The position numbers and the translations under genes are program-made. DNA of 46,789 nt from a virus. How positions within the stretch are numbered: the first letter of the stretch is position 1; each line of letters starts with the position of its first letter. Positions 1 to 46,789 of this stretch are shown here, piece by piece. The stretch lies in IMG/VR virus record IMGVR_UViG_3300045988_051134. One strand, written 5' to 3'. The notes below the pieces were generated by a model that was given only the letters and a program-made list of their open reading frames with translations, did not search any database and had not been told where the DNA came from.

Positions 1-133
1 GTAGTCATGTAGTCAATTAGGCCTCAGCCCTTGGGAGAGTAAGGCTGAGGCTGACTACAAGGTGACTACAAATGACTACACCAAATCGCTGAGCCCTTGG
101 GAGAGTAAGGCTCATTTTTTTGAAAATGACTAC
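1..133. repeat. Heptamer/stem-loop repeat block R1 (mirror copy of 46657..46789)
   Basis: GTAGTCA x2, 9-bp-stem hairpin (gcctcagcc/ggctgaggc), TGACTAC x4 and a second hairpin (tgagcc/ggctca). The window starts exactly on a heptamer. Confidence 0.9.
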
Positions 134-756
134 ACCAAACCCATCTGGTCGAATTGTTTTTGCATCTCGTAGTCGTTTTTGGCCTGTTGGTCTTCCGGAG
201 TTTGGGCCAGACTGTAGTATTCTTTGCAGTCAACCATTTCATTAAGCTGTTTGCCCTTGTATTCGCTCAAATCGGCCTTGCGGATTCGAACAATTCTTTC
301 AAAAATCGATTCGGGATCCAGACCGTCAAGCAAAGCCTTAAACTTAAACCAGCTCATTTTGCCTTTCTCTTCCAGCAAGTCGATGTGGTACGTCTGCATA
401 AAACTGGCGTAGATTGCGCCAGAATCGAGTTCAAAGTCAAATGCCCGGTCCCACTTGCCAACTGGATCGCTATCAACCGTGTTCCCGTAGGGATGTTTGC
501 TTACGTCCTCGGATACCGTCTGGAAGGTTTTAACTATGTCGTCATCGGTGGCATCCACCGGACCAACGAACATTAAGAATGTTCGTGTGGCCTTGATTTC
601 TTCGGGAAGATCAGATTCGACCAAGTTAAACCACCGCAGGACGTTATCGTAAGAATAGTCCAGTTCATACACCCCGGTGGTTAACTCGATGAATTTGTGG
701 TCTTCCTTACTTGGCGTCGACAGACTTAGCATTGCTGTTCTTGCGCTTCTTTGCAC
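130..756 (-). CDS. Tail assembly chaperone, T-like/Gp15-like ORF (copy of 46034..46660)
   Basis: Exact inverted copy; see the right-arm entry. Confidence 0.6.
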   Translation of the reverse strand: MQRSARTAMLSLSTPSKEDHKFIELTTGVYELDYSYDNVLRWFNLVESDLPEEIKATRTFLMFVGPVDATDDDIVKTFQTVSEDVSKHPYGNTVDSDPVGKWDRAFDFELDSGAIYASFMQTYHIDLLEEKGKMSWFKFKALLDGLDPESIFERIVRIRKADLSEYKGKQLNEMVDCKEYYSLAQTPEDQQAKNDYEMQKQFDQMGLV

Positions 757-1153
757 GGGCTACCGGGAACGACTCATTAAGTTTAGCCTGTTCGCTTCTG
801 GCTTGCTTCTCGCGTTCACGCTTAAGGGTTTCTTGAATTTGGCCAATTGCACGGGCTACTGCCTCAGAAGATCCGTGTGTCTGCTTCCAGATCTTTTCAC
901 CGGCGCCTGGCTCAAGCAGCTGGTCGATCGCATCAATCAGCGTGGTCTTCAATTCGCCCAGCAATTTAGCAATTTCTTCTTCACTAGGCTGGCCTTGGGC
1001 CAGTTCGGTCAGCTTGGCCTGGACATTGGTTGACTGGCCAGCAATAGAGCTGGCAACTCGAATATTTTCGTCGTTAGCATAAACGGTGTAAGTCTTGCCA
1101 TCAAGTTGAACATCGATTTTCGGAACACTAGTGTTTAAGTTTAAAACAGTCAT
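707..1153 (-). CDS. Tail assembly chaperone, G-like (copy of 45637..46083)
   Basis: Exact inverted copy; see the right-arm entry. Confidence 0.65.
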   Translation of the reverse strand: MTVLNLNTSVPKIDVQLDGKTYTVYANDENIRVASSIAGQSTNVQAKLTELAQGQPSEEEIAKLLGELKTTLIDAIDQLLEPGAGEKIWKQTHGSSEAVARAIGQIQETLKREREKQARSEQAKLNESFPVARAKKRKNSNAKSVDAK

Positions 1154-1167
1154 TTTTGCCTCCTACT

Positions 1168-1206
1168 AAAAAAGAAGGCCAGCTGTTAAGCTAGCCCTCC
1201 CTTCTT
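1168..1206 (-). terminator. Putative intrinsic terminator/attenuator after the major tail gene (copy of 45584..45622)
   Basis: Mirror of aagaagg...ccttctt stem followed by a T-run. Confidence 0.4.
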
Positions 1207-1208
1207 AA

Positions 1209-1688
1209 TTATACGCCTACAGTGTCGCTTAAGACACCTTTTCCGGATTCGGCTAGGGTAAAGGTCAAGGTTTGCTTGGCGTTACCGTTACCACCTCCGA
1301 CTACAATGCTTTGCACAACTACGCGGGTGATCAAGGTCTTGCCGTTCGGATATACGATCTTAAGCAAAGTCTTGGCTGCATTGCCAGTTGCTTGAGTTTG
1401 GTACAAGTTAAGAATATAGTCACATGCTGGATCGCCGACCAGAACGTGGCCAGTAACCGCCCATGTGTAGGCAGTCCCAGTCTTTTCTGGACTAGCGTTG
1501 TCTTCGTCTGCAAAGTAAATAGATGAGTCAGTAACATCGTTAGGCGCTGGAGTTACACCAGTCGTAAATGCTGCAAGGCTAGCAAAGCGTGCGTTAGTGG
1601 TCGTTTTTGGATCCAGGTTACCTCTTGTGTCAATAAAATATCCCGTCTGCCAGTTATGAGGAAAATATGGATTAGTGGTATCTACCAT
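1209..1688 (-). CDS. Major tail protein (copy of 45102..45581)
   Basis: Exact inverted copy; see the right-arm entry. Confidence 0.65.
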   Translation of the reverse strand: MVDTTNPYFPHNWQTGYFIDTRGNLDPKTTTNARFASLAAFTTGVTPAPNDVTDSSIYFADEDNASPEKTGTAYTWAVTGHVLVGDPACDYILNLYQTQATGNAAKTLLKIVYPNGKTLITRVVVQSIVVGGGNGNAKQTLTFTLAESGKGVLSDTVGV

Positions 1689-1692
1689 TTGA

Positions 1693-2106
1693 TTAGTCCT
1701 TTCTTATTAAATCAATGTAAACAATAAAATTCGTTATCCAGTACATCTTACCGGCCGTGTCGACTAGTTGATTAAACGGGAACCCGGTAATTTCTGCATG
1801 GTCGCAGGTAAAGGTCCCGTTTTGAGATTTCACCGTGTCACCGCTAATTCTTGAAATTGCATTAGCAATCGGGCTCAACAGCTGGCGTGCCGTAAGATAA
1901 TCTTCCGTCGAGCAGAGAATTTCATACTGCATGCTCATAGGTTGATTGCCGTTAAAATACGGCGCGCCTGTTGGTGCGGACCCAGGGTCCTGCAAAAGGC
2001 TAACTTGCCCATTTTCGGGCATGTGCCCCAGCATGATCGAGCCGCCCGTCTCCTTGTCGAAAAAGTCCGCCAGGCGGTCGTCTAAATCGAGTTGCTTAGT
2101 ATCCAC
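1693..2106 (-). CDS. Putative tail-completion/neck protein (copy of 44684..45097)
   Basis: Exact inverted copy. Confidence 0.45.
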   Translation of the reverse strand: MDTKQLDLDDRLADFFDKETGGSIMLGHMPENGQVSLLQDPGSAPTGAPYFNGNQPMSMQYEILCSTEDYLTARQLLSPIANAISRISGDTVKSQNGTFTCDHAEITGFPFNQLVDTAGKMYWITNFIVYIDLIRKD

Positions 2107-2437
2107 CCTTTGCCTCCTTTAAGAAGGCGGCAACCGCCACCTTCTGCCAATCTGCCTTATACACCGATTTGGCTCTTAAATCCCATCTGCGGCCCGTTCC
2201 TGGCGTTGAGTAGTTCCGTACCCGGTGACCATTTACGAAGCCGTAGAACTGCGCTCTCGCGTATTTGGCGGTGTAATGGACGCCAGTATCGTTGACAAAA
2301 CTCTGAGACCTCAAAAATCCTGCCCTTTTAGGCACGTATTGTTCCATGTCTTGGTGCATCTGGTTGAGCACCTGGAGCCTTACGCTTCGGGAACTCGTAC
2401 TCTGAGCCATACGGCTAAAAACGCGTAAATCGCTCAT
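2096..2437 (-). CDS. Putative neck/minor capsid protein (copy of 44353..44694)
   Basis: Exact inverted copy. Confidence 0.45.
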   Translation of the reverse strand: MSDLRVFSRMAQSTSSRSVRLQVLNQMHQDMEQYVPKRAGFLRSQSFVNDTGVHYTAKYARAQFYGFVNGHRVRNYSTPGTGRRWDLRAKSVYKADWQKVAVAAFLKEAKGGY

Positions 2438-2793
2438 TAGATTACCTCCAGCTCATAGCAATAAAGGTCTTCGGTGCCAGGCTGATCAAAGCGATTGATG
2501 CTTGTCACCGTGTATTCTTGCCCTTTATAGGTCAGCTTGGATTCAAGGTTCTCCTTGGTCAAGTTTGGAATTGGATTAGAGCATCCGGCGTACAACAAAA
2601 TCAGCCCGTTAGCCACGATTTGGCGGTCATTGTTAGTGCCGCTATAGGTGGTTTGCATGTTTACCACGCTATTTGCGATATCGCCCTCCCAGGCTGGAAT
2701 TGTACGACCATAGCGGTCCTTTTTGGCGCTCTGGTCAGTTAGCTTCAAGTGGACGGTCGACACGGCCATTTGATAGGGAATTGGGAGTTTCAT
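2437..2793 (-). CDS. Putative head-closure/neck protein (copy of 43997..44353)
   Basis: Exact inverted copy. Confidence 0.45.
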   Translation of the reverse strand: MKLPIPYQMAVSTVHLKLTDQSAKKDRYGRTIPAWEGDIANSVVNMQTTYSGTNNDRQIVANGLILLYAGCSNPIPNLTKENLESKLTYKGQEYTVTSINRFDQPGTEDLYCYELEVI

Positions 2794-3224
2794 AAACTTG
2801 ACACCCCACTAAACAGTAGTCCATAGCGTCCAAGAAGGTCGTAGGCTGACTTAACTACTCCGGTGCCTCCTACGGTCAAATTCTGGCTTGCTGAGGGGTT
2901 TAAACTCATGCTGGTATGTCCTACCGTAAACGAGCTTAAAGCGCATTGTGCGACCTCGTAGGCGCTAGAATAGCCGCTTTCTTCCAGGAATAACATCTCC
3001 AAGGCCACCGCCTTTTTAAAAGCCATTGCCTGGCGGAACAGATAGCTATCCGGATCGGCTTGCGAATCAGCCTCCAGGTCGTGGTAAGCAAAAGCTGGGT
3101 CATAGTACGAACAAATCTGGTTAATTAGGACTGTAGCATTCGCTAACAGCTTATCGAAGTTGTCCGGTTTTTTCAGTTCAAAGCCGAATTTTTCGAAATC
3201 ACTTGTCGTCAGATACGGTTTCAT
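2790..3224 (-). CDS. Putative head-tail connector/adaptor (copy of 43566..44000)
   Basis: Exact inverted copy. Confidence 0.45.
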   Translation of the reverse strand: MKPYLTTSDFEKFGFELKKPDNFDKLLANATVLINQICSYYDPAFAYHDLEADSQADPDSYLFRQAMAFKKAVALEMLFLEESGYSSAYEVAQCALSSFTVGHTSMSLNPSASQNLTVGGTGVVKSAYDLLGRYGLLFSGVSSL

Positions 3225-3416
3225 CGCTAGTCACTTCTTCCTTCTTTTTGACGGTCCGCTTAGTCGCAGCTTCAATCAGCGGAGTGCCAACAGTTGGGTG
3301 AGTGGCTAACAGCTCTTCTGCTCTGTCATCGTCCACGTCAATTTTTTGGCCTTTGAAAAAGTATCTGTGCTCCTTTCGGCCCCAGAAATCGTGAACTACC
3401 TTGTACTTGGCCACCA

Positions 3417-3417
<1 letters not shown>
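3199..3417 (-). CDS. Hypothetical protein (copy of 43373..43591)
   Basis: Exact inverted copy. Confidence 0.5.
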
Positions 3418-4280
<863 letters not shown>

Positions 4281-4288
4281 TTACTTAC

Positions 4289-4825
4289 TTATCCTTTCAA
4301 TCTTTGTGCAATTTTTTGATGCAGGCTGACATCCTTACCGCCAGCTTCCGGGTTCCCCGTAGGAAATGCCTGAATTGGCTTGCCAGCAGGCTTGTCTTCT
4401 GCAAACAAATAGCTTTCTGATTCCTTGAGAGATTTAAGCTGATCTTCCAACCCGGTTAAATTGCCCTTGCTGTCAAAGCGAATGTCATCGTGGTTAAGTA
4501 GAGCCTTAACCGCTTTAGCATTCTTGGCGCCAAAGTCCTTAATAGTGCTGGTGACGGCAAATTCAAGTTTCTGAGCGTTCAATTGCTTTGCGGCTTTTTC
4601 ATTGTCCGACTTCAATTTCTCGATTTGCTGGGTCAGTTCTTCGACGTTGGCGTTATTTGCCTTCAAATCTTCAATTTTGCTTGACAATTCACTACTAGTC
4701 TTCTTAAGCGCATCTCTTTCAGCTTCCAGGCCTTCATACTTCTGTAAATCCTTGCCATATTGAGCCATGATGCTGTTAACCTGGTCTGAATCCAGTCCTA
4801 AATCTGTCAAAAATTTTCTTTCCAT
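4289..4825 (-). CDS. Scaffolding protein (copy of 41965..42501)
   Basis: Exact inverted copy. Confidence 0.7.
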   Translation of the reverse strand: MERKFLTDLGLDSDQVNSIMAQYGKDLQKYEGLEAERDALKKTSSELSSKIEDLKANNANVEELTQQIEKLKSDNEKAAKQLNAQKLEFAVTSTIKDFGAKNAKAVKALLNHDDIRFDSKGNLTGLEDQLKSLKESESYLFAEDKPAGKPIQAFPTGNPEAGGKDVSLHQKIAQRLKG

Positions 4826-4889
4826 TAGTGTCTCCTTTACGTTAGTTTTACGAGTGACGAACTCGATCAGGACATAACAATAAGGCCTT

Positions 4890-6017
4890 TTAACGACTTA
4901 CCCAGGTCGATTCCCGGTCATATTGCCGGGTTAAGAAATCATTTTCACTTACTATTTTTCTAATTTTGGCTTGATAGCCGCGAATTGCGCTACTGCATTT
5001 CGCTGCCAGATTCGTGTTGCCGATTCGTTCAGCCGCTTCCTTGCGCTGCTTCCACTTGCGGACCTGCCGTTCGTAGTAGCGCTGAAGCTGTTGCTTTTTG
5101 CCGTTTTCAATTGCTTCTTGCTCATCATAGTGCTTCTGTCGGTTAATTGTAACACCTTCAACATAAGGATAGAGCTGGTGCATGCAGTTAATTCCCAGGG
5201 TTCCTGCAGGCGTTCCGTATCCGTAATCGTAGATTGTCGGATACTTATGGTTAAAACGTGAATCCCCGTGATCCACCACGTTTACCACCTTCCCTTGGAT
5301 TGGAGCGCAAGCTGGTCTGGCTGCTGGGTGCGACGTCATAATCGCCAACGTTTGGCTGTAATCTTTTAATGATTGCATTCTAACGTCGTTATAAGTTCGC
5401 AAGGTGGTTGTAGTAATGACCGTTCTTGTATAGCCCTCAAGGCTCCATTTGTGGCCGCCCTTGTCAATTAAGGTGGTAGGCAGGCCAGTCTTAACCCAGT
5501 CGTCGATATTGTCAAAAATCGCTTCCTGAGGTGTTTTAAGGCCTGTTGTGACCGCCAAGGTAGATTTGTTTAGAATATCTTGGTAAACCCTCAAAGCGGT
5601 ATTCTTGCCCACGTTGGTGGACAATAGCGACTGGTTGACGTTGTTGTCTAGGCTTTCCCAAGTTTGGGCTGCATAGGAGTCTAGCACTTGCATTGTTTCA
5701 GTGCTAACTGGCTTAATTGGCTGATTTAAAAGCTTAGCCAGGTCCCGGTTGAAGGACTGGCTGACCTTTAATCCATCGCGCTTGATTACGGAATCAACCG
5801 CTTTTGCAATTGCAGGCGATTGCTTTTTAACGTAGTCAACTACCTGCTTGGTTAAAGCACCCATTTGAGCTAGTGCTTTAATCCGCCATTCAACCATTTC
5901 CTCAGCCTTAAGATCAGTCAATCGAGGTCGGACACCTTTAATCGTGTCGATTAGCATTCCGAATATTTCCTGCTGCAGAATAACATATTGGTCGGCAACC
6001 TTCTCCGCGGGGCTCAT
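4890..6017 (-). CDS. Head morphogenesis/minor capsid protein, SPP1 gp7-like (copy of 40773..41900)
   Basis: Exact inverted copy. Confidence 0.7.
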   Translation of the reverse strand: MSPAEKVADQYVILQQEIFGMLIDTIKGVRPRLTDLKAEEMVEWRIKALAQMGALTKQVVDYVKKQSPAIAKAVDSVIKRDGLKVSQSFNRDLAKLLNQPIKPVSTETMQVLDSYAAQTWESLDNNVNQSLLSTNVGKNTALRVYQDILNKSTLAVTTGLKTPQEAIFDNIDDWVKTGLPTTLIDKGGHKWSLEGYTRTVITTTTLRTYNDVRMQSLKDYSQTLAIMTSHPAARPACAPIQGKVVNVVDHGDSRFNHKYPTIYDYGYGTPAGTLGINCMHQLYPYVEGVTINRQKHYDEQEAIENGKKQQLQRYYERQVRKWKQRKEAAERIGNTNLAAKCSSAIRGYQAKIRKIVSENDFLTRQYDRESTWVSR

Positions 6018-6019
6018 GG

Positions 6020-7537
6020 TTATTCACCACCAAACTGATTAAATTCTGGTTCTGCCGTTGAATTCTCCGCATCGATTTGTGCCAACCACTTATCGGCTTC
6101 TTCTTCGTCTAATCCGTAGTTGCGCATTAAAAATTGCTTCTTTGGCATGACCTGGGCTTGAACTGCCTGCAAGTCGGCCGCGCGCTTGCTTTCCTGGTCA
6201 ACAAAAACGCCATCGTTGAAGTTGATCGTGATATCCAGGCTATCTAAATCGCCAGTCCATCTCGCTTGGCCGTCAGCATAGAAGCTGTCCACGCTTGCTA
6301 GTTCGAAGATAGCATAGACCAATGCCTTGATAGTCTTTTCTACCTGGGTAATGTAAGAGGACCGTGTTTGATAGGTCTGGGAGTTGTTAGTAACCACCTC
6401 GGTGGCCGTTTGAATGCCGCTCGGTGATGTTGTGAACGTGCCCTGTGATAACCCCGTCTGGTTTTCAAATTCCCGCAGGAAAAAGTCCATCGTTGCTTGA
6501 TAATCAGCCACCCGAATCGGGCTAGTCGCGTCATGGAAGCCCACTTCGCTAGCATCCCCGTACATAGCTTGGTAAACAGTTTCGTCTGGGTCAAACATCG
6601 GCGGATGAGTTTCACTTGCCTGCCCGCCATAACTTGATCCAGTCTTGAGCCATTCAGCCGGAACAATTAAACGCCGCTGGCCCTTCTTAACTTCTTCGAC
6701 AAACTGGTCGTGTGTTCGGTTGATTGCGTCGATTACAGTGTAAGAGTTGTCAATCAGCGACAGGCCCATTGGGCTTGTAAGGTTTTTATTGTTGCTACCT
6801 TTGTTACGATAGAAGGCGAATAAAGGGCGTTTTAAGCCGGTAATCTTGACTTGTGGCTCTAACCCTTCATACTGCTCTAAAGTGCTCAGAGGGACGTTAA
6901 TTCCGACCGTGTCGGCTGTTTCTGAGCGATAGAGCTCGTTGGTAATCACATAGTCGCCGTGGTCCCATTGGTGGAATTCAAGCAGCGTGTAGTAGATGGT
7001 TCGGTGGCCTTCAACTTGGGTTGTTTTGGATGCGATTGCCAATTCGTTGACTTTGTTAGTATCAGCTTGAAGCGGGTAAATTTGGTCAGCCGTGGCCCAG
7101 GCTAGTTTAATCTTGCCATTTTCTACATACGGACGAACACACCCAGATCCCAGTGCAATCCATTCTTCCAGCTTCTCTTCAAAAGTAGTATAGAATTCGC
7201 TATCCTGGAAAACGCCGTCCAAAAAGTCGTTGGCAGTCTCATCGCTGACGGTGACCTGGCACTGCTCGTTAAAAATTAAACTGGCAAGCTTAGCACTGGC
7301 CAGCTTGGTGACATTAACTGATTGCAGTTCATGCTTCTGCGTTTCGCCGTATGAATTCTTGTGGGTGACTTGTTTAAAGTCATCCATGTAATAACGCTTG
7401 TCCCGTGCAATCCGCTCCACCTCATCGGCGGGCATATTGATCCGGGGATTGTCAATGATCTGGCCTAAACTTTTGGTCATTCCGACTGCTGCACTTCCTT
7501 TCCGAAACAAATTTCTGAGTGTATCCCAAAAAGCCAT
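6020..7537 (-). CDS. Portal protein (copy of 39253..40770)
   Basis: Exact inverted copy. Confidence 0.8.
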   Translation of the reverse strand: MAFWDTLRNLFRKGSAAVGMTKSLGQIIDNPRINMPADEVERIARDKRYYMDDFKQVTHKNSYGETQKHELQSVNVTKLASAKLASLIFNEQCQVTVSDETANDFLDGVFQDSEFYTTFEEKLEEWIALGSGCVRPYVENGKIKLAWATADQIYPLQADTNKVNELAIASKTTQVEGHRTIYYTLLEFHQWDHGDYVITNELYRSETADTVGINVPLSTLEQYEGLEPQVKITGLKRPLFAFYRNKGSNNKNLTSPMGLSLIDNSYTVIDAINRTHDQFVEEVKKGQRRLIVPAEWLKTGSSYGGQASETHPPMFDPDETVYQAMYGDASEVGFHDATSPIRVADYQATMDFFLREFENQTGLSQGTFTTSPSGIQTATEVVTNNSQTYQTRSSYITQVEKTIKALVYAIFELASVDSFYADGQARWTGDLDSLDITINFNDGVFVDQESKRAADLQAVQAQVMPKKQFLMRNYGLDEEEADKWLAQIDAENSTAEPEFNQFGGE

Positions 7538-7547
7538 ATTCCACCTC

Positions 7548-8861
7548 CTACCACTTCAAACCGAAGTCTCTTTCGTTGTCTAGCACGCAATACTTAAAAG
7601 CATCGACCGTGTGGTCGTCTTCCTTGATAACCTTGGGACTGTCGCTTTGGAGCGTGTTTTCATCCCATTGATATTTTTGGTGTTCCTTGATAAAAATCTG
7701 ATTGGCAGGCTGGTCAAGATAATAAACTCGGCCTTGTGCCAGTAGATCCTGGACCCGGTCGATCATGTCAACTTCTTTAAGCTTGTGGACCTTGTGCCAG
7801 CGGATCCCATACATCGAGTAATACTGATTGTCAAGCGCACCTTCGGCCGAATCCATTGTCAACCGTGTTGGATACTTATCATACTTCTCTGTCACCTTGT
7901 CGATAAAGTCATGGATGTCTTTAGCCAATTCGCTAGGTGGCTTCTTGTTCGTCTTGCCTGCTGGTGAGTAGTAGTAGGTGTCCAGCAGGTAAACGTCGCC
8001 CTTGCGAGTGAGACCTACTGCAACCACCGTGGTGGCAGAGACTTCGTGTCCTGCGTCCATGCCGTAGTAGATGTCGGTGATGTAGTCACCGTCAGGGATT
8101 GCACTGGCTGAATGGAATAGATCCATGTTGTAGACATTGGTTCCTAGACCTACGACCTCGCCAAGATAAAGCCATCGATAATAATCGAAGTCGTTTTTCT
8201 TGTAAGAATCGATCATGTCCAGCTGCTGCTTGGTCGTAAAGCCCAGCTTGTCGTCCAAATAAGTGGAATGATCAATAAAGAAATTTGGATCACTTTCCTT
8301 TTGAGTTATCCACTCATTTATCCACAGATAAGGATTTTTAGGCGGGTTATAGGAGCAGTAAACCTTAGCCTGGTCTAGCCAGGATGGCTTTTGTCGGATA
8401 AAGGTCGGTATCGCTTGGTCGAACACGTCGATATTTTTTAAATTGGCAAATTCTTCTAACCACACCGCGATTATATTGCCGACATTGTTAGACTTAAGCT
8501 TTAACGGGTCATTAGCGCCGTAGAAGTAAAAAGTTGAACCAGATTGAATATGTTCAATCTTAAGTGGGCTTGCCCTGGTTCTGAACTGGTCACTAACCTT
8601 AAGGATATCCATAGCCCAGAGAATCTGGTTATAAACCGAGTCCCGCAGGTAGCTGGCGTTTTCACGGATGCAGACCACGTTTGCTTTATGTCCAGCGTTG
8701 ATAGCCTTAAGCATGTCAAAGACAAGTTTGATGCTGATCACGGAGGATTTAAAGCTACCACGCCCTCCTTTAGCGATGACGTAGGGCTTTTCAGTATTCC
8801 AGAGTTTACGGAAGTGCGGGTTGATCTGGTCTGTCAGTCTAACCTTCATCTTCATCACCAT
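7548..8861 (-). CDS. terL: Terminase large subunit (copy of 37929..39242)
   Basis: Exact inverted copy. Confidence 0.85.
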   Translation of the reverse strand: MVMKMKVRLTDQINPHFRKLWNTEKPYVIAKGGRGSFKSSVISIKLVFDMLKAINAGHKANVVCIRENASYLRDSVYNQILWAMDILKVSDQFRTRASPLKIEHIQSGSTFYFYGANDPLKLKSNNVGNIIAVWLEEFANLKNIDVFDQAIPTFIRQKPSWLDQAKVYCSYNPPKNPYLWINEWITQKESDPNFFIDHSTYLDDKLGFTTKQQLDMIDSYKKNDFDYYRWLYLGEVVGLGTNVYNMDLFHSASAIPDGDYITDIYYGMDAGHEVSATTVVAVGLTRKGDVYLLDTYYYSPAGKTNKKPPSELAKDIHDFIDKVTEKYDKYPTRLTMDSAEGALDNQYYSMYGIRWHKVHKLKEVDMIDRVQDLLAQGRVYYLDQPANQIFIKEHQKYQWDENTLQSDSPKVIKEDDHTVDAFKYCVLDNERDFGLKW

Positions 8862-9276
8862 CCGTCATGTCATCGATGATCACGGTTTGACTGGCAGCTT
8901 CCTGCGCCATGCCATTCCACATGCCATAGCGCTTGCCCAGCATGTCCATCGCTTTTAGGCGATCCGCAAAAAGCGGACGTGTCTCCACGATGTTGCCGTT
9001 TTTATCTAGGCGCTCTTCTTTGAGTTCACCACGAGCTATGGACGTCAGCTCTTCCATGATTTCCTTGATCTGCATGGTTTTCTTCTTGTCCAAAGCATCC
9101 ATTTTTTCATTGATGTACTCACGAATGTAAGACTTTGACAAGTTATCTGCACCTATTTGCCGCGCTGTTTTTTTGGAATATCCAGCAAGGATGGCAGCCT
9201 GTGTGGAGTTGCCAAGCCGAATATATTCGTCAGCAAATTTTTTCTGTTTAATCGTAAGCTTCAGCACTGTCACCAC
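8839..9276 (-). CDS. terS: Terminase small subunit (copy of 37514..37951)
   Basis: Exact inverted copy. Confidence 0.8.
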   Translation of the reverse strand: MVTVLKLTIKQKKFADEYIRLGNSTQAAILAGYSKKTARQIGADNLSKSYIREYINEKMDALDKKKTMQIKEIMEELTSIARGELKEERLDKNGNIVETRPLFADRLKAMDMLGKRYGMWNGMAQEAASQTVIIDDMTDGDEDEG

Positions 9277-9298
9277 CTTTCTTACTTCTTACTGAAAC

Positions 9299-9324
9299 AA
9301 AAAAGCACGGCCACCAGGCCATGC
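9299..9324 (-). terminator. Intrinsic terminator just upstream of terS (copy of 37466..37491)
   Basis: Mirror of an 8-bp GC-rich stem, 4-nt loop and T6 run. Confidence 0.7.
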
Positions 9325-9420
9325 TTAACGTGTCTGTCTATTGCCCGCTCGGATACCTGATAGTAATATCGTCATCGCTTGGTTGAGTTTCTGCGGGTAA
9401 CTAGAAACTCAAGAGGGCTA

Positions 9421-9766
9421 TGAATCCCAGTGGAATCGAACCAGTGACATTCGCTTAAAAAATATTTGGAGGAAACAATAATTAAATAAAGAGTTATTGC
9501 TAACGTTTTTTTCTATGCCCCAAAAGGGGCTAAAGCTGGTGCAGGAATCGAACCTGCCGTGCCAAAGCATTTATGACAGCAATGAGTTGAGTTGTAATTA
9601 GGTATTGGTCAGACTACTAAAGGAGATAGGCACTACCCAACCAGCTAATGTGTATAATGTATGAATTATGAAAAACGGAAGTAATTAGAGGAATAATTTA
9701 GGGAAAAGTGCCCGGTCGCTTAACCACCGGGCAATGCTGCAGGTGGGAGTCGAACCCACCCGCAGC
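9421..9766 (-). other. Cluster of three tRNA-like acceptor/T-arm elements plus a terminator hairpin (copy of 37024..37369)
   Basis: Exact inverted copy; see the right-arm entries. Confidence 0.5.
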
Positions 9767-9819
9767 TATGACTAAACTTTCGGTATAAAGCTGACAAACA
9801 TTTATTTTTGTTTACGTTA

Positions 9820-10308
9820 TTATAATATCTCTTTTGCCGTGCACGTTGCGTGCATACTTTGTGCATTTTTTGGCACTTGCAAACAAGGCTGATCTTGTAC
9901 CTTAAACACCAGCTTCCAGTACTCAAAACGGTCCGCAAATTCGCAAAGTGCAAGTCGCTTCTTATTCGCGAATTGCCGATCTGAGTAGCCAATTTTTTGA
10001 GCGATCTTAAACCCTTGCATGCCCTTGAGGTAGTAGTCCACCAGGATGATTTTGTAGGGTTTGCGAATGTCCCCGTCGGCGCAGTTGGCAATTGTATGCT
10101 TGATGCAGTCGACCACAGAAGCCGCATATAAGCCCTCTACAAGCTTTTCTTCTTGGTGATTGGTAAATGAACCGGAGGGCATTCCAGACATGCTAGGTGA
10201 ACTTATATCAGCCCTGTGTGCACCACACTGGCGTAGATATCGCTCAAAGTCGTGCTTAAGGTACTGATCTACCCTGCGAGCGGTCAATCTTTGATCCAAG
10301 TTGTCCAT
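9820..10308 (-). CDS. ArpU-family phage late transcriptional regulator (copy of 36482..36970)
   Basis: Exact inverted copy. Confidence 0.7.
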   Translation of the reverse strand: MDNLDQRLTARRVDQYLKHDFERYLRQCGAHRADISSPSMSGMPSGSFTNHQEEKLVEGLYAASVVDCIKHTIANCADGDIRKPYKIILVDYYLKGMQGFKIAQKIGYSDRQFANKKRLALCEFADRFEYWKLVFKVQDQPCLQVPKNAQSMHATCTAKEIL

Positions 10309-10312
10309 AGAA

Positions 10313-10468
10313 TTACTCCTTCATCAAGTCGCGAATAACTAACTCAAGGCGTCGCAATTCGGTGTAATCCATTGATTGCAAGAATTCTCTGCTGACCATC
10401 AAATCAAACCCTGGCTTGGCCACGTGATAGCCCTGGCCAGTCTTTTTAACTTCAAAACCGTAACTCAT
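10313..10468 (-). CDS. Hypothetical 51-aa protein (copy of 36322..36477)
   Basis: Exact inverted copy. Confidence 0.4.
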   Translation of the reverse strand: MSYGFEVKKTGQGYHVAKPGFDLMVSREFLQSMDYTELRRLELVIRDLMKE

Positions 10469-10626
10469 AATCTTTCGTCCTCCCCTACTACTTTCTCTAA
10501 TAGCTCTGTATCACTCATGATGTAGTCTGTTGCACATTCCATGCAGCAGAATCCTAGGCCTTGATATTCCAGATAGCTGTCCCCTTTTTCCAGAACAGTG
10601 CCGCACCAATTACAATGGAAGTTCAT
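10465..10626 (-). CDS. Hypothetical 53-aa CxxC...CxxC protein (copy of 36164..36325)
   Basis: Exact inverted copy. Confidence 0.45.
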   Translation of the reverse strand: MNFHCNWCGTVLEKGDSYLEYQGLGFCCMECATDYIMSDTELLEKVVGEDERL

Positions 10627-10849
10627 AATTATACCCCGCTTGTCTTAATCCTGTGATCCAGCACCAGGGAATGAGCTTCCGCCGTCCCCGCTTGCTGACA
10701 GTGATTTCTAATCCATCAACTTTGCGCTCAATGCCATACACTGCTCTTGGCTGGGCATCAACCCAGCGCGCAATTGGCTCTGGCGTGTTTACTGCCAGTT
10801 TGAAGCGCGATTGTAAGCCGTATTTCGTCGGATAAAATTCCTTTTCCAT
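10610..10849 (-). CDS. Hypothetical protein (copy of 35941..36180)
   Basis: Exact inverted copy. Confidence 0.55.
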   Translation of the reverse strand: MEKEFYPTKYGLQSRFKLAVNTPEPIARWVDAQPRAVYGIERKVDGLEITVSKRGRRKLIPWCWITGLRQAGYNYELPL

Positions 10850-10860
10850 TTTTTTAAACC

Positions 10861-11004
10861 TTACCTTGCTAAATAAACACTTGTGAAGCTGGTTGCCATC
10901 AAGGCCGCCCAGGCCGCGAAGTTAAGCCAGTTTGGCTTAAGCATCAACCAAATCGTGACCAGGATCCAAACTCCCCAACTCAAACTAATCGTAAGACTTT
11001 GCAT
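10861..11004 (-). CDS. Hypothetical 47-aa membrane protein (copy of 35786..35929)
   Basis: Exact inverted copy. Confidence 0.4.
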   Translation of the reverse strand: MQSLTISLSWGVWILVTIWLMLKPNWLNFAAWAALMATSFTSVYLAR

Positions 11005-11254
11005 TGTTGTCCCTCATAAATTTTTCCAGTTCCTGGTGCTCTTGGTCCGTAAAAGGATCATCCTTAGAGTCGTAATCCAGGAAACATGGTCCATCACCCA
11101 GCCGCATAATACGTGCCACGCGCTCCGTCCGGTCGCTGTCGTAAAAGAAAAGCTCGCCGTCATAGTCAAACCAAATGCTAATCTTCGGGTTGCCGTTTAC
11201 TTGCCACCAGTCAAAGAGGCGGTATAACGTTTGTCCATTAAAAGCCATAACCAA
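10985..11254 (-). CDS. Hypothetical protein (copy of 35536..35805)
   Basis: Exact inverted copy. Confidence 0.55.
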   Translation of the reverse strand: MVMAFNGQTLYRLFDWWQVNGNPKISIWFDYDGELFFYDSDRTERVARIMRLGDGPCFLDYDSKDDPFTDQEHQELEKFMRDNNAKSYD

Positions 11255-11570
11255 TCAGCTCCTCTCTAATAATCTTCACTGCATCTTCGGGCGACCTAGC
11301 AATGCCATGGATGATACCGCAGTTGGTAAGCATCTCGTGGAATCGTTTTTGACTTTCCCTTGGTCGCCCCATTTTAGTTTTCATCTCGATAAAAAAGACC
11401 TGGTGGTCGTCAGTCTTGAAGCCAAATAAGTCGAAGAACCCATTCGGCAGGCCTTGGATAACGTGCTTCCCGTCCAGGCTGAGGAATTTCCCTGCGTTGG
11501 CCCGGAACACCTTGCAGCCGGCTTTGGTCAAAGCCACCATGGTTAGTTTTTGAATGTCCGATTCTCGCAT
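11238..11570 (-). CDS. VRR-NUC domain nuclease (copy of 35220..35552)
   Basis: Exact inverted copy. Confidence 0.65.
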   Translation of the reverse strand: MRESDIQKLTMVALTKAGCKVFRANAGKFLSLDGKHVIQGLPNGFFDLFGFKTDDHQVFFIEMKTKMGRPRESQKRFHEMLTNCGIIHGIARSPEDAVKIIREELIGYGF

Positions 11571-11574
11571 TATT

Positions 11575-11793
11575 CTACTGCGCCTCCATCATCTCAATAA
11601 TCATCCTTTTGACCTTGTCATAGTCGGCATAGCTGTAATTAACCGAATTCATTAACATCACGCTAATGGCAATTAGAACAGCTTTAGGCGGTTTCCGATA
11701 AACGTGGGCATAATTGGCCACTAACTCCTTGCAAGCCTCTCTGCGGCCTTCTATAGCGTTTTTGGCGTATGCTTCAGCGAATAGGTAGGTCAT
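11575..11793 (-). CDS. Hypothetical protein (copy of 34997..35215)
   Basis: Exact inverted copy. Confidence 0.55.
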   Translation of the reverse strand: MTYLFAEAYAKNAIEGRREACKELVANYAHVYRKPPKAVLIAISVMLMNSVNYSYADYDKVKRMIIEMMEAQ

Positions 11794-11839
11794 ACGCCCA
11801 CCACCCGCTTGTTTGGCTTTCTCTTGTGTTTAGTCATCG

Positions 11840-12064
11840 TTAATCCCTCCAGTTTAAAATTTCTGAGTCCGCAGTATAGCGAACGATTTTTAGTGGCAGG
11901 TCACCACCGCTTTTTTTAAGTCGTCTCATTTGAGCCCTGGCCATAGCCTGGCTGACATAGATCATTGGATGACTGCCTGCTCTACACACCTGCAGCCGTC
12001 CATTAACTTCTTCCATCACTGCCCAGACCACCGGCTCCTCGATGTTTTCGATCCATTTTGTCAT
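11840..12064 (-). CDS. Hypothetical protein (copy of 34726..34950)
   Basis: Exact inverted copy. Confidence 0.55.
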   Translation of the reverse strand: MTKWIENIEEPVVWAVMEEVNGRLQVCRAGSHPMIYVSQAMARAQMRRLKKSGGDLPLKIVRYTADSEILNWRD

Positions 12065-12382
12065 TGTTTTTTTCTCCTAGTGTAGTCATTGTAGTCACCC
12101 TGTAGTCAGCCTCAGCCTTACTCTCCCAAGGGTTTTGGCGAGGTGACTACATGACTACACCTTTCCCAACTTTTTATAAATACCCCCCCATCCCACCTGA
12201 CCACACCCCCTATTATAAAAAGTTTATTTTTTATAATAGGCGTAGTCATGTAGTCAATACACTATAATCCTTACTCTCCCAAGGGCTGAGGCTGACTACA
12301 AGGTGACTACATCTGACTACACCGTCGCGCTGAGCCCTACTCTCCCAAGGGTTCAGATTTTCATTTTTGACTACACCTATCT
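12065..12382. repeat. Heptamer/stem-loop/palindrome block R2 (mirror copy of 34408..34725), here directly upstream of the TMP gene
   Basis: Exact reverse complement of 34408..34725. It includes the AT-rich palindrome at 12209..12240 and a C-rich tract. Its inner end carries the reverse complement of the last 6 nt (aga tag) of the VirE-like gene. Confidence 0.9.
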
Positions 12383-12396
12383 AGAAAGGAGATAAA

Positions 12397-15300
12397 ATGG
12401 CCGACGGAGTTGTAACGATTGACTTAAACTTCCCAGCTAACGAATCGGAATTTAAATCCGATGTTAGCCAGGTCGAAGAAATTCTTAAAAAGATTGGGTC
12501 TGGCACCGGCAATCAAGCGGTGGCCAACTTTATCCGAAAAGCCAACGAACTGAGAACCACTGCAAGCGAGGTGGGCAGTCAAGTATCTAAAAATGTGAAT
12601 GATGCCGGTAAACAAGCGGGCACTCAGATGCAGAAAAATTTCGAAACTACCGCAGGCGCGGTGGAAAAGGCCGCAAAGAGAGTGGCAGGAGACGTCTCAG
12701 CTACTACCAGCACCATGGGCAAGCATGCCGGATCTGAGATGCAGACCAACTTCAGATCCAACTCCAACGACGTCAAAAAGTCGGCGTCAGGTATGAGCCA
12801 AGATGTCAATCGGACTGCTAAGGGCATGGGCAAGGGTGCTGGCGATGAAATGGCCGGATCTGCACGAAAGAACATTGGCGAGGTAAAAAAAGCCTTTGGA
12901 TCACTTGGGGACTATATCAAGGGTTCATTTATCGGTAGTGCATTGGAGCGAGCAACCGAAAGGGTGACCGATTTCTTTAAAGACATGGTCACCCAGGCGA
13001 CTGAATCCTTTGACGCCTTAAATTCCTATCAATCAACCATGAAGTTTGCCGGCTTTGACACGTCCGAAATCAAAAAGGGCGAGGAAGAGCTCAAAGAATA
13101 CTCCAAGGAAACCATCTACAACGTGGGCGAAATGTCCAACACGGCAGCCACCTTGGCCGCCAACGGGGTTAAAAACTATGTTGACGTAACGAAGGCCCTG
13201 GGCAACTTGGTCGCAGTAGCGGGGGGTGGCGCACAAGACATGCAATCGGCATCCTTGGCCTTAACTCAAATGGTCGGGGCTGGCAAGATGTACACTGGGG
13301 ACTGGAACCAATTCATTAACGGCATTCCTGGGGCCTCTGGCAAGATTCAGAAGGCTTTGAAGGACGCCGGGGCATATACTGGCAACTTCAAGGATGCGAT
13401 GTCTAAGGGCCAAATTTCGGCTAATGAGATGATCGCGGCAATTGAGAAGCTAGGTAACACAAAGATTGCCAAAAAGGCCGCCACCGACACGAGCAAGTTC
13501 TCTGTAGCTTGGCAAGGTGCTCAAGAATCTGTCCAAGACGGTATTTTAAAATTGATGGATAGTCTTGGAACCAGCGGCTTCACCGGTGCAATTTCGTCAG
13601 CTGGTGACAGCGCCTATAATGCTCTAGCATCAATTGGTGGCTGGATCTCAAAACACAAGGATCAAATTGCCACGCTGGGAAAAAAACTTGGCTACATCAA
13701 GGACGACCTCGAAGAAATTGGCGGTGATATTGGGCAAGGATTCATTCAGTTTTTCAAAGACAGCTACAAGTGGATCAGCAAATTCACTGACAAAACGGGT
13801 AATGGTAACGATGCACTGGATGATCTGGGACTGGCTCTGGACAAAGTCGCCAAACATAAGGGCACTCTCCGGGCAATCGGCAAAGGCCTGGCGGCAATTA
13901 CTACGGCGGCATTGGGGCTTAAAGCCCTCAAGGGTGTTGGCTCAATTGTTTCCGCGTTGCTTAGACCGCTTGGAAAAATCGCTGGCTTGATCTTGACCAT
14001 TGCTTCAACGCCTTTAGGTGCGGTTGCTCTCGCAGTCGTGGCCATTGGAGCGGCATTCGTGCTGGCTTACAAGCATATCAAGCCATTCAGAGACTTTGTC
14101 AATGCCATTGGCAAGAAGACCAGATCTGCCTTCAACTCGGTTGCTAAGGCCGTTTCTAAGGCTTTTAAAGAGATGTCAAAGGCTATAGCCCCGATCGTCA
14201 AGGAATTTAAAAAGGCATGGAACCAATTGCTGAAATTCCTTAAAGCACTTTGGAAGGATATCTCCGCAGTAGTTGTTGGCGCGCTTAAGATTTTATTCGT
14301 CGTTATGTCGCCTCTGTTGCTTGTTATCGTTGGTTTGGTACGACTAGCCATGATCACGATTAAAGCCCTTATAAAGGGCGCTATGGGCTTTATAAAGACA
14401 CTTTGGCAGGTGACCTGGAAGTCAATCGGCACCATTCTTAAAACGGCCTGGAACGTCATTAGAGACATTATCAAGTATGAGCTTAAGATTATCACCGATA
14501 TCCTTAAACTTGGCACAAATATTCTGAAAGGCAATTGGAAAGGCGTTTGGAAAGACATCAAGAAAATCTTCAGAGACGCCTGGAACGGCATGAAGTCGAT
14601 TGTCCGTGACATTTGGAAAGGGATCAAGGAATACGTTGCTGACGGCGTTAACGGCGTAATTGACCTTATTAACGGAATGATCACGGCCATTAACAAGGTT
14701 TGGACCTTCTTCGGTGGCAAGGGGGGCATCAACAAGCTCAGTCATGTCCACTTTGCAAACGGTGGCCAATTAAGCAGTGACGGGTCGGTTATGGCTATCG
14801 TCAACGACGATGGCACTCCTGATCCACGCGAATTGATCCAGCGCAAGGACGGAACCTTGCAGATGTATCAAGACCGCAATGCCAAGACTATCATCAACCC
14901 AGGTGACAAGGTCTACAACTCAAAGCAGACCAAGGAAATCTTTGATTCTGTAGGCGTGCACTATGCCAAGGGCAATGTCGGCGGTGACATTTGGAGTGGT
15001 GTTAAGTCGTTCTTCGGCGGTGTAGCGGATAAACTTAAGGACGCTATTGAGTGGCTCAAGCATCCCCTAAAGAACACCGCCAAGCTGATCAAGAACGCCA
15101 CTGATTCGTTTATGTCGATCTTGCCGGAAAGCTTTAAGAACTTGGCGGGATCAATGATTGGCAAGATGACCAGCATGATTTCTGACAAGTTTAAGAAGTT
15201 GATCCAGGGCTACAAGGACGATAATGAAGATGGCGGTGGCAGTGTTGGCAATCCAGGCGGTGCTGGCGTTATGCGCTGGAAGTCATATGTTGCTAAGGCC

Positions 15301-15945
15301 CTTAAGGCCAACGGCATTGAGCCGACGGGCTATCGGATAGGCAAGATCCTGGCCACTATCCAGCGTGAGTCGGGTGGTAATCCGAGAGCAATTAACCTTT
15401 GGGACAGCAACGCAAAAGCTGGTATCCCGTCTAAAGGCTTGATGCAAACAATCGGACCAACTTTTAATGCTTTCAAGTTTGCAGGTCATGGCAATATCTA
15501 CAACGGCTACGACAACCTGCTTGCAGCCATTAACTATATCAAACACAGATATGGCACTTCTGACGCCGCTTTTGCGCGTGTTGCCGCAAGTGGCTATGCT
15601 AAAGGCGGCATTATTGATCGTGAGCAAATGGCTCTAATTGGTGAAGGAAACCGCACAGAATTTGTGGTTCCAAATCCTTCGGTTGCAGGCCCATCACGCA
15701 CCTACGAGATGATTGGGCGAGCTGCAGCTTACGCAAGCCAAGCGGGAGGAGGCAGTGGTTCGATTATGAATGATAACGCCTTGAAATTGGTTGAGCGCAA
15801 ATTAGACTCCTTGATCGATTACAACGCAACCCAACTGGAAGAACTGAAAAAGCCAATGAGATCTTACATTCTGCAAAGTGACATCTACAAGGGCTACAAC
15901 GCGCAGCAGAAGCTCAACGATATGCGCGGATTTTTCGTCAGATAG
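12397..15945 (+). CDS. Tape measure protein with C-terminal lytic transglycosylase (SLT-like) domain
   Basis: 1182 aa, with AAAGGAG RBS. Hydrophobic/helical middle has periodic W/F (AWNQLLKFLKALWKDI...WKGVWKDIKKIFRDAWNGM). SLT-like motif ATIQRESGGNPRAIN...GLMQTIGPTF. Sits upstream of Dit/Tal. Confidence 0.9.
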   Translation: MADGVVTIDLNFPANESEFKSDVSQVEEILKKIGSGTGNQAVANFIRKANELRTTASEVGSQVSKNVNDAGKQAGTQMQKNFETTAGAVEKAAKRVAGDVSATTSTMGKHAGSEMQTNFRSNSNDVKKSASGMSQDVNRTAKGMGKGAGDEMAGSARKNIGEVKKAFGSLGDYIKGSFIGSALERATERVTDFFKDMVTQATESFDALNSYQSTMKFAGFDTSEIKKGEEELKEYSKETIYNVGEMSNTAATLAANGVKNYVDVTKALGNLVAVAGGGAQDMQSASLALTQMVGAGKMYTGDWNQFINGIPGASGKIQKALKDAGAYTGNFKDAMSKGQISANEMIAAIEKLGNTKIAKKAATDTSKFSVAWQGAQESVQDGILKLMDSLGTSGFTGAISSAGDSAYNALASIGGWISKHKDQIATLGKKLGYIKDDLEEIGGDIGQGFIQFFKDSYKWISKFTDKTGNGNDALDDLGLALDKVAKHKGTLRAIGKGLAAITTAALGLKALKGVGSIVSALLRPLGKIAGLILTIASTPLGAVALAVVAIGAAFVLAYKHIKPFRDFVNAIGKKTRSAFNSVAKAVSKAFKEMSKAIAPIVKEFKKAWNQLLKFLKALWKDISAVVVGALKILFVVMSPLLLVIVGLVRLAMITIKALIKGAMGFIKTLWQVTWKSIGTILKTAWNVIRDIIKYELKIITDILKLGTNILKGNWKGVWKDIKKIFRDAWNGMKSIVRDIWKGIKEYVADGVNGVIDLINGMITAINKVWTFFGGKGGINKLSHVHFANGGQLSSDGSVMAIVNDDGTPDPRELIQRKDGTLQMYQDRNAKTIINPGDKVYNSKQTKEIFDSVGVHYAKGNVGGDIWSGVKSFFGGVADKLKDAIEWLKHPLKNTAKLIKNATDSFMSILPESFKNLAGSMIGKMTSMISDKFKKLIQGYKDDNEDGGGSVGNPGGAGVMRWKSYVAKALKANGIEPTGYRIGKILATIQRESGGNPRAINLWDSNAKAGIPSKGLMQTIGPTFNAFKFAGHGNIYNGYDNLLAAINYIKHRYGTSDAAFARVAASGYAKGGIIDREQMALIGEGNRTEFVVPNPSVAGPSRTYEMIGRAAAYASQAGGGSGSIMNDNALKLVERKLDSLIDYNATQLEELKKPMRSYILQSDIYKGYNAQQKLNDMRGFFVR

Positions 15946-15954
15946 GAGGCAGAA

Positions 15955-17844
15955 ATGGCAGAATTAAATCCATATTTCATCTATAACGGCGTTTCTAGCG
16001 CCAATTATGGCGTGAAATGCACCAAGTTTGCTATGCCTATTGCTCCTACGATGAACGTGGTCAGTGAAAGCATCCCCGGTGCTTATGGCAACTACTTCGA
16101 GGGGATCAATTACACCAGCAAATCCTTTACCTTCAAGGTCTACCTGGACACTAACGGCAGCCGTGAACGGATGCAGGAAATAACGGACCAAATGGCTGAA
16201 TATCTGATCCTCTATGATGAAGACAACCCGGCTCGCGAATACGAACTTGAATTTGGTTTTTGGCCAGATAGATTCTGGCTTGGCCACTTTAGCAGCATTG
16301 GCCAACCTACCCTGCTTAACAATTCTTGGTTTGCCACCGTTGACCTTACTTTTGAGTGCTCAAAGCCTTTTACCTTCTTAAACCGCGAAACGATCGCTCT
16401 TGACGGGGTCACCACCGGCAAGCCAATTGACGTCAACATGAAGGGCAACGCCCCAACACCTGTTGATATCCAAATTGAATCGAACAAGGACGCCAAGCAC
16501 GTGGGTGTAGTAGTCAACGGATCCGGCATCTTTGCGCTCGGCGAGGATAGAACGGAGCTCCAGAATAAAATCGTTGCAGAGTGGCAAGAAGCTTTGTCTG
16601 ACGTCGGCGACGCAACAAGCGGATCCTTTACCAATTGGAACTTGAACCCAACGTCAGCGTCCAACATCAAGTGGGGGCAGAGACTTGCCCCGGTTATGGG
16701 TGGCTCTAATATGATCAATCCTTCTGGCATGTCCATCGGGGTTGGGACCAAGGAGAAGACTGGCTATAATCCAGCCAAGGACAAGAAGGGCAGTACCAGT
16801 AAGTACACTGTTATGAATTATGGTACTGATGCCCAGGAAGCCAAGGGCACGACTGGTACTCCTTGGTATGGCCCTATCATGATCACGAAGGGCTTTGATG
16901 GCGGCGCACTTGATGATTTTAAAGCCGTTTTCCGGCTCAAGCGCAGAAAATTTAAGGGGCCACATAATGGCCGGGCAATGGGTGACATCGAAGTTTTATT
17001 CCTGGATCCAAACGGGAATGCATTTTTCCGGGCAGGCATCAAAGACCAAGACAGTGGTGCTGTCCCGGTTCTTTACACCCAAATCGGCAAGCCCGGCACT
17101 GACTGGATTAGTGGCGACTACGTCAACATTTACGGGCCAGCCAAGGCATTCAACATCAAAAACGGCAGAAATGTAAAAGTCCCGGTTTATGCCGGGTCCA
17201 AAAAGGTCAAGAAGAGCGTGACGGTAATTAAAAAGGTTAGGGGCAAGAAGAAAAAAGTCACGACCCAAGAGGACCAGACTGTTTACTACTACAAGACAGA
17301 GATGAACGACAATAACACCTCCGAACTCTCTAACGCCTGGATTGAATGGGAAGTCCACAAGGTCGGTAATGTTTGGAGTTTCTGGATCTACCAGCTTGAC
17401 CAAGGTGGCAACCGGGTTAAGGACTACGAAAAAGGCAAGGTTCACTTTAAAAACACAAAATACATCGACCGGATGGGCGATTACAGCGCGCCCTTGGGCT
17501 CGATTGCAGTCGGCATGTTTAAACACTCCATCACGGAAGACACAACTAACCCGCCTAATATCTATAGAAATGTCGACCCGTCTTTGACTATGCTTAAGGT
17601 TTGGCGGCGCAATCCTAAATACGACTTGGCAAACAAGCCGATTCCAGTTGCGGTCCCTGCAGGCAGTGTCTTGGACTTTGATGGTGAAAACATGCAGACC
17701 ACCGTTAATGGCACGGTAGTAGAAGAGGCCTGGGCAACCAACTACCCTAAGCTGCAGCCAGGAAATAACACGCTTGTCTTTGTGTCCGATGCTGATCTTA
17801 GTACGTCTAAAACCGTGATCTCCTATAATCCGAGGTTGAAGTAA
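15955..17844 (+). CDS. Distal tail protein (Dit), unusually long
   Basis: 629 aa with TAGGAGG RBS, immediately after TMP and overlapping the next gene by 1 nt. The function is assigned from the conserved TMP-Dit-Tal order. Confidence 0.6.
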   Translation: MAELNPYFIYNGVSSANYGVKCTKFAMPIAPTMNVVSESIPGAYGNYFEGINYTSKSFTFKVYLDTNGSRERMQEITDQMAEYLILYDEDNPAREYELEFGFWPDRFWLGHFSSIGQPTLLNNSWFATVDLTFECSKPFTFLNRETIALDGVTTGKPIDVNMKGNAPTPVDIQIESNKDAKHVGVVVNGSGIFALGEDRTELQNKIVAEWQEALSDVGDATSGSFTNWNLNPTSASNIKWGQRLAPVMGGSNMINPSGMSIGVGTKEKTGYNPAKDKKGSTSKYTVMNYGTDAQEAKGTTGTPWYGPIMITKGFDGGALDDFKAVFRLKRRKFKGPHNGRAMGDIEVLFLDPNGNAFFRAGIKDQDSGAVPVLYTQIGKPGTDWISGDYVNIYGPAKAFNIKNGRNVKVPVYAGSKKVKKSVTVIKKVRGKKKKVTTQEDQTVYYYKTEMNDNNTSELSNAWIEWEVHKVGNVWSFWIYQLDQGGNRVKDYEKGKVHFKNTKYIDRMGDYSAPLGSIAVGMFKHSITEDTTNPPNIYRNVDPSLTMLKVWRRNPKYDLANKPIPVAVPAGSVLDFDGENMQTTVNGTVVEEAWATNYPKLQPGNNTLVFVSDADLSTSKTVISYNPRLK

Positions 17845-20234
17845 TGGCAAAGCAGTACTACATCTTAAACAGCGAATTAAAGCGGATAGGGACGCTGTCT
17901 CTGGACGGCGCGACTGTCTTTACTGCTGACACGATCACTCACCAGTATGCGTCAGCTGACCAGACTAACAGCAGCTATGGCGAAAACCCAGACGCAGAAG
18001 ACACTACGCAATCCCGAAGTAAGAACCGCAAATCTAAGGAGTATAATCACTACGGAACCATCGTAGTTCCGCAACGGCAGCCAGATAGTGCCAAGGTGGT
18101 TGAAGGCAACTATATTGCTAAACATGATGAAGTGCTGGGGCGGTGGTATATCTTCCGAATTTGGCACACAAGCGAGACCTTGCTTGCTTCTGGCCTGGCC
18201 GCAACATCGGCAGAATTGATCGACCTGGGCCTTTGGGAGCTTTCCCATACAATTGTCCCAGCCAAGACATATACCAACTGCACGGCTAAGACAGCTTTCG
18301 AATGGCTCGCCCAAAAGCTGACTTGGAGCCTGGACATGTCCAAACTGACCACTACGCTGACTATGTCCAAAGTTGAATTTGACGGTACTAGCCGGGCCAG
18401 CTCCATGCTTCAAACTCTCCTTCAGTATTACGATCTGGAATGCGATTTTTACGTGAAGGCGACCAGTAACGGGACGATCACGGACAAGATCTTTGAAGTT
18501 GGCAACAAGCTCAACTCTGAAATCTACTCCGGCACTGTCTTCGTTGGCCAAAATGTCACTGGGTGTACGCGTGACATCACGGGCAACATCGTTACCAAGC
18601 TCTATGTCTTCGGGCCAAACGGCGAAACAATGGCCTCCGCCAATGGTGGCAAGACATATATCGTAGACGATGCGGCAAATCGCCAGTACAACCCAAACTG
18701 GCGGACAACTTATCTAGAAGGTGCCTACACCAGCAACTCAACGACCGATGCACATGGTCTTAAAGCAATTGCCAAAACAATTCTGGCAGACACTAACCAC
18801 CCACAATACGCATACACGGTCACAGTCCCACACACGATGCATCCCCGGCTGGGGAGTGTAGTTCGGACAGTCAACACGGACTTTACACCAGAGATGGTTA
18901 CCAAAGAGCGTGTCATGGCTACAACGGAAAGCTATGCTGATCCGTCACAGAACACAATCCAATTCGGTGAATTCCAAACGGTTACGCGAATTACGCCTGC
19001 TTGGCTGTCGAATTTCACGAGTCAAATCGCTAACGCAGTTCAAAAAGCCATGCAGGACAGTTCATCGATTGACCCGGTTGTCTTGACACCAGACGGGGTG
19101 GACTTCGACAAGTCAAACTCATCAAAGCGTGTTATTATCCAGGCTTACGAAGGCGGGACAAACATCTCAGCCTTCCTGGACAGCAACGGCTTCATCTTCC
19201 GCCAATTTTCAGAATCCGGCCAGTACGGGACAGCAACACGAGGCTACTTGCAAAACGTAAGCGGTTTGAAATTGGGCGAGTATCGGGCGACGATTGATAA
19301 TCAGTACTTTTCGACTACTCCAGAAGTCCAAGCCGATCAAACAAATGCCAGATCACTGGGGCGGCTATCACCAACAGCTCGTGGCAAAGAAGCCACTGTG
19401 CAGTATGTAGTCAGATTATCCGATGGATCCTACTTGTCCAGCACGGCCTCCCCAGTCAAAAGTCTGGACGGGCACGGAAACGATACGCTTTACCAACACT
19501 GGAGCCGTGACGGAAAGCTGATCGATGACATGATGGTGGCGAGTGGCGGTCACGGATCTAGTTTTGGGGTCAAAGAAGAAAACGGCACCATCTGGATTTA
19601 TGGAGTTACTAAGAACTTTAATAGCGTAGATGAACGATTCAGAATTTCTAAGTTTAAATATCGTGGCGGAAACGATATTAAGGCGACCGTCACTTCCAAC
19701 AGTAGCGACTTCACCGTGGGATTAGGTTTCTCGGCCAATGATCCGGTCCGTGTTAGCTATGACGCAAAGCATGACTTGATCGGCGTGGTTAGAGGTGATG
19801 GAACTTTTGAAGTCTTGAATCCTGCCCAAGCGCTGGCAGGCGATCATGATGTCCTTTACCAGATTGATTTGACACAATATGGGTTTAACTTGAACACTCA
19901 GACCTTCCAATCCGCCTGTCTGGATTTCCCCTATGTTTATTGGCATTCTGGCGATCATGATATGCACGACTACAGGATGCTTTACTGCGCCAACGTGGTG
20001 CACCAGGGCAAAGAATTCGATCTCAACTATGACTTTTCACAGTCCTTGCCTTTGAAGTTTGATATAGTCGAACCAGAAACGATCTGGATGCAACCAAATG
20101 GGAAGCTGCTGGCAAGCTTTAACTGTCATAATCCACAAGACGGGGAAAACACAGCTCATACGCACGCTATGTTTGAAATTCCAGTAATTACCAGATCACC
20201 AATGAGCTTGCCTAAGGGAGCAATTCCAGAGTAG
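17844..20234 (+). CDS. Tail-associated protein (Tal-like baseplate/tip protein)
   Basis: 796 aa; third gene of the TMP-Dit-Tal block; start overlaps the Dit stop (TAATG). Confidence 0.55.
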   Translation: MAKQYYILNSELKRIGTLSLDGATVFTADTITHQYASADQTNSSYGENPDAEDTTQSRSKNRKSKEYNHYGTIVVPQRQPDSAKVVEGNYIAKHDEVLGRWYIFRIWHTSETLLASGLAATSAELIDLGLWELSHTIVPAKTYTNCTAKTAFEWLAQKLTWSLDMSKLTTTLTMSKVEFDGTSRASSMLQTLLQYYDLECDFYVKATSNGTITDKIFEVGNKLNSEIYSGTVFVGQNVTGCTRDITGNIVTKLYVFGPNGETMASANGGKTYIVDDAANRQYNPNWRTTYLEGAYTSNSTTDAHGLKAIAKTILADTNHPQYAYTVTVPHTMHPRLGSVVRTVNTDFTPEMVTKERVMATTESYADPSQNTIQFGEFQTVTRITPAWLSNFTSQIANAVQKAMQDSSSIDPVVLTPDGVDFDKSNSSKRVIIQAYEGGTNISAFLDSNGFIFRQFSESGQYGTATRGYLQNVSGLKLGEYRATIDNQYFSTTPEVQADQTNARSLGRLSPTARGKEATVQYVVRLSDGSYLSSTASPVKSLDGHGNDTLYQHWSRDGKLIDDMMVASGGHGSSFGVKEENGTIWIYGVTKNFNSVDERFRISKFKYRGGNDIKATVTSNSSDFTVGLGFSANDPVRVSYDAKHDLIGVVRGDGTFEVLNPAQALAGDHDVLYQIDLTQYGFNLNTQTFQSACLDFPYVYWHSGDHDMHDYRMLYCANVVHQGKEFDLNYDFSQSLPLKFDIVEPETIWMQPNGKLLASFNCHNPQDGENTAHTHAMFEIPVITRSPMSLPKGAIPE

Positions 20235-20250
20235 ATAGAAAGGAGTAGAA

Positions 20251-22110
20251 ATGGCTGAAAGCAAATCGGCTTCAGTAGTCTTTACAAATAGCAGCCTTTT
20301 GGCGAAAAATGCGCAAGTAACAGCTGACAGCGCCAAAACAGCAGCCGAAGTAGCACAAAAACAAGCCATTACTGCGCAGAGAACTGCGGACGGAAAAAAC
20401 AGCATCTACAGAGGGGCCGACCCTGCCACAGTGCCAACTGCTGGATTAAAAGAAGGCGACCTTTACTTTACTGACAATGCACTCTACACCTGGACGGGTA
20501 CGTCCTGGGAGAAAACTGTCAGTGATATCACTGGGGCAGAAATCCATTCCAAGGTAGAAAAAGCCATGGCGGAAAGCCAGAAGTTAGTAGTAGAATTGAA
20601 GTCTGATGTCGAAGCCAAAACTAAAGAGCTGGATGATAAGATCAAGAAAACCCAAGGTCAAACTGGCTTCTTTATCGGCACGACACCTCCACAAAACCCA
20701 GCTAAAGGTATGGTTTGGGCAACCACCGACTCATCTGGCAACATGACCAGCGCCAAGACTTGGAACGGTTCGTCTTGGGTTAGCACGGCCTTCACACAGG
20801 ATTTAGTTGCAGGGAATATCACAGCCACCAAGATTCAAGGTGGGGAGCTGGATATAAACAAAATCACAGTTAAGAATGCTCAAAACATACCGATCACCTC
20901 AACCGTTAGCCTTGGCCAGAAACTCAGCTATATCGAACAGGAAGCCGATAGCATTAACGCTTACGTTAAAGGCTCAAAAGGCTCAAAAATTCTCGAATCC
21001 ATTCTTTCGATGGACCCAGACCACTCATCTATAGCTCAAGTGGTTAATGGACAAATAGCAGCAGCCATCGGCACATACTCTGACGGTACTGTAAGAATTG
21101 ATGGTAAAGCTTTACATATCAACGCTCAGACTAAGATTGACGACGCTACTATCAAGTCTGCGATGATCGACAGTATTGAAGCTGACAAGATTACTACGGG
21201 GACGCTTAATGCAGACAAAGTTAACATAATAAATTTGAATGCTGACAAGATCACGTCTGGGACGCTTAACGGGATGACGATTACTGGGTCAACGTTTATT
21301 GCTACCGGCCAACAAACTGTACTTGTTAACGACAGCGGGTTTGAAGTAGGGAGTATGAAAGGCTCTAAGGCCAAATTATATGCTGGTGGTTTGGAAATAA
21401 CTACCGACAATAATGACTCTTTAGGTGAACGATTAATAGACTTAGTTATTCTAGATAAAGATGCTGGTCCGTACATTAAAATAAGAGATGAAAAAAAAGA
21501 TTCTGAGACTCATATCAGTTCTGGAATTATTCAAACACCCGACGCTAGAATCGGTCCTATCCATATTTCTTATCACCACATTCGATCTGACAATACCATT
21601 TGGATATCAAATGATAGCGACTCAAACTTCAATAATCAGGGCTCGGTCGGTCTACAAATCGAAGCAGGGGTTGGCTTAGGAGAAAACACGATTTACACGT
21701 ATACAAATGATTTATATATTCAAAAAGGTCTTGTTGTAAACCAAGAGTTATACTCAAGAGCCAGCAAGACTACCATCCACTGTCAAAAAGTAATCTCCCA
21801 AGTCGCAAACACCGTATCGTCTAGATTGTCCGTCAAAACCGACATCACGCCGGTGACTTATGACAGGGCATTGGCGGCAGTTGAGGGCACCGAGATGTAT
21901 GATTATCGCTATATCAGTGACGACAGTGGTCAGCACTACGTGTCAGGTATCATCGATGATGTCAATCCAGACCCGCAGTACCATATGGACGACATGCTGA
22001 TTAACAAAGAGCGTACTGCCAGAATCGACTCAAACCTCGTCGGGTACCACCATGTGGTTATCCAGAAGCTTCTTGAAAGAGTAGCCGCGCTGGAGGAAAA
22101 GGTAAAATAG
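20251..22110 (+). CDS. Tail fibre/receptor-binding protein with probable C-terminal intramolecular-chaperone (peptidase S74-like) domain
   Basis: 619 aa with AAAGGAG RBS. Repetitive 'ADKITTGTLNADKVNIINLNADKITSGTLNG' fibre-like segment. C-terminus (DITPVTYDRALAAVEGTEMYDYRYISD...LLERVAALEEKV) resembles autoproteolytic fibre chaperone domains. Confidence 0.5.
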   Translation: MAESKSASVVFTNSSLLAKNAQVTADSAKTAAEVAQKQAITAQRTADGKNSIYRGADPATVPTAGLKEGDLYFTDNALYTWTGTSWEKTVSDITGAEIHSKVEKAMAESQKLVVELKSDVEAKTKELDDKIKKTQGQTGFFIGTTPPQNPAKGMVWATTDSSGNMTSAKTWNGSSWVSTAFTQDLVAGNITATKIQGGELDINKITVKNAQNIPITSTVSLGQKLSYIEQEADSINAYVKGSKGSKILESILSMDPDHSSIAQVVNGQIAAAIGTYSDGTVRIDGKALHINAQTKIDDATIKSAMIDSIEADKITTGTLNADKVNIINLNADKITSGTLNGMTITGSTFIATGQQTVLVNDSGFEVGSMKGSKAKLYAGGLEITTDNNDSLGERLIDLVILDKDAGPYIKIRDEKKDSETHISSGIIQTPDARIGPIHISYHHIRSDNTIWISNDSDSNFNNQGSVGLQIEAGVGLGENTIYTYTNDLYIQKGLVVNQELYSRASKTTIHCQKVISQVANTVSSRLSVKTDITPVTYDRALAAVEGTEMYDYRYISDDSGQHYVSGIIDDVNPDPQYHMDDMLINKERTARIDSNLVGYHHVVIQKLLERVAALEEKVK

Positions 22111-22186
22111 TGGATCGAATACTGATCGTCAGGTCTCCGCCAAAATTACAGCATTACTGACTTTTTTAATACAAAGGAGCACAAAA

Positions 22187-22654
22187 ATGGAAATTAACGT
22201 AACATCAATTGATCAGACTTTTGATAATAACGAGCAAGCCAGCCAAATCATCGTGACCTTAAACGGCAGTTCTAGCGATTACAGTGGCGACTATCTAAGC
22301 AGCAATGTCAGCGTGACTAGCAAGGACTTGCCAGACGGCACCAGCCTGGACAACGTGCTGGACGGTGAAATCGAAACACTGGCGCGCAAGAAGCTGGCAG
22401 CTTATGCGGCTGGCGCAATGCCGATCAGAGTATCCAGCATCAACCGGGTTTATGACCAACAGACTAAGCAAATCGCCCACGTGGTTGTATCCTTGCTGGG
22501 TAATTTAACCGACGGGAGCGGCGATTATATCAACTGTCGCACTACGATCGCCAAGGAAGACTTGCCGTCAGACAAGACTTTCGCCACCATGACAGCGGCC
22601 GATTTTAAGGTTTTGGCTAAGGCCAAGCTGGTTGAAGTAACTAAAGTAGCATAG
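22187..22654 (+). CDS. Hypothetical protein built of two tandem ~75-aa repeats
   Basis: 155 aa with AAAGGAG RBS. Halves align: IIVTLNGSSSDYSGDYLSSNVSVTSKDLPDG... vs VVVSLLGNLTDGSGDYINCRTTIAKEDLPSD... Confidence 0.6.
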   Translation: MEINVTSIDQTFDNNEQASQIIVTLNGSSSDYSGDYLSSNVSVTSKDLPDGTSLDNVLDGEIETLARKKLAAYAAGAMPIRVSSINRVYDQQTKQIAHVVVSLLGNLTDGSGDYINCRTTIAKEDLPSDKTFATMTAADFKVLAKAKLVEVTKVA

Positions 22655-22664
22655 GAGGAAAGCA

Positions 22665-22823
22665 ATGCAAATCTCATCAGAGAATTACATCACCGTTTTG
22701 ACTGAGCAAATCAATGCTCTGATCGTCGAAAACATGCAGCTCAAGGCCCACATCCTGGACATGGAAGCCAAGGCAAAGGAAAACAGTGATGGCAAGACCG
22801 AAGAAAAAAGAATGAGAGGATGA
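22665..22823 (+). CDS. Hypothetical 52-aa coiled-coil protein
   Basis: ATG 6 nt after AGGAGG (below the 60-aa track cutoff). MQISSENYITVLTEQINALIVENMQLKAHILDMEAKAKENSDGKTEEKRMRG. Confidence 0.45.
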   Translation: MQISSENYITVLTEQINALIVENMQLKAHILDMEAKAKENSDGKTEEKRMRG

Positions 22824-22829
22824 TTCCTT

Positions 22830-24182
22830 ATGAGAAAGCTTTATCTTGCCAACGGCAATAGCGAATTTAAATTTGCCGATACTGCAACTGACATAAATTT
22901 GAGTGCCTTTGATGATGGTGCCCTGGCATCTTTAACAGCAAATGCAAAGGTCAGAATCAAGAACGATTCCGTATATTTGCTGGAGGTAAGTGCCAACGTC
23001 AAGAACAATCAAGCCACTATTACTAGCGGGCAATTGGCTCAGTTGCCAGTCGGAAGCTATCTGCTTGAACTGTGGGACACCGTAGACGGTGGTACTGCGA
23101 TCTATCCTAGTGATGGATTTCTGAGGCTTCAAATCAACGAGAACACCACTGGAATTTCTGGAGGAATCATCAGCAGCATCACGGTTGATGACTTCATTAA
23201 GCAGTTCAGTGACCTTAGTCAGCAACTGAAAAAAGAAGTTTCTGATGCTGTTTCCAATGGTCTGAAGGGTGATAAAGGCGATGTTGGCCCACAAGGCCCT
23301 CAAGGGCCACAAGGACCACAGGGGCCTCAAGGTCCTAATGGTGATCAAGGCATCCAGGGGCTTTCTGCTTATCAAGTTGCTGTCAATAATGGTTTTAAAG
23401 GCTCACAAACGGACTGGCTTGCTTCTCTTGTTGGCCCTAAGGGGGACTCGGCCAATGTGGAAGCCGGCGCAGGGGCTCACAATGCAACCTATCGTGGCGC
23501 CTATCTCGGCAACGCTTTGACCGACACTCAAGCGGCAGTGATCAAGGCGGGCACTTTTGATGGATTATTTATTGGCGACTACTGGACGATCGGTGGAGTC
23601 AATTACCGCATCGCGGCCTTTGACTACTACCTCAGCACTGGTGATACTGCATGCACTACCCACCACGTTGTCGTTGTGCCCGATGTGTCACTCTACAGAG
23701 CCAAGATGAATGAAACCGACACGACTGTTGGCGCATATGTCGGATCCGAAATGTACACCACCGGTTTGTCCCAAGCTAAGACTACCATCACCGCCGCATT
23801 TGGCAGTGCTCACTTGTTGACTCACCGCAACCAGCTGCAGAACGCATGCACGAATGGCGTTCCGACCGGTATCGCTTGGTTTGACTCAACGGTAGAGCTT
23901 ATGACGGAACAGAACATCTACGGTAACCAAATCATGAGCGCTCTCCCAAGTGGCGGTACTGTTAGCCCGTGGGATGTTAACGGTAACCACAACCATTTGG
24001 TTGACAAGAGCCAATATCCACTCTTTATGTTCAGACCGGATCTGATTTCAAGCAGTCAATGGTTCTGGCTTAGATCGGTTGTTTCCGCCACTCTCTTCGC
24101 CGGTGTCGGCAGCTACGGCAATGCCGACTGCGCCGGAGCCGCCTTCCTTGGCAGCGTGCGTCCTTCTTTCTCAATCTGCTAA
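22830..24182 (+). CDS. Collagen-repeat tail fibre/baseplate protein with BppU-N-like N-terminus
   Basis: 450 aa with 11 uninterrupted G-X-Y triplets (GLKGDKGDVGPQGPQGPQGPQGPQGPNGDQGIQG). N-terminal ...LPVGSYLLELWDTVDGGTAIYPSDG... resembles baseplate upper protein N-domains. Confidence 0.6.
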   Translation: MRKLYLANGNSEFKFADTATDINLSAFDDGALASLTANAKVRIKNDSVYLLEVSANVKNNQATITSGQLAQLPVGSYLLELWDTVDGGTAIYPSDGFLRLQINENTTGISGGIISSITVDDFIKQFSDLSQQLKKEVSDAVSNGLKGDKGDVGPQGPQGPQGPQGPQGPNGDQGIQGLSAYQVAVNNGFKGSQTDWLASLVGPKGDSANVEAGAGAHNATYRGAYLGNALTDTQAAVIKAGTFDGLFIGDYWTIGGVNYRIAAFDYYLSTGDTACTTHHVVVVPDVSLYRAKMNETDTTVGAYVGSEMYTTGLSQAKTTITAAFGSAHLLTHRNQLQNACTNGVPTGIAWFDSTVELMTEQNIYGNQIMSALPSGGTVSPWDVNGNHNHLVDKSQYPLFMFRPDLISSSQWFWLRSVVSATLFAGVGSYGNADCAGAAFLGSVRPSFSIC

Positions 24183-24215
24183 TCCAAAGAACTAACAACT
24201 AAGGAGAAAAAAATA

Positions 24216-24527
24216 ATGGCATACAGCATAACTCTATCCGACGGCACCAAGCTTGACAACTTGACGCTTAACGGAAACAACTTCATTTCGTCTACTAAGC
24301 TGACCGAAGACGATTTTAAGGACAAGTTAAGCAAGGTTACTATCACAGACGATGACGGAAAAGCTAAGGACTACACCGACATGGTGCTCGTCCAAGTGAC
24401 CCAAATGGGTGACGAAACATGGTTCATCTTGGGCGAAAAAACACAAGATAACGTGTCAAAATTGCGAGATGCAGTCGCTGCGTTAACAAACATAATTATG
24501 CAAGGGGGGGCGGCTAATGTGGAGTAA
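24216..24527 (+). CDS. Hypothetical protein
   Basis: 103 aa with AAGGAG RBS, in the fibre-to-lysis interval. Confidence 0.6.
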   Translation: MAYSITLSDGTKLDNLTLNGNNFISSTKLTEDDFKDKLSKVTITDDDGKAKDYTDMVLVQVTQMGDETWFILGEKTQDNVSKLRDAVAALTNIIMQGGAANVE

Positions 24528-24729
24528 AGTTGAGTTGGTTAAATACTGCTTTGACAGCGGTAACTTAACCGTAGACCAAATCAAGCGCTATGTCGTTGTA
24601 GGCACCTTGACTGCAGATGAGTTCAAGGCGATCACGGGTGAAGACTATGTTGCGGGGCACCTTGAATCTAAGGCAAAGGAGACGAGCGATGGCAAGACTG
24701 AAGAAAGCAGTAACCAACCTGCTCAGTAG
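24517..24729 (+). CDS. XkdX-family small phage protein
   Basis: 70 aa. W..V..Y...G.LT.DQI..YV..G.LT.DEFK.ITGEDY matches the XkdX pattern. Typical position before the holin. Confidence 0.6.
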   Translation: MWSKVELVKYCFDSGNLTVDQIKRYVVVGTLTADEFKAITGEDYVAGHLESKAKETSDGKTEESSNQPAQ

Positions 24730-25114
24730 TCCACTCCACGCGATTGTGGGGCTTGACCTGCTAGCAACGGGGCTTATGTTGCTGACCCACCAGCGCTACT
24801 TCTTTTGGCCACCCAATTGGGAAACGCTGCTAAAAATCGAAAACAACTCCGCAGTTGGCATTGTGGGAATTGCGATCGGAATCGGCTTGATTGGCTGGAG
24901 TGTAGGCTTTTTAGAAAACACCAGAGCTAATCAAGTTCTACTCGCACTATCTGCTGCTTATCTAACTTGGCTGGGATTCAATGAGCTAATGCATGCCATT
25001 TTCGCGCCGCTTAGCACGCCTAGAATGATAATGTCCGGTTTTCAAGATCTCATTATGGTTTTGCTGTCACTGTATTTGGCAAAGACCGGCCCAAGCAATA
25101 GAGACAACGAATAG
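24689..25114 (+). CDS. Membrane protein (about 4 TM), possible holin-associated
   Basis: Track ORF is 24617..25114. I prefer ATG 24689, preceded by AAGGAG (141 aa). Hydrophobic segments include AIVGLDLLATGLMLL and VGIVGIAIGIGLIGW. Confidence 0.55.
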   Translation: MARLKKAVTNLLSSPLHAIVGLDLLATGLMLLTHQRYFFWPPNWETLLKIENNSAVGIVGIAIGIGLIGWSVGFLENTRANQVLLALSAAYLTWLGFNELMHAIFAPLSTPRMIMSGFQDLIMVLLSLYLAKTGPSNRDNE

Positions 25115-25127
25115 AGAGGAGAAGCAT

Positions 25128-25421
25128 GTGAGATGGCAAGACGTCATAGTAAAGGTGGTCCCAATTCTCCCTACTCTGTTAATCTATTGGGCCAGCTACA
25201 ACTTATCTCAGGAGAAGCAACGCAAAGAGAACGAGGAGAATCGCGAAGCACGCTTGAACAGCGAGAATCAAGACTTGTTAAAGAAACTTGAAAAAGAGCG
25301 TGATGAGCGCTTTAAAGCTCAAGAAGAAGTGATTAAATTGCAGTCGAAGATTGCAAGACTTGAGGCCAAGGTTGATAAGTTAGAGGAAATGTTAAACGAG
25401 AGAGGTAAAGACAAACAATGA
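25128..25421 (+). CDS. Membrane-anchored coiled-coil protein (lysis-cassette associated)
   Basis: 97 aa, GTG start after GAGGAG. N-terminal TM (VVPILPTLLIYWASY), then a charged coiled coil. Confidence 0.5.
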   Translation: MRWQDVIVKVVPILPTLLIYWASYNLSQEKQRKENEENREARLNSENQDLLKKLEKERDERFKAQEEVIKLQSKIARLEAKVDKLEEMLNERGKDKQ

Positions 25422-25795
25422 TTGATCAAGTTATTCAAGTAATTATCCTTGCAGCTATTGCACTGGTAACTATTGGGGTTGAAACTTTGATGGCCAAGAA
25501 CAGCAAAGTTAAGGCCGTTATCGATGTGATTAACGAGCTTGCACCAAGCGCCGTTGTTGCCGCCGAAAAGACAGGCATTGCCCAAGGATTAACAGGGCAG
25601 TTGAAAAAGAGTGAAGCAGTGCAGACTGTTATCACTGAACTTCAAAAGTTGGGCTGGACTGATGCTGATACCAAGACTGTTGAAAATGCAGTCGAAAAAG
25701 CCTGGGCCGAACTGGCAAAAGACGGTACATTAAGCACTTACAGTGATAAGAAGGAAGAGGTACAGAGTGAAGCAACCACAGCTAATCAAAAGTAA
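25418..25795 (+). CDS. Holin, LL-H family-like
   Basis: 125 aa. N-terminal TM (VIQVIILAAIALVTIGV) plus a soluble tail. Resembles the Lactobacillus phage LL-H holin family and lies directly upstream of the endolysin. Confidence 0.65.
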   Translation: MIDQVIQVIILAAIALVTIGVETLMAKNSKVKAVIDVINELAPSAVVAAEKTGIAQGLTGQLKKSEAVQTVITELQKLGWTDADTKTVENAVEKAWAELAKDGTLSTYSDKKEEVQSEATTANQK

Positions 25796-26990
25796 GCTGG
25801 CTTTAATCGGGGCGACGGCATTAATTGGCTTGTCCTCTAATCGAGTGCAAGCTGCTAGACGGCTAGGCAATGATGTTTCAAGCTACCAGGACAGCACTCA
25901 AAGCTACTTTAGATCAATCAAGAGCAAGGGGGCTAAGTTTGTTATTGTTAAGCTTGGAGGCAGCGGTGGCGCAGAAGGCTATCACTACCAGAACCCAAAG
26001 GCAAGCGCCCAGCTTGCTAATGCTAAGGCAGCAGGTTTAGATGTTGGTGGTTATTACTGGGGTCAATTTGGCGCAAGTACTTCAAGCGCCAAGTCCATGG
26101 CCAAGATGGCCATTGCAGATGCAAAGAAGTTTGGCCTGGAAGCTGGTTCTGTGATCGCCTTGGACTATGAAGCTGGGGCAAGCAGCAGCAAGCCAGCCAA
26201 CACCACGGCTATATTGGCATTTATGTCGGCTATCAAGTCAGCCGGTTACAAGCCTATCCTCTACTCTGGATCTTACTACTTCAAGCAGTACGTAGATGTA
26301 GATAAGGTGGGAAAAAGATACGGCGATGTTATCTGGGTAGCCAGTTATAAGACTATGGGGCTGCAGACTAAGCCGGACTTCAATTACTTCCCAAGTATGC
26401 CGCACGTTGGGCTATGGCAATACGCCGATAACTGGTACGGAATAGACGGCAATGTGGAACTTAAGAACAATCTGGTAACTAGTGGCAAGGTGGCTAAGAA
26501 AACGCCAGTTAAACCGGCAAACGCCACCACCAATAAGCAGATAGGCGTACAGCCGATTCCAAAGTCCAACAAGTACACCATCAAGCAGGGCGACAGTTGG
26601 TACTCAATTGCAACGAGATACGGCTTGGACGCTGGTTTGCTGGCACGCTTAAACGGCAAGACCGAGAAGAGCACGATTCACCCTGGGCAGGTTATCAAGC
26701 TTACTGGTGTAATTAAGGTTCAACCAAAGCAAGCTAAGAAGGCCACTGCTAAGAAGACCGCCACTAAAAAGCCAATCACGGTTACGGTTAAGTCTGGCAT
26801 TGTTCAGGCCAAGTGGCTGGGCTATGGTAAGGCAAACTGGAAGATTAGATTAATCAACGGCAAGGGCTATTACACTAACACCTATGTTAAGCAATTATCT
26901 CGCTGGAAGTACAGCAAGATCAACAGCAAGGGCTATCTAATCGGCAGGGATCTTTGGTTGCCTAAGAATTACGCAAATGTAGTTAAGTAG
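25767..26990 (+). CDS. Endolysin: signal peptide + GH25 muramidase + LysM + C-terminal binding domain
   Basis: Track ORF starts at 25743. GTG 25767 follows GGAAGAGG. N-terminus KSKLALIGATALIGLSSNRVQA|A looks like a signal peptide. GH25-like NDVSSYQ...GLWQY. LysM YTIKQGDSWYSIATRYGLDAGLLARLNG. Confidence 0.85.
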   Translation: MKQPQLIKSKLALIGATALIGLSSNRVQAARRLGNDVSSYQDSTQSYFRSIKSKGAKFVIVKLGGSGGAEGYHYQNPKASAQLANAKAAGLDVGGYYWGQFGASTSSAKSMAKMAIADAKKFGLEAGSVIALDYEAGASSSKPANTTAILAFMSAIKSAGYKPILYSGSYYFKQYVDVDKVGKRYGDVIWVASYKTMGLQTKPDFNYFPSMPHVGLWQYADNWYGIDGNVELKNNLVTSGKVAKKTPVKPANATTNKQIGVQPIPKSNKYTIKQGDSWYSIATRYGLDAGLLARLNGKTEKSTIHPGQVIKLTGVIKVQPKQAKKATAKKTATKKPITVTVKSGIVQAKWLGYGKANWKIRLINGKGYYTNTYVKQLSRWKYSKINSKGYLIGRDLWLPKNYANVVK

Positions 26991-27003
26991 TAAGGAAGAG
27001 ATT

Positions 27004-27333
27004 ATGAATACACTAACGATTGAGTACGACACGATCAAAAGTGGCGACACTTCCCACGGCTTCGTACTGAGCGCAGCCGAAGATGGCCAGGTTAAGACCT
27101 TTACCGACACGGACCAGGTAGTGGTCAAGGTGGGGGATGCCAATTTGAAGCAGATAGCCACCTTGGACACTCTGGTCAACGGCGACGGGTCGCTGATCGC
27201 ATCCTCATCCAATTTGGCTGGACTGCCAGCTGGGCAGTACTCCGTTGAATTATGGCAGACCACCGACACTGGCGTGGTGGTTTATCCATCAAACGGGCAG
27301 GCAATTATCACGCTGATGCCATCTATTAACTAA
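27004..27333 (+). CDS. Stand-alone BppU-N-like domain protein
   Basis: 109 aa with AAGGAAGAG RBS. ...LAGLPAGQYSVELWQTTDTGVVVYPSNGQ... is paralogous to the N-terminus of the 450-aa collagen-repeat protein. Confidence 0.6.
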   Translation: MNTLTIEYDTIKSGDTSHGFVLSAAEDGQVKTFTDTDQVVVKVGDANLKQIATLDTLVNGDGSLIASSSNLAGLPAGQYSVELWQTTDTGVVVYPSNGQAIITLMPSIN

Positions 27334-27357
27334 CTAGATTTTGCTTAACCTAAAGAA

Positions 27358-27390
27358 AGCCTTGAGAAATCAATATCTCAAGGCTTTTTT
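27358..27390 (+). terminator. Rho-independent terminator ending the late/lysis transcription unit
   Basis: 10-bp perfect stem agccttgaga/tctcaaggct, 8-nt loop, followed by TTTTT. Confidence 0.8.
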
Positions 27391-27548
27391 GTGTTTCTAG
27401 CGAAAGGAATTATTTGATTTTTTCGGGAAATTTCCGATTTTTTCTAGACCTGACGCAAGAAAAAGCAGCCAGACAGCTGGGGATTAGCCCAGACACTCTA
27501 GAACAGTTTTTACGGGCTAAAAAACTAGTAAAAAAGTCAAAAAAAAAC

Positions 27549-27577
27549 TTGCAATTAGTCAAAAAGGCGAGTAATAT
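27549..27577 (+). promoter_or_regulatory. Early promoter (sigma-A type)
   Basis: TTGCAA (27549-54), 17-nt spacer, TAATAT (27572-77). A-tract-rich upstream region. 48 nt upstream of the first early gene. Confidence 0.6.
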
Positions 27578-27625
27578 ATTTGGTGTAAGGAAGTTAACCG
27601 AAACGACCAAGGAGGTGAAACTAAA

Positions 27626-27832
27626 ATGGTAGTTCTGAAACCTAACGCTAGTGAAATCCTAACCAGCGAGATCGAAAAGCGTGGGTTAAAGCTAACCTAC
27701 GTAGCCAAGAAGGCAGGCGTTGAGTACACGTATGCGTCAGCAGTTCTGAGCGGAAAAAGACGGCTTACGACCGAAAAAGCCCTGCAAATTGCTAAGGCAA
27801 TCGGTCTGAGCTACGAAAAAATTTTAAACTGA
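27626..27832 (+). CDS. XRE/Cro-like helix-turn-helix regulator
   Basis: 68 aa with AAGGAGG RBS. HTH-like LTYVAKKAGVEYTYASAVLSGKRRLT. Confidence 0.55.
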   Translation: MVVLKPNASEILTSEIEKRGLKLTYVAKKAGVEYTYASAVLSGKRRLTTEKALQIAKAIGLSYEKILN

Positions 27833-27872
27833 AAAGTTGGCAATTTTGACCAATAGAAAGAGGGAACATCAA

Positions 27873-28673
27873 ATGACTAGCGAAGTTCAAACTTTTAATT
27901 TTGTAAACAGCCAAGTAAGCAGCCCAGTAAGAGTTGTTGAAATCGAAGGAAATCCCTGGTTTGTTGGTAAGGATGTGGCAAAGGTGCTTGGCTACGCAAG
28001 ACCAACTAAGGCAATCCATGATCACGTGGACCAAGAAGATCGGTGTGAGCAGATTGTGACTATTTCACAATCGTCCCAAAACGGGACTCCCCAAAACACG
28101 TTGCTGGTTGCTGAGTCTGGGGTCTACTCACTGATCTTTGCCAGCAAACTCCCAGCGACTAAGAAGTTCAAGCGCTGGGTGACCAGCGAAGTGCTTCCAG
28201 CAATCCGCAAGCACGGGGCTTACATGACCGACGCCAAGGCCAAGGCTATCGTAACTGACAAGTCAGCCCTTGCTGATCTGCTTCAACAAGCTGCTGACCA
28301 GCTCAAGGCCAAGGACATCTTGATCGAAGAGCTGAAGCCCAAAGCGCTGTTTGCAGACAGCGTGGCGGCAAGCAAGTCAACCATACTCGTTGGGGAGCTG
28401 GCCAAGATCTTGAGAGGCAACGGCGTCGACATCGGCGCGAACCGGCTTTTCGCGTGGATGCGGGAAAACGGCTACTTGATCTCCAGAAAGGGCTCCGACT
28501 GGAACATGCCGACGCAACGCGCTATGGACATGGGCCTCTTCAAGATTAAGGAGACCACGATCTACCATAGCAATGGCGTGACGACGCTCAGCAAGACGCC
28601 GAAAGTAACTGGCAAGGGGCAACAGTACTTCATCAACAAGCTGTTGAAGAAGAAGAACGTGAAGAGCGCTTAG
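27873..28673 (+). CDS. Antirepressor (Bro-N + KilAC/ANT C-terminal domains)
   Basis: Track ORF starts at 27837; ATG 27873 follows AGAGGGA. NPWFVGKDVAKVLGY (Bro-N-like) and LVGELAKILRGNGVDIGANRLFAWMRENGYL (KilAC-like). Confidence 0.8.
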   Translation: MTSEVQTFNFVNSQVSSPVRVVEIEGNPWFVGKDVAKVLGYARPTKAIHDHVDQEDRCEQIVTISQSSQNGTPQNTLLVAESGVYSLIFASKLPATKKFKRWVTSEVLPAIRKHGAYMTDAKAKAIVTDKSALADLLQQAADQLKAKDILIEELKPKALFADSVAASKSTILVGELAKILRGNGVDIGANRLFAWMRENGYLISRKGSDWNMPTQRAMDMGLFKIKETTIYHSNGVTTLSKTPKVTGKGQQYFINKLLKKKNVKSA

Positions 28674-28705
28674 TAGCGTGCTTCTCCAGAGAGGAGGGGG
28701 AGGCG

Positions 28706-28873
28706 ATGACAGAATACCTCACGGCCGTTAAAGCAGCCGAATACCTGGGAGTTTCCAGAACAACTTTCTGGAGGCTTCGCAGAGATTATCCACTAAAAGC
28801 CTACTTTTTCGAAGCGTCGCCCCGTTTTAAACGGAGTGACATAGATAAGCGGGCCAAACAGTTTAAGGAGTAG
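28706..28873 (+). CDS. Small HTH DNA-binding protein (excisionase/AlpA-like fold)
   Basis: 55 aa with GAGGAGGGGGAGG RBS. LTAVKAAEYLGVSRTTFWRLRRD. Confidence 0.55.
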   Translation: MTEYLTAVKAAEYLGVSRTTFWRLRRDYPLKAYFFEASPRFKRSDIDKRAKQFKE

Positions 28874-28877
28874 AAGA

Positions 28878-28970
28878 ATGAGCGCACTAGACATCATTTG
28901 TGTCGTCGCCCTGGCGTTCTTGGCCGGGGTGGTAGTAGGTACGCCAGACAAGAGCAGATTCTACAAATAA
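28878..28970 (+). CDS. Hypothetical 30-aa membrane peptide
   Basis: ATG 7 nt after AAGGAG. MSALDIICVVALAFLAGVVVGTPDKSRFYK. Confidence 0.3.
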   Translation: MSALDIICVVALAFLAGVVVGTPDKSRFYK

Positions 28971-28982
28971 GGAGGTGATGGT

Positions 28983-29069
28983 ATGAGCAAGCAAACAATT
29001 AAAAAGCTGATTAAGGCTTCAAACGCCTTTCTCAGCAGTAAAAAAGCTACTCCCGCAAAGCGGAAGTAG
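28983..29069 (+). CDS. Hypothetical 28-aa basic peptide
   Basis: ATG after AAGGAGGTG. MSKQTIKKLIKASNAFLSSKKATPAKRK. Confidence 0.3.
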   Translation: MSKQTIKKLIKASNAFLSSKKATPAKRK

Positions 29070-29123
29070 CCAGCAAAATTTAAACGGCGATATGCAAGAT
29101 CGCCTAGAAAGAAGTATATCACA

Positions 29124-29414
29124 ATGCTTTACAATATTAGTACGCATCTCAACGAGATCATCAAGAAATCGGATGAATTTGAAGCCCAGCTCTATGACTG
29201 GGCTAAGCAAGGATCATCAAGCCCGCAGGGAGCTATCGACAAGATCCGGCGGGTTGTGTCCGATGAGTTTCCAGACGGATATGCAGCCACTCGCGATGAC
29301 GTGGTCAAGGTAGCCCTAATCCGGAAGGAACTGGAAGACGTGATCCGCAAAATTAAGAAGGAGGCACTCCGCCAGAAATGGCCTACGAACTCAGAGGATA
29401 CCAGCAAGAGTTAA
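29124..29414 (+). CDS. Hypothetical protein
   Basis: 96-aa ORF collinear with the early genes; weak RBS. Confidence 0.5.
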   Translation: MLYNISTHLNEIIKKSDEFEAQLYDWAKQGSSSPQGAIDKIRRVVSDEFPDGYAATRDDVVKVALIRKELEDVIRKIKKEALRQKWPTNSEDTSKS

Positions 29415-30775
29415 TCACTAGAATCCGGCAGTCTCTGGCCAGTGGCCACCGACACATCATCGTCCAAAGCCCGCCAAGAACGGGCAAGACGGTGGTGATG
29501 GCAGAGATCGCCAGGCGGACGACCGATAAGGGCAAAAGGGTTTGCTTTATCATCCACCGCAAGGAAGTGCTGGAACAGGCCAAAGCCACCTTCCAAGAGC
29601 AGGGAGTGGATCTCGATCTACTGGAGGCAGGCATGGTCCAGACTTTAACCAGGCATGTGGATACGATGCAAGAGCCAGAGGTGATTCTCATTGATGAAGC
29701 CCACCACGCTCTTGCAAAAAGCTACACGCGGATCCTGGAGGCTTTTCCAACCGCCTATGTCCTGTTCTTTACGGCCACTCCGGTCAGAACAGGCCGGAAC
29801 CAGCTTGATCAGATCGCTGGCGACATTATCGTCGGCAAGTCGATCAAGGAGCTGACAGAACTGGGCTTCCTGGCCCCGTTTAAGTACTACGCGGCCAAAG
29901 ACAAGGACGTGGACGATAAAAAGCTCCGCAGGTCCAGCACTGGTGATTACGTCACCGCCTCGATCGAAGAAGCTGTCAGTCACAAGATTTACTCCCACAC
30001 AGTGGACGAGTATCTCGACAAGGCTGGCGGCAAGCAAGCAGTGGTCTACACCTACTCAGTCGAAGCCGCTAACCACCTGGCGGACGAATTTAACGCCAGA
30101 GGGATCACGGCAGAGGCTATTGACGCCACCACGCCTACCATGGTTAGAGACACAGCAGTCCGGAAATTTAGGGATCAGCAGCTGAAAGTGCTGGTCAATG
30201 TCAACCTTTTTACGGAAGGCATAGACTTGCCAAACGTCGACTGCGTGATCATGGTCAGACCGACCATGTCGCTGGCGCTCTACATGCAGTTCAGCATGCG
30301 GTGCCTCAACCCGCGACCTGGGAAGGTGGCCACGATCATCGACCAAGTCGGCAACTGGGAGCGGTTTGGCCTGCCAAACACCGATCGGGACTGGAAAGCC
30401 CTGGCCAAAAGCAAGGCCAAGGCGGCAAAATCCCTAAAGCGGGGCAATATCCAAGTTATCCAGTGCCCAGACTGCTTCGGGGTAGTGGAGAGAAAAGAGG
30501 TGGAAAACAATACCTGCCCCGAATGTGGTTACTCACCACTGGTCAAGAAGTGCGAATTTGCCGAACAAAAGGCAGAACTGGTCGAGATCAAGGAAAGCGA
30601 CCAGGTTAAGCGAATTAAGAAACTCATAAATGACCAAGTGATGCTGAACGTTTCCACCAAGCGGATTGATCAGCTTCAGAGTCGCCAAGAATTTCAAGCA
30701 TATGCCAAACTACATGGCTATAAGCCAGGATGGGTCTGGTATATGTGGAATAAAAAACGGAAAGGAACTATCTAA
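29378..30775 (+). CDS. SF2 DEAD/DEAH-box helicase with C-terminal zinc ribbon
   Basis: 465 aa. LRGYQ, Walker A PPRTGKT, DEAH (LIDEAHH), and CPDC...CPEC ribbon. Confidence 0.85.
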   Translation: MAYELRGYQQELITRIRQSLASGHRHIIVQSPPRTGKTVVMAEIARRTTDKGKRVCFIIHRKEVLEQAKATFQEQGVDLDLLEAGMVQTLTRHVDTMQEPEVILIDEAHHALAKSYTRILEAFPTAYVLFFTATPVRTGRNQLDQIAGDIIVGKSIKELTELGFLAPFKYYAAKDKDVDDKKLRRSSTGDYVTASIEEAVSHKIYSHTVDEYLDKAGGKQAVVYTYSVEAANHLADEFNARGITAEAIDATTPTMVRDTAVRKFRDQQLKVLVNVNLFTEGIDLPNVDCVIMVRPTMSLALYMQFSMRCLNPRPGKVATIIDQVGNWERFGLPNTDRDWKALAKSKAKAAKSLKRGNIQVIQCPDCFGVVERKEVENNTCPECGYSPLVKKCEFAEQKAELVEIKESDQVKRIKKLINDQVMLNVSTKRIDQLQSRQEFQAYAKLHGYKPGWVWYMWNKKRKGTI

Positions 30776-31467
30776 TGTTTCAATTGCCGAAAGATGAGAC
30801 ACTTCACCCAAAGTGTCAGCCTAAAAACTTCTTTATCTACGGGGCCACGATGTCTGGAAAGAGCTTCTTCTCAAGCTATTTCCCACATCCCTTGGTACTC
30901 AATACCGACGGTAACAGCGCCCAAGGGACTGCACCAAGCATCCAGATCCGGAATGTCCGGAACAAGGACGGAAGTTTAAAGAAGGGATGCATCGAGCAGC
31001 TTGATGAAATCATCACGGCTCTCCAGCAGCCGGGAGTGACGTTTCAGACGATCGTAGTAGATGTCACTGAAGATGTCTGCACGATGATGGAGCAGGACAT
31101 CTGCTTACGTCACGGCGTCAGAACAATTGGCGATATCCCCTATGGAGCTGGCTACGCAGAACTAAGTGCCTGCGTCCAACAATTCGTCATGGACTTGAAG
31201 GCTTTGCCGATGAACATTATCTACATCTCCAGAGAGCTGGAGATTGTAGACGATCAAGGCAAGACCAAGACGATGCCTGCGCTTAAAAGCCGCTACTACA
31301 ACATCGTCAACGGCAACTGTGACCTGGTGGTGAGAACTTTTAAGATCGGTGACCAGCACTACCGGACAGTTGTAGACAAGCGGGCCGACTACAAGCCAGA
31401 AGATATCGAAGACAAGAGAATCCGGCAGCTCTTAGAAAGCTGCCAGAACATGTTTAAGAAGAATTAA
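30775..31467 (+). CDS. AAA_24/Sak4-like RecA-type ATPase
   Basis: 230 aa with Walker A GATMSGKS. Conserved helicase-ATPase-DUF669 gene order. Confidence 0.65.
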   Translation: MFQLPKDETLHPKCQPKNFFIYGATMSGKSFFSSYFPHPLVLNTDGNSAQGTAPSIQIRNVRNKDGSLKKGCIEQLDEIITALQQPGVTFQTIVVDVTEDVCTMMEQDICLRHGVRTIGDIPYGAGYAELSACVQQFVMDLKALPMNIIYISRELEIVDDQGKTKTMPALKSRYYNIVNGNCDLVVRTFKIGDQHYRTVVDKRADYKPEDIEDKRIRQLLESCQNMFKKN

Positions 31468-31486
31468 TTATTAGGAGGAAACAATT

Positions 31487-32056
31487 ATGTCAATGTTAGA
31501 TGTACTTAAGAGTTTGGAAAGCGAACACTTTGATGCCAAGAAGGGCAAGGTTTCAGAAAACATTGAAGCTTTACCAGAAGGCACCTACAACTGCGTCCTT
31601 AAAAGCGTGACGCACCGGGCCAAGAATGGCCGTGGATTCTTGATGTTCGGCCTTGAAGTAGTCGATGGCGACTACGCAGGCCGGACCGAATCAATCTTCC
31701 CAACCTTGGAGCAGACCACCAGCAAGGGCAACCCGATGCCTGACTTCGTACTTGCCCGTTCAATCAAGACAATCAAAATTATCGGTGCCATGGTTGGCCT
31801 GGACGTGCCTAACCAGTGCTTCCTGGATGACGATACTGACGCTAATTACGACAGCATCGAGAAGGCTTTTGACGGCTTTGAGGGCAAGATGCTGCAGATG
31901 ACCATCAAGCTGAGCCCAAACAAAAAGAACCCAGACCAACCATACCGCAACTACGAATTTGCTCCAGCTGAACAGCCCAAGGTGGCAGAAGTCAAGGATG
32001 ATCCTTTTGCCCAAGCAGCTGGTGCTGAAGTAGACGAATCAGACCTGCCATTCTAG
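31487..32056 (+). CDS. DUF669-like protein (putative ssDNA-binding, acidic tail)
   Basis: 189 aa with TAGGAGG RBS. Acidic C-terminus EVDESDLPF, typical of SSB-type partner tails. The call is partly position-based. Confidence 0.5.
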   Translation: MSMLDVLKSLESEHFDAKKGKVSENIEALPEGTYNCVLKSVTHRAKNGRGFLMFGLEVVDGDYAGRTESIFPTLEQTTSKGNPMPDFVLARSIKTIKIIGAMVGLDVPNQCFLDDDTDANYDSIEKAFDGFEGKMLQMTIKLSPNKKNPDQPYRNYEFAPAEQPKVAEVKDDPFAQAAGAEVDESDLPF

Positions 32057-32066
32057 GGGGCTTACC

Positions 32067-32315
32067 ATGTACTACATCCCGCAAAGAGGTGGTCAAAACC
32101 GCCTGGATCCCTCAGAGATCAAGGCTAGACTGGCCCAGAAGGCCGGAAATTGGGAAATTCTCTATCCCGATATTGACGACATTGTAAGACTGCGGACCAG
32201 CATCGAAGTTCGGTGCAGGGACTGTGGACGGATCAAGACAATCGGCCTACAAAGCTGGATCTCGCCAGAGCACATCAACCGCGGATGCCCATACTGTGAA
32301 GGAACGAGAAAGTAA
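32067..32315 (+). CDS. Hypothetical zinc-binding protein
   Basis: 82 aa with CRDCG...CPYC. Confidence 0.5.
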   Translation: MYYIPQRGGQNRLDPSEIKARLAQKAGNWEILYPDIDDIVRLRTSIEVRCRDCGRIKTIGLQSWISPEHINRGCPYCEGTRK

Positions 32316-33101
32316 ATGGAAAACCTTGTAAACTACGCGAAAAGCTATGCAGCACATGGCTTTAGCGTAATCCCGATCGTAAATAAACGGCCGCTGGTCA
32401 AGTTTGCTAACAGACCGGCTTTAACCAAAGAGGAGATTGATGCCATTTGGACCAAGCATCCAACGGCATCGATTGCCTTGCAGACACGTGAGTTCTTGGT
32501 GATTGATGTCGACCGCCATGAAGGTGGCGACGGCATGGAGTCGATCAAAGCCCTGGGCCATAACGAGTGGTTCAAGGACACGCTTTGCGAGCAAACTCAC
32601 TCCGGCGGCTTTCACTTTTATTTCCGGAAACCAGCCAAGCAGACTATCACACAAAACATCGGCTTTTTGCCACATGTTGACCTAAAAGCCCACGATAATA
32701 ACTATGTGGTAGTGGCACCGTCACCAGGATACAAGTGGCTCAACCACAAGCCGATCCAGCCTTTGCCAGATGGTTTGCTGGAACTAATTTTAAAAAAGCA
32801 AGCCGAATCCAAGCCATCGGCCGGAGTGGAAGCAGGGTACAAAGTCGATTCCAAGACAGCGACCGCAGCCCTTTTTGAGCAAATTGTCGACGGATTGGGC
32901 GCTACAGGCGGCAGAAATAACGCTCTGGCGTCGTTTGTCGGTGGTCTGCTATATCGGGGCGTAGATCCTTATAAAGCCGCTCAGCTAGCTCTTTTGGCCA
33001 ATGAAAACACGCAAGACAAACTAACCATCGCTGAAGTAGAGAAGACAGTCAATTCAATGATTGAGAAGGAATTACGAAGAAGGGCGGGCGCAGATGAGTG
33101 A
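32316..33101 (+). CDS. Bifunctional DNA primase/polymerase (Prim-Pol) N-terminal domain protein
   Basis: 261 aa. GFSVIPI, LVIDVDRH and SGGFHFYF motifs. Confidence 0.75.
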   Translation: MENLVNYAKSYAAHGFSVIPIVNKRPLVKFANRPALTKEEIDAIWTKHPTASIALQTREFLVIDVDRHEGGDGMESIKALGHNEWFKDTLCEQTHSGGFHFYFRKPAKQTITQNIGFLPHVDLKAHDNNYVVVAPSPGYKWLNHKPIQPLPDGLLELILKKQAESKPSAGVEAGYKVDSKTATAALFEQIVDGLGATGGRNNALASFVGGLLYRGVDPYKAAQLALLANENTQDKLTIAEVEKTVNSMIEKELRRRAGADE

Positions 33102-34413
33102 TAAATTTCACGTCGTGACGGACAAGGCGGACGAACTTAAAAAGGCCCAGTCGAAAAAGAAACTAAATTTCATCTTGAATTCTCAAGACCAGGTCAAGTC
33201 GACCAGTTTGGCCAACGTTGCGTTGATCCTCCGGACTGATCCACATCTGGCAGGTGTGTTCAAATGGAATGCCTTCACCGAGGCAATTGACGCCACCAAG
33301 GACGTCAAAATCGACCTATCCAAGTGGAACATGCCAAATATCCATATCAAAAAGGGGCCGATCAACGACCACGTGGTCGACGACATTGCCTTATACTGCG
33401 ATATCTATCCCGACTATCGGGTGGCTTTTAAATCGCCGCTTATCTTTCAGGCGCTGGGGACGGTAGCCCGGGACCAGGCTTATAACCCGGTCACTGACTA
33501 CCTCAAAGCTTGCTACAAAAAGTGGGATAAGAAGGCCCGCATAACCGACTTTCTGCCGGACTACCTGGGAGCTGACCGTACCCCTGCCAACAATTTGATC
33601 ATTAAGTTAGTATTGATGGGTGTGGTGGCTAAAGCCGCCAATCCCAACACTAAATTTGACTGGGTCTTGGACCTGGTCGGTGGTCAAGGCGTCGGCAAAA
33701 CCACCCTGCTGATGAAGCTGGCACCGCCTGGGACATATACAGACCAGTTCTTAAGCTTTACGGACAAGGACGACTTTGCAGCTATGCGAAATGCGTTGAT
33801 TGTCAACGACGACGAAATGACAGTTTCAAACCGGACTTCTTTTGAAGAAATCAAGAAGTTCATCACCATGAAAGAGTTCACTTACCGTCCACCATATGCC
33901 CGGTCAAATGAAACTTTCAAAAAGAAATTTGTTCTGTTCCGGACGACGAACGAGGTCCGACACCTTAAGGATAAATCCGGTGACCGTCGATTCTTGTCGA
34001 TCATGTGCCACCGGGAACAGCAGAAGCTGCATCCCGTGACCGACCTGGACAAGTCATACATCGATCAGATCTGGGGGGAAGCAGTATACCTCTATAAGAC
34101 AACCACCGAGCCGTTTAAGTTGACCCCAGAACAGAACGAATTACTAGATGAAAGCCGTCAGCAATTCATGTACACCACCGCGCTCGAAGATAACTTGCGC
34201 GACGCGCTGGCTAATGATTTTGCAGATCGCACTTTCATCTCAAATAATGAGCTTTGGCAGGACCTGCAGGTCATCGGCGGCGGTACTGCACTTACGGAAC
34301 GACAAAAAGAAAAGGTTCGTTACTACATGGAACACATGGGTTGGAACGTAGGTGCGGTTCGAAAGGTCAAATCGGGGAATTCACGCAAGTCTTTACGTGG
34401 ATTTTCCAGATAG
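33094..34413 (+). CDS. VirE-family P-loop primase-associated helicase
   Basis: Track ORF starts at 33061; ATG 33094 is more likely. Walker A GGQGVGKT and Walker B-like LIVNDDE. The last 6 nt fall inside the inverted repeat. Confidence 0.75.
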   Translation: MSDKFHVVTDKADELKKAQSKKKLNFILNSQDQVKSTSLANVALILRTDPHLAGVFKWNAFTEAIDATKDVKIDLSKWNMPNIHIKKGPINDHVVDDIALYCDIYPDYRVAFKSPLIFQALGTVARDQAYNPVTDYLKACYKKWDKKARITDFLPDYLGADRTPANNLIIKLVLMGVVAKAANPNTKFDWVLDLVGGQGVGKTTLLMKLAPPGTYTDQFLSFTDKDDFAAMRNALIVNDDEMTVSNRTSFEEIKKFITMKEFTYRPPYARSNETFKKKFVLFRTTNEVRHLKDKSGDRRFLSIMCHREQQKLHPVTDLDKSYIDQIWGEAVYLYKTTTEPFKLTPEQNELLDESRQQFMYTTALEDNLRDALANDFADRTFISNNELWQDLQVIGGGTALTERQKEKVRYYMEHMGWNVGAVRKVKSGNSRKSLRGFSR

Positions 34414-34532
34414 GTGTAGTCAAAAATGAAAATCTGAACCCTTGGGAGAGTAGGGCTCAGCGCGACGGTGTAGTCAGATGTAGTCACCTTGTAGTCAGCC
34501 TCAGCCCTTGGGAGAGTAAGGATTATAGTGTA

Positions 34533-34560
34533 TTGACTACATGACTACGCCTATTATAAA
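34533..34560 (+). promoter_or_regulatory. Candidate sigma-A promoter inside R2
   Basis: TTGACT (34533-38), 16-nt spacer, TATAAA (34555-60), pointing toward the 74-aa ORF. Overlaps the heptamers and the palindrome. Confidence 0.3.
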
Positions 34561-34581
34561 AAATAAACTTTTTATAATAGG
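34550..34581. repeat. Perfect AT-rich palindrome (13-bp arms, 6-nt spacer)
   Basis: cctattataaaaa-ataaac-tttttataatagg. Followed by G-rich ggggtgtggtcaggtgggatggggggg (to 34607). Confidence 0.9.
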
Positions 34582-34725
34582 GGGTGTGGTCAGGTGGGAT
34601 GGGGGGGTATTTATAAAAAGTTGGGAAAGGTGTAGTCATGTAGTCACCTCGCCAAAACCCTTGGGAGAGTAAGGCTGAGGCTGACTACAGGGTGACTACA
34701 ATGACTACACTAGGAGAAAAAAACA

Positions 34726-34950
34726 ATGACAAAATGGATCGAAAACATCGAGGAGCCGGTGGTCTGGGCAGTGATGGAAGAAGTTAATGGACGGCTGCAG
34801 GTGTGTAGAGCAGGCAGTCATCCAATGATCTATGTCAGCCAGGCTATGGCCAGGGCTCAAATGAGACGACTTAAAAAAAGCGGTGGTGACCTGCCACTAA
34901 AAATCGTTCGCTATACTGCGGACTCAGAAATTTTAAACTGGAGGGATTAA
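34726..34950 (+). CDS. Hypothetical protein
   Basis: 74 aa with TAGGAG RBS; first gene after R2. Confidence 0.55.
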   Translation: MTKWIENIEEPVVWAVMEEVNGRLQVCRAGSHPMIYVSQAMARAQMRRLKKSGGDLPLKIVRYTADSEILNWRD

Positions 34951-34996
34951 CGATGACTAAACACAAGAGAAAGCCAAACAAGCGGGTGGTGGGCGT

Positions 34997-35215
34997 ATGA
35001 CCTACCTATTCGCTGAAGCATACGCCAAAAACGCTATAGAAGGCCGCAGAGAGGCTTGCAAGGAGTTAGTGGCCAATTATGCCCACGTTTATCGGAAACC
35101 GCCTAAAGCTGTTCTAATTGCCATTAGCGTGATGTTAATGAATTCGGTTAATTACAGCTATGCCGACTATGACAAGGTCAAAAGGATGATTATTGAGATG
35201 ATGGAGGCGCAGTAG
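34997..35215 (+). CDS. Hypothetical protein
   Basis: 72-aa ORF, collinear. Confidence 0.55.
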   Translation: MTYLFAEAYAKNAIEGRREACKELVANYAHVYRKPPKAVLIAISVMLMNSVNYSYADYDKVKRMIIEMMEAQ

Positions 35216-35219
35216 AATA

Positions 35220-35552
35220 ATGCGAGAATCGGACATTCAAAAACTAACCATGGTGGCTTTGACCAAAGCCGGCTGCAAGGTGTTCCGGGCCAACGCAGGG
35301 AAATTCCTCAGCCTGGACGGGAAGCACGTTATCCAAGGCCTGCCGAATGGGTTCTTCGACTTATTTGGCTTCAAGACTGACGACCACCAGGTCTTTTTTA
35401 TCGAGATGAAAACTAAAATGGGGCGACCAAGGGAAAGTCAAAAACGATTCCACGAGATGCTTACCAACTGCGGTATCATCCATGGCATTGCTAGGTCGCC
35501 CGAAGATGCAGTGAAGATTATTAGAGAGGAGCTGATTGGTTATGGCTTTTAA
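35220..35552 (+). CDS. VRR-NUC domain nuclease
   Basis: 110 aa. ESDIQ...PNGFFDLFGF...FFIEMKT pattern (D...E.K of the PD-(D/E)xK fold). Confidence 0.65.
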   Translation: MRESDIQKLTMVALTKAGCKVFRANAGKFLSLDGKHVIQGLPNGFFDLFGFKTDDHQVFFIEMKTKMGRPRESQKRFHEMLTNCGIIHGIARSPEDAVKIIREELIGYGF

Positions 35553-35805
35553 TGGACAAACGTTATACCGCCTCTTTGACTGGTGGCAAGTAAACGGCAA
35601 CCCGAAGATTAGCATTTGGTTTGACTATGACGGCGAGCTTTTCTTTTACGACAGCGACCGGACGGAGCGCGTGGCACGTATTATGCGGCTGGGTGATGGA
35701 CCATGTTTCCTGGATTACGACTCTAAGGATGATCCTTTTACGGACCAAGAGCACCAGGAACTGGAAAAATTTATGAGGGACAACAATGCAAAGTCTTACG
35801 ATTAG
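35536..35805 (+). CDS. Hypothetical protein
   Basis: 89-aa ORF overlapping the upstream gene end. Confidence 0.55.
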   Translation: MVMAFNGQTLYRLFDWWQVNGNPKISIWFDYDGELFFYDSDRTERVARIMRLGDGPCFLDYDSKDDPFTDQEHQELEKFMRDNNAKSYD

Positions 35806-35929
35806 TTTGAGTTGGGGAGTTTGGATCCTGGTCACGATTTGGTTGATGCTTAAGCCAAACTGGCTTAACTTCGCGGCCTGGGCGGCCTTGATGGCAACCA
35901 GCTTCACAAGTGTTTATTTAGCAAGGTAA
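35786..35929 (+). CDS. Hypothetical 47-aa membrane protein
   Basis: MQSLTISLSWGVWILVTIWLMLKPNWLNFAAWAALMATSFTSVYLAR. Two hydrophobic helices. Below the track cutoff. Confidence 0.4.
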   Translation: MQSLTISLSWGVWILVTIWLMLKPNWLNFAAWAALMATSFTSVYLAR

Positions 35930-35940
35930 GGTTTAAAAAA

Positions 35941-36180
35941 ATGGAAAAGGAATTTTATCCGACGAAATACGGCTTACAATCGCGCTTCAAACTGGCAGTA
36001 AACACGCCAGAGCCAATTGCGCGCTGGGTTGATGCCCAGCCAAGAGCAGTGTATGGCATTGAGCGCAAAGTTGATGGATTAGAAATCACTGTCAGCAAGC
36101 GGGGACGGCGGAAGCTCATTCCCTGGTGCTGGATCACAGGATTAAGACAAGCGGGGTATAATTATGAACTTCCATTGTAA
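35941..36180 (+). CDS. Hypothetical protein
   Basis: 79-aa ORF. Confidence 0.55.
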   Translation: MEKEFYPTKYGLQSRFKLAVNTPEPIARWVDAQPRAVYGIERKVDGLEITVSKRGRRKLIPWCWITGLRQAGYNYELPL

Positions 36181-36325
36181 TTGGTGCGGCACTGTTCTGG
36201 AAAAAGGGGACAGCTATCTGGAATATCAAGGCCTAGGATTCTGCTGCATGGAATGTGCAACAGACTACATCATGAGTGATACAGAGCTATTAGAGAAAGT
36301 AGTAGGGGAGGACGAAAGATTATGA
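36164..36325 (+). CDS. Hypothetical 53-aa zinc-finger-like protein
   Basis: MNFHCNWCGTVLEKGDSYLEYQGLGFCCMECATDY... (CxxC...CxxC). Overlaps both neighbours in the manner of translationally coupled genes. Confidence 0.45.
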   Translation: MNFHCNWCGTVLEKGDSYLEYQGLGFCCMECATDYIMSDTELLEKVVGEDERL

Positions 36326-36477
36326 GTTACGGTTTTGAAGTTAAAAAGACTGGCCAGGGCTATCACGTGGCCAAGCCAGGGTTTGATTTGATGGTCAGCA
36401 GAGAATTCTTGCAATCAATGGATTACACCGAATTGCGACGCCTTGAGTTAGTTATTCGCGACTTGATGAAGGAGTAA
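36322..36477 (+). CDS. Hypothetical 51-aa protein
   Basis: ATGA overlap with the upstream ORF. MSYGFEVKKTGQGYHVAKPGFDLMVSREFLQSMDYTELRRLELVIRDLMKE. Confidence 0.4.
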   Translation: MSYGFEVKKTGQGYHVAKPGFDLMVSREFLQSMDYTELRRLELVIRDLMKE

Positions 36478-36481
36478 TTCT

Positions 36482-36970
36482 ATGGACAACTTGGATCAAA
36501 GATTGACCGCTCGCAGGGTAGATCAGTACCTTAAGCACGACTTTGAGCGATATCTACGCCAGTGTGGTGCACACAGGGCTGATATAAGTTCACCTAGCAT
36601 GTCTGGAATGCCCTCCGGTTCATTTACCAATCACCAAGAAGAAAAGCTTGTAGAGGGCTTATATGCGGCTTCTGTGGTCGACTGCATCAAGCATACAATT
36701 GCCAACTGCGCCGACGGGGACATTCGCAAACCCTACAAAATCATCCTGGTGGACTACTACCTCAAGGGCATGCAAGGGTTTAAGATCGCTCAAAAAATTG
36801 GCTACTCAGATCGGCAATTCGCGAATAAGAAGCGACTTGCACTTTGCGAATTTGCGGACCGTTTTGAGTACTGGAAGCTGGTGTTTAAGGTACAAGATCA
36901 GCCTTGTTTGCAAGTGCCAAAAAATGCACAAAGTATGCACGCAACGTGCACGGCAAAAGAGATATTATAA
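36482..36970 (+). CDS. ArpU-family phage late transcriptional regulator
   Basis: 162 aa. SSPSMSGMPSGSFTNHQEEKLV...ILVDYYLKG...IAQKIGYSDRQFANKKRLALCEFADRF fits the ArpU family pattern. Typical position upstream of terS. Confidence 0.7.
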   Translation: MDNLDQRLTARRVDQYLKHDFERYLRQCGAHRADISSPSMSGMPSGSFTNHQEEKLVEGLYAASVVDCIKHTIANCADGDIRKPYKIILVDYYLKGMQGFKIAQKIGYSDRQFANKKRLALCEFADRFEYWKLVFKVQDQPCLQVPKNAQSMHATCTAKEIL

Positions 36971-37023
36971 TAACGTAAACAAAAATAAATGTTTGTCAGC
37001 TTTATACCGAAAGTTTAGTCATA

Positions 37024-37055
37024 GCTGCGGGTGGGTTCGACTCCCACCTGCAGCA
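37024..37055 (+). other. tRNA-like minihelix (acceptor stem stacked on T-arm)
   Basis: gctgcgg-gtggg-TTCGACT-cccac-ctgcagc-a. 7-bp stem (one G-U) contiguous with a perfect 5-bp T-stem and a canonical 7-nt T-loop. No D or anticodon arm upstream. Confidence 0.5.
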
Positions 37056-37057
37056 TT

Positions 37058-37086
37058 GCCCGGTGGTTAAGCGACCGGGCACTTTT
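37058..37086 (+). terminator. Putative intrinsic terminator after arpU and the minihelix
   Basis: gcccggt/accgggc 7-bp stem, 9-nt loop, then ACTTTT (short T-run). Confidence 0.45.
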
Positions 37087-37143
37087 CCCTAAATTATTCC
37101 TCTAATTACTTCCGTTTTTCATAATTCATACATTATACACATT

Positions 37144-37257
37144 AGCTGGTTGGGTAGTGCCTATCTCCTTTAGTAGTCTGACCAATACCTAATTACAACT
37201 CAACTCATTGCTGTCATAAATGCTTTGGCACGGCAGGTTCGATTCCTGCACCAGCTT
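37144..37257 (+). ncRNA. 114-nt tRNA-like element: perfect acceptor stem + T-arm enclosing a non-canonical core
   Basis: 5' agctggt pairs with 3' accagct. T-arm is gcagg-TTCGATT-cctgc. The about 80 nt between them does not fold into standard D and anticodon arms by eye. Followed by hairpin gcccc-tttt-ggggc. Confidence 0.35.
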
Positions 37258-37344
37258 TAGCCCCTTTTGGGGCATAGAAAAAAACGTTAGCAATAACTCT
37301 TTATTTAATTATTGTTTCCTCCAAATATTTTTTAAGCGAATGTC

Positions 37345-37369
37345 ACTGGTTCGATTCCACTGGGATTCA
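37345..37369 (+). other. tRNA 3'-end-like fragment (T-arm + 3' acceptor strand)
   Basis: actgg-TTCGATT-ccact (one mismatch) + gggattc-a. No complementary 5' acceptor strand upstream. Confidence 0.4.
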
Positions 37370-37465
37370 TAGCCCTCTTGAGTTTCTAGTTACCCGCAGA
37401 AACTCAACCAAGCGATGACGATATTACTATCAGGTATCCGAGCGGGCAATAGACAGACACGTTAA

Positions 37466-37491
37466 GCATGGCCTGGTGGCCGTGCTTTTTT
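37466..37491 (+). terminator. Strong intrinsic terminator 22-31 nt upstream of the terS start
   Basis: gcatggcc-tggt-ggccgtgc (8 bp, one G-U) followed by TTTTTTGTTT. Confidence 0.75.
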
Positions 37492-37513
37492 GTTTCAGTA
37501 AGAAGTAAGAAAG

Positions 37514-37951
37514 GTGGTGACAGTGCTGAAGCTTACGATTAAACAGAAAAAATTTGCTGACGAATATATTCGGCTTGGCAACTCCACACAGGCTGCCATC
37601 CTTGCTGGATATTCCAAAAAAACAGCGCGGCAAATAGGTGCAGATAACTTGTCAAAGTCTTACATTCGTGAGTACATCAATGAAAAAATGGATGCTTTGG
37701 ACAAGAAGAAAACCATGCAGATCAAGGAAATCATGGAAGAGCTGACGTCCATAGCTCGTGGTGAACTCAAAGAAGAGCGCCTAGATAAAAACGGCAACAT
37801 CGTGGAGACACGTCCGCTTTTTGCGGATCGCCTAAAAGCGATGGACATGCTGGGCAAGCGCTATGGCATGTGGAATGGCATGGCGCAGGAAGCTGCCAGT
37901 CAAACCGTGATCATCGATGACATGACGGATGGTGATGAAGATGAAGGTTAG
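37514..37951 (+). CDS. terS: Terminase small subunit
   Basis: 145 aa from the track start; GTG 37523 after AAAGGTGG may be the true start. LTIKQKKFADEYIRLGNSTQAAILAGYSKKTARQIG is a typical Terminase_2-type HTH N-terminus. Confidence 0.8.
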   Translation: MVTVLKLTIKQKKFADEYIRLGNSTQAAILAGYSKKTARQIGADNLSKSYIREYINEKMDALDKKKTMQIKEIMEELTSIARGELKEERLDKNGNIVETRPLFADRLKAMDMLGKRYGMWNGMAQEAASQTVIIDDMTDGDEDEG

Positions 37952-39242
37952 ACTGACAGACCAGATCAACCCGCACTTCCGTAAACTCTGGAATACTGAA
38001 AAGCCCTACGTCATCGCTAAAGGAGGGCGTGGTAGCTTTAAATCCTCCGTGATCAGCATCAAACTTGTCTTTGACATGCTTAAGGCTATCAACGCTGGAC
38101 ATAAAGCAAACGTGGTCTGCATCCGTGAAAACGCCAGCTACCTGCGGGACTCGGTTTATAACCAGATTCTCTGGGCTATGGATATCCTTAAGGTTAGTGA
38201 CCAGTTCAGAACCAGGGCAAGCCCACTTAAGATTGAACATATTCAATCTGGTTCAACTTTTTACTTCTACGGCGCTAATGACCCGTTAAAGCTTAAGTCT
38301 AACAATGTCGGCAATATAATCGCGGTGTGGTTAGAAGAATTTGCCAATTTAAAAAATATCGACGTGTTCGACCAAGCGATACCGACCTTTATCCGACAAA
38401 AGCCATCCTGGCTAGACCAGGCTAAGGTTTACTGCTCCTATAACCCGCCTAAAAATCCTTATCTGTGGATAAATGAGTGGATAACTCAAAAGGAAAGTGA
38501 TCCAAATTTCTTTATTGATCATTCCACTTATTTGGACGACAAGCTGGGCTTTACGACCAAGCAGCAGCTGGACATGATCGATTCTTACAAGAAAAACGAC
38601 TTCGATTATTATCGATGGCTTTATCTTGGCGAGGTCGTAGGTCTAGGAACCAATGTCTACAACATGGATCTATTCCATTCAGCCAGTGCAATCCCTGACG
38701 GTGACTACATCACCGACATCTACTACGGCATGGACGCAGGACACGAAGTCTCTGCCACCACGGTGGTTGCAGTAGGTCTCACTCGCAAGGGCGACGTTTA
38801 CCTGCTGGACACCTACTACTACTCACCAGCAGGCAAGACGAACAAGAAGCCACCTAGCGAATTGGCTAAAGACATCCATGACTTTATCGACAAGGTGACA
38901 GAGAAGTATGATAAGTATCCAACACGGTTGACAATGGATTCGGCCGAAGGTGCGCTTGACAATCAGTATTACTCGATGTATGGGATCCGCTGGCACAAGG
39001 TCCACAAGCTTAAAGAAGTTGACATGATCGACCGGGTCCAGGATCTACTGGCACAAGGCCGAGTTTATTATCTTGACCAGCCTGCCAATCAGATTTTTAT
39101 CAAGGAACACCAAAAATATCAATGGGATGAAAACACGCTCCAAAGCGACAGTCCCAAGGTTATCAAGGAAGACGACCACACGGTCGATGCTTTTAAGTAT
39201 TGCGTGCTAGACAACGAAAGAGACTTCGGTTTGAAGTGGTAG
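37929..39242 (+). CDS. terL: Terminase large subunit
   Basis: 437 aa. Walker A-like AKGGRGSFKS, WLEE (Walker B-like), nuclease-half D..D motifs. Overlaps the terS end. Uninterrupted ORF with no intron. Confidence 0.85.
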   Translation: MVMKMKVRLTDQINPHFRKLWNTEKPYVIAKGGRGSFKSSVISIKLVFDMLKAINAGHKANVVCIRENASYLRDSVYNQILWAMDILKVSDQFRTRASPLKIEHIQSGSTFYFYGANDPLKLKSNNVGNIIAVWLEEFANLKNIDVFDQAIPTFIRQKPSWLDQAKVYCSYNPPKNPYLWINEWITQKESDPNFFIDHSTYLDDKLGFTTKQQLDMIDSYKKNDFDYYRWLYLGEVVGLGTNVYNMDLFHSASAIPDGDYITDIYYGMDAGHEVSATTVVAVGLTRKGDVYLLDTYYYSPAGKTNKKPPSELAKDIHDFIDKVTEKYDKYPTRLTMDSAEGALDNQYYSMYGIRWHKVHKLKEVDMIDRVQDLLAQGRVYYLDQPANQIFIKEHQKYQWDENTLQSDSPKVIKEDDHTVDAFKYCVLDNERDFGLKW

Positions 39243-39252
39243 GAGGTGGAAT

Positions 39253-40770
39253 ATGGCTTTTTGGGATACACTCAGAAATTTGTTTCGGAAAGGAAGTGCA
39301 GCAGTCGGAATGACCAAAAGTTTAGGCCAGATCATTGACAATCCCCGGATCAATATGCCCGCCGATGAGGTGGAGCGGATTGCACGGGACAAGCGTTATT
39401 ACATGGATGACTTTAAACAAGTCACCCACAAGAATTCATACGGCGAAACGCAGAAGCATGAACTGCAATCAGTTAATGTCACCAAGCTGGCCAGTGCTAA
39501 GCTTGCCAGTTTAATTTTTAACGAGCAGTGCCAGGTCACCGTCAGCGATGAGACTGCCAACGACTTTTTGGACGGCGTTTTCCAGGATAGCGAATTCTAT
39601 ACTACTTTTGAAGAGAAGCTGGAAGAATGGATTGCACTGGGATCTGGGTGTGTTCGTCCGTATGTAGAAAATGGCAAGATTAAACTAGCCTGGGCCACGG
39701 CTGACCAAATTTACCCGCTTCAAGCTGATACTAACAAAGTCAACGAATTGGCAATCGCATCCAAAACAACCCAAGTTGAAGGCCACCGAACCATCTACTA
39801 CACGCTGCTTGAATTCCACCAATGGGACCACGGCGACTATGTGATTACCAACGAGCTCTATCGCTCAGAAACAGCCGACACGGTCGGAATTAACGTCCCT
39901 CTGAGCACTTTAGAGCAGTATGAAGGGTTAGAGCCACAAGTCAAGATTACCGGCTTAAAACGCCCTTTATTCGCCTTCTATCGTAACAAAGGTAGCAACA
40001 ATAAAAACCTTACAAGCCCAATGGGCCTGTCGCTGATTGACAACTCTTACACTGTAATCGACGCAATCAACCGAACACACGACCAGTTTGTCGAAGAAGT
40101 TAAGAAGGGCCAGCGGCGTTTAATTGTTCCGGCTGAATGGCTCAAGACTGGATCAAGTTATGGCGGGCAGGCAAGTGAAACTCATCCGCCGATGTTTGAC
40201 CCAGACGAAACTGTTTACCAAGCTATGTACGGGGATGCTAGCGAAGTGGGCTTCCATGACGCGACTAGCCCGATTCGGGTGGCTGATTATCAAGCAACGA
40301 TGGACTTTTTCCTGCGGGAATTTGAAAACCAGACGGGGTTATCACAGGGCACGTTCACAACATCACCGAGCGGCATTCAAACGGCCACCGAGGTGGTTAC
40401 TAACAACTCCCAGACCTATCAAACACGGTCCTCTTACATTACCCAGGTAGAAAAGACTATCAAGGCATTGGTCTATGCTATCTTCGAACTAGCAAGCGTG
40501 GACAGCTTCTATGCTGACGGCCAAGCGAGATGGACTGGCGATTTAGATAGCCTGGATATCACGATCAACTTCAACGATGGCGTTTTTGTTGACCAGGAAA
40601 GCAAGCGCGCGGCCGACTTGCAGGCAGTTCAAGCCCAGGTCATGCCAAAGAAGCAATTTTTAATGCGCAACTACGGATTAGACGAAGAAGAAGCCGATAA
40701 GTGGTTGGCACAAATCGATGCGGAGAATTCAACGGCAGAACCAGAATTTAATCAGTTTGGTGGTGAATAA
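39253..40770 (+). CDS. Portal protein (SPP1 gp6-like)
   Basis: 505 aa with GGAGGTGG RBS. Size and position directly after terL. Confidence 0.8.
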   Translation: MAFWDTLRNLFRKGSAAVGMTKSLGQIIDNPRINMPADEVERIARDKRYYMDDFKQVTHKNSYGETQKHELQSVNVTKLASAKLASLIFNEQCQVTVSDETANDFLDGVFQDSEFYTTFEEKLEEWIALGSGCVRPYVENGKIKLAWATADQIYPLQADTNKVNELAIASKTTQVEGHRTIYYTLLEFHQWDHGDYVITNELYRSETADTVGINVPLSTLEQYEGLEPQVKITGLKRPLFAFYRNKGSNNKNLTSPMGLSLIDNSYTVIDAINRTHDQFVEEVKKGQRRLIVPAEWLKTGSSYGGQASETHPPMFDPDETVYQAMYGDASEVGFHDATSPIRVADYQATMDFFLREFENQTGLSQGTFTTSPSGIQTATEVVTNNSQTYQTRSSYITQVEKTIKALVYAIFELASVDSFYADGQARWTGDLDSLDITINFNDGVFVDQESKRAADLQAVQAQVMPKKQFLMRNYGLDEEEADKWLAQIDAENSTAEPEFNQFGGE

Positions 40771-40772
40771 CC

Positions 40773-41900
40773 ATGAGCCCCGCGGAGAAGGTTGCCGACC
40801 AATATGTTATTCTGCAGCAGGAAATATTCGGAATGCTAATCGACACGATTAAAGGTGTCCGACCTCGATTGACTGATCTTAAGGCTGAGGAAATGGTTGA
40901 ATGGCGGATTAAAGCACTAGCTCAAATGGGTGCTTTAACCAAGCAGGTAGTTGACTACGTTAAAAAGCAATCGCCTGCAATTGCAAAAGCGGTTGATTCC
41001 GTAATCAAGCGCGATGGATTAAAGGTCAGCCAGTCCTTCAACCGGGACCTGGCTAAGCTTTTAAATCAGCCAATTAAGCCAGTTAGCACTGAAACAATGC
41101 AAGTGCTAGACTCCTATGCAGCCCAAACTTGGGAAAGCCTAGACAACAACGTCAACCAGTCGCTATTGTCCACCAACGTGGGCAAGAATACCGCTTTGAG
41201 GGTTTACCAAGATATTCTAAACAAATCTACCTTGGCGGTCACAACAGGCCTTAAAACACCTCAGGAAGCGATTTTTGACAATATCGACGACTGGGTTAAG
41301 ACTGGCCTGCCTACCACCTTAATTGACAAGGGCGGCCACAAATGGAGCCTTGAGGGCTATACAAGAACGGTCATTACTACAACCACCTTGCGAACTTATA
41401 ACGACGTTAGAATGCAATCATTAAAAGATTACAGCCAAACGTTGGCGATTATGACGTCGCACCCAGCAGCCAGACCAGCTTGCGCTCCAATCCAAGGGAA
41501 GGTGGTAAACGTGGTGGATCACGGGGATTCACGTTTTAACCATAAGTATCCGACAATCTACGATTACGGATACGGAACGCCTGCAGGAACCCTGGGAATT
41601 AACTGCATGCACCAGCTCTATCCTTATGTTGAAGGTGTTACAATTAACCGACAGAAGCACTATGATGAGCAAGAAGCAATTGAAAACGGCAAAAAGCAAC
41701 AGCTTCAGCGCTACTACGAACGGCAGGTCCGCAAGTGGAAGCAGCGCAAGGAAGCGGCTGAACGAATCGGCAACACGAATCTGGCAGCGAAATGCAGTAG
41801 CGCAATTCGCGGCTATCAAGCCAAAATTAGAAAAATAGTAAGTGAAAATGATTTCTTAACCCGGCAATATGACCGGGAATCGACCTGGGTAAGTCGTTAA
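40773..41900 (+). CDS. Head morphogenesis/minor capsid protein (SPP1 gp7-like)
   Basis: 375 aa, directly after the portal gene. Confidence 0.7.
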   Translation: MSPAEKVADQYVILQQEIFGMLIDTIKGVRPRLTDLKAEEMVEWRIKALAQMGALTKQVVDYVKKQSPAIAKAVDSVIKRDGLKVSQSFNRDLAKLLNQPIKPVSTETMQVLDSYAAQTWESLDNNVNQSLLSTNVGKNTALRVYQDILNKSTLAVTTGLKTPQEAIFDNIDDWVKTGLPTTLIDKGGHKWSLEGYTRTVITTTTLRTYNDVRMQSLKDYSQTLAIMTSHPAARPACAPIQGKVVNVVDHGDSRFNHKYPTIYDYGYGTPAGTLGINCMHQLYPYVEGVTINRQKHYDEQEAIENGKKQQLQRYYERQVRKWKQRKEAAERIGNTNLAAKCSSAIRGYQAKIRKIVSENDFLTRQYDRESTWVSR

Positions 41901-41964
41901 AAGGCCTTATTGTTATGTCCTGATCGAGTTCGTCACTCGTAAAACTAACGTAAAGGAGACACTA

Positions 41965-42501
41965 ATGGAAAGAAAATTTTTGACAGATTTAGGACTGGAT
42001 TCAGACCAGGTTAACAGCATCATGGCTCAATATGGCAAGGATTTACAGAAGTATGAAGGCCTGGAAGCTGAAAGAGATGCGCTTAAGAAGACTAGTAGTG
42101 AATTGTCAAGCAAAATTGAAGATTTGAAGGCAAATAACGCCAACGTCGAAGAACTGACCCAGCAAATCGAGAAATTGAAGTCGGACAATGAAAAAGCCGC
42201 AAAGCAATTGAACGCTCAGAAACTTGAATTTGCCGTCACCAGCACTATTAAGGACTTTGGCGCCAAGAATGCTAAAGCGGTTAAGGCTCTACTTAACCAC
42301 GATGACATTCGCTTTGACAGCAAGGGCAATTTAACCGGGTTGGAAGATCAGCTTAAATCTCTCAAGGAATCAGAAAGCTATTTGTTTGCAGAAGACAAGC
42401 CTGCTGGCAAGCCAATTCAGGCATTTCCTACGGGGAACCCGGAAGCTGGCGGTAAGGATGTCAGCCTGCATCAAAAAATTGCACAAAGATTGAAAGGATA
42501 A
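41965..42501 (+). CDS. Scaffolding protein
   Basis: 178 aa, highly charged coiled coil (EELTQQIEKLKSDNEKAAKQL), immediately before the capsid gene. Confidence 0.7.
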   Translation: MERKFLTDLGLDSDQVNSIMAQYGKDLQKYEGLEAERDALKKTSSELSSKIEDLKANNANVEELTQQIEKLKSDNEKAAKQLNAQKLEFAVTSTIKDFGAKNAKAVKALLNHDDIRFDSKGNLTGLEDQLKSLKESESYLFAEDKPAGKPIQAFPTGNPEAGGKDVSLHQKIAQRLKG

Positions 42502-42509
42502 GTAAGTAA

Positions 42510-43372
<863 letters not shown>

Positions 43373-43373
<1 letters not shown>

Positions 43374-43591
43374 TGGTGGCCAAGTACAAGGTAGTTCACG
43401 ATTTCTGGGGCCGAAAGGAGCACAGATACTTTTTCAAAGGCCAAAAAATTGACGTGGACGATGACAGAGCAGAAGAGCTGTTAGCCACTCACCCAACTGT
43501 TGGCACTCCGCTGATTGAAGCTGCGACTAAGCGGACCGTCAAAAAGAAGGAAGAAGTGACTAGCGATGAAACCGTATCTGACGACAAGTGA
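43373..43591 (+). CDS. Hypothetical protein
   Basis: 72 aa; TAATG overlap with the MCP stop. Confidence 0.5.
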
Positions 43592-44000
43592 TTTCGAAAA
43601 ATTCGGCTTTGAACTGAAAAAACCGGACAACTTCGATAAGCTGTTAGCGAATGCTACAGTCCTAATTAACCAGATTTGTTCGTACTATGACCCAGCTTTT
43701 GCTTACCACGACCTGGAGGCTGATTCGCAAGCCGATCCGGATAGCTATCTGTTCCGCCAGGCAATGGCTTTTAAAAAGGCGGTGGCCTTGGAGATGTTAT
43801 TCCTGGAAGAAAGCGGCTATTCTAGCGCCTACGAGGTCGCACAATGCGCTTTAAGCTCGTTTACGGTAGGACATACCAGCATGAGTTTAAACCCCTCAGC
43901 AAGCCAGAATTTGACCGTAGGAGGCACCGGAGTAGTTAAGTCAGCCTACGACCTTCTTGGACGCTATGGACTACTGTTTAGTGGGGTGTCAAGTTTATGA
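43566..44000 (+). CDS. Putative head-tail connector/adaptor
   Basis: 144 aa; position-based call (MCP to major tail interval). Confidence 0.45.
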   Translation: MKPYLTTSDFEKFGFELKKPDNFDKLLANATVLINQICSYYDPAFAYHDLEADSQADPDSYLFRQAMAFKKAVALEMLFLEESGYSSAYEVAQCALSSFTVGHTSMSLNPSASQNLTVGGTGVVKSAYDLLGRYGLLFSGVSSL

Positions 44001-44353
44001 AACTCCCAATTCCCTATCAAATGGCCGTGTCGACCGTCCACTTGAAGCTAACTGACCAGAGCGCCAAAAAGGACCGCTATGGTCGTACAATTCCAGCCTG
44101 GGAGGGCGATATCGCAAATAGCGTGGTAAACATGCAAACCACCTATAGCGGCACTAACAATGACCGCCAAATCGTGGCTAACGGGCTGATTTTGTTGTAC
44201 GCCGGATGCTCTAATCCAATTCCAAACTTGACCAAGGAGAACCTTGAATCCAAGCTGACCTATAAAGGGCAAGAATACACGGTGACAAGCATCAATCGCT
44301 TTGATCAGCCTGGCACCGAAGACCTTTATTGCTATGAGCTGGAGGTAATCTAA
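43997..44353 (+). CDS. Putative head-closure/neck protein
   Basis: 118 aa; 4-nt overlap with the upstream gene; position-based call. Confidence 0.45.
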   Translation: MKLPIPYQMAVSTVHLKLTDQSAKKDRYGRTIPAWEGDIANSVVNMQTTYSGTNNDRQIVANGLILLYAGCSNPIPNLTKENLESKLTYKGQEYTVTSINRFDQPGTEDLYCYELEVI

Positions 44354-44694
44354 TGAGCGATTTACGCGTTTTTAGCCGTATGGCTCAGAGTACGAGTTCC
44401 CGAAGCGTAAGGCTCCAGGTGCTCAACCAGATGCACCAAGACATGGAACAATACGTGCCTAAAAGGGCAGGATTTTTGAGGTCTCAGAGTTTTGTCAACG
44501 ATACTGGCGTCCATTACACCGCCAAATACGCGAGAGCGCAGTTCTACGGCTTCGTAAATGGTCACCGGGTACGGAACTACTCAACGCCAGGAACGGGCCG
44601 CAGATGGGATTTAAGAGCCAAATCGGTGTATAAGGCAGATTGGCAGAAGGTGGCGGTTGCCGCCTTCTTAAAGGAGGCAAAGGGTGGATACTAA
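44353..44694 (+). CDS. Putative neck/minor capsid protein
   Basis: 113 aa. ...YTAKYARAQFYG...STPGTGRRW... resembles the 'minor capsid protein' family of LAB phages. Confidence 0.45.
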   Translation: MSDLRVFSRMAQSTSSRSVRLQVLNQMHQDMEQYVPKRAGFLRSQSFVNDTGVHYTAKYARAQFYGFVNGHRVRNYSTPGTGRRWDLRAKSVYKADWQKVAVAAFLKEAKGGY

Positions 44695-45097
44695 GCAACT
44701 CGATTTAGACGACCGCCTGGCGGACTTTTTCGACAAGGAGACGGGCGGCTCGATCATGCTGGGGCACATGCCCGAAAATGGGCAAGTTAGCCTTTTGCAG
44801 GACCCTGGGTCCGCACCAACAGGCGCGCCGTATTTTAACGGCAATCAACCTATGAGCATGCAGTATGAAATTCTCTGCTCGACGGAAGATTATCTTACGG
44901 CACGCCAGCTGTTGAGCCCGATTGCTAATGCAATTTCAAGAATTAGCGGTGACACGGTGAAATCTCAAAACGGGACCTTTACCTGCGACCATGCAGAAAT
45001 TACCGGGTTCCCGTTTAATCAACTAGTCGACACGGCCGGTAAGATGTACTGGATAACGAATTTTATTGTTTACATTGATTTAATAAGAAAGGACTAA
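44684..45097 (+). CDS. Putative tail-completion/neck protein
   Basis: 137 aa; last gene before the major tail gene. Confidence 0.45.
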   Translation: MDTKQLDLDDRLADFFDKETGGSIMLGHMPENGQVSLLQDPGSAPTGAPYFNGNQPMSMQYEILCSTEDYLTARQLLSPIANAISRISGDTVKSQNGTFTCDHAEITGFPFNQLVDTAGKMYWITNFIVYIDLIRKD

Positions 45098-45101
45098 TCA
45101 A

Positions 45102-45581
45102 ATGGTAGATACCACTAATCCATATTTTCCTCATAACTGGCAGACGGGATATTTTATTGACACAAGAGGTAACCTGGATCCAAAAACGACCACTAACGCA
45201 CGCTTTGCTAGCCTTGCAGCATTTACGACTGGTGTAACTCCAGCGCCTAACGATGTTACTGACTCATCTATTTACTTTGCAGACGAAGACAACGCTAGTC
45301 CAGAAAAGACTGGGACTGCCTACACATGGGCGGTTACTGGCCACGTTCTGGTCGGCGATCCAGCATGTGACTATATTCTTAACTTGTACCAAACTCAAGC
45401 AACTGGCAATGCAGCCAAGACTTTGCTTAAGATCGTATATCCGAACGGCAAGACCTTGATCACCCGCGTAGTTGTGCAAAGCATTGTAGTCGGAGGTGGT
45501 AACGGTAACGCCAAGCAAACCTTGACCTTTACCCTAGCCGAATCCGGAAAAGGTGTCTTAAGCGACACTGTAGGCGTATAA
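45102..45581 (+). CDS. Major tail protein
   Basis: 159 aa, followed by a hairpin + T-run and then the chaperone pair. Confidence 0.65.
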   Translation: MVDTTNPYFPHNWQTGYFIDTRGNLDPKTTTNARFASLAAFTTGVTPAPNDVTDSSIYFADEDNASPEKTGTAYTWAVTGHVLVGDPACDYILNLYQTQATGNAAKTLLKIVYPNGKTLITRVVVQSIVVGGGNGNAKQTLTFTLAESGKGVLSDTVGV

Positions 45582-45583
45582 TT

Positions 45584-45622
45584 AAGAAGGGAGGGCTAGC
45601 TTAACAGCTGGCCTTCTTTTTT
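45584..45622 (+). terminator. Putative intrinsic terminator/attenuator after the major tail gene
   Basis: aagaagg...ccttctt 7-bp stem (large loop with an inner agct/agct pair) followed by TTTT. Confidence 0.4.
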
Positions 45623-45636
45623 AGTAGGAGGCAAAA

Positions 45637-46083
45637 ATGACTGTTTTAAACTTAAACACTAGTGTTCCGAAAATCGATGTTCAACTTGATGGCAAGACTT
45701 ACACCGTTTATGCTAACGACGAAAATATTCGAGTTGCCAGCTCTATTGCTGGCCAGTCAACCAATGTCCAGGCCAAGCTGACCGAACTGGCCCAAGGCCA
45801 GCCTAGTGAAGAAGAAATTGCTAAATTGCTGGGCGAATTGAAGACCACGCTGATTGATGCGATCGACCAGCTGCTTGAGCCAGGCGCCGGTGAAAAGATC
45901 TGGAAGCAGACACACGGATCTTCTGAGGCAGTAGCCCGTGCAATTGGCCAAATTCAAGAAACCCTTAAGCGTGAACGCGAGAAGCAAGCCAGAAGCGAAC
46001 AGGCTAAACTTAATGAGTCGTTCCCGGTAGCCCGTGCAAAGAAGCGCAAGAACAGCAATGCTAAGTCTGTCGACGCCAAGTAA
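45637..46083 (+). CDS. Tail assembly chaperone (G-like)
   Basis: 148 aa with TAGGAGG RBS. Position between major tail and TMP. Overlapped at its 3' end by the next ORF. Confidence 0.65.
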   Translation: MTVLNLNTSVPKIDVQLDGKTYTVYANDENIRVASSIAGQSTNVQAKLTELAQGQPSEEEIAKLLGELKTTLIDAIDQLLEPGAGEKIWKQTHGSSEAVARAIGQIQETLKREREKQARSEQAKLNESFPVARAKKRKNSNAKSVDAK

Positions 46084-46660
46084 GGAAGACCACAAATTCA
46101 TCGAGTTAACCACCGGGGTGTATGAACTGGACTATTCTTACGATAACGTCCTGCGGTGGTTTAACTTGGTCGAATCTGATCTTCCCGAAGAAATCAAGGC
46201 CACACGAACATTCTTAATGTTCGTTGGTCCGGTGGATGCCACCGATGACGACATAGTTAAAACCTTCCAGACGGTATCCGAGGACGTAAGCAAACATCCC
46301 TACGGGAACACGGTTGATAGCGATCCAGTTGGCAAGTGGGACCGGGCATTTGACTTTGAACTCGATTCTGGCGCAATCTACGCCAGTTTTATGCAGACGT
46401 ACCACATCGACTTGCTGGAAGAGAAAGGCAAAATGAGCTGGTTTAAGTTTAAGGCTTTGCTTGACGGTCTGGATCCCGAATCGATTTTTGAAAGAATTGT
46501 TCGAATCCGCAAGGCCGATTTGAGCGAATACAAGGGCAAACAGCTTAATGAAATGGTTGACTGCAAAGAATACTACAGTCTGGCCCAAACTCCGGAAGAC
46601 CAACAGGCCAAAAACGACTACGAGATGCAAAAACAATTCGACCAGATGGGTTTGGTGTAG
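46034..46660 (+). CDS. Tail assembly chaperone, T-like ORF (Gp15-like)
   Basis: This frame is open from 46031 and overlaps the G ORF by about 50 nt in the +1 frame. An internal ATG at 46058 has only a weak RBS. YELDYSYDNVLRWFNLVESDLPEE resembles phage Gp15-type TAC proteins. Confidence 0.6.
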   Translation: MQRSARTAMLSLSTPSKEDHKFIELTTGVYELDYSYDNVLRWFNLVESDLPEEIKATRTFLMFVGPVDATDDDIVKTFQTVSEDVSKHPYGNTVDSDPVGKWDRAFDFELDSGAIYASFMQTYHIDLLEEKGKMSWFKFKALLDGLDPESIFERIVRIRKADLSEYKGKQLNEMVDCKEYYSLAQTPEDQQAKNDYEMQKQFDQMGLV

Positions 46661-46789
46661 TCATTTTCAAAAAAATGAGCCTTACTCTCCCAAGGGCTCA
46701 GCGATTTGGTGTAGTCATTTGTAGTCACCTTGTAGTCAGCCTCAGCCTTACTCTCCCAAGGGCTGAGGCCTAATTGACTACATGACTAC
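46657..46789. repeat. Repeat block R1: second, partial copy of the R2 heptamer/stem-loop module, after the tail chaperone gene
   Basis: GTAGTCA at 46657, 46711, 46721, 46732. TGACTAC at 46775, 46783. Hairpins at 46676-46700 and 46739-46769. Roughly 85% alignable to 34413-34548, but with both 13-nt loops inverted. Confidence 0.9.

Follow-up and report, generated by a model that had tools for sequence, protein, structure and literature searches.

A 12.4-kb inverted terminal repeat in a phage contig is very probably a misassembly caused by a genuine 69-nt inverted repeat

The viral contig IMGVR_UViG_3300045988_051134, whose whole length of 46,789 nt was analysed here and is called the window below, carries the same 12.4 kb at both ends in opposite orientations, and the question that it raises is whether a phage really possesses such long inverted terminal repeats (ITRs) or whether its packaging and structural genes came to be written twice by other means. 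When the window was compared with its own reverse complement, the longest common prefix was 12,382 nt, i.e., positions 1..12382 and 34408..46789 are reverse complements of each other with 0 mismatches, and the identity stops abruptly at 12383/34407, where one mismatch is followed by four chance matches and then by random sequence. Chance cannot account for perfect inverted identity over such a length. The zero divergence between the two arms does not discriminate between the explanations, since real ITRs can be identical too. Each arm contains small ORFs, terS, terL, the portal, scaffold, MCP, connector and major tail genes and two chaperone ORFs, all present twice in the window, on the minus strand in the left arm and on the plus strand in the right arm, and the genes of the core between them are all on the plus strand. 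Apart from short repeats linked to two origin-like intergenic elements, the core is without long repeats. An earlier sequence-only reading, which had reported a perfect inverted duplication around a unique core and a duplication of the arm genes, was accurate as a description of the sequence; it is, however, very unlikely that the window represents a real DNA molecule.

The traits of the LL-H-like phage group are present, namely the synteny of the structural module, an iteron element between the chaperone and TMP genes, and a unit genome of about 35-37 kb. In the single-copy core (12383..34407, plus strand), which is 100% identical at the nucleotide level to contigs L009 and L013, the genes for the TMP (12397..15945), Dit (15955..17844), a tail protein (17844..20234) and a Gp58-like fibre (20251..22110), all on the plus strand, are followed by those for a collagen-repeat protein of 450 aa and a GH25/LysM endolysin and by HTH and Bro-N/ANT genes, and the replication genes, also on the plus strand, are arranged in the order helicase, AAA_24, DUF669, Prim-Pol and VapE-like helicase (33061..34413). 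The genuine single copy of the remaining genes lies on the plus strand at 34477..46789 (100% identical to L011, L013 and L014) and encodes the small ORFs, terS (Terminase_2 in Pfam), terL (Terminase_3), the portal, the head and tail proteins and the chaperones. This segment is collinear with 874..11218 of LL-H and 17253..28660 of phiJB, at about 85% identity, and the LL-H-like phages LL-H, phiJB and mv4 align collinearly with 77-92% of the arm, and with the initial 8-10 kb of the core, at 85-86% identity. In LL-H and phiJB the chaperone genes are followed by a non-coding element of roughly 280-450 nt and then by TMP, and the tail assembly chaperone pair of the window (45637..46660, plus strand; a 148-aa protein and an overlapping Gp15-family ORF) has the origin-like element and then TMP downstream of it in the relatives. 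LL-H is described as a pac-type phage (PMC12470161), and by this kinship the window phage would be expected to package its DNA by the headful (pac) mechanism and to have a circularly permuted genome.

The arrangement expected from the relatives was found in other assemblies of the same genotype, which are independent as assemblies, although the samples may not be, as the same or sister sequencing runs are possible. The contig k141_7707 (L009; ENA ERZ27272194), with a length of 34,733 bp that includes 71 nt of polyT and Illumina adapter, is 100% identical to the window across 13,563 nt. Upstream of TMP exactly 69 nt of it match the window (12314..12382), and farther upstream its sequence is orthologous to the right halves of the LL-H and L006 origins and wholly missing from the window. 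NODE_169_length_34598 (ENA ERZ1744003) is 100% identical across 20,225 nt and terminates, by coordinate arithmetic, exactly where the window does, and scaffold_931 (L011; ENA ERZ28596645), 100% identical across 11,153 nt, runs 61 nt past position 46789. The natural gene order is present in assemblies of 34,598 and 34,733 bp, one of which was made at k=141. The Logan contigs, assembled at k=31, end at repeat boundaries, with L010 starting 30 nt before 12383 and L015 starting at 34408. An exact search of IMG/VR with the start of the core gave 0 matches, and the 74-aa ORF with a small flank matched Logan contigs only.

The real repeat of the phage genome is a 69-nt perfect inverted repeat, one copy of which is located directly before the TMP ribosome-binding site (12314..12382, plus strand) and the other at 34408..34476 (minus strand), where its natural context is seen in phiJB from 16590 onwards and in L013 and L014. 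The copy at 12314..12382 consists of a TGACTACACC iteron, a CCCTACTCTCCCAAGGG hairpin and a second iteron, forms the right end of origin-like element 2, and includes a 59-nt module that has been inserted in comparison with LL-H and L006. The copy at 34408..34476 forms the left end of origin-like element 1, a non-coding quasi-palindrome of 318 nt (34408..34725; phiJB orthologue 16593..16847) in which 11 heptamers (GTAGTCA/TGACTAC) form inverted clusters and which also has CCCTTGGGAGAGTAAGG hairpins, an A/T palindrome (34550..34581) and a G-rich tract. Of element 2, the left half occupies 46650..46789 and is orthologous to the putative rep_origin annotated in LL-H (11170..11440); it is cut off at ATTGACTACATGACTAC, shortly before the centre of the element, and both ends of the window lie here. 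The right half is missing from the window and present in k141_7707. In relatives the centre of element 2 is a palindrome of A/T only, within which the assembly of the relative L004 also breaks. The sequence-only reading had contained neither the 69-nt repeat nor the two origin-like elements nor the kinship with LL-H.

These findings make 1..12313 (minus strand), which is the reverse complement of 34477..46789, a very probably false duplicate of the packaging-head-tail-shaft segment, as k141_7707 differs from the window upstream of 12314 and a walk through an assembly graph reproduces the copy. The natural genome was represented by a sequence of 34,669 nt, composed of the 201-nt head of k141_7707, window positions 12383..46789 and the 61-nt tail of scaffold_931, and this length is a lower bound for the unit genome. 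Compared with this representation, the window contains no novel k-mers for any k up to 70, and a single one at k=71, starting at 12313. A toy de Bruijn graph with k=55 was then simulated from the natural genome broken at the unassembled centre of element 2, which gave unitigs of 69, 186, 12,367 and 22,133 nt. SPAdes-type tip clipping removes dead ends up to a threshold of about 3.5 x k, the value assumed here; once the 186-nt dead-end tip was clipped, there was one possible walk, and its 46,789 nt were identical to the window. With k of 77 or more, the same natural genome yielded a single unitig of 34,608 nt.

In our view the window very probably arose by misassembly from an ordinary LL-H-like L. 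delbrueckii siphophage of the pac type, the unit genome of which measures ~34.7 kb. The real, circularly permuted genome would run from TMP to the replication genes (core C), through element 1, along segment A with the small ORFs, terS, the head and tail genes and the chaperones in this order, and through element 2 back to TMP. With the centre of element 2 unassembled, the 69-nt repeat (IR) would collapse, in a de Bruijn graph built at k=70 or below, to a single edge joined to both ends of C, and the short dead end that element 2 leaves on the left side of the repeat would be clipped as a tip. The sole walk left would be rc(A)-IR-C-rc(IR)-A, which contains A once in each orientation and has the same dead end in element 2 at either end of the contig. 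The false 12.4-kb ITR would thus have appeared because the genuine 69-nt inverted repeat made the assembly cross the phage genome twice. We infer the assembler and the k that were used, and likewise a drop in coverage as the cause of the break. Real inversion isomers are unnecessary, as the 69-nt inverted repeat and a coverage gap in element 2 suffice. The sequence-only reading had preferred two merged paths or a chimera over a genuine ITR genome, and this preference is supported by the contigs of 34.6-34.7 kb, and further by the sequence past 46789, the divergence upstream of TMP beyond 69 nt and the exact graph walk.

The 69-nt repeat also invites readings in which a molecule like the window did exist. 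The copies on two linear or broken genomes could recombine, possibly with the help of the AAA_24/Sak4-like annealase of the phage, to give an abundant head-to-head rc(A)-C-A by-product; the perfect repeat is real, the phage does have an AAA_24 protein, annotated in phiJB as a Sak4-like annealing protein, and the Logan contig L012, from a 99.6%-identical variant, has the left half of element 2 fused to the reverse-complemented right half of element 1, a junction of the reciprocal type. The L012 junction, however, crosses an exact repeat of 32 nt, i.e., at least k-1 at the Logan k=31, and could equally be a graph artefact. Moreover, 46.8 kb would be 135% of the unit genome for a headful packager with capsid genes about 85% identical to those of LL-H, the chaperone-TMP late operon is split in the window structure, the other assemblies of the genotype (including the one at k=141) have the natural order, and up to k=70 nothing in the window demands a molecule of this kind, all of which makes this origin of the contig highly improbable. 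A similarly low probability attaches to a library or amplification chimera, in which template switching at the 69-nt repeat (e.g., during MDA or PCR) would have made fragments that the assembler then followed: both breakpoints do lie in hairpin- and repeat-rich origin-like DNA that would be prone to strand switching, and this origin would account for the contig even with k above 70, but the graph walk by itself yields the exact window, and the breakpoint is the full boundary of the repeat and not a microhomology. Should the source k have been above 70, at least some reads or read pairs backing the inverted junction would be required, and the contig would then more likely stem from chimeric fragments or from real recombinants than from the graph alone. 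A simple microhomology chimera was not supported, as the end of the window shares no more than 0-1 nt with the inner end of the arm; the junction is explained instead by the 69-nt repeat, the second copy of which falls in part beyond what the window contains.

A genuine linear genome of 46.8 kb with 12.4-kb ITRs, replicating from hairpin telomeres or by protein priming, has the contig itself as its sole support, besides the fact that perfect identity is permitted to real ITRs, and it comes close to being untenable. Protelomerase, terminal protein, PolB and invertase genes were not found when 10 unassigned or large ORFs were scanned against Pfam and the precomputed Pfam assignments of the rest were consulted, with very small ORFs without matches as a possible exception; the matches were only to helicase, AAA_24, DUF669, Prim-Pol, VapE-like, VRR_NUC, ANT and HTH families, in agreement with the earlier remark that genes for telomeres or protein priming are absent. 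The nearest relatives are of the pac type, measure 34.7-37 kb and have chaperone genes, origin-like element and TMP in collinear order, and the same genotype assembles elsewhere to 34.6-34.7 kb. The supposed termini sit mid-way in a conserved origin-like element, part of which the window lacks, and scaffold_931 continues beyond one of them. Reading through a hairpin telomere was also rejected, as it would yield an arm followed by its reverse complement without the 22-kb spacer, and so was a site-specific invertase, for which no recombinase or invertase gene was found in these Pfam data and which would leave the arm unduplicated. In the preferred reading, that of a misassembly, what is left as genuine is modest, namely an LL-H-type phage with two related origin-like iteron elements that have a 69-bp inverted module in common. 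That this module is used in vivo, with recombination or strand switching leading to inversion isomers or to head-to-head 46.8-kb replicative by-products that would probably be non-packageable, is very doubtful.

By terminal-repeat criteria for ITRs, the contig would be rated a "complete" viral genome of 46.8 kb, and catalogues would gain an inflated size and 23 duplicated genes, the correct unit being about 34.7 kb. The case documents one concrete and reproducible way in which false kilobase ITRs can arise, through the combination of a short real inverted repeat, missing coverage in a palindromic, A/T-rich origin and tip clipping.

Among known phages, the virulent LL-H of Lactobacillus delbrueckii (NC_009554 / EF455602; 34,659 bp) has the same gene order and 85-86% nucleotide identity from terS to the chaperones and from TMP to the tail genes, and its size fits the core, one arm and the missing origin piece of the window, about 34.7 kb. 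As in the window phage, a hairpin-rich non-coding element with GTAGTCA iterons lies between chaperone and TMP in LL-H and is the putative rep_origin annotated there. LL-H differs in its replication module, which has a replication initiator and a DnaC-like loader, in a terL with an intron/HNH, and in lacking the 59-nt extra module beside the TMP ribosome-binding site that makes up the bulk of the 69-nt repeat here. The temperate Lactobacillus phage phiJB (NC_022775; 36,969 bp), with structural genes about 85% identical, has the replication module found here (helicase, AAA_24/Sak4-like, DUF669/SSB, Prim-Pol and VapE-like) and also both origin-like elements, after the VapE-like gene and between chaperone and TMP, but it carries integrase and repressor genes, and its second element has iterons of the GTAGAAA and not the GTAGTCA type. 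Metagenomic viral contigs of the ITR type and with repeated genomes are documented assembly artefacts, described with CheckV (PMC8116208) and for phages of a Dutch cohort (PMC9610469), and like the window they are over-long, with doubled sequence, an ITR called at the ends and an ITR-free assembly elsewhere. Unlike in those cases, the cause was traced here to a specific 69-nt repeat and a clipped tip, and the contig was reproduced base for base. The graph topology resembles that of plastid LSC-IR-SSC genomes, in which the two ends of a single-copy segment meet the same collapsed inverted-repeat edge and the flanking sequence is walked in both orientations; in plastids, however, the genome does carry two copies of the long inverted repeat, whereas here only 69 nt are truly duplicated and the remaining 12.3 kb are single-copy.

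Comparison of the whole window with its own reverse complement gave a longest self-reverse-complementary prefix of 12,382 nt with 0 mismatches; therefore, 1..12382 is the reverse complement of 34408..46789, and arm identity is sharply lost at 12383/34407. In the ORF listing, the arm genes lie on the minus strand in the left copy and on the plus strand in the right copy, and the core genes all run in one direction on the plus strand, from the tape-measure gene (TMP, 12397..15945) through Dit, tail proteins, lysis genes, early genes, helicase, AAA_24, DUF669 and Prim-Pol to the VapE-like gene. The sequence-only reading had thus described the inverted duplication accurately. The 12.4-kb duplication is not a real feature, and the window very probably arose by misassembly of an ordinary ~34.7-kb phage.

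This phage belongs to the LL-H/phiJB group as a new member. Megablast against phage records matched it to the L. delbrueckii phages LL-H (34,659 bp) and phiJB (36,969 bp), at ~85-86% identity, and the core plus one arm amount to 34,407 bp, a few hundred bases under the size of LL-H, for which pac-type packaging is mentioned in PMC12470161 (citing Ravin et al. 2006). In LL-H and phiJB, respectively, the arm corresponds collinearly to 874..11218 and 17253..28660, and the start of the core to the regions beginning at 11454 and 29104. Between the tail chaperone genes and TMP, both relatives have a non-coding element of ~280-450 nt, which the LL-H record labels a putative rep_origin (11170..11440).

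Both arm ends fall in related non-coding elements rich in iterons and hairpins. Element 1 (34408..34725), located between the VapE-like gene and small ORFs, is quasi-palindromic. It contains 11 GTAGTCA/TGACTAC heptamers together with CCCTTGGGAGAGTAAGG hairpins, an A/T palindrome and a tract rich in G, and is orthologous to phiJB 16593..16847. The left half of element 2 (46650..46789, the window end) is orthologous to the LL-H origin and stops at ATTGACTACATGACTAC, where LL-H, phiJB and two further relatives (L005 and L006) run on into an A/T-only palindromic centre and then the right half. Mirror copies of element 1 and of this element 2 half occupy 12065-12382 and 1-140 in the left arm, and the window holds 42 heptamers (3.5 expected), 34 of them within the origin-like elements. 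Core homology to the relatives starts at 12383 (AGAAAGG, the ribosome-binding site of TMP) or a few bases away: the phiJB alignment begins at core position 1, that to LL-H at 8. The window therefore lacks the element 2 centre and right half and carries the reverse complement of element 1 instead. One genome thus holds two related elements, element 1 after the replication genes and element 2 between tail chaperone and TMP at the LL-H putative ori site, both with CCTTACTCTCCCAAGGG-type hairpins whose loops are found in both orientations. phiJB also has both elements, but with GTAGAAA iterons in the second one. The two are putative origins, of which one may instead be a regulatory site.

Exact-protein look-ups located contigs 100% nt-identical to the window: ENA ERZ27272194 k141_7707 (34,733 bp; identical across 13,563 nt), ERZ1744003 NODE_169_length_34598 (across 20,225 nt, its end being window end base 46789 by coordinate arithmetic) and ERZ28596645 scaffold_931 (11,153 nt up to 46789, then 61 nt extra); several Logan k=31 contigs likewise match this genotype. 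Upstream of TMP, k141_7707 and the window agree over exactly 69 nt (12314..12382); beyond these, k141_7707 diverges and aligns to the right halves of the LL-H and L006 origins, with the CCTTGCGGCAGTAAGG hairpin, ATGTTTGGAAAAGG and repeats of GGGAAC. The window there is the reverse complement of element 1 throughout, and a 132-nt phage piece of k141_7707 is missing from it. The real genome therefore carries a 69-nt perfect inverted repeat, with one copy at 34408..34476 and the other abutting the TMP ribosome-binding site. An extra module (window 12324-12382), absent there in LL-H (~11440) and L006 (~2990), makes up 59 of the 69 nt and comprises a hairpin and an iteron directly upstream of that site. 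This module repeats the left end of element 1 in inverted orientation, so it looks as if an origin module was recently duplicated in inverted form, or transferred, within this phage. At its terminus (1-71), the MEGAHIT contig k141_7707 has 13 T and then 58 nt, which we take to be the full Illumina TruSeq universal adapter, fused directly to phage ATAGATATAGGG in the element 2 centre; untrimmed adapter read-through was therefore assembled. This hints that several fragments ended at the same element 2 base, perhaps because the DNA breaks there preferentially or because coverage is very low.

K-mer containment and graph simulation support the artefact model. A natural representation of 34,669 nt, joining a 201-nt head from k141_7707, window 12383..46789 and a 61-nt tail from scaffold_931, contains all window k-mers as long as k does not exceed 70; at k=71 a single one, starting at 12313, is novel. 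When this genome was broken at the element 2 centre, a toy bidirected de Bruijn graph (k=55) gave four unitigs: arm (12,367 nt), core (22,133 nt), the 69-nt repeat and the right-hand stub of element 2, which forms a dead-end tip of 186 nt. With the tip removed, the repeat edge receives both ends of the core, and the sole walk, of 46,789 nt, is base-for-base the window; at k of 77 or more, a single unitig of 34,608 nt results. The short inverted repeat would thus collapse to one edge and, after tip loss, the assembler would walk the arm twice in opposite orientations, having presumably used k of 70 or less (the default k of metaSPAdes reaches 55) and clipped tips below ~3.5 x k. The artefact model is also fitted by Logan k=31 contigs that break at the repeat boundaries (one begins 30 nt before 12383, another at 34408) and by the breaks within or next to the element 2 centre shared by the window, NODE_169, k141_7707, scaffold_931 and the relative IMGVR_UViG_2636415456_000001. 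The last contig ends (1-20) within ATATATTATATATAATATAT, the A/T-only palindrome central to the chaperone-TMP element, which supports this element as a systematic assembly breakpoint in the LL-H/phiJB group.

A genuine linear genome with ITRs is contradicted by several observations: a Pfam search of the window genes for a protelomerase, terminal protein or PolB found none, the supposed terminus has sequence past it in another assembly, some phage DNA is missing from the window, the same genotype was assembled at unit length, and the supposed termini lie within a conserved origin-like element. Real recombination across the 69-bp repeat would fit one Logan contig of a 99.6%-identical variant (SRR3993017_8201, ~1810-1935), in which the chaperone-side (left) half of element 2 is linked to the right half of element 1 in reverse complement, a reciprocal "inversion" type of junction. 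Because this junction runs via an exact repeat of 32 nt, which is no shorter than k-1 at k=31, a graph effect explains it equally, and an artefact of the k=31 graph is its probable source. The junction is the sole observation that also fits a real inversion. Real recombination and template-switch chimeras are both unlikely origins of the window, and neither is needed to obtain it. False ITR and repeated-genome viral contigs are already documented: only 33.2% of ITR contigs were of high quality in CheckV, where repeated-genome contigs were ascribed to assembly artefacts (PMC8116208), and vOTUs with mixed DTR and ITR members were flagged as suspect (PMC9610469).

In a 450-aa ORF (22830-24182), Pfam identifies a collagen triple-helix repeat (E=1.5e-6). 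The first ~460 nt of this ORF are ~85% identical to tail-fibre/structural genes of L. paracasei phages (CL1, CL2, iLp1308, MLC-A), and the region before it has matches in the flanks of two insertion-element records, mv4 "MIS" and LL-K "KIS". It looks like a receptor-binding module swapped across Lactobacillus species. The terL gene is unbroken in the window (37929-39242, 437 aa) and likewise in phiJB, whereas the LL-H record gives terL (1647-3785) as a join of two parts, with an ORF for an HNH endonuclease embedded in it (intron). The structural genes of the phage are LL-H-like and its replication module is phiJB-like.

What the first reader, a model, noticed from the sequence alone, without database searches (positions are those of the whole stretch)
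34408..34725. Iteron-like GTAGTCA/TGACTAC arrays directly after the primase/VirE gene: candidate origin of replication
Seen in sequence:
- There are 11 copies of one heptamer in 318 bp: 6 GTAGTCA and 5 TGACTAC. Most extend to TGTAGTCA.
- Chance expectation is about 6 for the whole 46.8-kb window on both strands.
- Copies within each array are spaced 8-11 bp apart, so successive sites fall on roughly the same helix face.
- The arrays flank stem-loops, a perfect AT-rich palindrome and a G-rich tract. No ORF is present.

Established knowledge:
- Phage and plasmid origins commonly combine iterons with an AT-rich unwinding element.
- In several LAB phages the ori lies in the non-coding stretch next to the primase/helicase genes.

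Inference: this is the ori, or another protein-loading site such as pac or a late-regulator site. The binding protein is unknown. Nearby candidates are the Prim-Pol/VirE pair, the small HTH proteins and ArpU.
Basis: partly seen in the sequence, partly recalled or inferred. Interest (0 to 1): 0.65.

Follow-up and report, generated by a model that had tools for sequence, protein, structure and literature searches.

The report
Iteron replication origin beside Rep helicase
The repeat cluster is very probably the replication origin of a Lactobacillus delbrueckii phage, read by the helicase gene just upstream of it as in staphylococcal pathogenicity islands; this is an ordinary kind of element, but this phage group keeps a second copy inside its tail-gene operon, and the two copies made the contig mis-assemble as a 12-kb fold-back.

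Summary
There are 11 GTAGTCA/TGACTAC heptamers in 34408-34725 (42 in the window, 3.5 expected). They form direct and inverted blocks around a 20%-GC palindrome, and no gene is called there.

The interpretation (ori) is supported, and the binding protein can now be named. The upstream 'VirE' gene is a homologue of SaPI1 Rep1, an initiator-helicase whose iteron ori lies immediately 3' of its gene (7pds: sequence E 1e-30; fold TM 0.69). A Prim-Pol gene precedes it. Distant homologues in eight other phages are each followed by the same layout with their own repeat. Within the LL-H group, the heptamer flavour (TCA, AAA, TAA) covaries with the wing of Rep's C-terminal winged helix. It does not covary with ArpU or TerS.

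- The array occurs four times in the window.
- 34408 is the inner edge of a perfect 12,382-nt inverted repeat. This is an assembly fold-back through a natural 69-nt inverted repeat; independent contigs give a ~34.7-kb genome.
- A paralogous second array (T) lies between the tail chaperone and tape-measure genes. It is the element annotated as 'putative ori' in phage LL-H. It is present in all Rep-bearing relatives and persists as an orphan in some Rep-less ones.

Verdict: new member of a known kind, of moderate interest.

The parts
32316..33101 (+). Prim-Pol primase gene (the 'pri' of the cassette); its end overlaps the start of Rep
   Evidence: Pfam Prim-Pol PF09250 (6e-28) plus PriCT_1; PHROG DNA polymerase/primase
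33061..34413 (+). Rep: VapE/VirE-type SF3 initiator-helicase with a C-terminal winged helix. The likely true start is the ATG at 33094 (439 aa).
   Evidence: PF05272 1.4e-63. PDB 7pds (SaPI1 Rep1-DNA) by sequence E 1e-30 and by fold E 1e-28, TM 0.69, full length. Public gene calls give 439 aa.
34408..34725 (.). Array J: the candidate origin (the finding). It holds 11 heptamers in four blocks of opposite polarity around an AT-rich centre.
   Evidence: homologous arrays after Rep in relatives
34408..34476 (.). Outer module of J (heptamer 34416 plus hairpin 34435-34459). It is an exact inverted copy of the TMP-proximal end of array T.
   Evidence: The 69-nt segment equals the reverse complement of 12314-12382. 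An independent contig (L133) matches the window only up to this segment.
34470..34548 (.). Left half of J: three direct heptamers (34470, 34480, 34491), hairpin motif GCCTCAG-CCCTTGGGAGAGTAAGG (34498-34521), and two inverted heptamers (34534, 34542)
   Evidence: The CCTT-N8-9-AAGG motif is 30x denser in arrays than outside.
34550..34581 (.). AT-rich perfect palindrome (13-bp arms, 6-nt loop): the presumed DNA-unwinding element
   Evidence: GC 20%
34580..34630 (+). G-rich tract (34580-34608) and conserved motif TATTTATAAAAAGTTGGGAAAGG (34608-34630). These give the element its polarity.
   Evidence: GC skew +0.7 to +0.9. The motif is conserved in J and T arrays of relatives and, as AAAGTTGAAAA, in LfeSau, LFP01 and L060.
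34632..34708 (.). Right half of J: two direct heptamers (34632, 34640), hairpin motif CCCTTGGGAGAGTAAGG-CTGAGGC (34658-34681), and three inverted heptamers (34682, 34693, 34702)
46653..46789 (.). Array T, left half (cut by the window end). It lies directly after the tail-chaperone ORF, whose TAG stop lies inside the first heptamer. It holds 6 heptamers and two hairpins whose loops are inverted relative to J.
   Evidence: It continues in independent contig L135. It is homologous to the LL-H 'rep_origin putative' at 11170-11440.
12314..12382 (.). Array T, natural TMP-proximal end (outer module). It is followed by the RBS and the tape-measure ATG at 12397.
   Evidence: Identical in L133 and L134, which are independent assemblies with an identical TMP
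1..12313 (.). Fold-back duplicate (reverse complement of 34477-46789). This is an assembly artefact or inversion isomer, not part of the natural genome order. It includes the reverse complement of J at 12082-12382 and of T-left at 1-137.
   Evidence: Perfect 12,382-nt inverted repeat. L133 diverges from the window at 12313 although 13,549 nt downstream are identical. The natural contig is 34,733 bp.

Best explanation
Array 34408-34725 (J) is the cognate replication origin of a Pri-Rep-ori cassette of the SaPI1 type, carried by an LL-H/phiJB-like Lactobacillus delbrueckii siphovirus.

Proposed mechanism:
- Rep is a VapE/VirE-type SF3 helicase encoded at 33094-34413. It binds the (T)GTAGTCA heptamers through its C-terminal winged helix. 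The conserved helix (RYYMEH) probably reads the shared TGTAG core, and the beta-hairpin wing reads the last three bases.
- The blocks on the two sides of the centre have opposite polarity, so two Rep hexamers load facing each other.
- They melt the 20%-GC palindrome at 34550-34581 and act as the replicative helicases.
- The Prim-Pol encoded just upstream primes synthesis.

The same phage has a second, paralogous array (T) between the tail-chaperone and tape-measure genes, with the same heptamer. It is most likely a second Rep-loading site: a second origin or a cis-acting partner.

Basis of each step:
- Shown: anatomy, homology, gene-array linkage and covariation.
- Inferred: binding, melting and origin firing.

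The 12.4-kb inverted repeat of the window is not biology. The assembler folded back through a natural 69-nt inverted repeat shared by the outer modules of J and T.
For: 1. Rep homology. Pfam VapE-like 1.4e-63. The only PDB sequence hit is SaPI1 Rep1-DNA, 7pds, E 1e-30. The AF2 model (pLDDT 86) ends in an alpha-beta-alpha-alpha-beta-beta winged helix, and its best fold match is 7pds over the full length (E 1e-28, TM 0.69).

2. The documented SaPI replicon criteria are all met here (PMC9371898). Those criteria are: pri upstream; ori immediately 3' of rep; 6-12 short iterons; an AT-rich centre; and at least 2 iterons on each side in opposite directions. Supporting calls: 1, 2, 63, 77, 78.

3. Linkage. 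In S193, LFP01, LfeSau, PLE2, TMW1.706-P1, bIL312, PH15 and phiOE33PA (35-50% identical Rep), Prim-Pol and Rep are followed by a 120-356-bp gap. The gap has the same layout but a different 6-9-mer in each phage. It is the only Rep-linked array in the three of these genomes read in full: PLE2, LfeSau and PH15. About 25 of 117 IMG/VR loci retrieved only by the 15-mer GTAGTCATGTAGTCA encode a Rep homologue, with the array starting 5-20 nt after its stop.

4. Covariation.
- TCA arrays go with Rep ...VRKVKSGNSRKSLRGFSR (window, L139, phiJB, L147-L150).
- AAA arrays go with ...VGKVKKAGKWQSTRGFGR (L142, and the prediction was confirmed in L153).
- TAA arrays go with ...VRKIKTGNNYKSTRGFRKL (L158/L159).
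- 18 of 26 AAA-specific substitutions lie in Rep residues 378-443.
- Supporting calls: 73, 83, 92, 100, 106.

5. Array T. It is present in 6/6 Rep-bearing genomes and has the same flavour as J in 5/6. J and T are distinct scaffolds, yet each exists in both flavours.

6. No promoter-like or terminator-like site lies inside J, no Rfam family matches, and there is no DnaA box.

7. Fold-back.
Against: - No experiment was possible. Binding, melting and origin activity are all inferred.
- The covariation rests on few independent switches (three flavours), and the genomes are related.
- phiJB has a TCA-type Rep but an AAA-type T array.
- LL-H, L140, L145 and L146 keep 7-10 perfect heptamers in T although they have a different replication module (ERF/Phg_2220_C/DnaC-like) and no Rep in the sequence read. 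So T is not strictly tied to a resident Rep.
- One Rep lineage (P0127, 59% identity) has no gap after Rep.
- P0124 has a heterogeneous array.
- GTAGTCA arrays in high-GC contigs abut a tail-fibre-like gene, not a helicase.
Confidence: 0.75

Rival explanations
1. The arrays are packaging (pac) or terminase-loading sites. TerS oligomers bind the heptamers and DNA wraps around them.
For: - Arrays of short repeats at about a helical-turn spacing suit a ring-shaped TerS.
- In one group of high-GC IMG/VR contigs, similar arrays lie 1-3 kb upstream of a terminase-like ORF and a P22-type portal.
- Several assemblies break inside T, and one contig has an adapter fused to the centre of T.
- TerS shows a cluster of AAA-specific changes at residues 24-76.
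Against: - J lies 2.8 kb upstream of terS and T 7.4 kb downstream of terL.
- TerS alleles occur in all four combinations with heptamer flavour: TCA/A in window and L140; TCA/B in LL-H; AAA/A in phiJB; AAA/B in L142.
- The array follows Rep, not the packaging genes, in phages with unrelated packaging modules such as PLE2, LfeSau and PH15.
- Assembly breaks are expected at an AT-rich palindrome.
Confidence: 0.04
2. The arrays are transcription-control regions, for example a late or tail-operon promoter or an anti-termination site. They would be bound by the ArpU-like activator or a small HTH protein.
For: - J lies at the boundary between the replication genes and the block that leads to the late genes.
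- T lies inside the tail operon.
- TTGACT (T plus TGACTAC) resembles a -35 hexamer.
- An ArpU-like activator is encoded 1.8 kb downstream.
Against: - No sigma-70-like promoter or intrinsic terminator was found inside J.
- ArpU has only 3 scattered flavour-specific substitutions and is 85-88% identical in TCA and AAA phages alike.
- LL-H lacks this ArpU homologue yet has the array.
- Relatives L143 and L144 have no T gap, so the tail operon needs no such site.
Confidence: 0.06
3. The arrays are sites of a DNA inversion or recombination system, or a MITE-like mobile element. On this reading the 12.4-kb inverted repeat reflects real flip-flop isomers.
For: - The element is a quasi-palindrome with GGTGTAGTCA...TGACTACACC ends.
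- Hairpin loops (GGGAGAGT versus ACTCTCCC) are inverted between copies.
- Two independent assemblies contain inverted-type junctions: the window, and L137.
- T is present in some relatives and absent in others.
Against: - An independent contig with 13.5 kb of identical sequence has the natural T-TMP junction and a 34.7-kb length.
- Both odd junctions lie exactly in shared repeats (69 nt and 31 nt), as graph mis-joins do. Three assemblies stop in T's centre, so a short dead-end branch there could be lost in graph clean-up (my inference).
- Other genomes share only 18-31 nt between J and T.
- A 46.8-kb molecule would exceed a capsid that holds ~35-37 kb (inference).
- J always sits in the same place after Rep. 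I saw no evident target-site duplication when reading the flanks, but I did not test this systematically.
- Inverted loops are expected when a palindromic hairpin is copied in either orientation.
Confidence: 0.05
4. J is the origin, but T is not a working origin of its own phage. It would be a decoy or hitch-hiking site acting in trans on the Rep of other phages or prophages, or simply a decaying relic of an old duplication of J.
For: - Orphan T arrays occur in Rep-less LL-H, L140, L145 and L146, and a non-cognate T occurs in phiJB.
- T is dispensable in L143 and L144.
- LL-H's T has lost the left three-heptamer block.
- Cloned phage origins are known to interfere with phage replication (the PER phenotype; my own knowledge).
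Against: - T is present in every Rep-bearing genome and matches Rep flavour in 5/6.
- Orphan arrays still have 9-10 perfect heptamers. That argues against free decay, but also fits recent recombination.
- There is no direct test.
Confidence: 0.2

Closest known systems
SaPI pri-rep-ori replicons of Staphylococcus aureus pathogenicity islands (Ubeda et al. 2007, 2012; Qiao et al. 2022, PMC9371898)
   Same: - Primase gene, then initiator-helicase gene, then ori immediately 3' of it.
- 6-12 short iterons on both sides of an AT-rich centre with opposite polarity.
- Rep reads the iterons with a C-terminal winged helix and loads itself.
- The window's Rep is a sequence and fold homologue of SaPI1 Rep1 (7pds).
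   Different: - The host element is a complete siphovirus, not a satellite island.
- The iterons are 7-8 bp rather than 5-6 bp.
- Conserved CCTTG..GTAAGG hairpins sit between the iteron blocks.
- A second array lies 12 kb away.
'Putative origin of replication' of Lactobacillus phage LL-H (GenBank EF455602, rep_origin 11170..11440)
   Same: It is homologous, position by position, to the window's array T. The location is the same (tail chaperone to tape measure), the heptamer is the same (GTAGTCA), and the scaffold is the same.
   Different: - The finding itself (J) is the paralogous array after Rep.
- LL-H has no J and no Rep.
- LL-H's array has lost one block.
- I know of no functional test of the LL-H element, and none was found in the library.
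Phage P4 ori/crr and Bacillus phage SPP1 oriL/oriR (my own knowledge, not checked here)
   Same: Two clusters of the same initiator-binding repeats lie kilobases apart in one small genome. In P4 they are bound by the C-terminal domain of a primase-helicase. In SPP1 one site lies in the late region.
   Different: - Different initiator families and repeat layouts.
- Whether both J and T are needed or fire is unknown.
Origins of Streptococcus thermophilus Sfi21-type and other dairy phages that give the PER phenotype (my own knowledge)
   Same: A non-coding repeat-rich stretch lies next to the primase/helicase gene of a dairy siphovirus. VirE-type helicase homologues are abundant in Streptococcus phages.
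   Different: I did not examine those origins. No open paper in the library allowed a direct comparison.
SV40 and papillomavirus origins with SF3 initiator-helicases (my own knowledge)
   Same: Short repeats in inverted pairs around or next to an AT-rich element direct head-to-head loading of two SF3 hexamers.
   Different: These are eukaryotic viruses with a different origin-binding domain. The likeness is analogy only.

Membership tests
SaPI1-type Pri-Rep-ori replicon | Rep is an SF3/VapE-type initiator-helicase homologous to SaPI Rep | tested here: met
   PF05272 1.4e-63; 7pds by sequence E 1e-30; by fold E 1e-28, TM 0.69/0.67
SaPI1-type Pri-Rep-ori replicon | C-terminal winged-helix domain on Rep | tested here: met
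   The AF2 model (pLDDT 86) has H363-375, b381-383, H384-394, H402-414, b418-427 and b430-438. The full-length alignment to 7pds spans 463 columns. This is a prediction, not a solved structure.
SaPI1-type Pri-Rep-ori replicon | Primase gene directly upstream of rep | tested here: met
   Prim-Pol plus PriCT_1 at 32316-33101, overlapping the start of Rep
SaPI1-type Pri-Rep-ori replicon | ori immediately downstream of the rep ORF, non-coding | tested here: met
   Stop codon at 34411-34413 and first heptamer at 34416. No gene is called in this gap in relatives.
SaPI1-type Pri-Rep-ori replicon | 6-12 short iterons | tested here: met
   11 copies. The unit is 7-8 bp instead of the 5-6 bp described for SaPIs.
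SaPI1-type Pri-Rep-ori replicon | Central AT-rich region with at least 2 iterons on each side pointing in opposite directions | tested here: met
   34534(-) and 34542(-), then the centre at 34550-34581 (GC 20% at 34540-34579), then 34632(+) and 34640(+)
SaPI1-type Pri-Rep-ori replicon | Rep binds its own iterons specifically and melts the ori | not testable with these tools
   Only comparative support: three heptamer flavours track three Rep C-terminal wings
SaPI1-type Pri-Rep-ori replicon | The cassette supports replication of DNA carrying the ori | not testable with these tools
   Needs cloning, marker-frequency analysis or 2D gels
SaPI / phage-inducible chromosomal island (the element, not the replicon) | A satellite without its own capsid and tail genes that depends on a helper phage | tested here: not met
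   The genome encodes terminase, portal, capsid, tail, tape measure and lysin. So it works like a SaPI replicon, but the element is a phage.
LL-H 'putative ori' element (array T lineage) | Lies between the Gp15-type tail chaperone and the tape-measure gene, with the T-type scaffold (left hairpin loop ACTCTCCC, right loop GCGGCnGT) | tested here: not met
   J lies after Rep and has GGGAGAGT loops on both sides. The window's other array (46653-46789 plus 12314-12382) does meet this criterion.
DnaA-dependent iteron-plasmid origin (Rep_3/RepA type) | DnaA box(es) next to 17-22-bp direct iterons | tested here: not met
   No DnaA box with up to 1 mismatch in or next to J or T. The repeats are 7-8 bp and lie in both orientations.
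pac / TerS recognition site | Sequence specificity follows the TerS DNA-binding domain, and the site lies in or next to terS | tested here: not met
   The TerS allele is independent of heptamer flavour. J is 2.8 kb from terS.
Bipartite origin of the P4 ori/crr kind | Two distant clusters of the same iteron, both required in cis | tested here: inconclusive
   Two clusters with the same heptamer are about 12 kb apart, in 5/6 Rep-bearing genomes. The requirement in cis cannot be tested, and orphan or absent T arrays exist.

The most novel reading that the evidence does not exclude
The second array (T), lodged inside the tail operon, is not just a spare origin. On this reading it is a trans-acting 'origin in disguise' that travels with the structural module.

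In Rep-less phages such as LL-H it would let the phage be replicated by the Rep of a co-infecting or resident LL-H-like phage, or would titrate that Rep away. That would be a natural form of origin piracy, or a natural PER-type interference.

The concerted switching of all heptamers between the TCA, AAA and TAA flavours would then record an arms race between Rep specificities.
Probability: 0.15. Interest if true: 0.65.

Novelty: new member of a known kind. Interest (0 to 1): 0.4.

Why it matters
- It names, from sequence alone, the probable origin and its initiator for the LL-H/phiJB group of dairy Lactobacillus delbrueckii phages. The only record so far is an untested 'putative ori' annotation at the other array.
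- It gives ready-made reagents for phage-resistance (PER-type) constructs in yoghurt and cheese starters.
- It offers a natural specificity-swap series: three heptamer flavours and three Rep wings on an otherwise ~90% identical protein. This can be used to study how self-loading SF3 helicases read their origins.
- It flags a practical trap. Paired quasi-palindromic origins make assemblers produce fold-back contigs. Here a 34.7-kb phage appears as a 46.8-kb contig with a 12.4-kb 'inverted terminal repeat', which could be mistaken for a genome feature.

Tried and rejected
1. Site-specific inversion or lox/FRT-like sites. I first read the inverted 8-nt hairpin loops and the giant inverted repeat this way. 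I rejected it after the independent contig L133 showed the natural junction and the break fell exactly at a shared 69-nt repeat.

2. MITE-like element. I rejected it because of the fixed position after Rep and the Rep-wing covariation.

3. Exact-junction scans of IMG/VR for the window's odd junction and for the continuation of T found nothing.

4. A genome-contig scan with the portal found no relative.

5. All-against-all clustering of ORFs near the 52 IMG/VR arrays, followed by Pfam, gave no common neighbour. Spurious ORFs in high-GC contigs blurred the result. Targeted Pfam of the abutting ORFs gave a tail-fibre-like protein, not a helicase.

6. Literature:
- Nothing usable on the LL-H ori in the held library.
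- A search for the motif GTAGTCA returned only primer noise.
- The Ubeda 2007 paper is not held.
- No open text on S. thermophilus phage origins was found.

7. TerS as the flavour reader looked possible because of clustered substitutions. The allele table excluded it.

8. The promoter/terminator scan and Rfam gave nothing inside J.
Full report
**1. The observation.**
The region 34408-34725 holds 11 copies of GTAGTCA/TGACTAC. Six are on + (34416, 34470, 34480, 34491, 34632, 34640) and five on - (34534, 34542, 34682, 34693, 34702). The expectation for the entire window is 3.5 +/- 1.9. Ten of the copies extend to TGTAGTCA. Spacing within blocks is 8-11 bp.

The centre is a perfect 13-bp-arm AT palindrome (34550-34562/34569-34581). 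GC there falls to 20%, and a G-skewed tract follows. As single-stranded DNA the element folds into one long quasi-palindrome (z = -10.9). The left direct block pairs with the right inverted block, so the element has overall dyad symmetry. Only mechanical ORFs overlap it, and public gene calls leave the homologous gap empty.

**2.
The heptamer occurs 42 times, in four clusters. Window positions 1-12382 are the exact reverse complement of 34408-46789. The finding's start coordinate is the inner edge of this repeat.

Gene content shows an LL-H/phiJB-like Lactobacillus delbrueckii siphovirus. The unique part (12383-34407) begins with the tape-measure gene and ends with Prim-Pol and a VirE-type helicase. 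The right arm runs from the array through small ORFs, an ArpU-like activator, terS, terL, portal, capsid and tail tube to the tail chaperones. It ends in a second, related array (T) that the window end cuts. In natural gene order, T lies between the tail chaperone and the tape-measure gene.

**3. The inverted repeat is a fold-back.**
An independent MEGAHIT contig of 34,733 bp (L133) carries the identical tape-measure gene plus 13,549 identical bases downstream. Upstream it matches the window for only 83 nt (window 12314-12396). Beyond that it shows a natural, LL-H-like right half of T, whereas the window shows the reverse complement of J.

The shared 69 nt (12314-12382) are the exact reverse complement of 34408-34476. 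This is a natural inverted repeat between the outer modules of T and J. Another contig (L135) continues T past the window end. A Logan contig (L137) shows a second odd junction, through a shared 31-nt hairpin segment. Three assemblies stop in T's AT-rich centre.

My inference is that the short branch from T's centre to the 69-nt repeat was lost during graph clean-up. The only remaining path into the tape-measure gene was then the reverse strand of J. Other genomes of the group share only 18-31 nt between J and T, which explains why this particular contig folded back. Real inversion isomers cannot be excluded without reads, but nothing requires them.

**4. What J is.**
The gene that ends 2 nt before the first heptamer is a VapE/VirE-domain protein (PF05272, 1.4e-63). 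Its only relative in the PDB by sequence is 7pds (E 1e-30). That entry is SaPI1 Rep1 bound to DNA.

An AlphaFold model (pLDDT 86) ends in a winged-helix fold. Its best structural match is 7pds over the full length (E 1e-28, TM 0.69). Other D5/SF3 primase-helicases follow. A Prim-Pol/PriCT_1 gene lies directly upstream.

The SaPI replicon is documented as follows (PMC9371898):
- pri, then rep, then the ori immediately downstream of rep;
- six to twelve short iterons;
- a central AT-rich region;
- at least two iterons on each side pointing in opposite directions;
- a C-terminal winged helix on Rep that reads the iterons;
- two hexamers that load themselves.

Every sequence-level criterion is met here.

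**5. Comparative evidence for the Rep-array link.**
Eight phages have Rep homologues of 35-50% identity. Their hosts are L. helveticus, L. fermentum (two phages), L. casei, L. curvatus, Lactococcus, S. gordonii and Oenococcus. All have Prim-Pol, then Rep, then a 120-356-bp gap with the same layout. Each has its own repeat: TAACAGT, GGTGACAC, GTGTAACA, TGTAGACAC, TACACTAA, AATGCCCC, CGGTAGCAC or TGTCAC. In the three genomes read in full (PLE2, LfeSau, PH15), this is the only Rep-linked array.

A blind scan of IMG/VR for the 15-mer GTAGTCATGTAGTCA returned 117 loci. About 25 of them encode a Rep homologue (26-42% identity), with the array starting 5-20 nt after its stop codon.

**6. Covariation inside the LL-H group.**
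- TCA arrays go with Rep ending ...VRKVKSGNSRKSLRGFSR (window, L139, phiJB, L147-L150).
- L142 has GTAGAAA in both arrays and Rep ending ...VGKVKKAGKWQSTRGFGR.
- The prediction that other Reps with this ending are followed by GTAGAAA was confirmed in L153.
- A third ending (...VRKIKTGNNYKSTRGFRKL) goes with TGTAGTAA.
- Supporting calls: 72-74, 92, 100, 102, 106.

Of 26 positions where the AAA-type Rep differs from three agreeing TCA-type Reps, 18 lie in residues 378-443. In the model, the contiguous patch lies in the beta-hairpin wing, while the helix RYYMEH is conserved.

Controls: ArpU has 3 scattered changes. TerS has a cluster, but its two alleles occur in all four combinations with flavour, so TerS is excluded. 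No promoter-like site, terminator-like site, Rfam family or DnaA box is found in J.

**7. The second array, T.**
T is homologous to the element annotated 'rep_origin, putative' in LL-H. J and T are separate scaffold lineages. J has the GGGAGAGT loop on both sides. T has ACTCTCCC on the left and GCGGCnGT on the right. Each lineage exists in both the TCA and AAA flavours, which argues that the same specificity reads both.

T is present in all six Rep-bearing genomes and matches J/Rep in five. phiJB is the exception: TCA-type Rep, a degenerate TCA-type J, and an AAA-type T.

Relatives with an ERF/Phg_2220_C/DnaC-like replication module fall into two groups. LL-H, L140, L145 and L146 carry an orphan TCA-type T. 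L143 and L144 have no gap at all. T is absent from PLE2, LfeSau and PH15.

So T travels with the tail module, is dispensable, and is best read as a second Rep-loading site. Whether it fires, assists J, or acts in trans is open.

**8. Other features.**
The hairpin motif CCTT-N8-9-AAGG (mostly CCTTG..GTAAGG) is 30 times denser in arrays than outside. It is kept in phages whose iterons differ. Its role is unknown. It could be a priming signal or a conserved contact, but that is speculation.

**9. Verdict.**
It is a new member of a known kind (the SaPI1-type Pri-Rep-ori replicon, here in a phage). A related element has been annotated in LL-H.

The modestly new points are these:
- the two-array organisation;
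- the orphan arrays;
- the flavour series with its covarying Rep wing;
- the demonstration that the contig's 12.4-kb 'terminal inverted repeat' is an assembly fold-back.

Confidence that J is a Rep-dependent origin is about 0.75. Confidence that T is a Rep-binding site is about 0.55.

Noticed in passing
window 1-12382 and 34408-46789: A perfect 12,382-nt inverted repeat makes a ~34.7-kb phage genome look like a 46.8-kb contig with giant inverted ends. It is joined through a natural 69-nt inverted repeat (12314-12382 / 34408-34476).
   Followed up: yes
L133 1-70 (ENA ERZ27272194 k141_7707, contig end): The contig end carries ~57 nt of Illumina P5/TruSeq adapter, preceded by poly-T. It is fused to ATAGATATAGGG... 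in the centre of array T. This could be a recurrent fragment end at the AT-rich centre or just untrimmed reads. Three assemblies break in this centre.
   Followed up: no
L114 3063-3291; L087 67-292; L061 7716-7884; L059 5630-5846; L066 3910-4178 (IMG/VR contigs, 65-68% GC): Dense GTAGTCA arrays with the same block layout, plus long-range stems (GCAGGTCAGAGGCCC...GGGCCTCTGACCTG). They start within ~10 nt of the end of a large tail-fibre-like ORF (Laminin_G_3) and lie 1-3 kb upstream of a terminase-like ORF and a P22-type portal. No Rep homologue is in view, and many lie at contig ends. Their function is unexplained.
   Followed up: partly
window 34505-34521, 34658-34674, 46680-46696, 46746-46762; also L123, L124, L126, L037: The hairpin motif CCTTG-N5-7-(G)TAAGG is conserved between iteron blocks in phages of different genera whose iterons differ. 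It is 30x enriched in arrays. Its loop orientation differs between the J and T lineages.
   Followed up: partly
window 37514-37951 (terS), residues 24-76: Two sharply different alleles of the N-terminal (presumed DNA-binding) part of TerS circulate in the LL-H group. Allele A is in window, L139, phiJB and L140. Allele B is in LL-H and L142. They recombine independently of the replication module and of heptamer flavour, which hints at two pac specificities.
   Followed up: partly
window 46658-46660: The TAG stop codon of the tail-chaperone ORF (46034-46660) is provided by the first heptamer of array T (G-TAG-TCA). In relatives without T (L143, L144), the chaperone and tape-measure genes are 25 nt apart.
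   Followed up: partly
L004 (phiJB) 16594-16846 versus 28671-29119: phiJB combines a TCA-type Rep, a partly degenerate TCA array after Rep (5 perfect heptamers, several mutated) and a pristine 12-copy AAA array before the tape-measure gene. This looks like a recent recombinant between the two specificity groups.
   Followed up: partly
L156/L157 4311-4739; L154/L155 4330-4621: These are exceptions to the rule. The Rep lineage P0127 (59% identity) is followed at once by an overlapping ORF and has no array. P0124 (83% identity, a different C-terminus) is followed by a heterogeneous array mixing TGTAGTC, TACTACA, GTTACA and TTCTACA.
   Followed up: no
window 12383-34407: No homologue of the phiJB integrase/repressor pair was found in the window phage by tblastn. 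A BRO-like 278-aa ORF (27837-28673) and a 450-aa ORF of unknown function (22830-24182) are present. The phage may be a virulent derivative, like LL-H.
   Followed up: no
L145 7783-8849: The terL of one prophage is interrupted by an HNH/NUMOD4 ORF. The LL-H terL is annotated as joined from two pieces. This fits the group I intron known in the LL-H terminase gene (my own knowledge).
   Followed up: no
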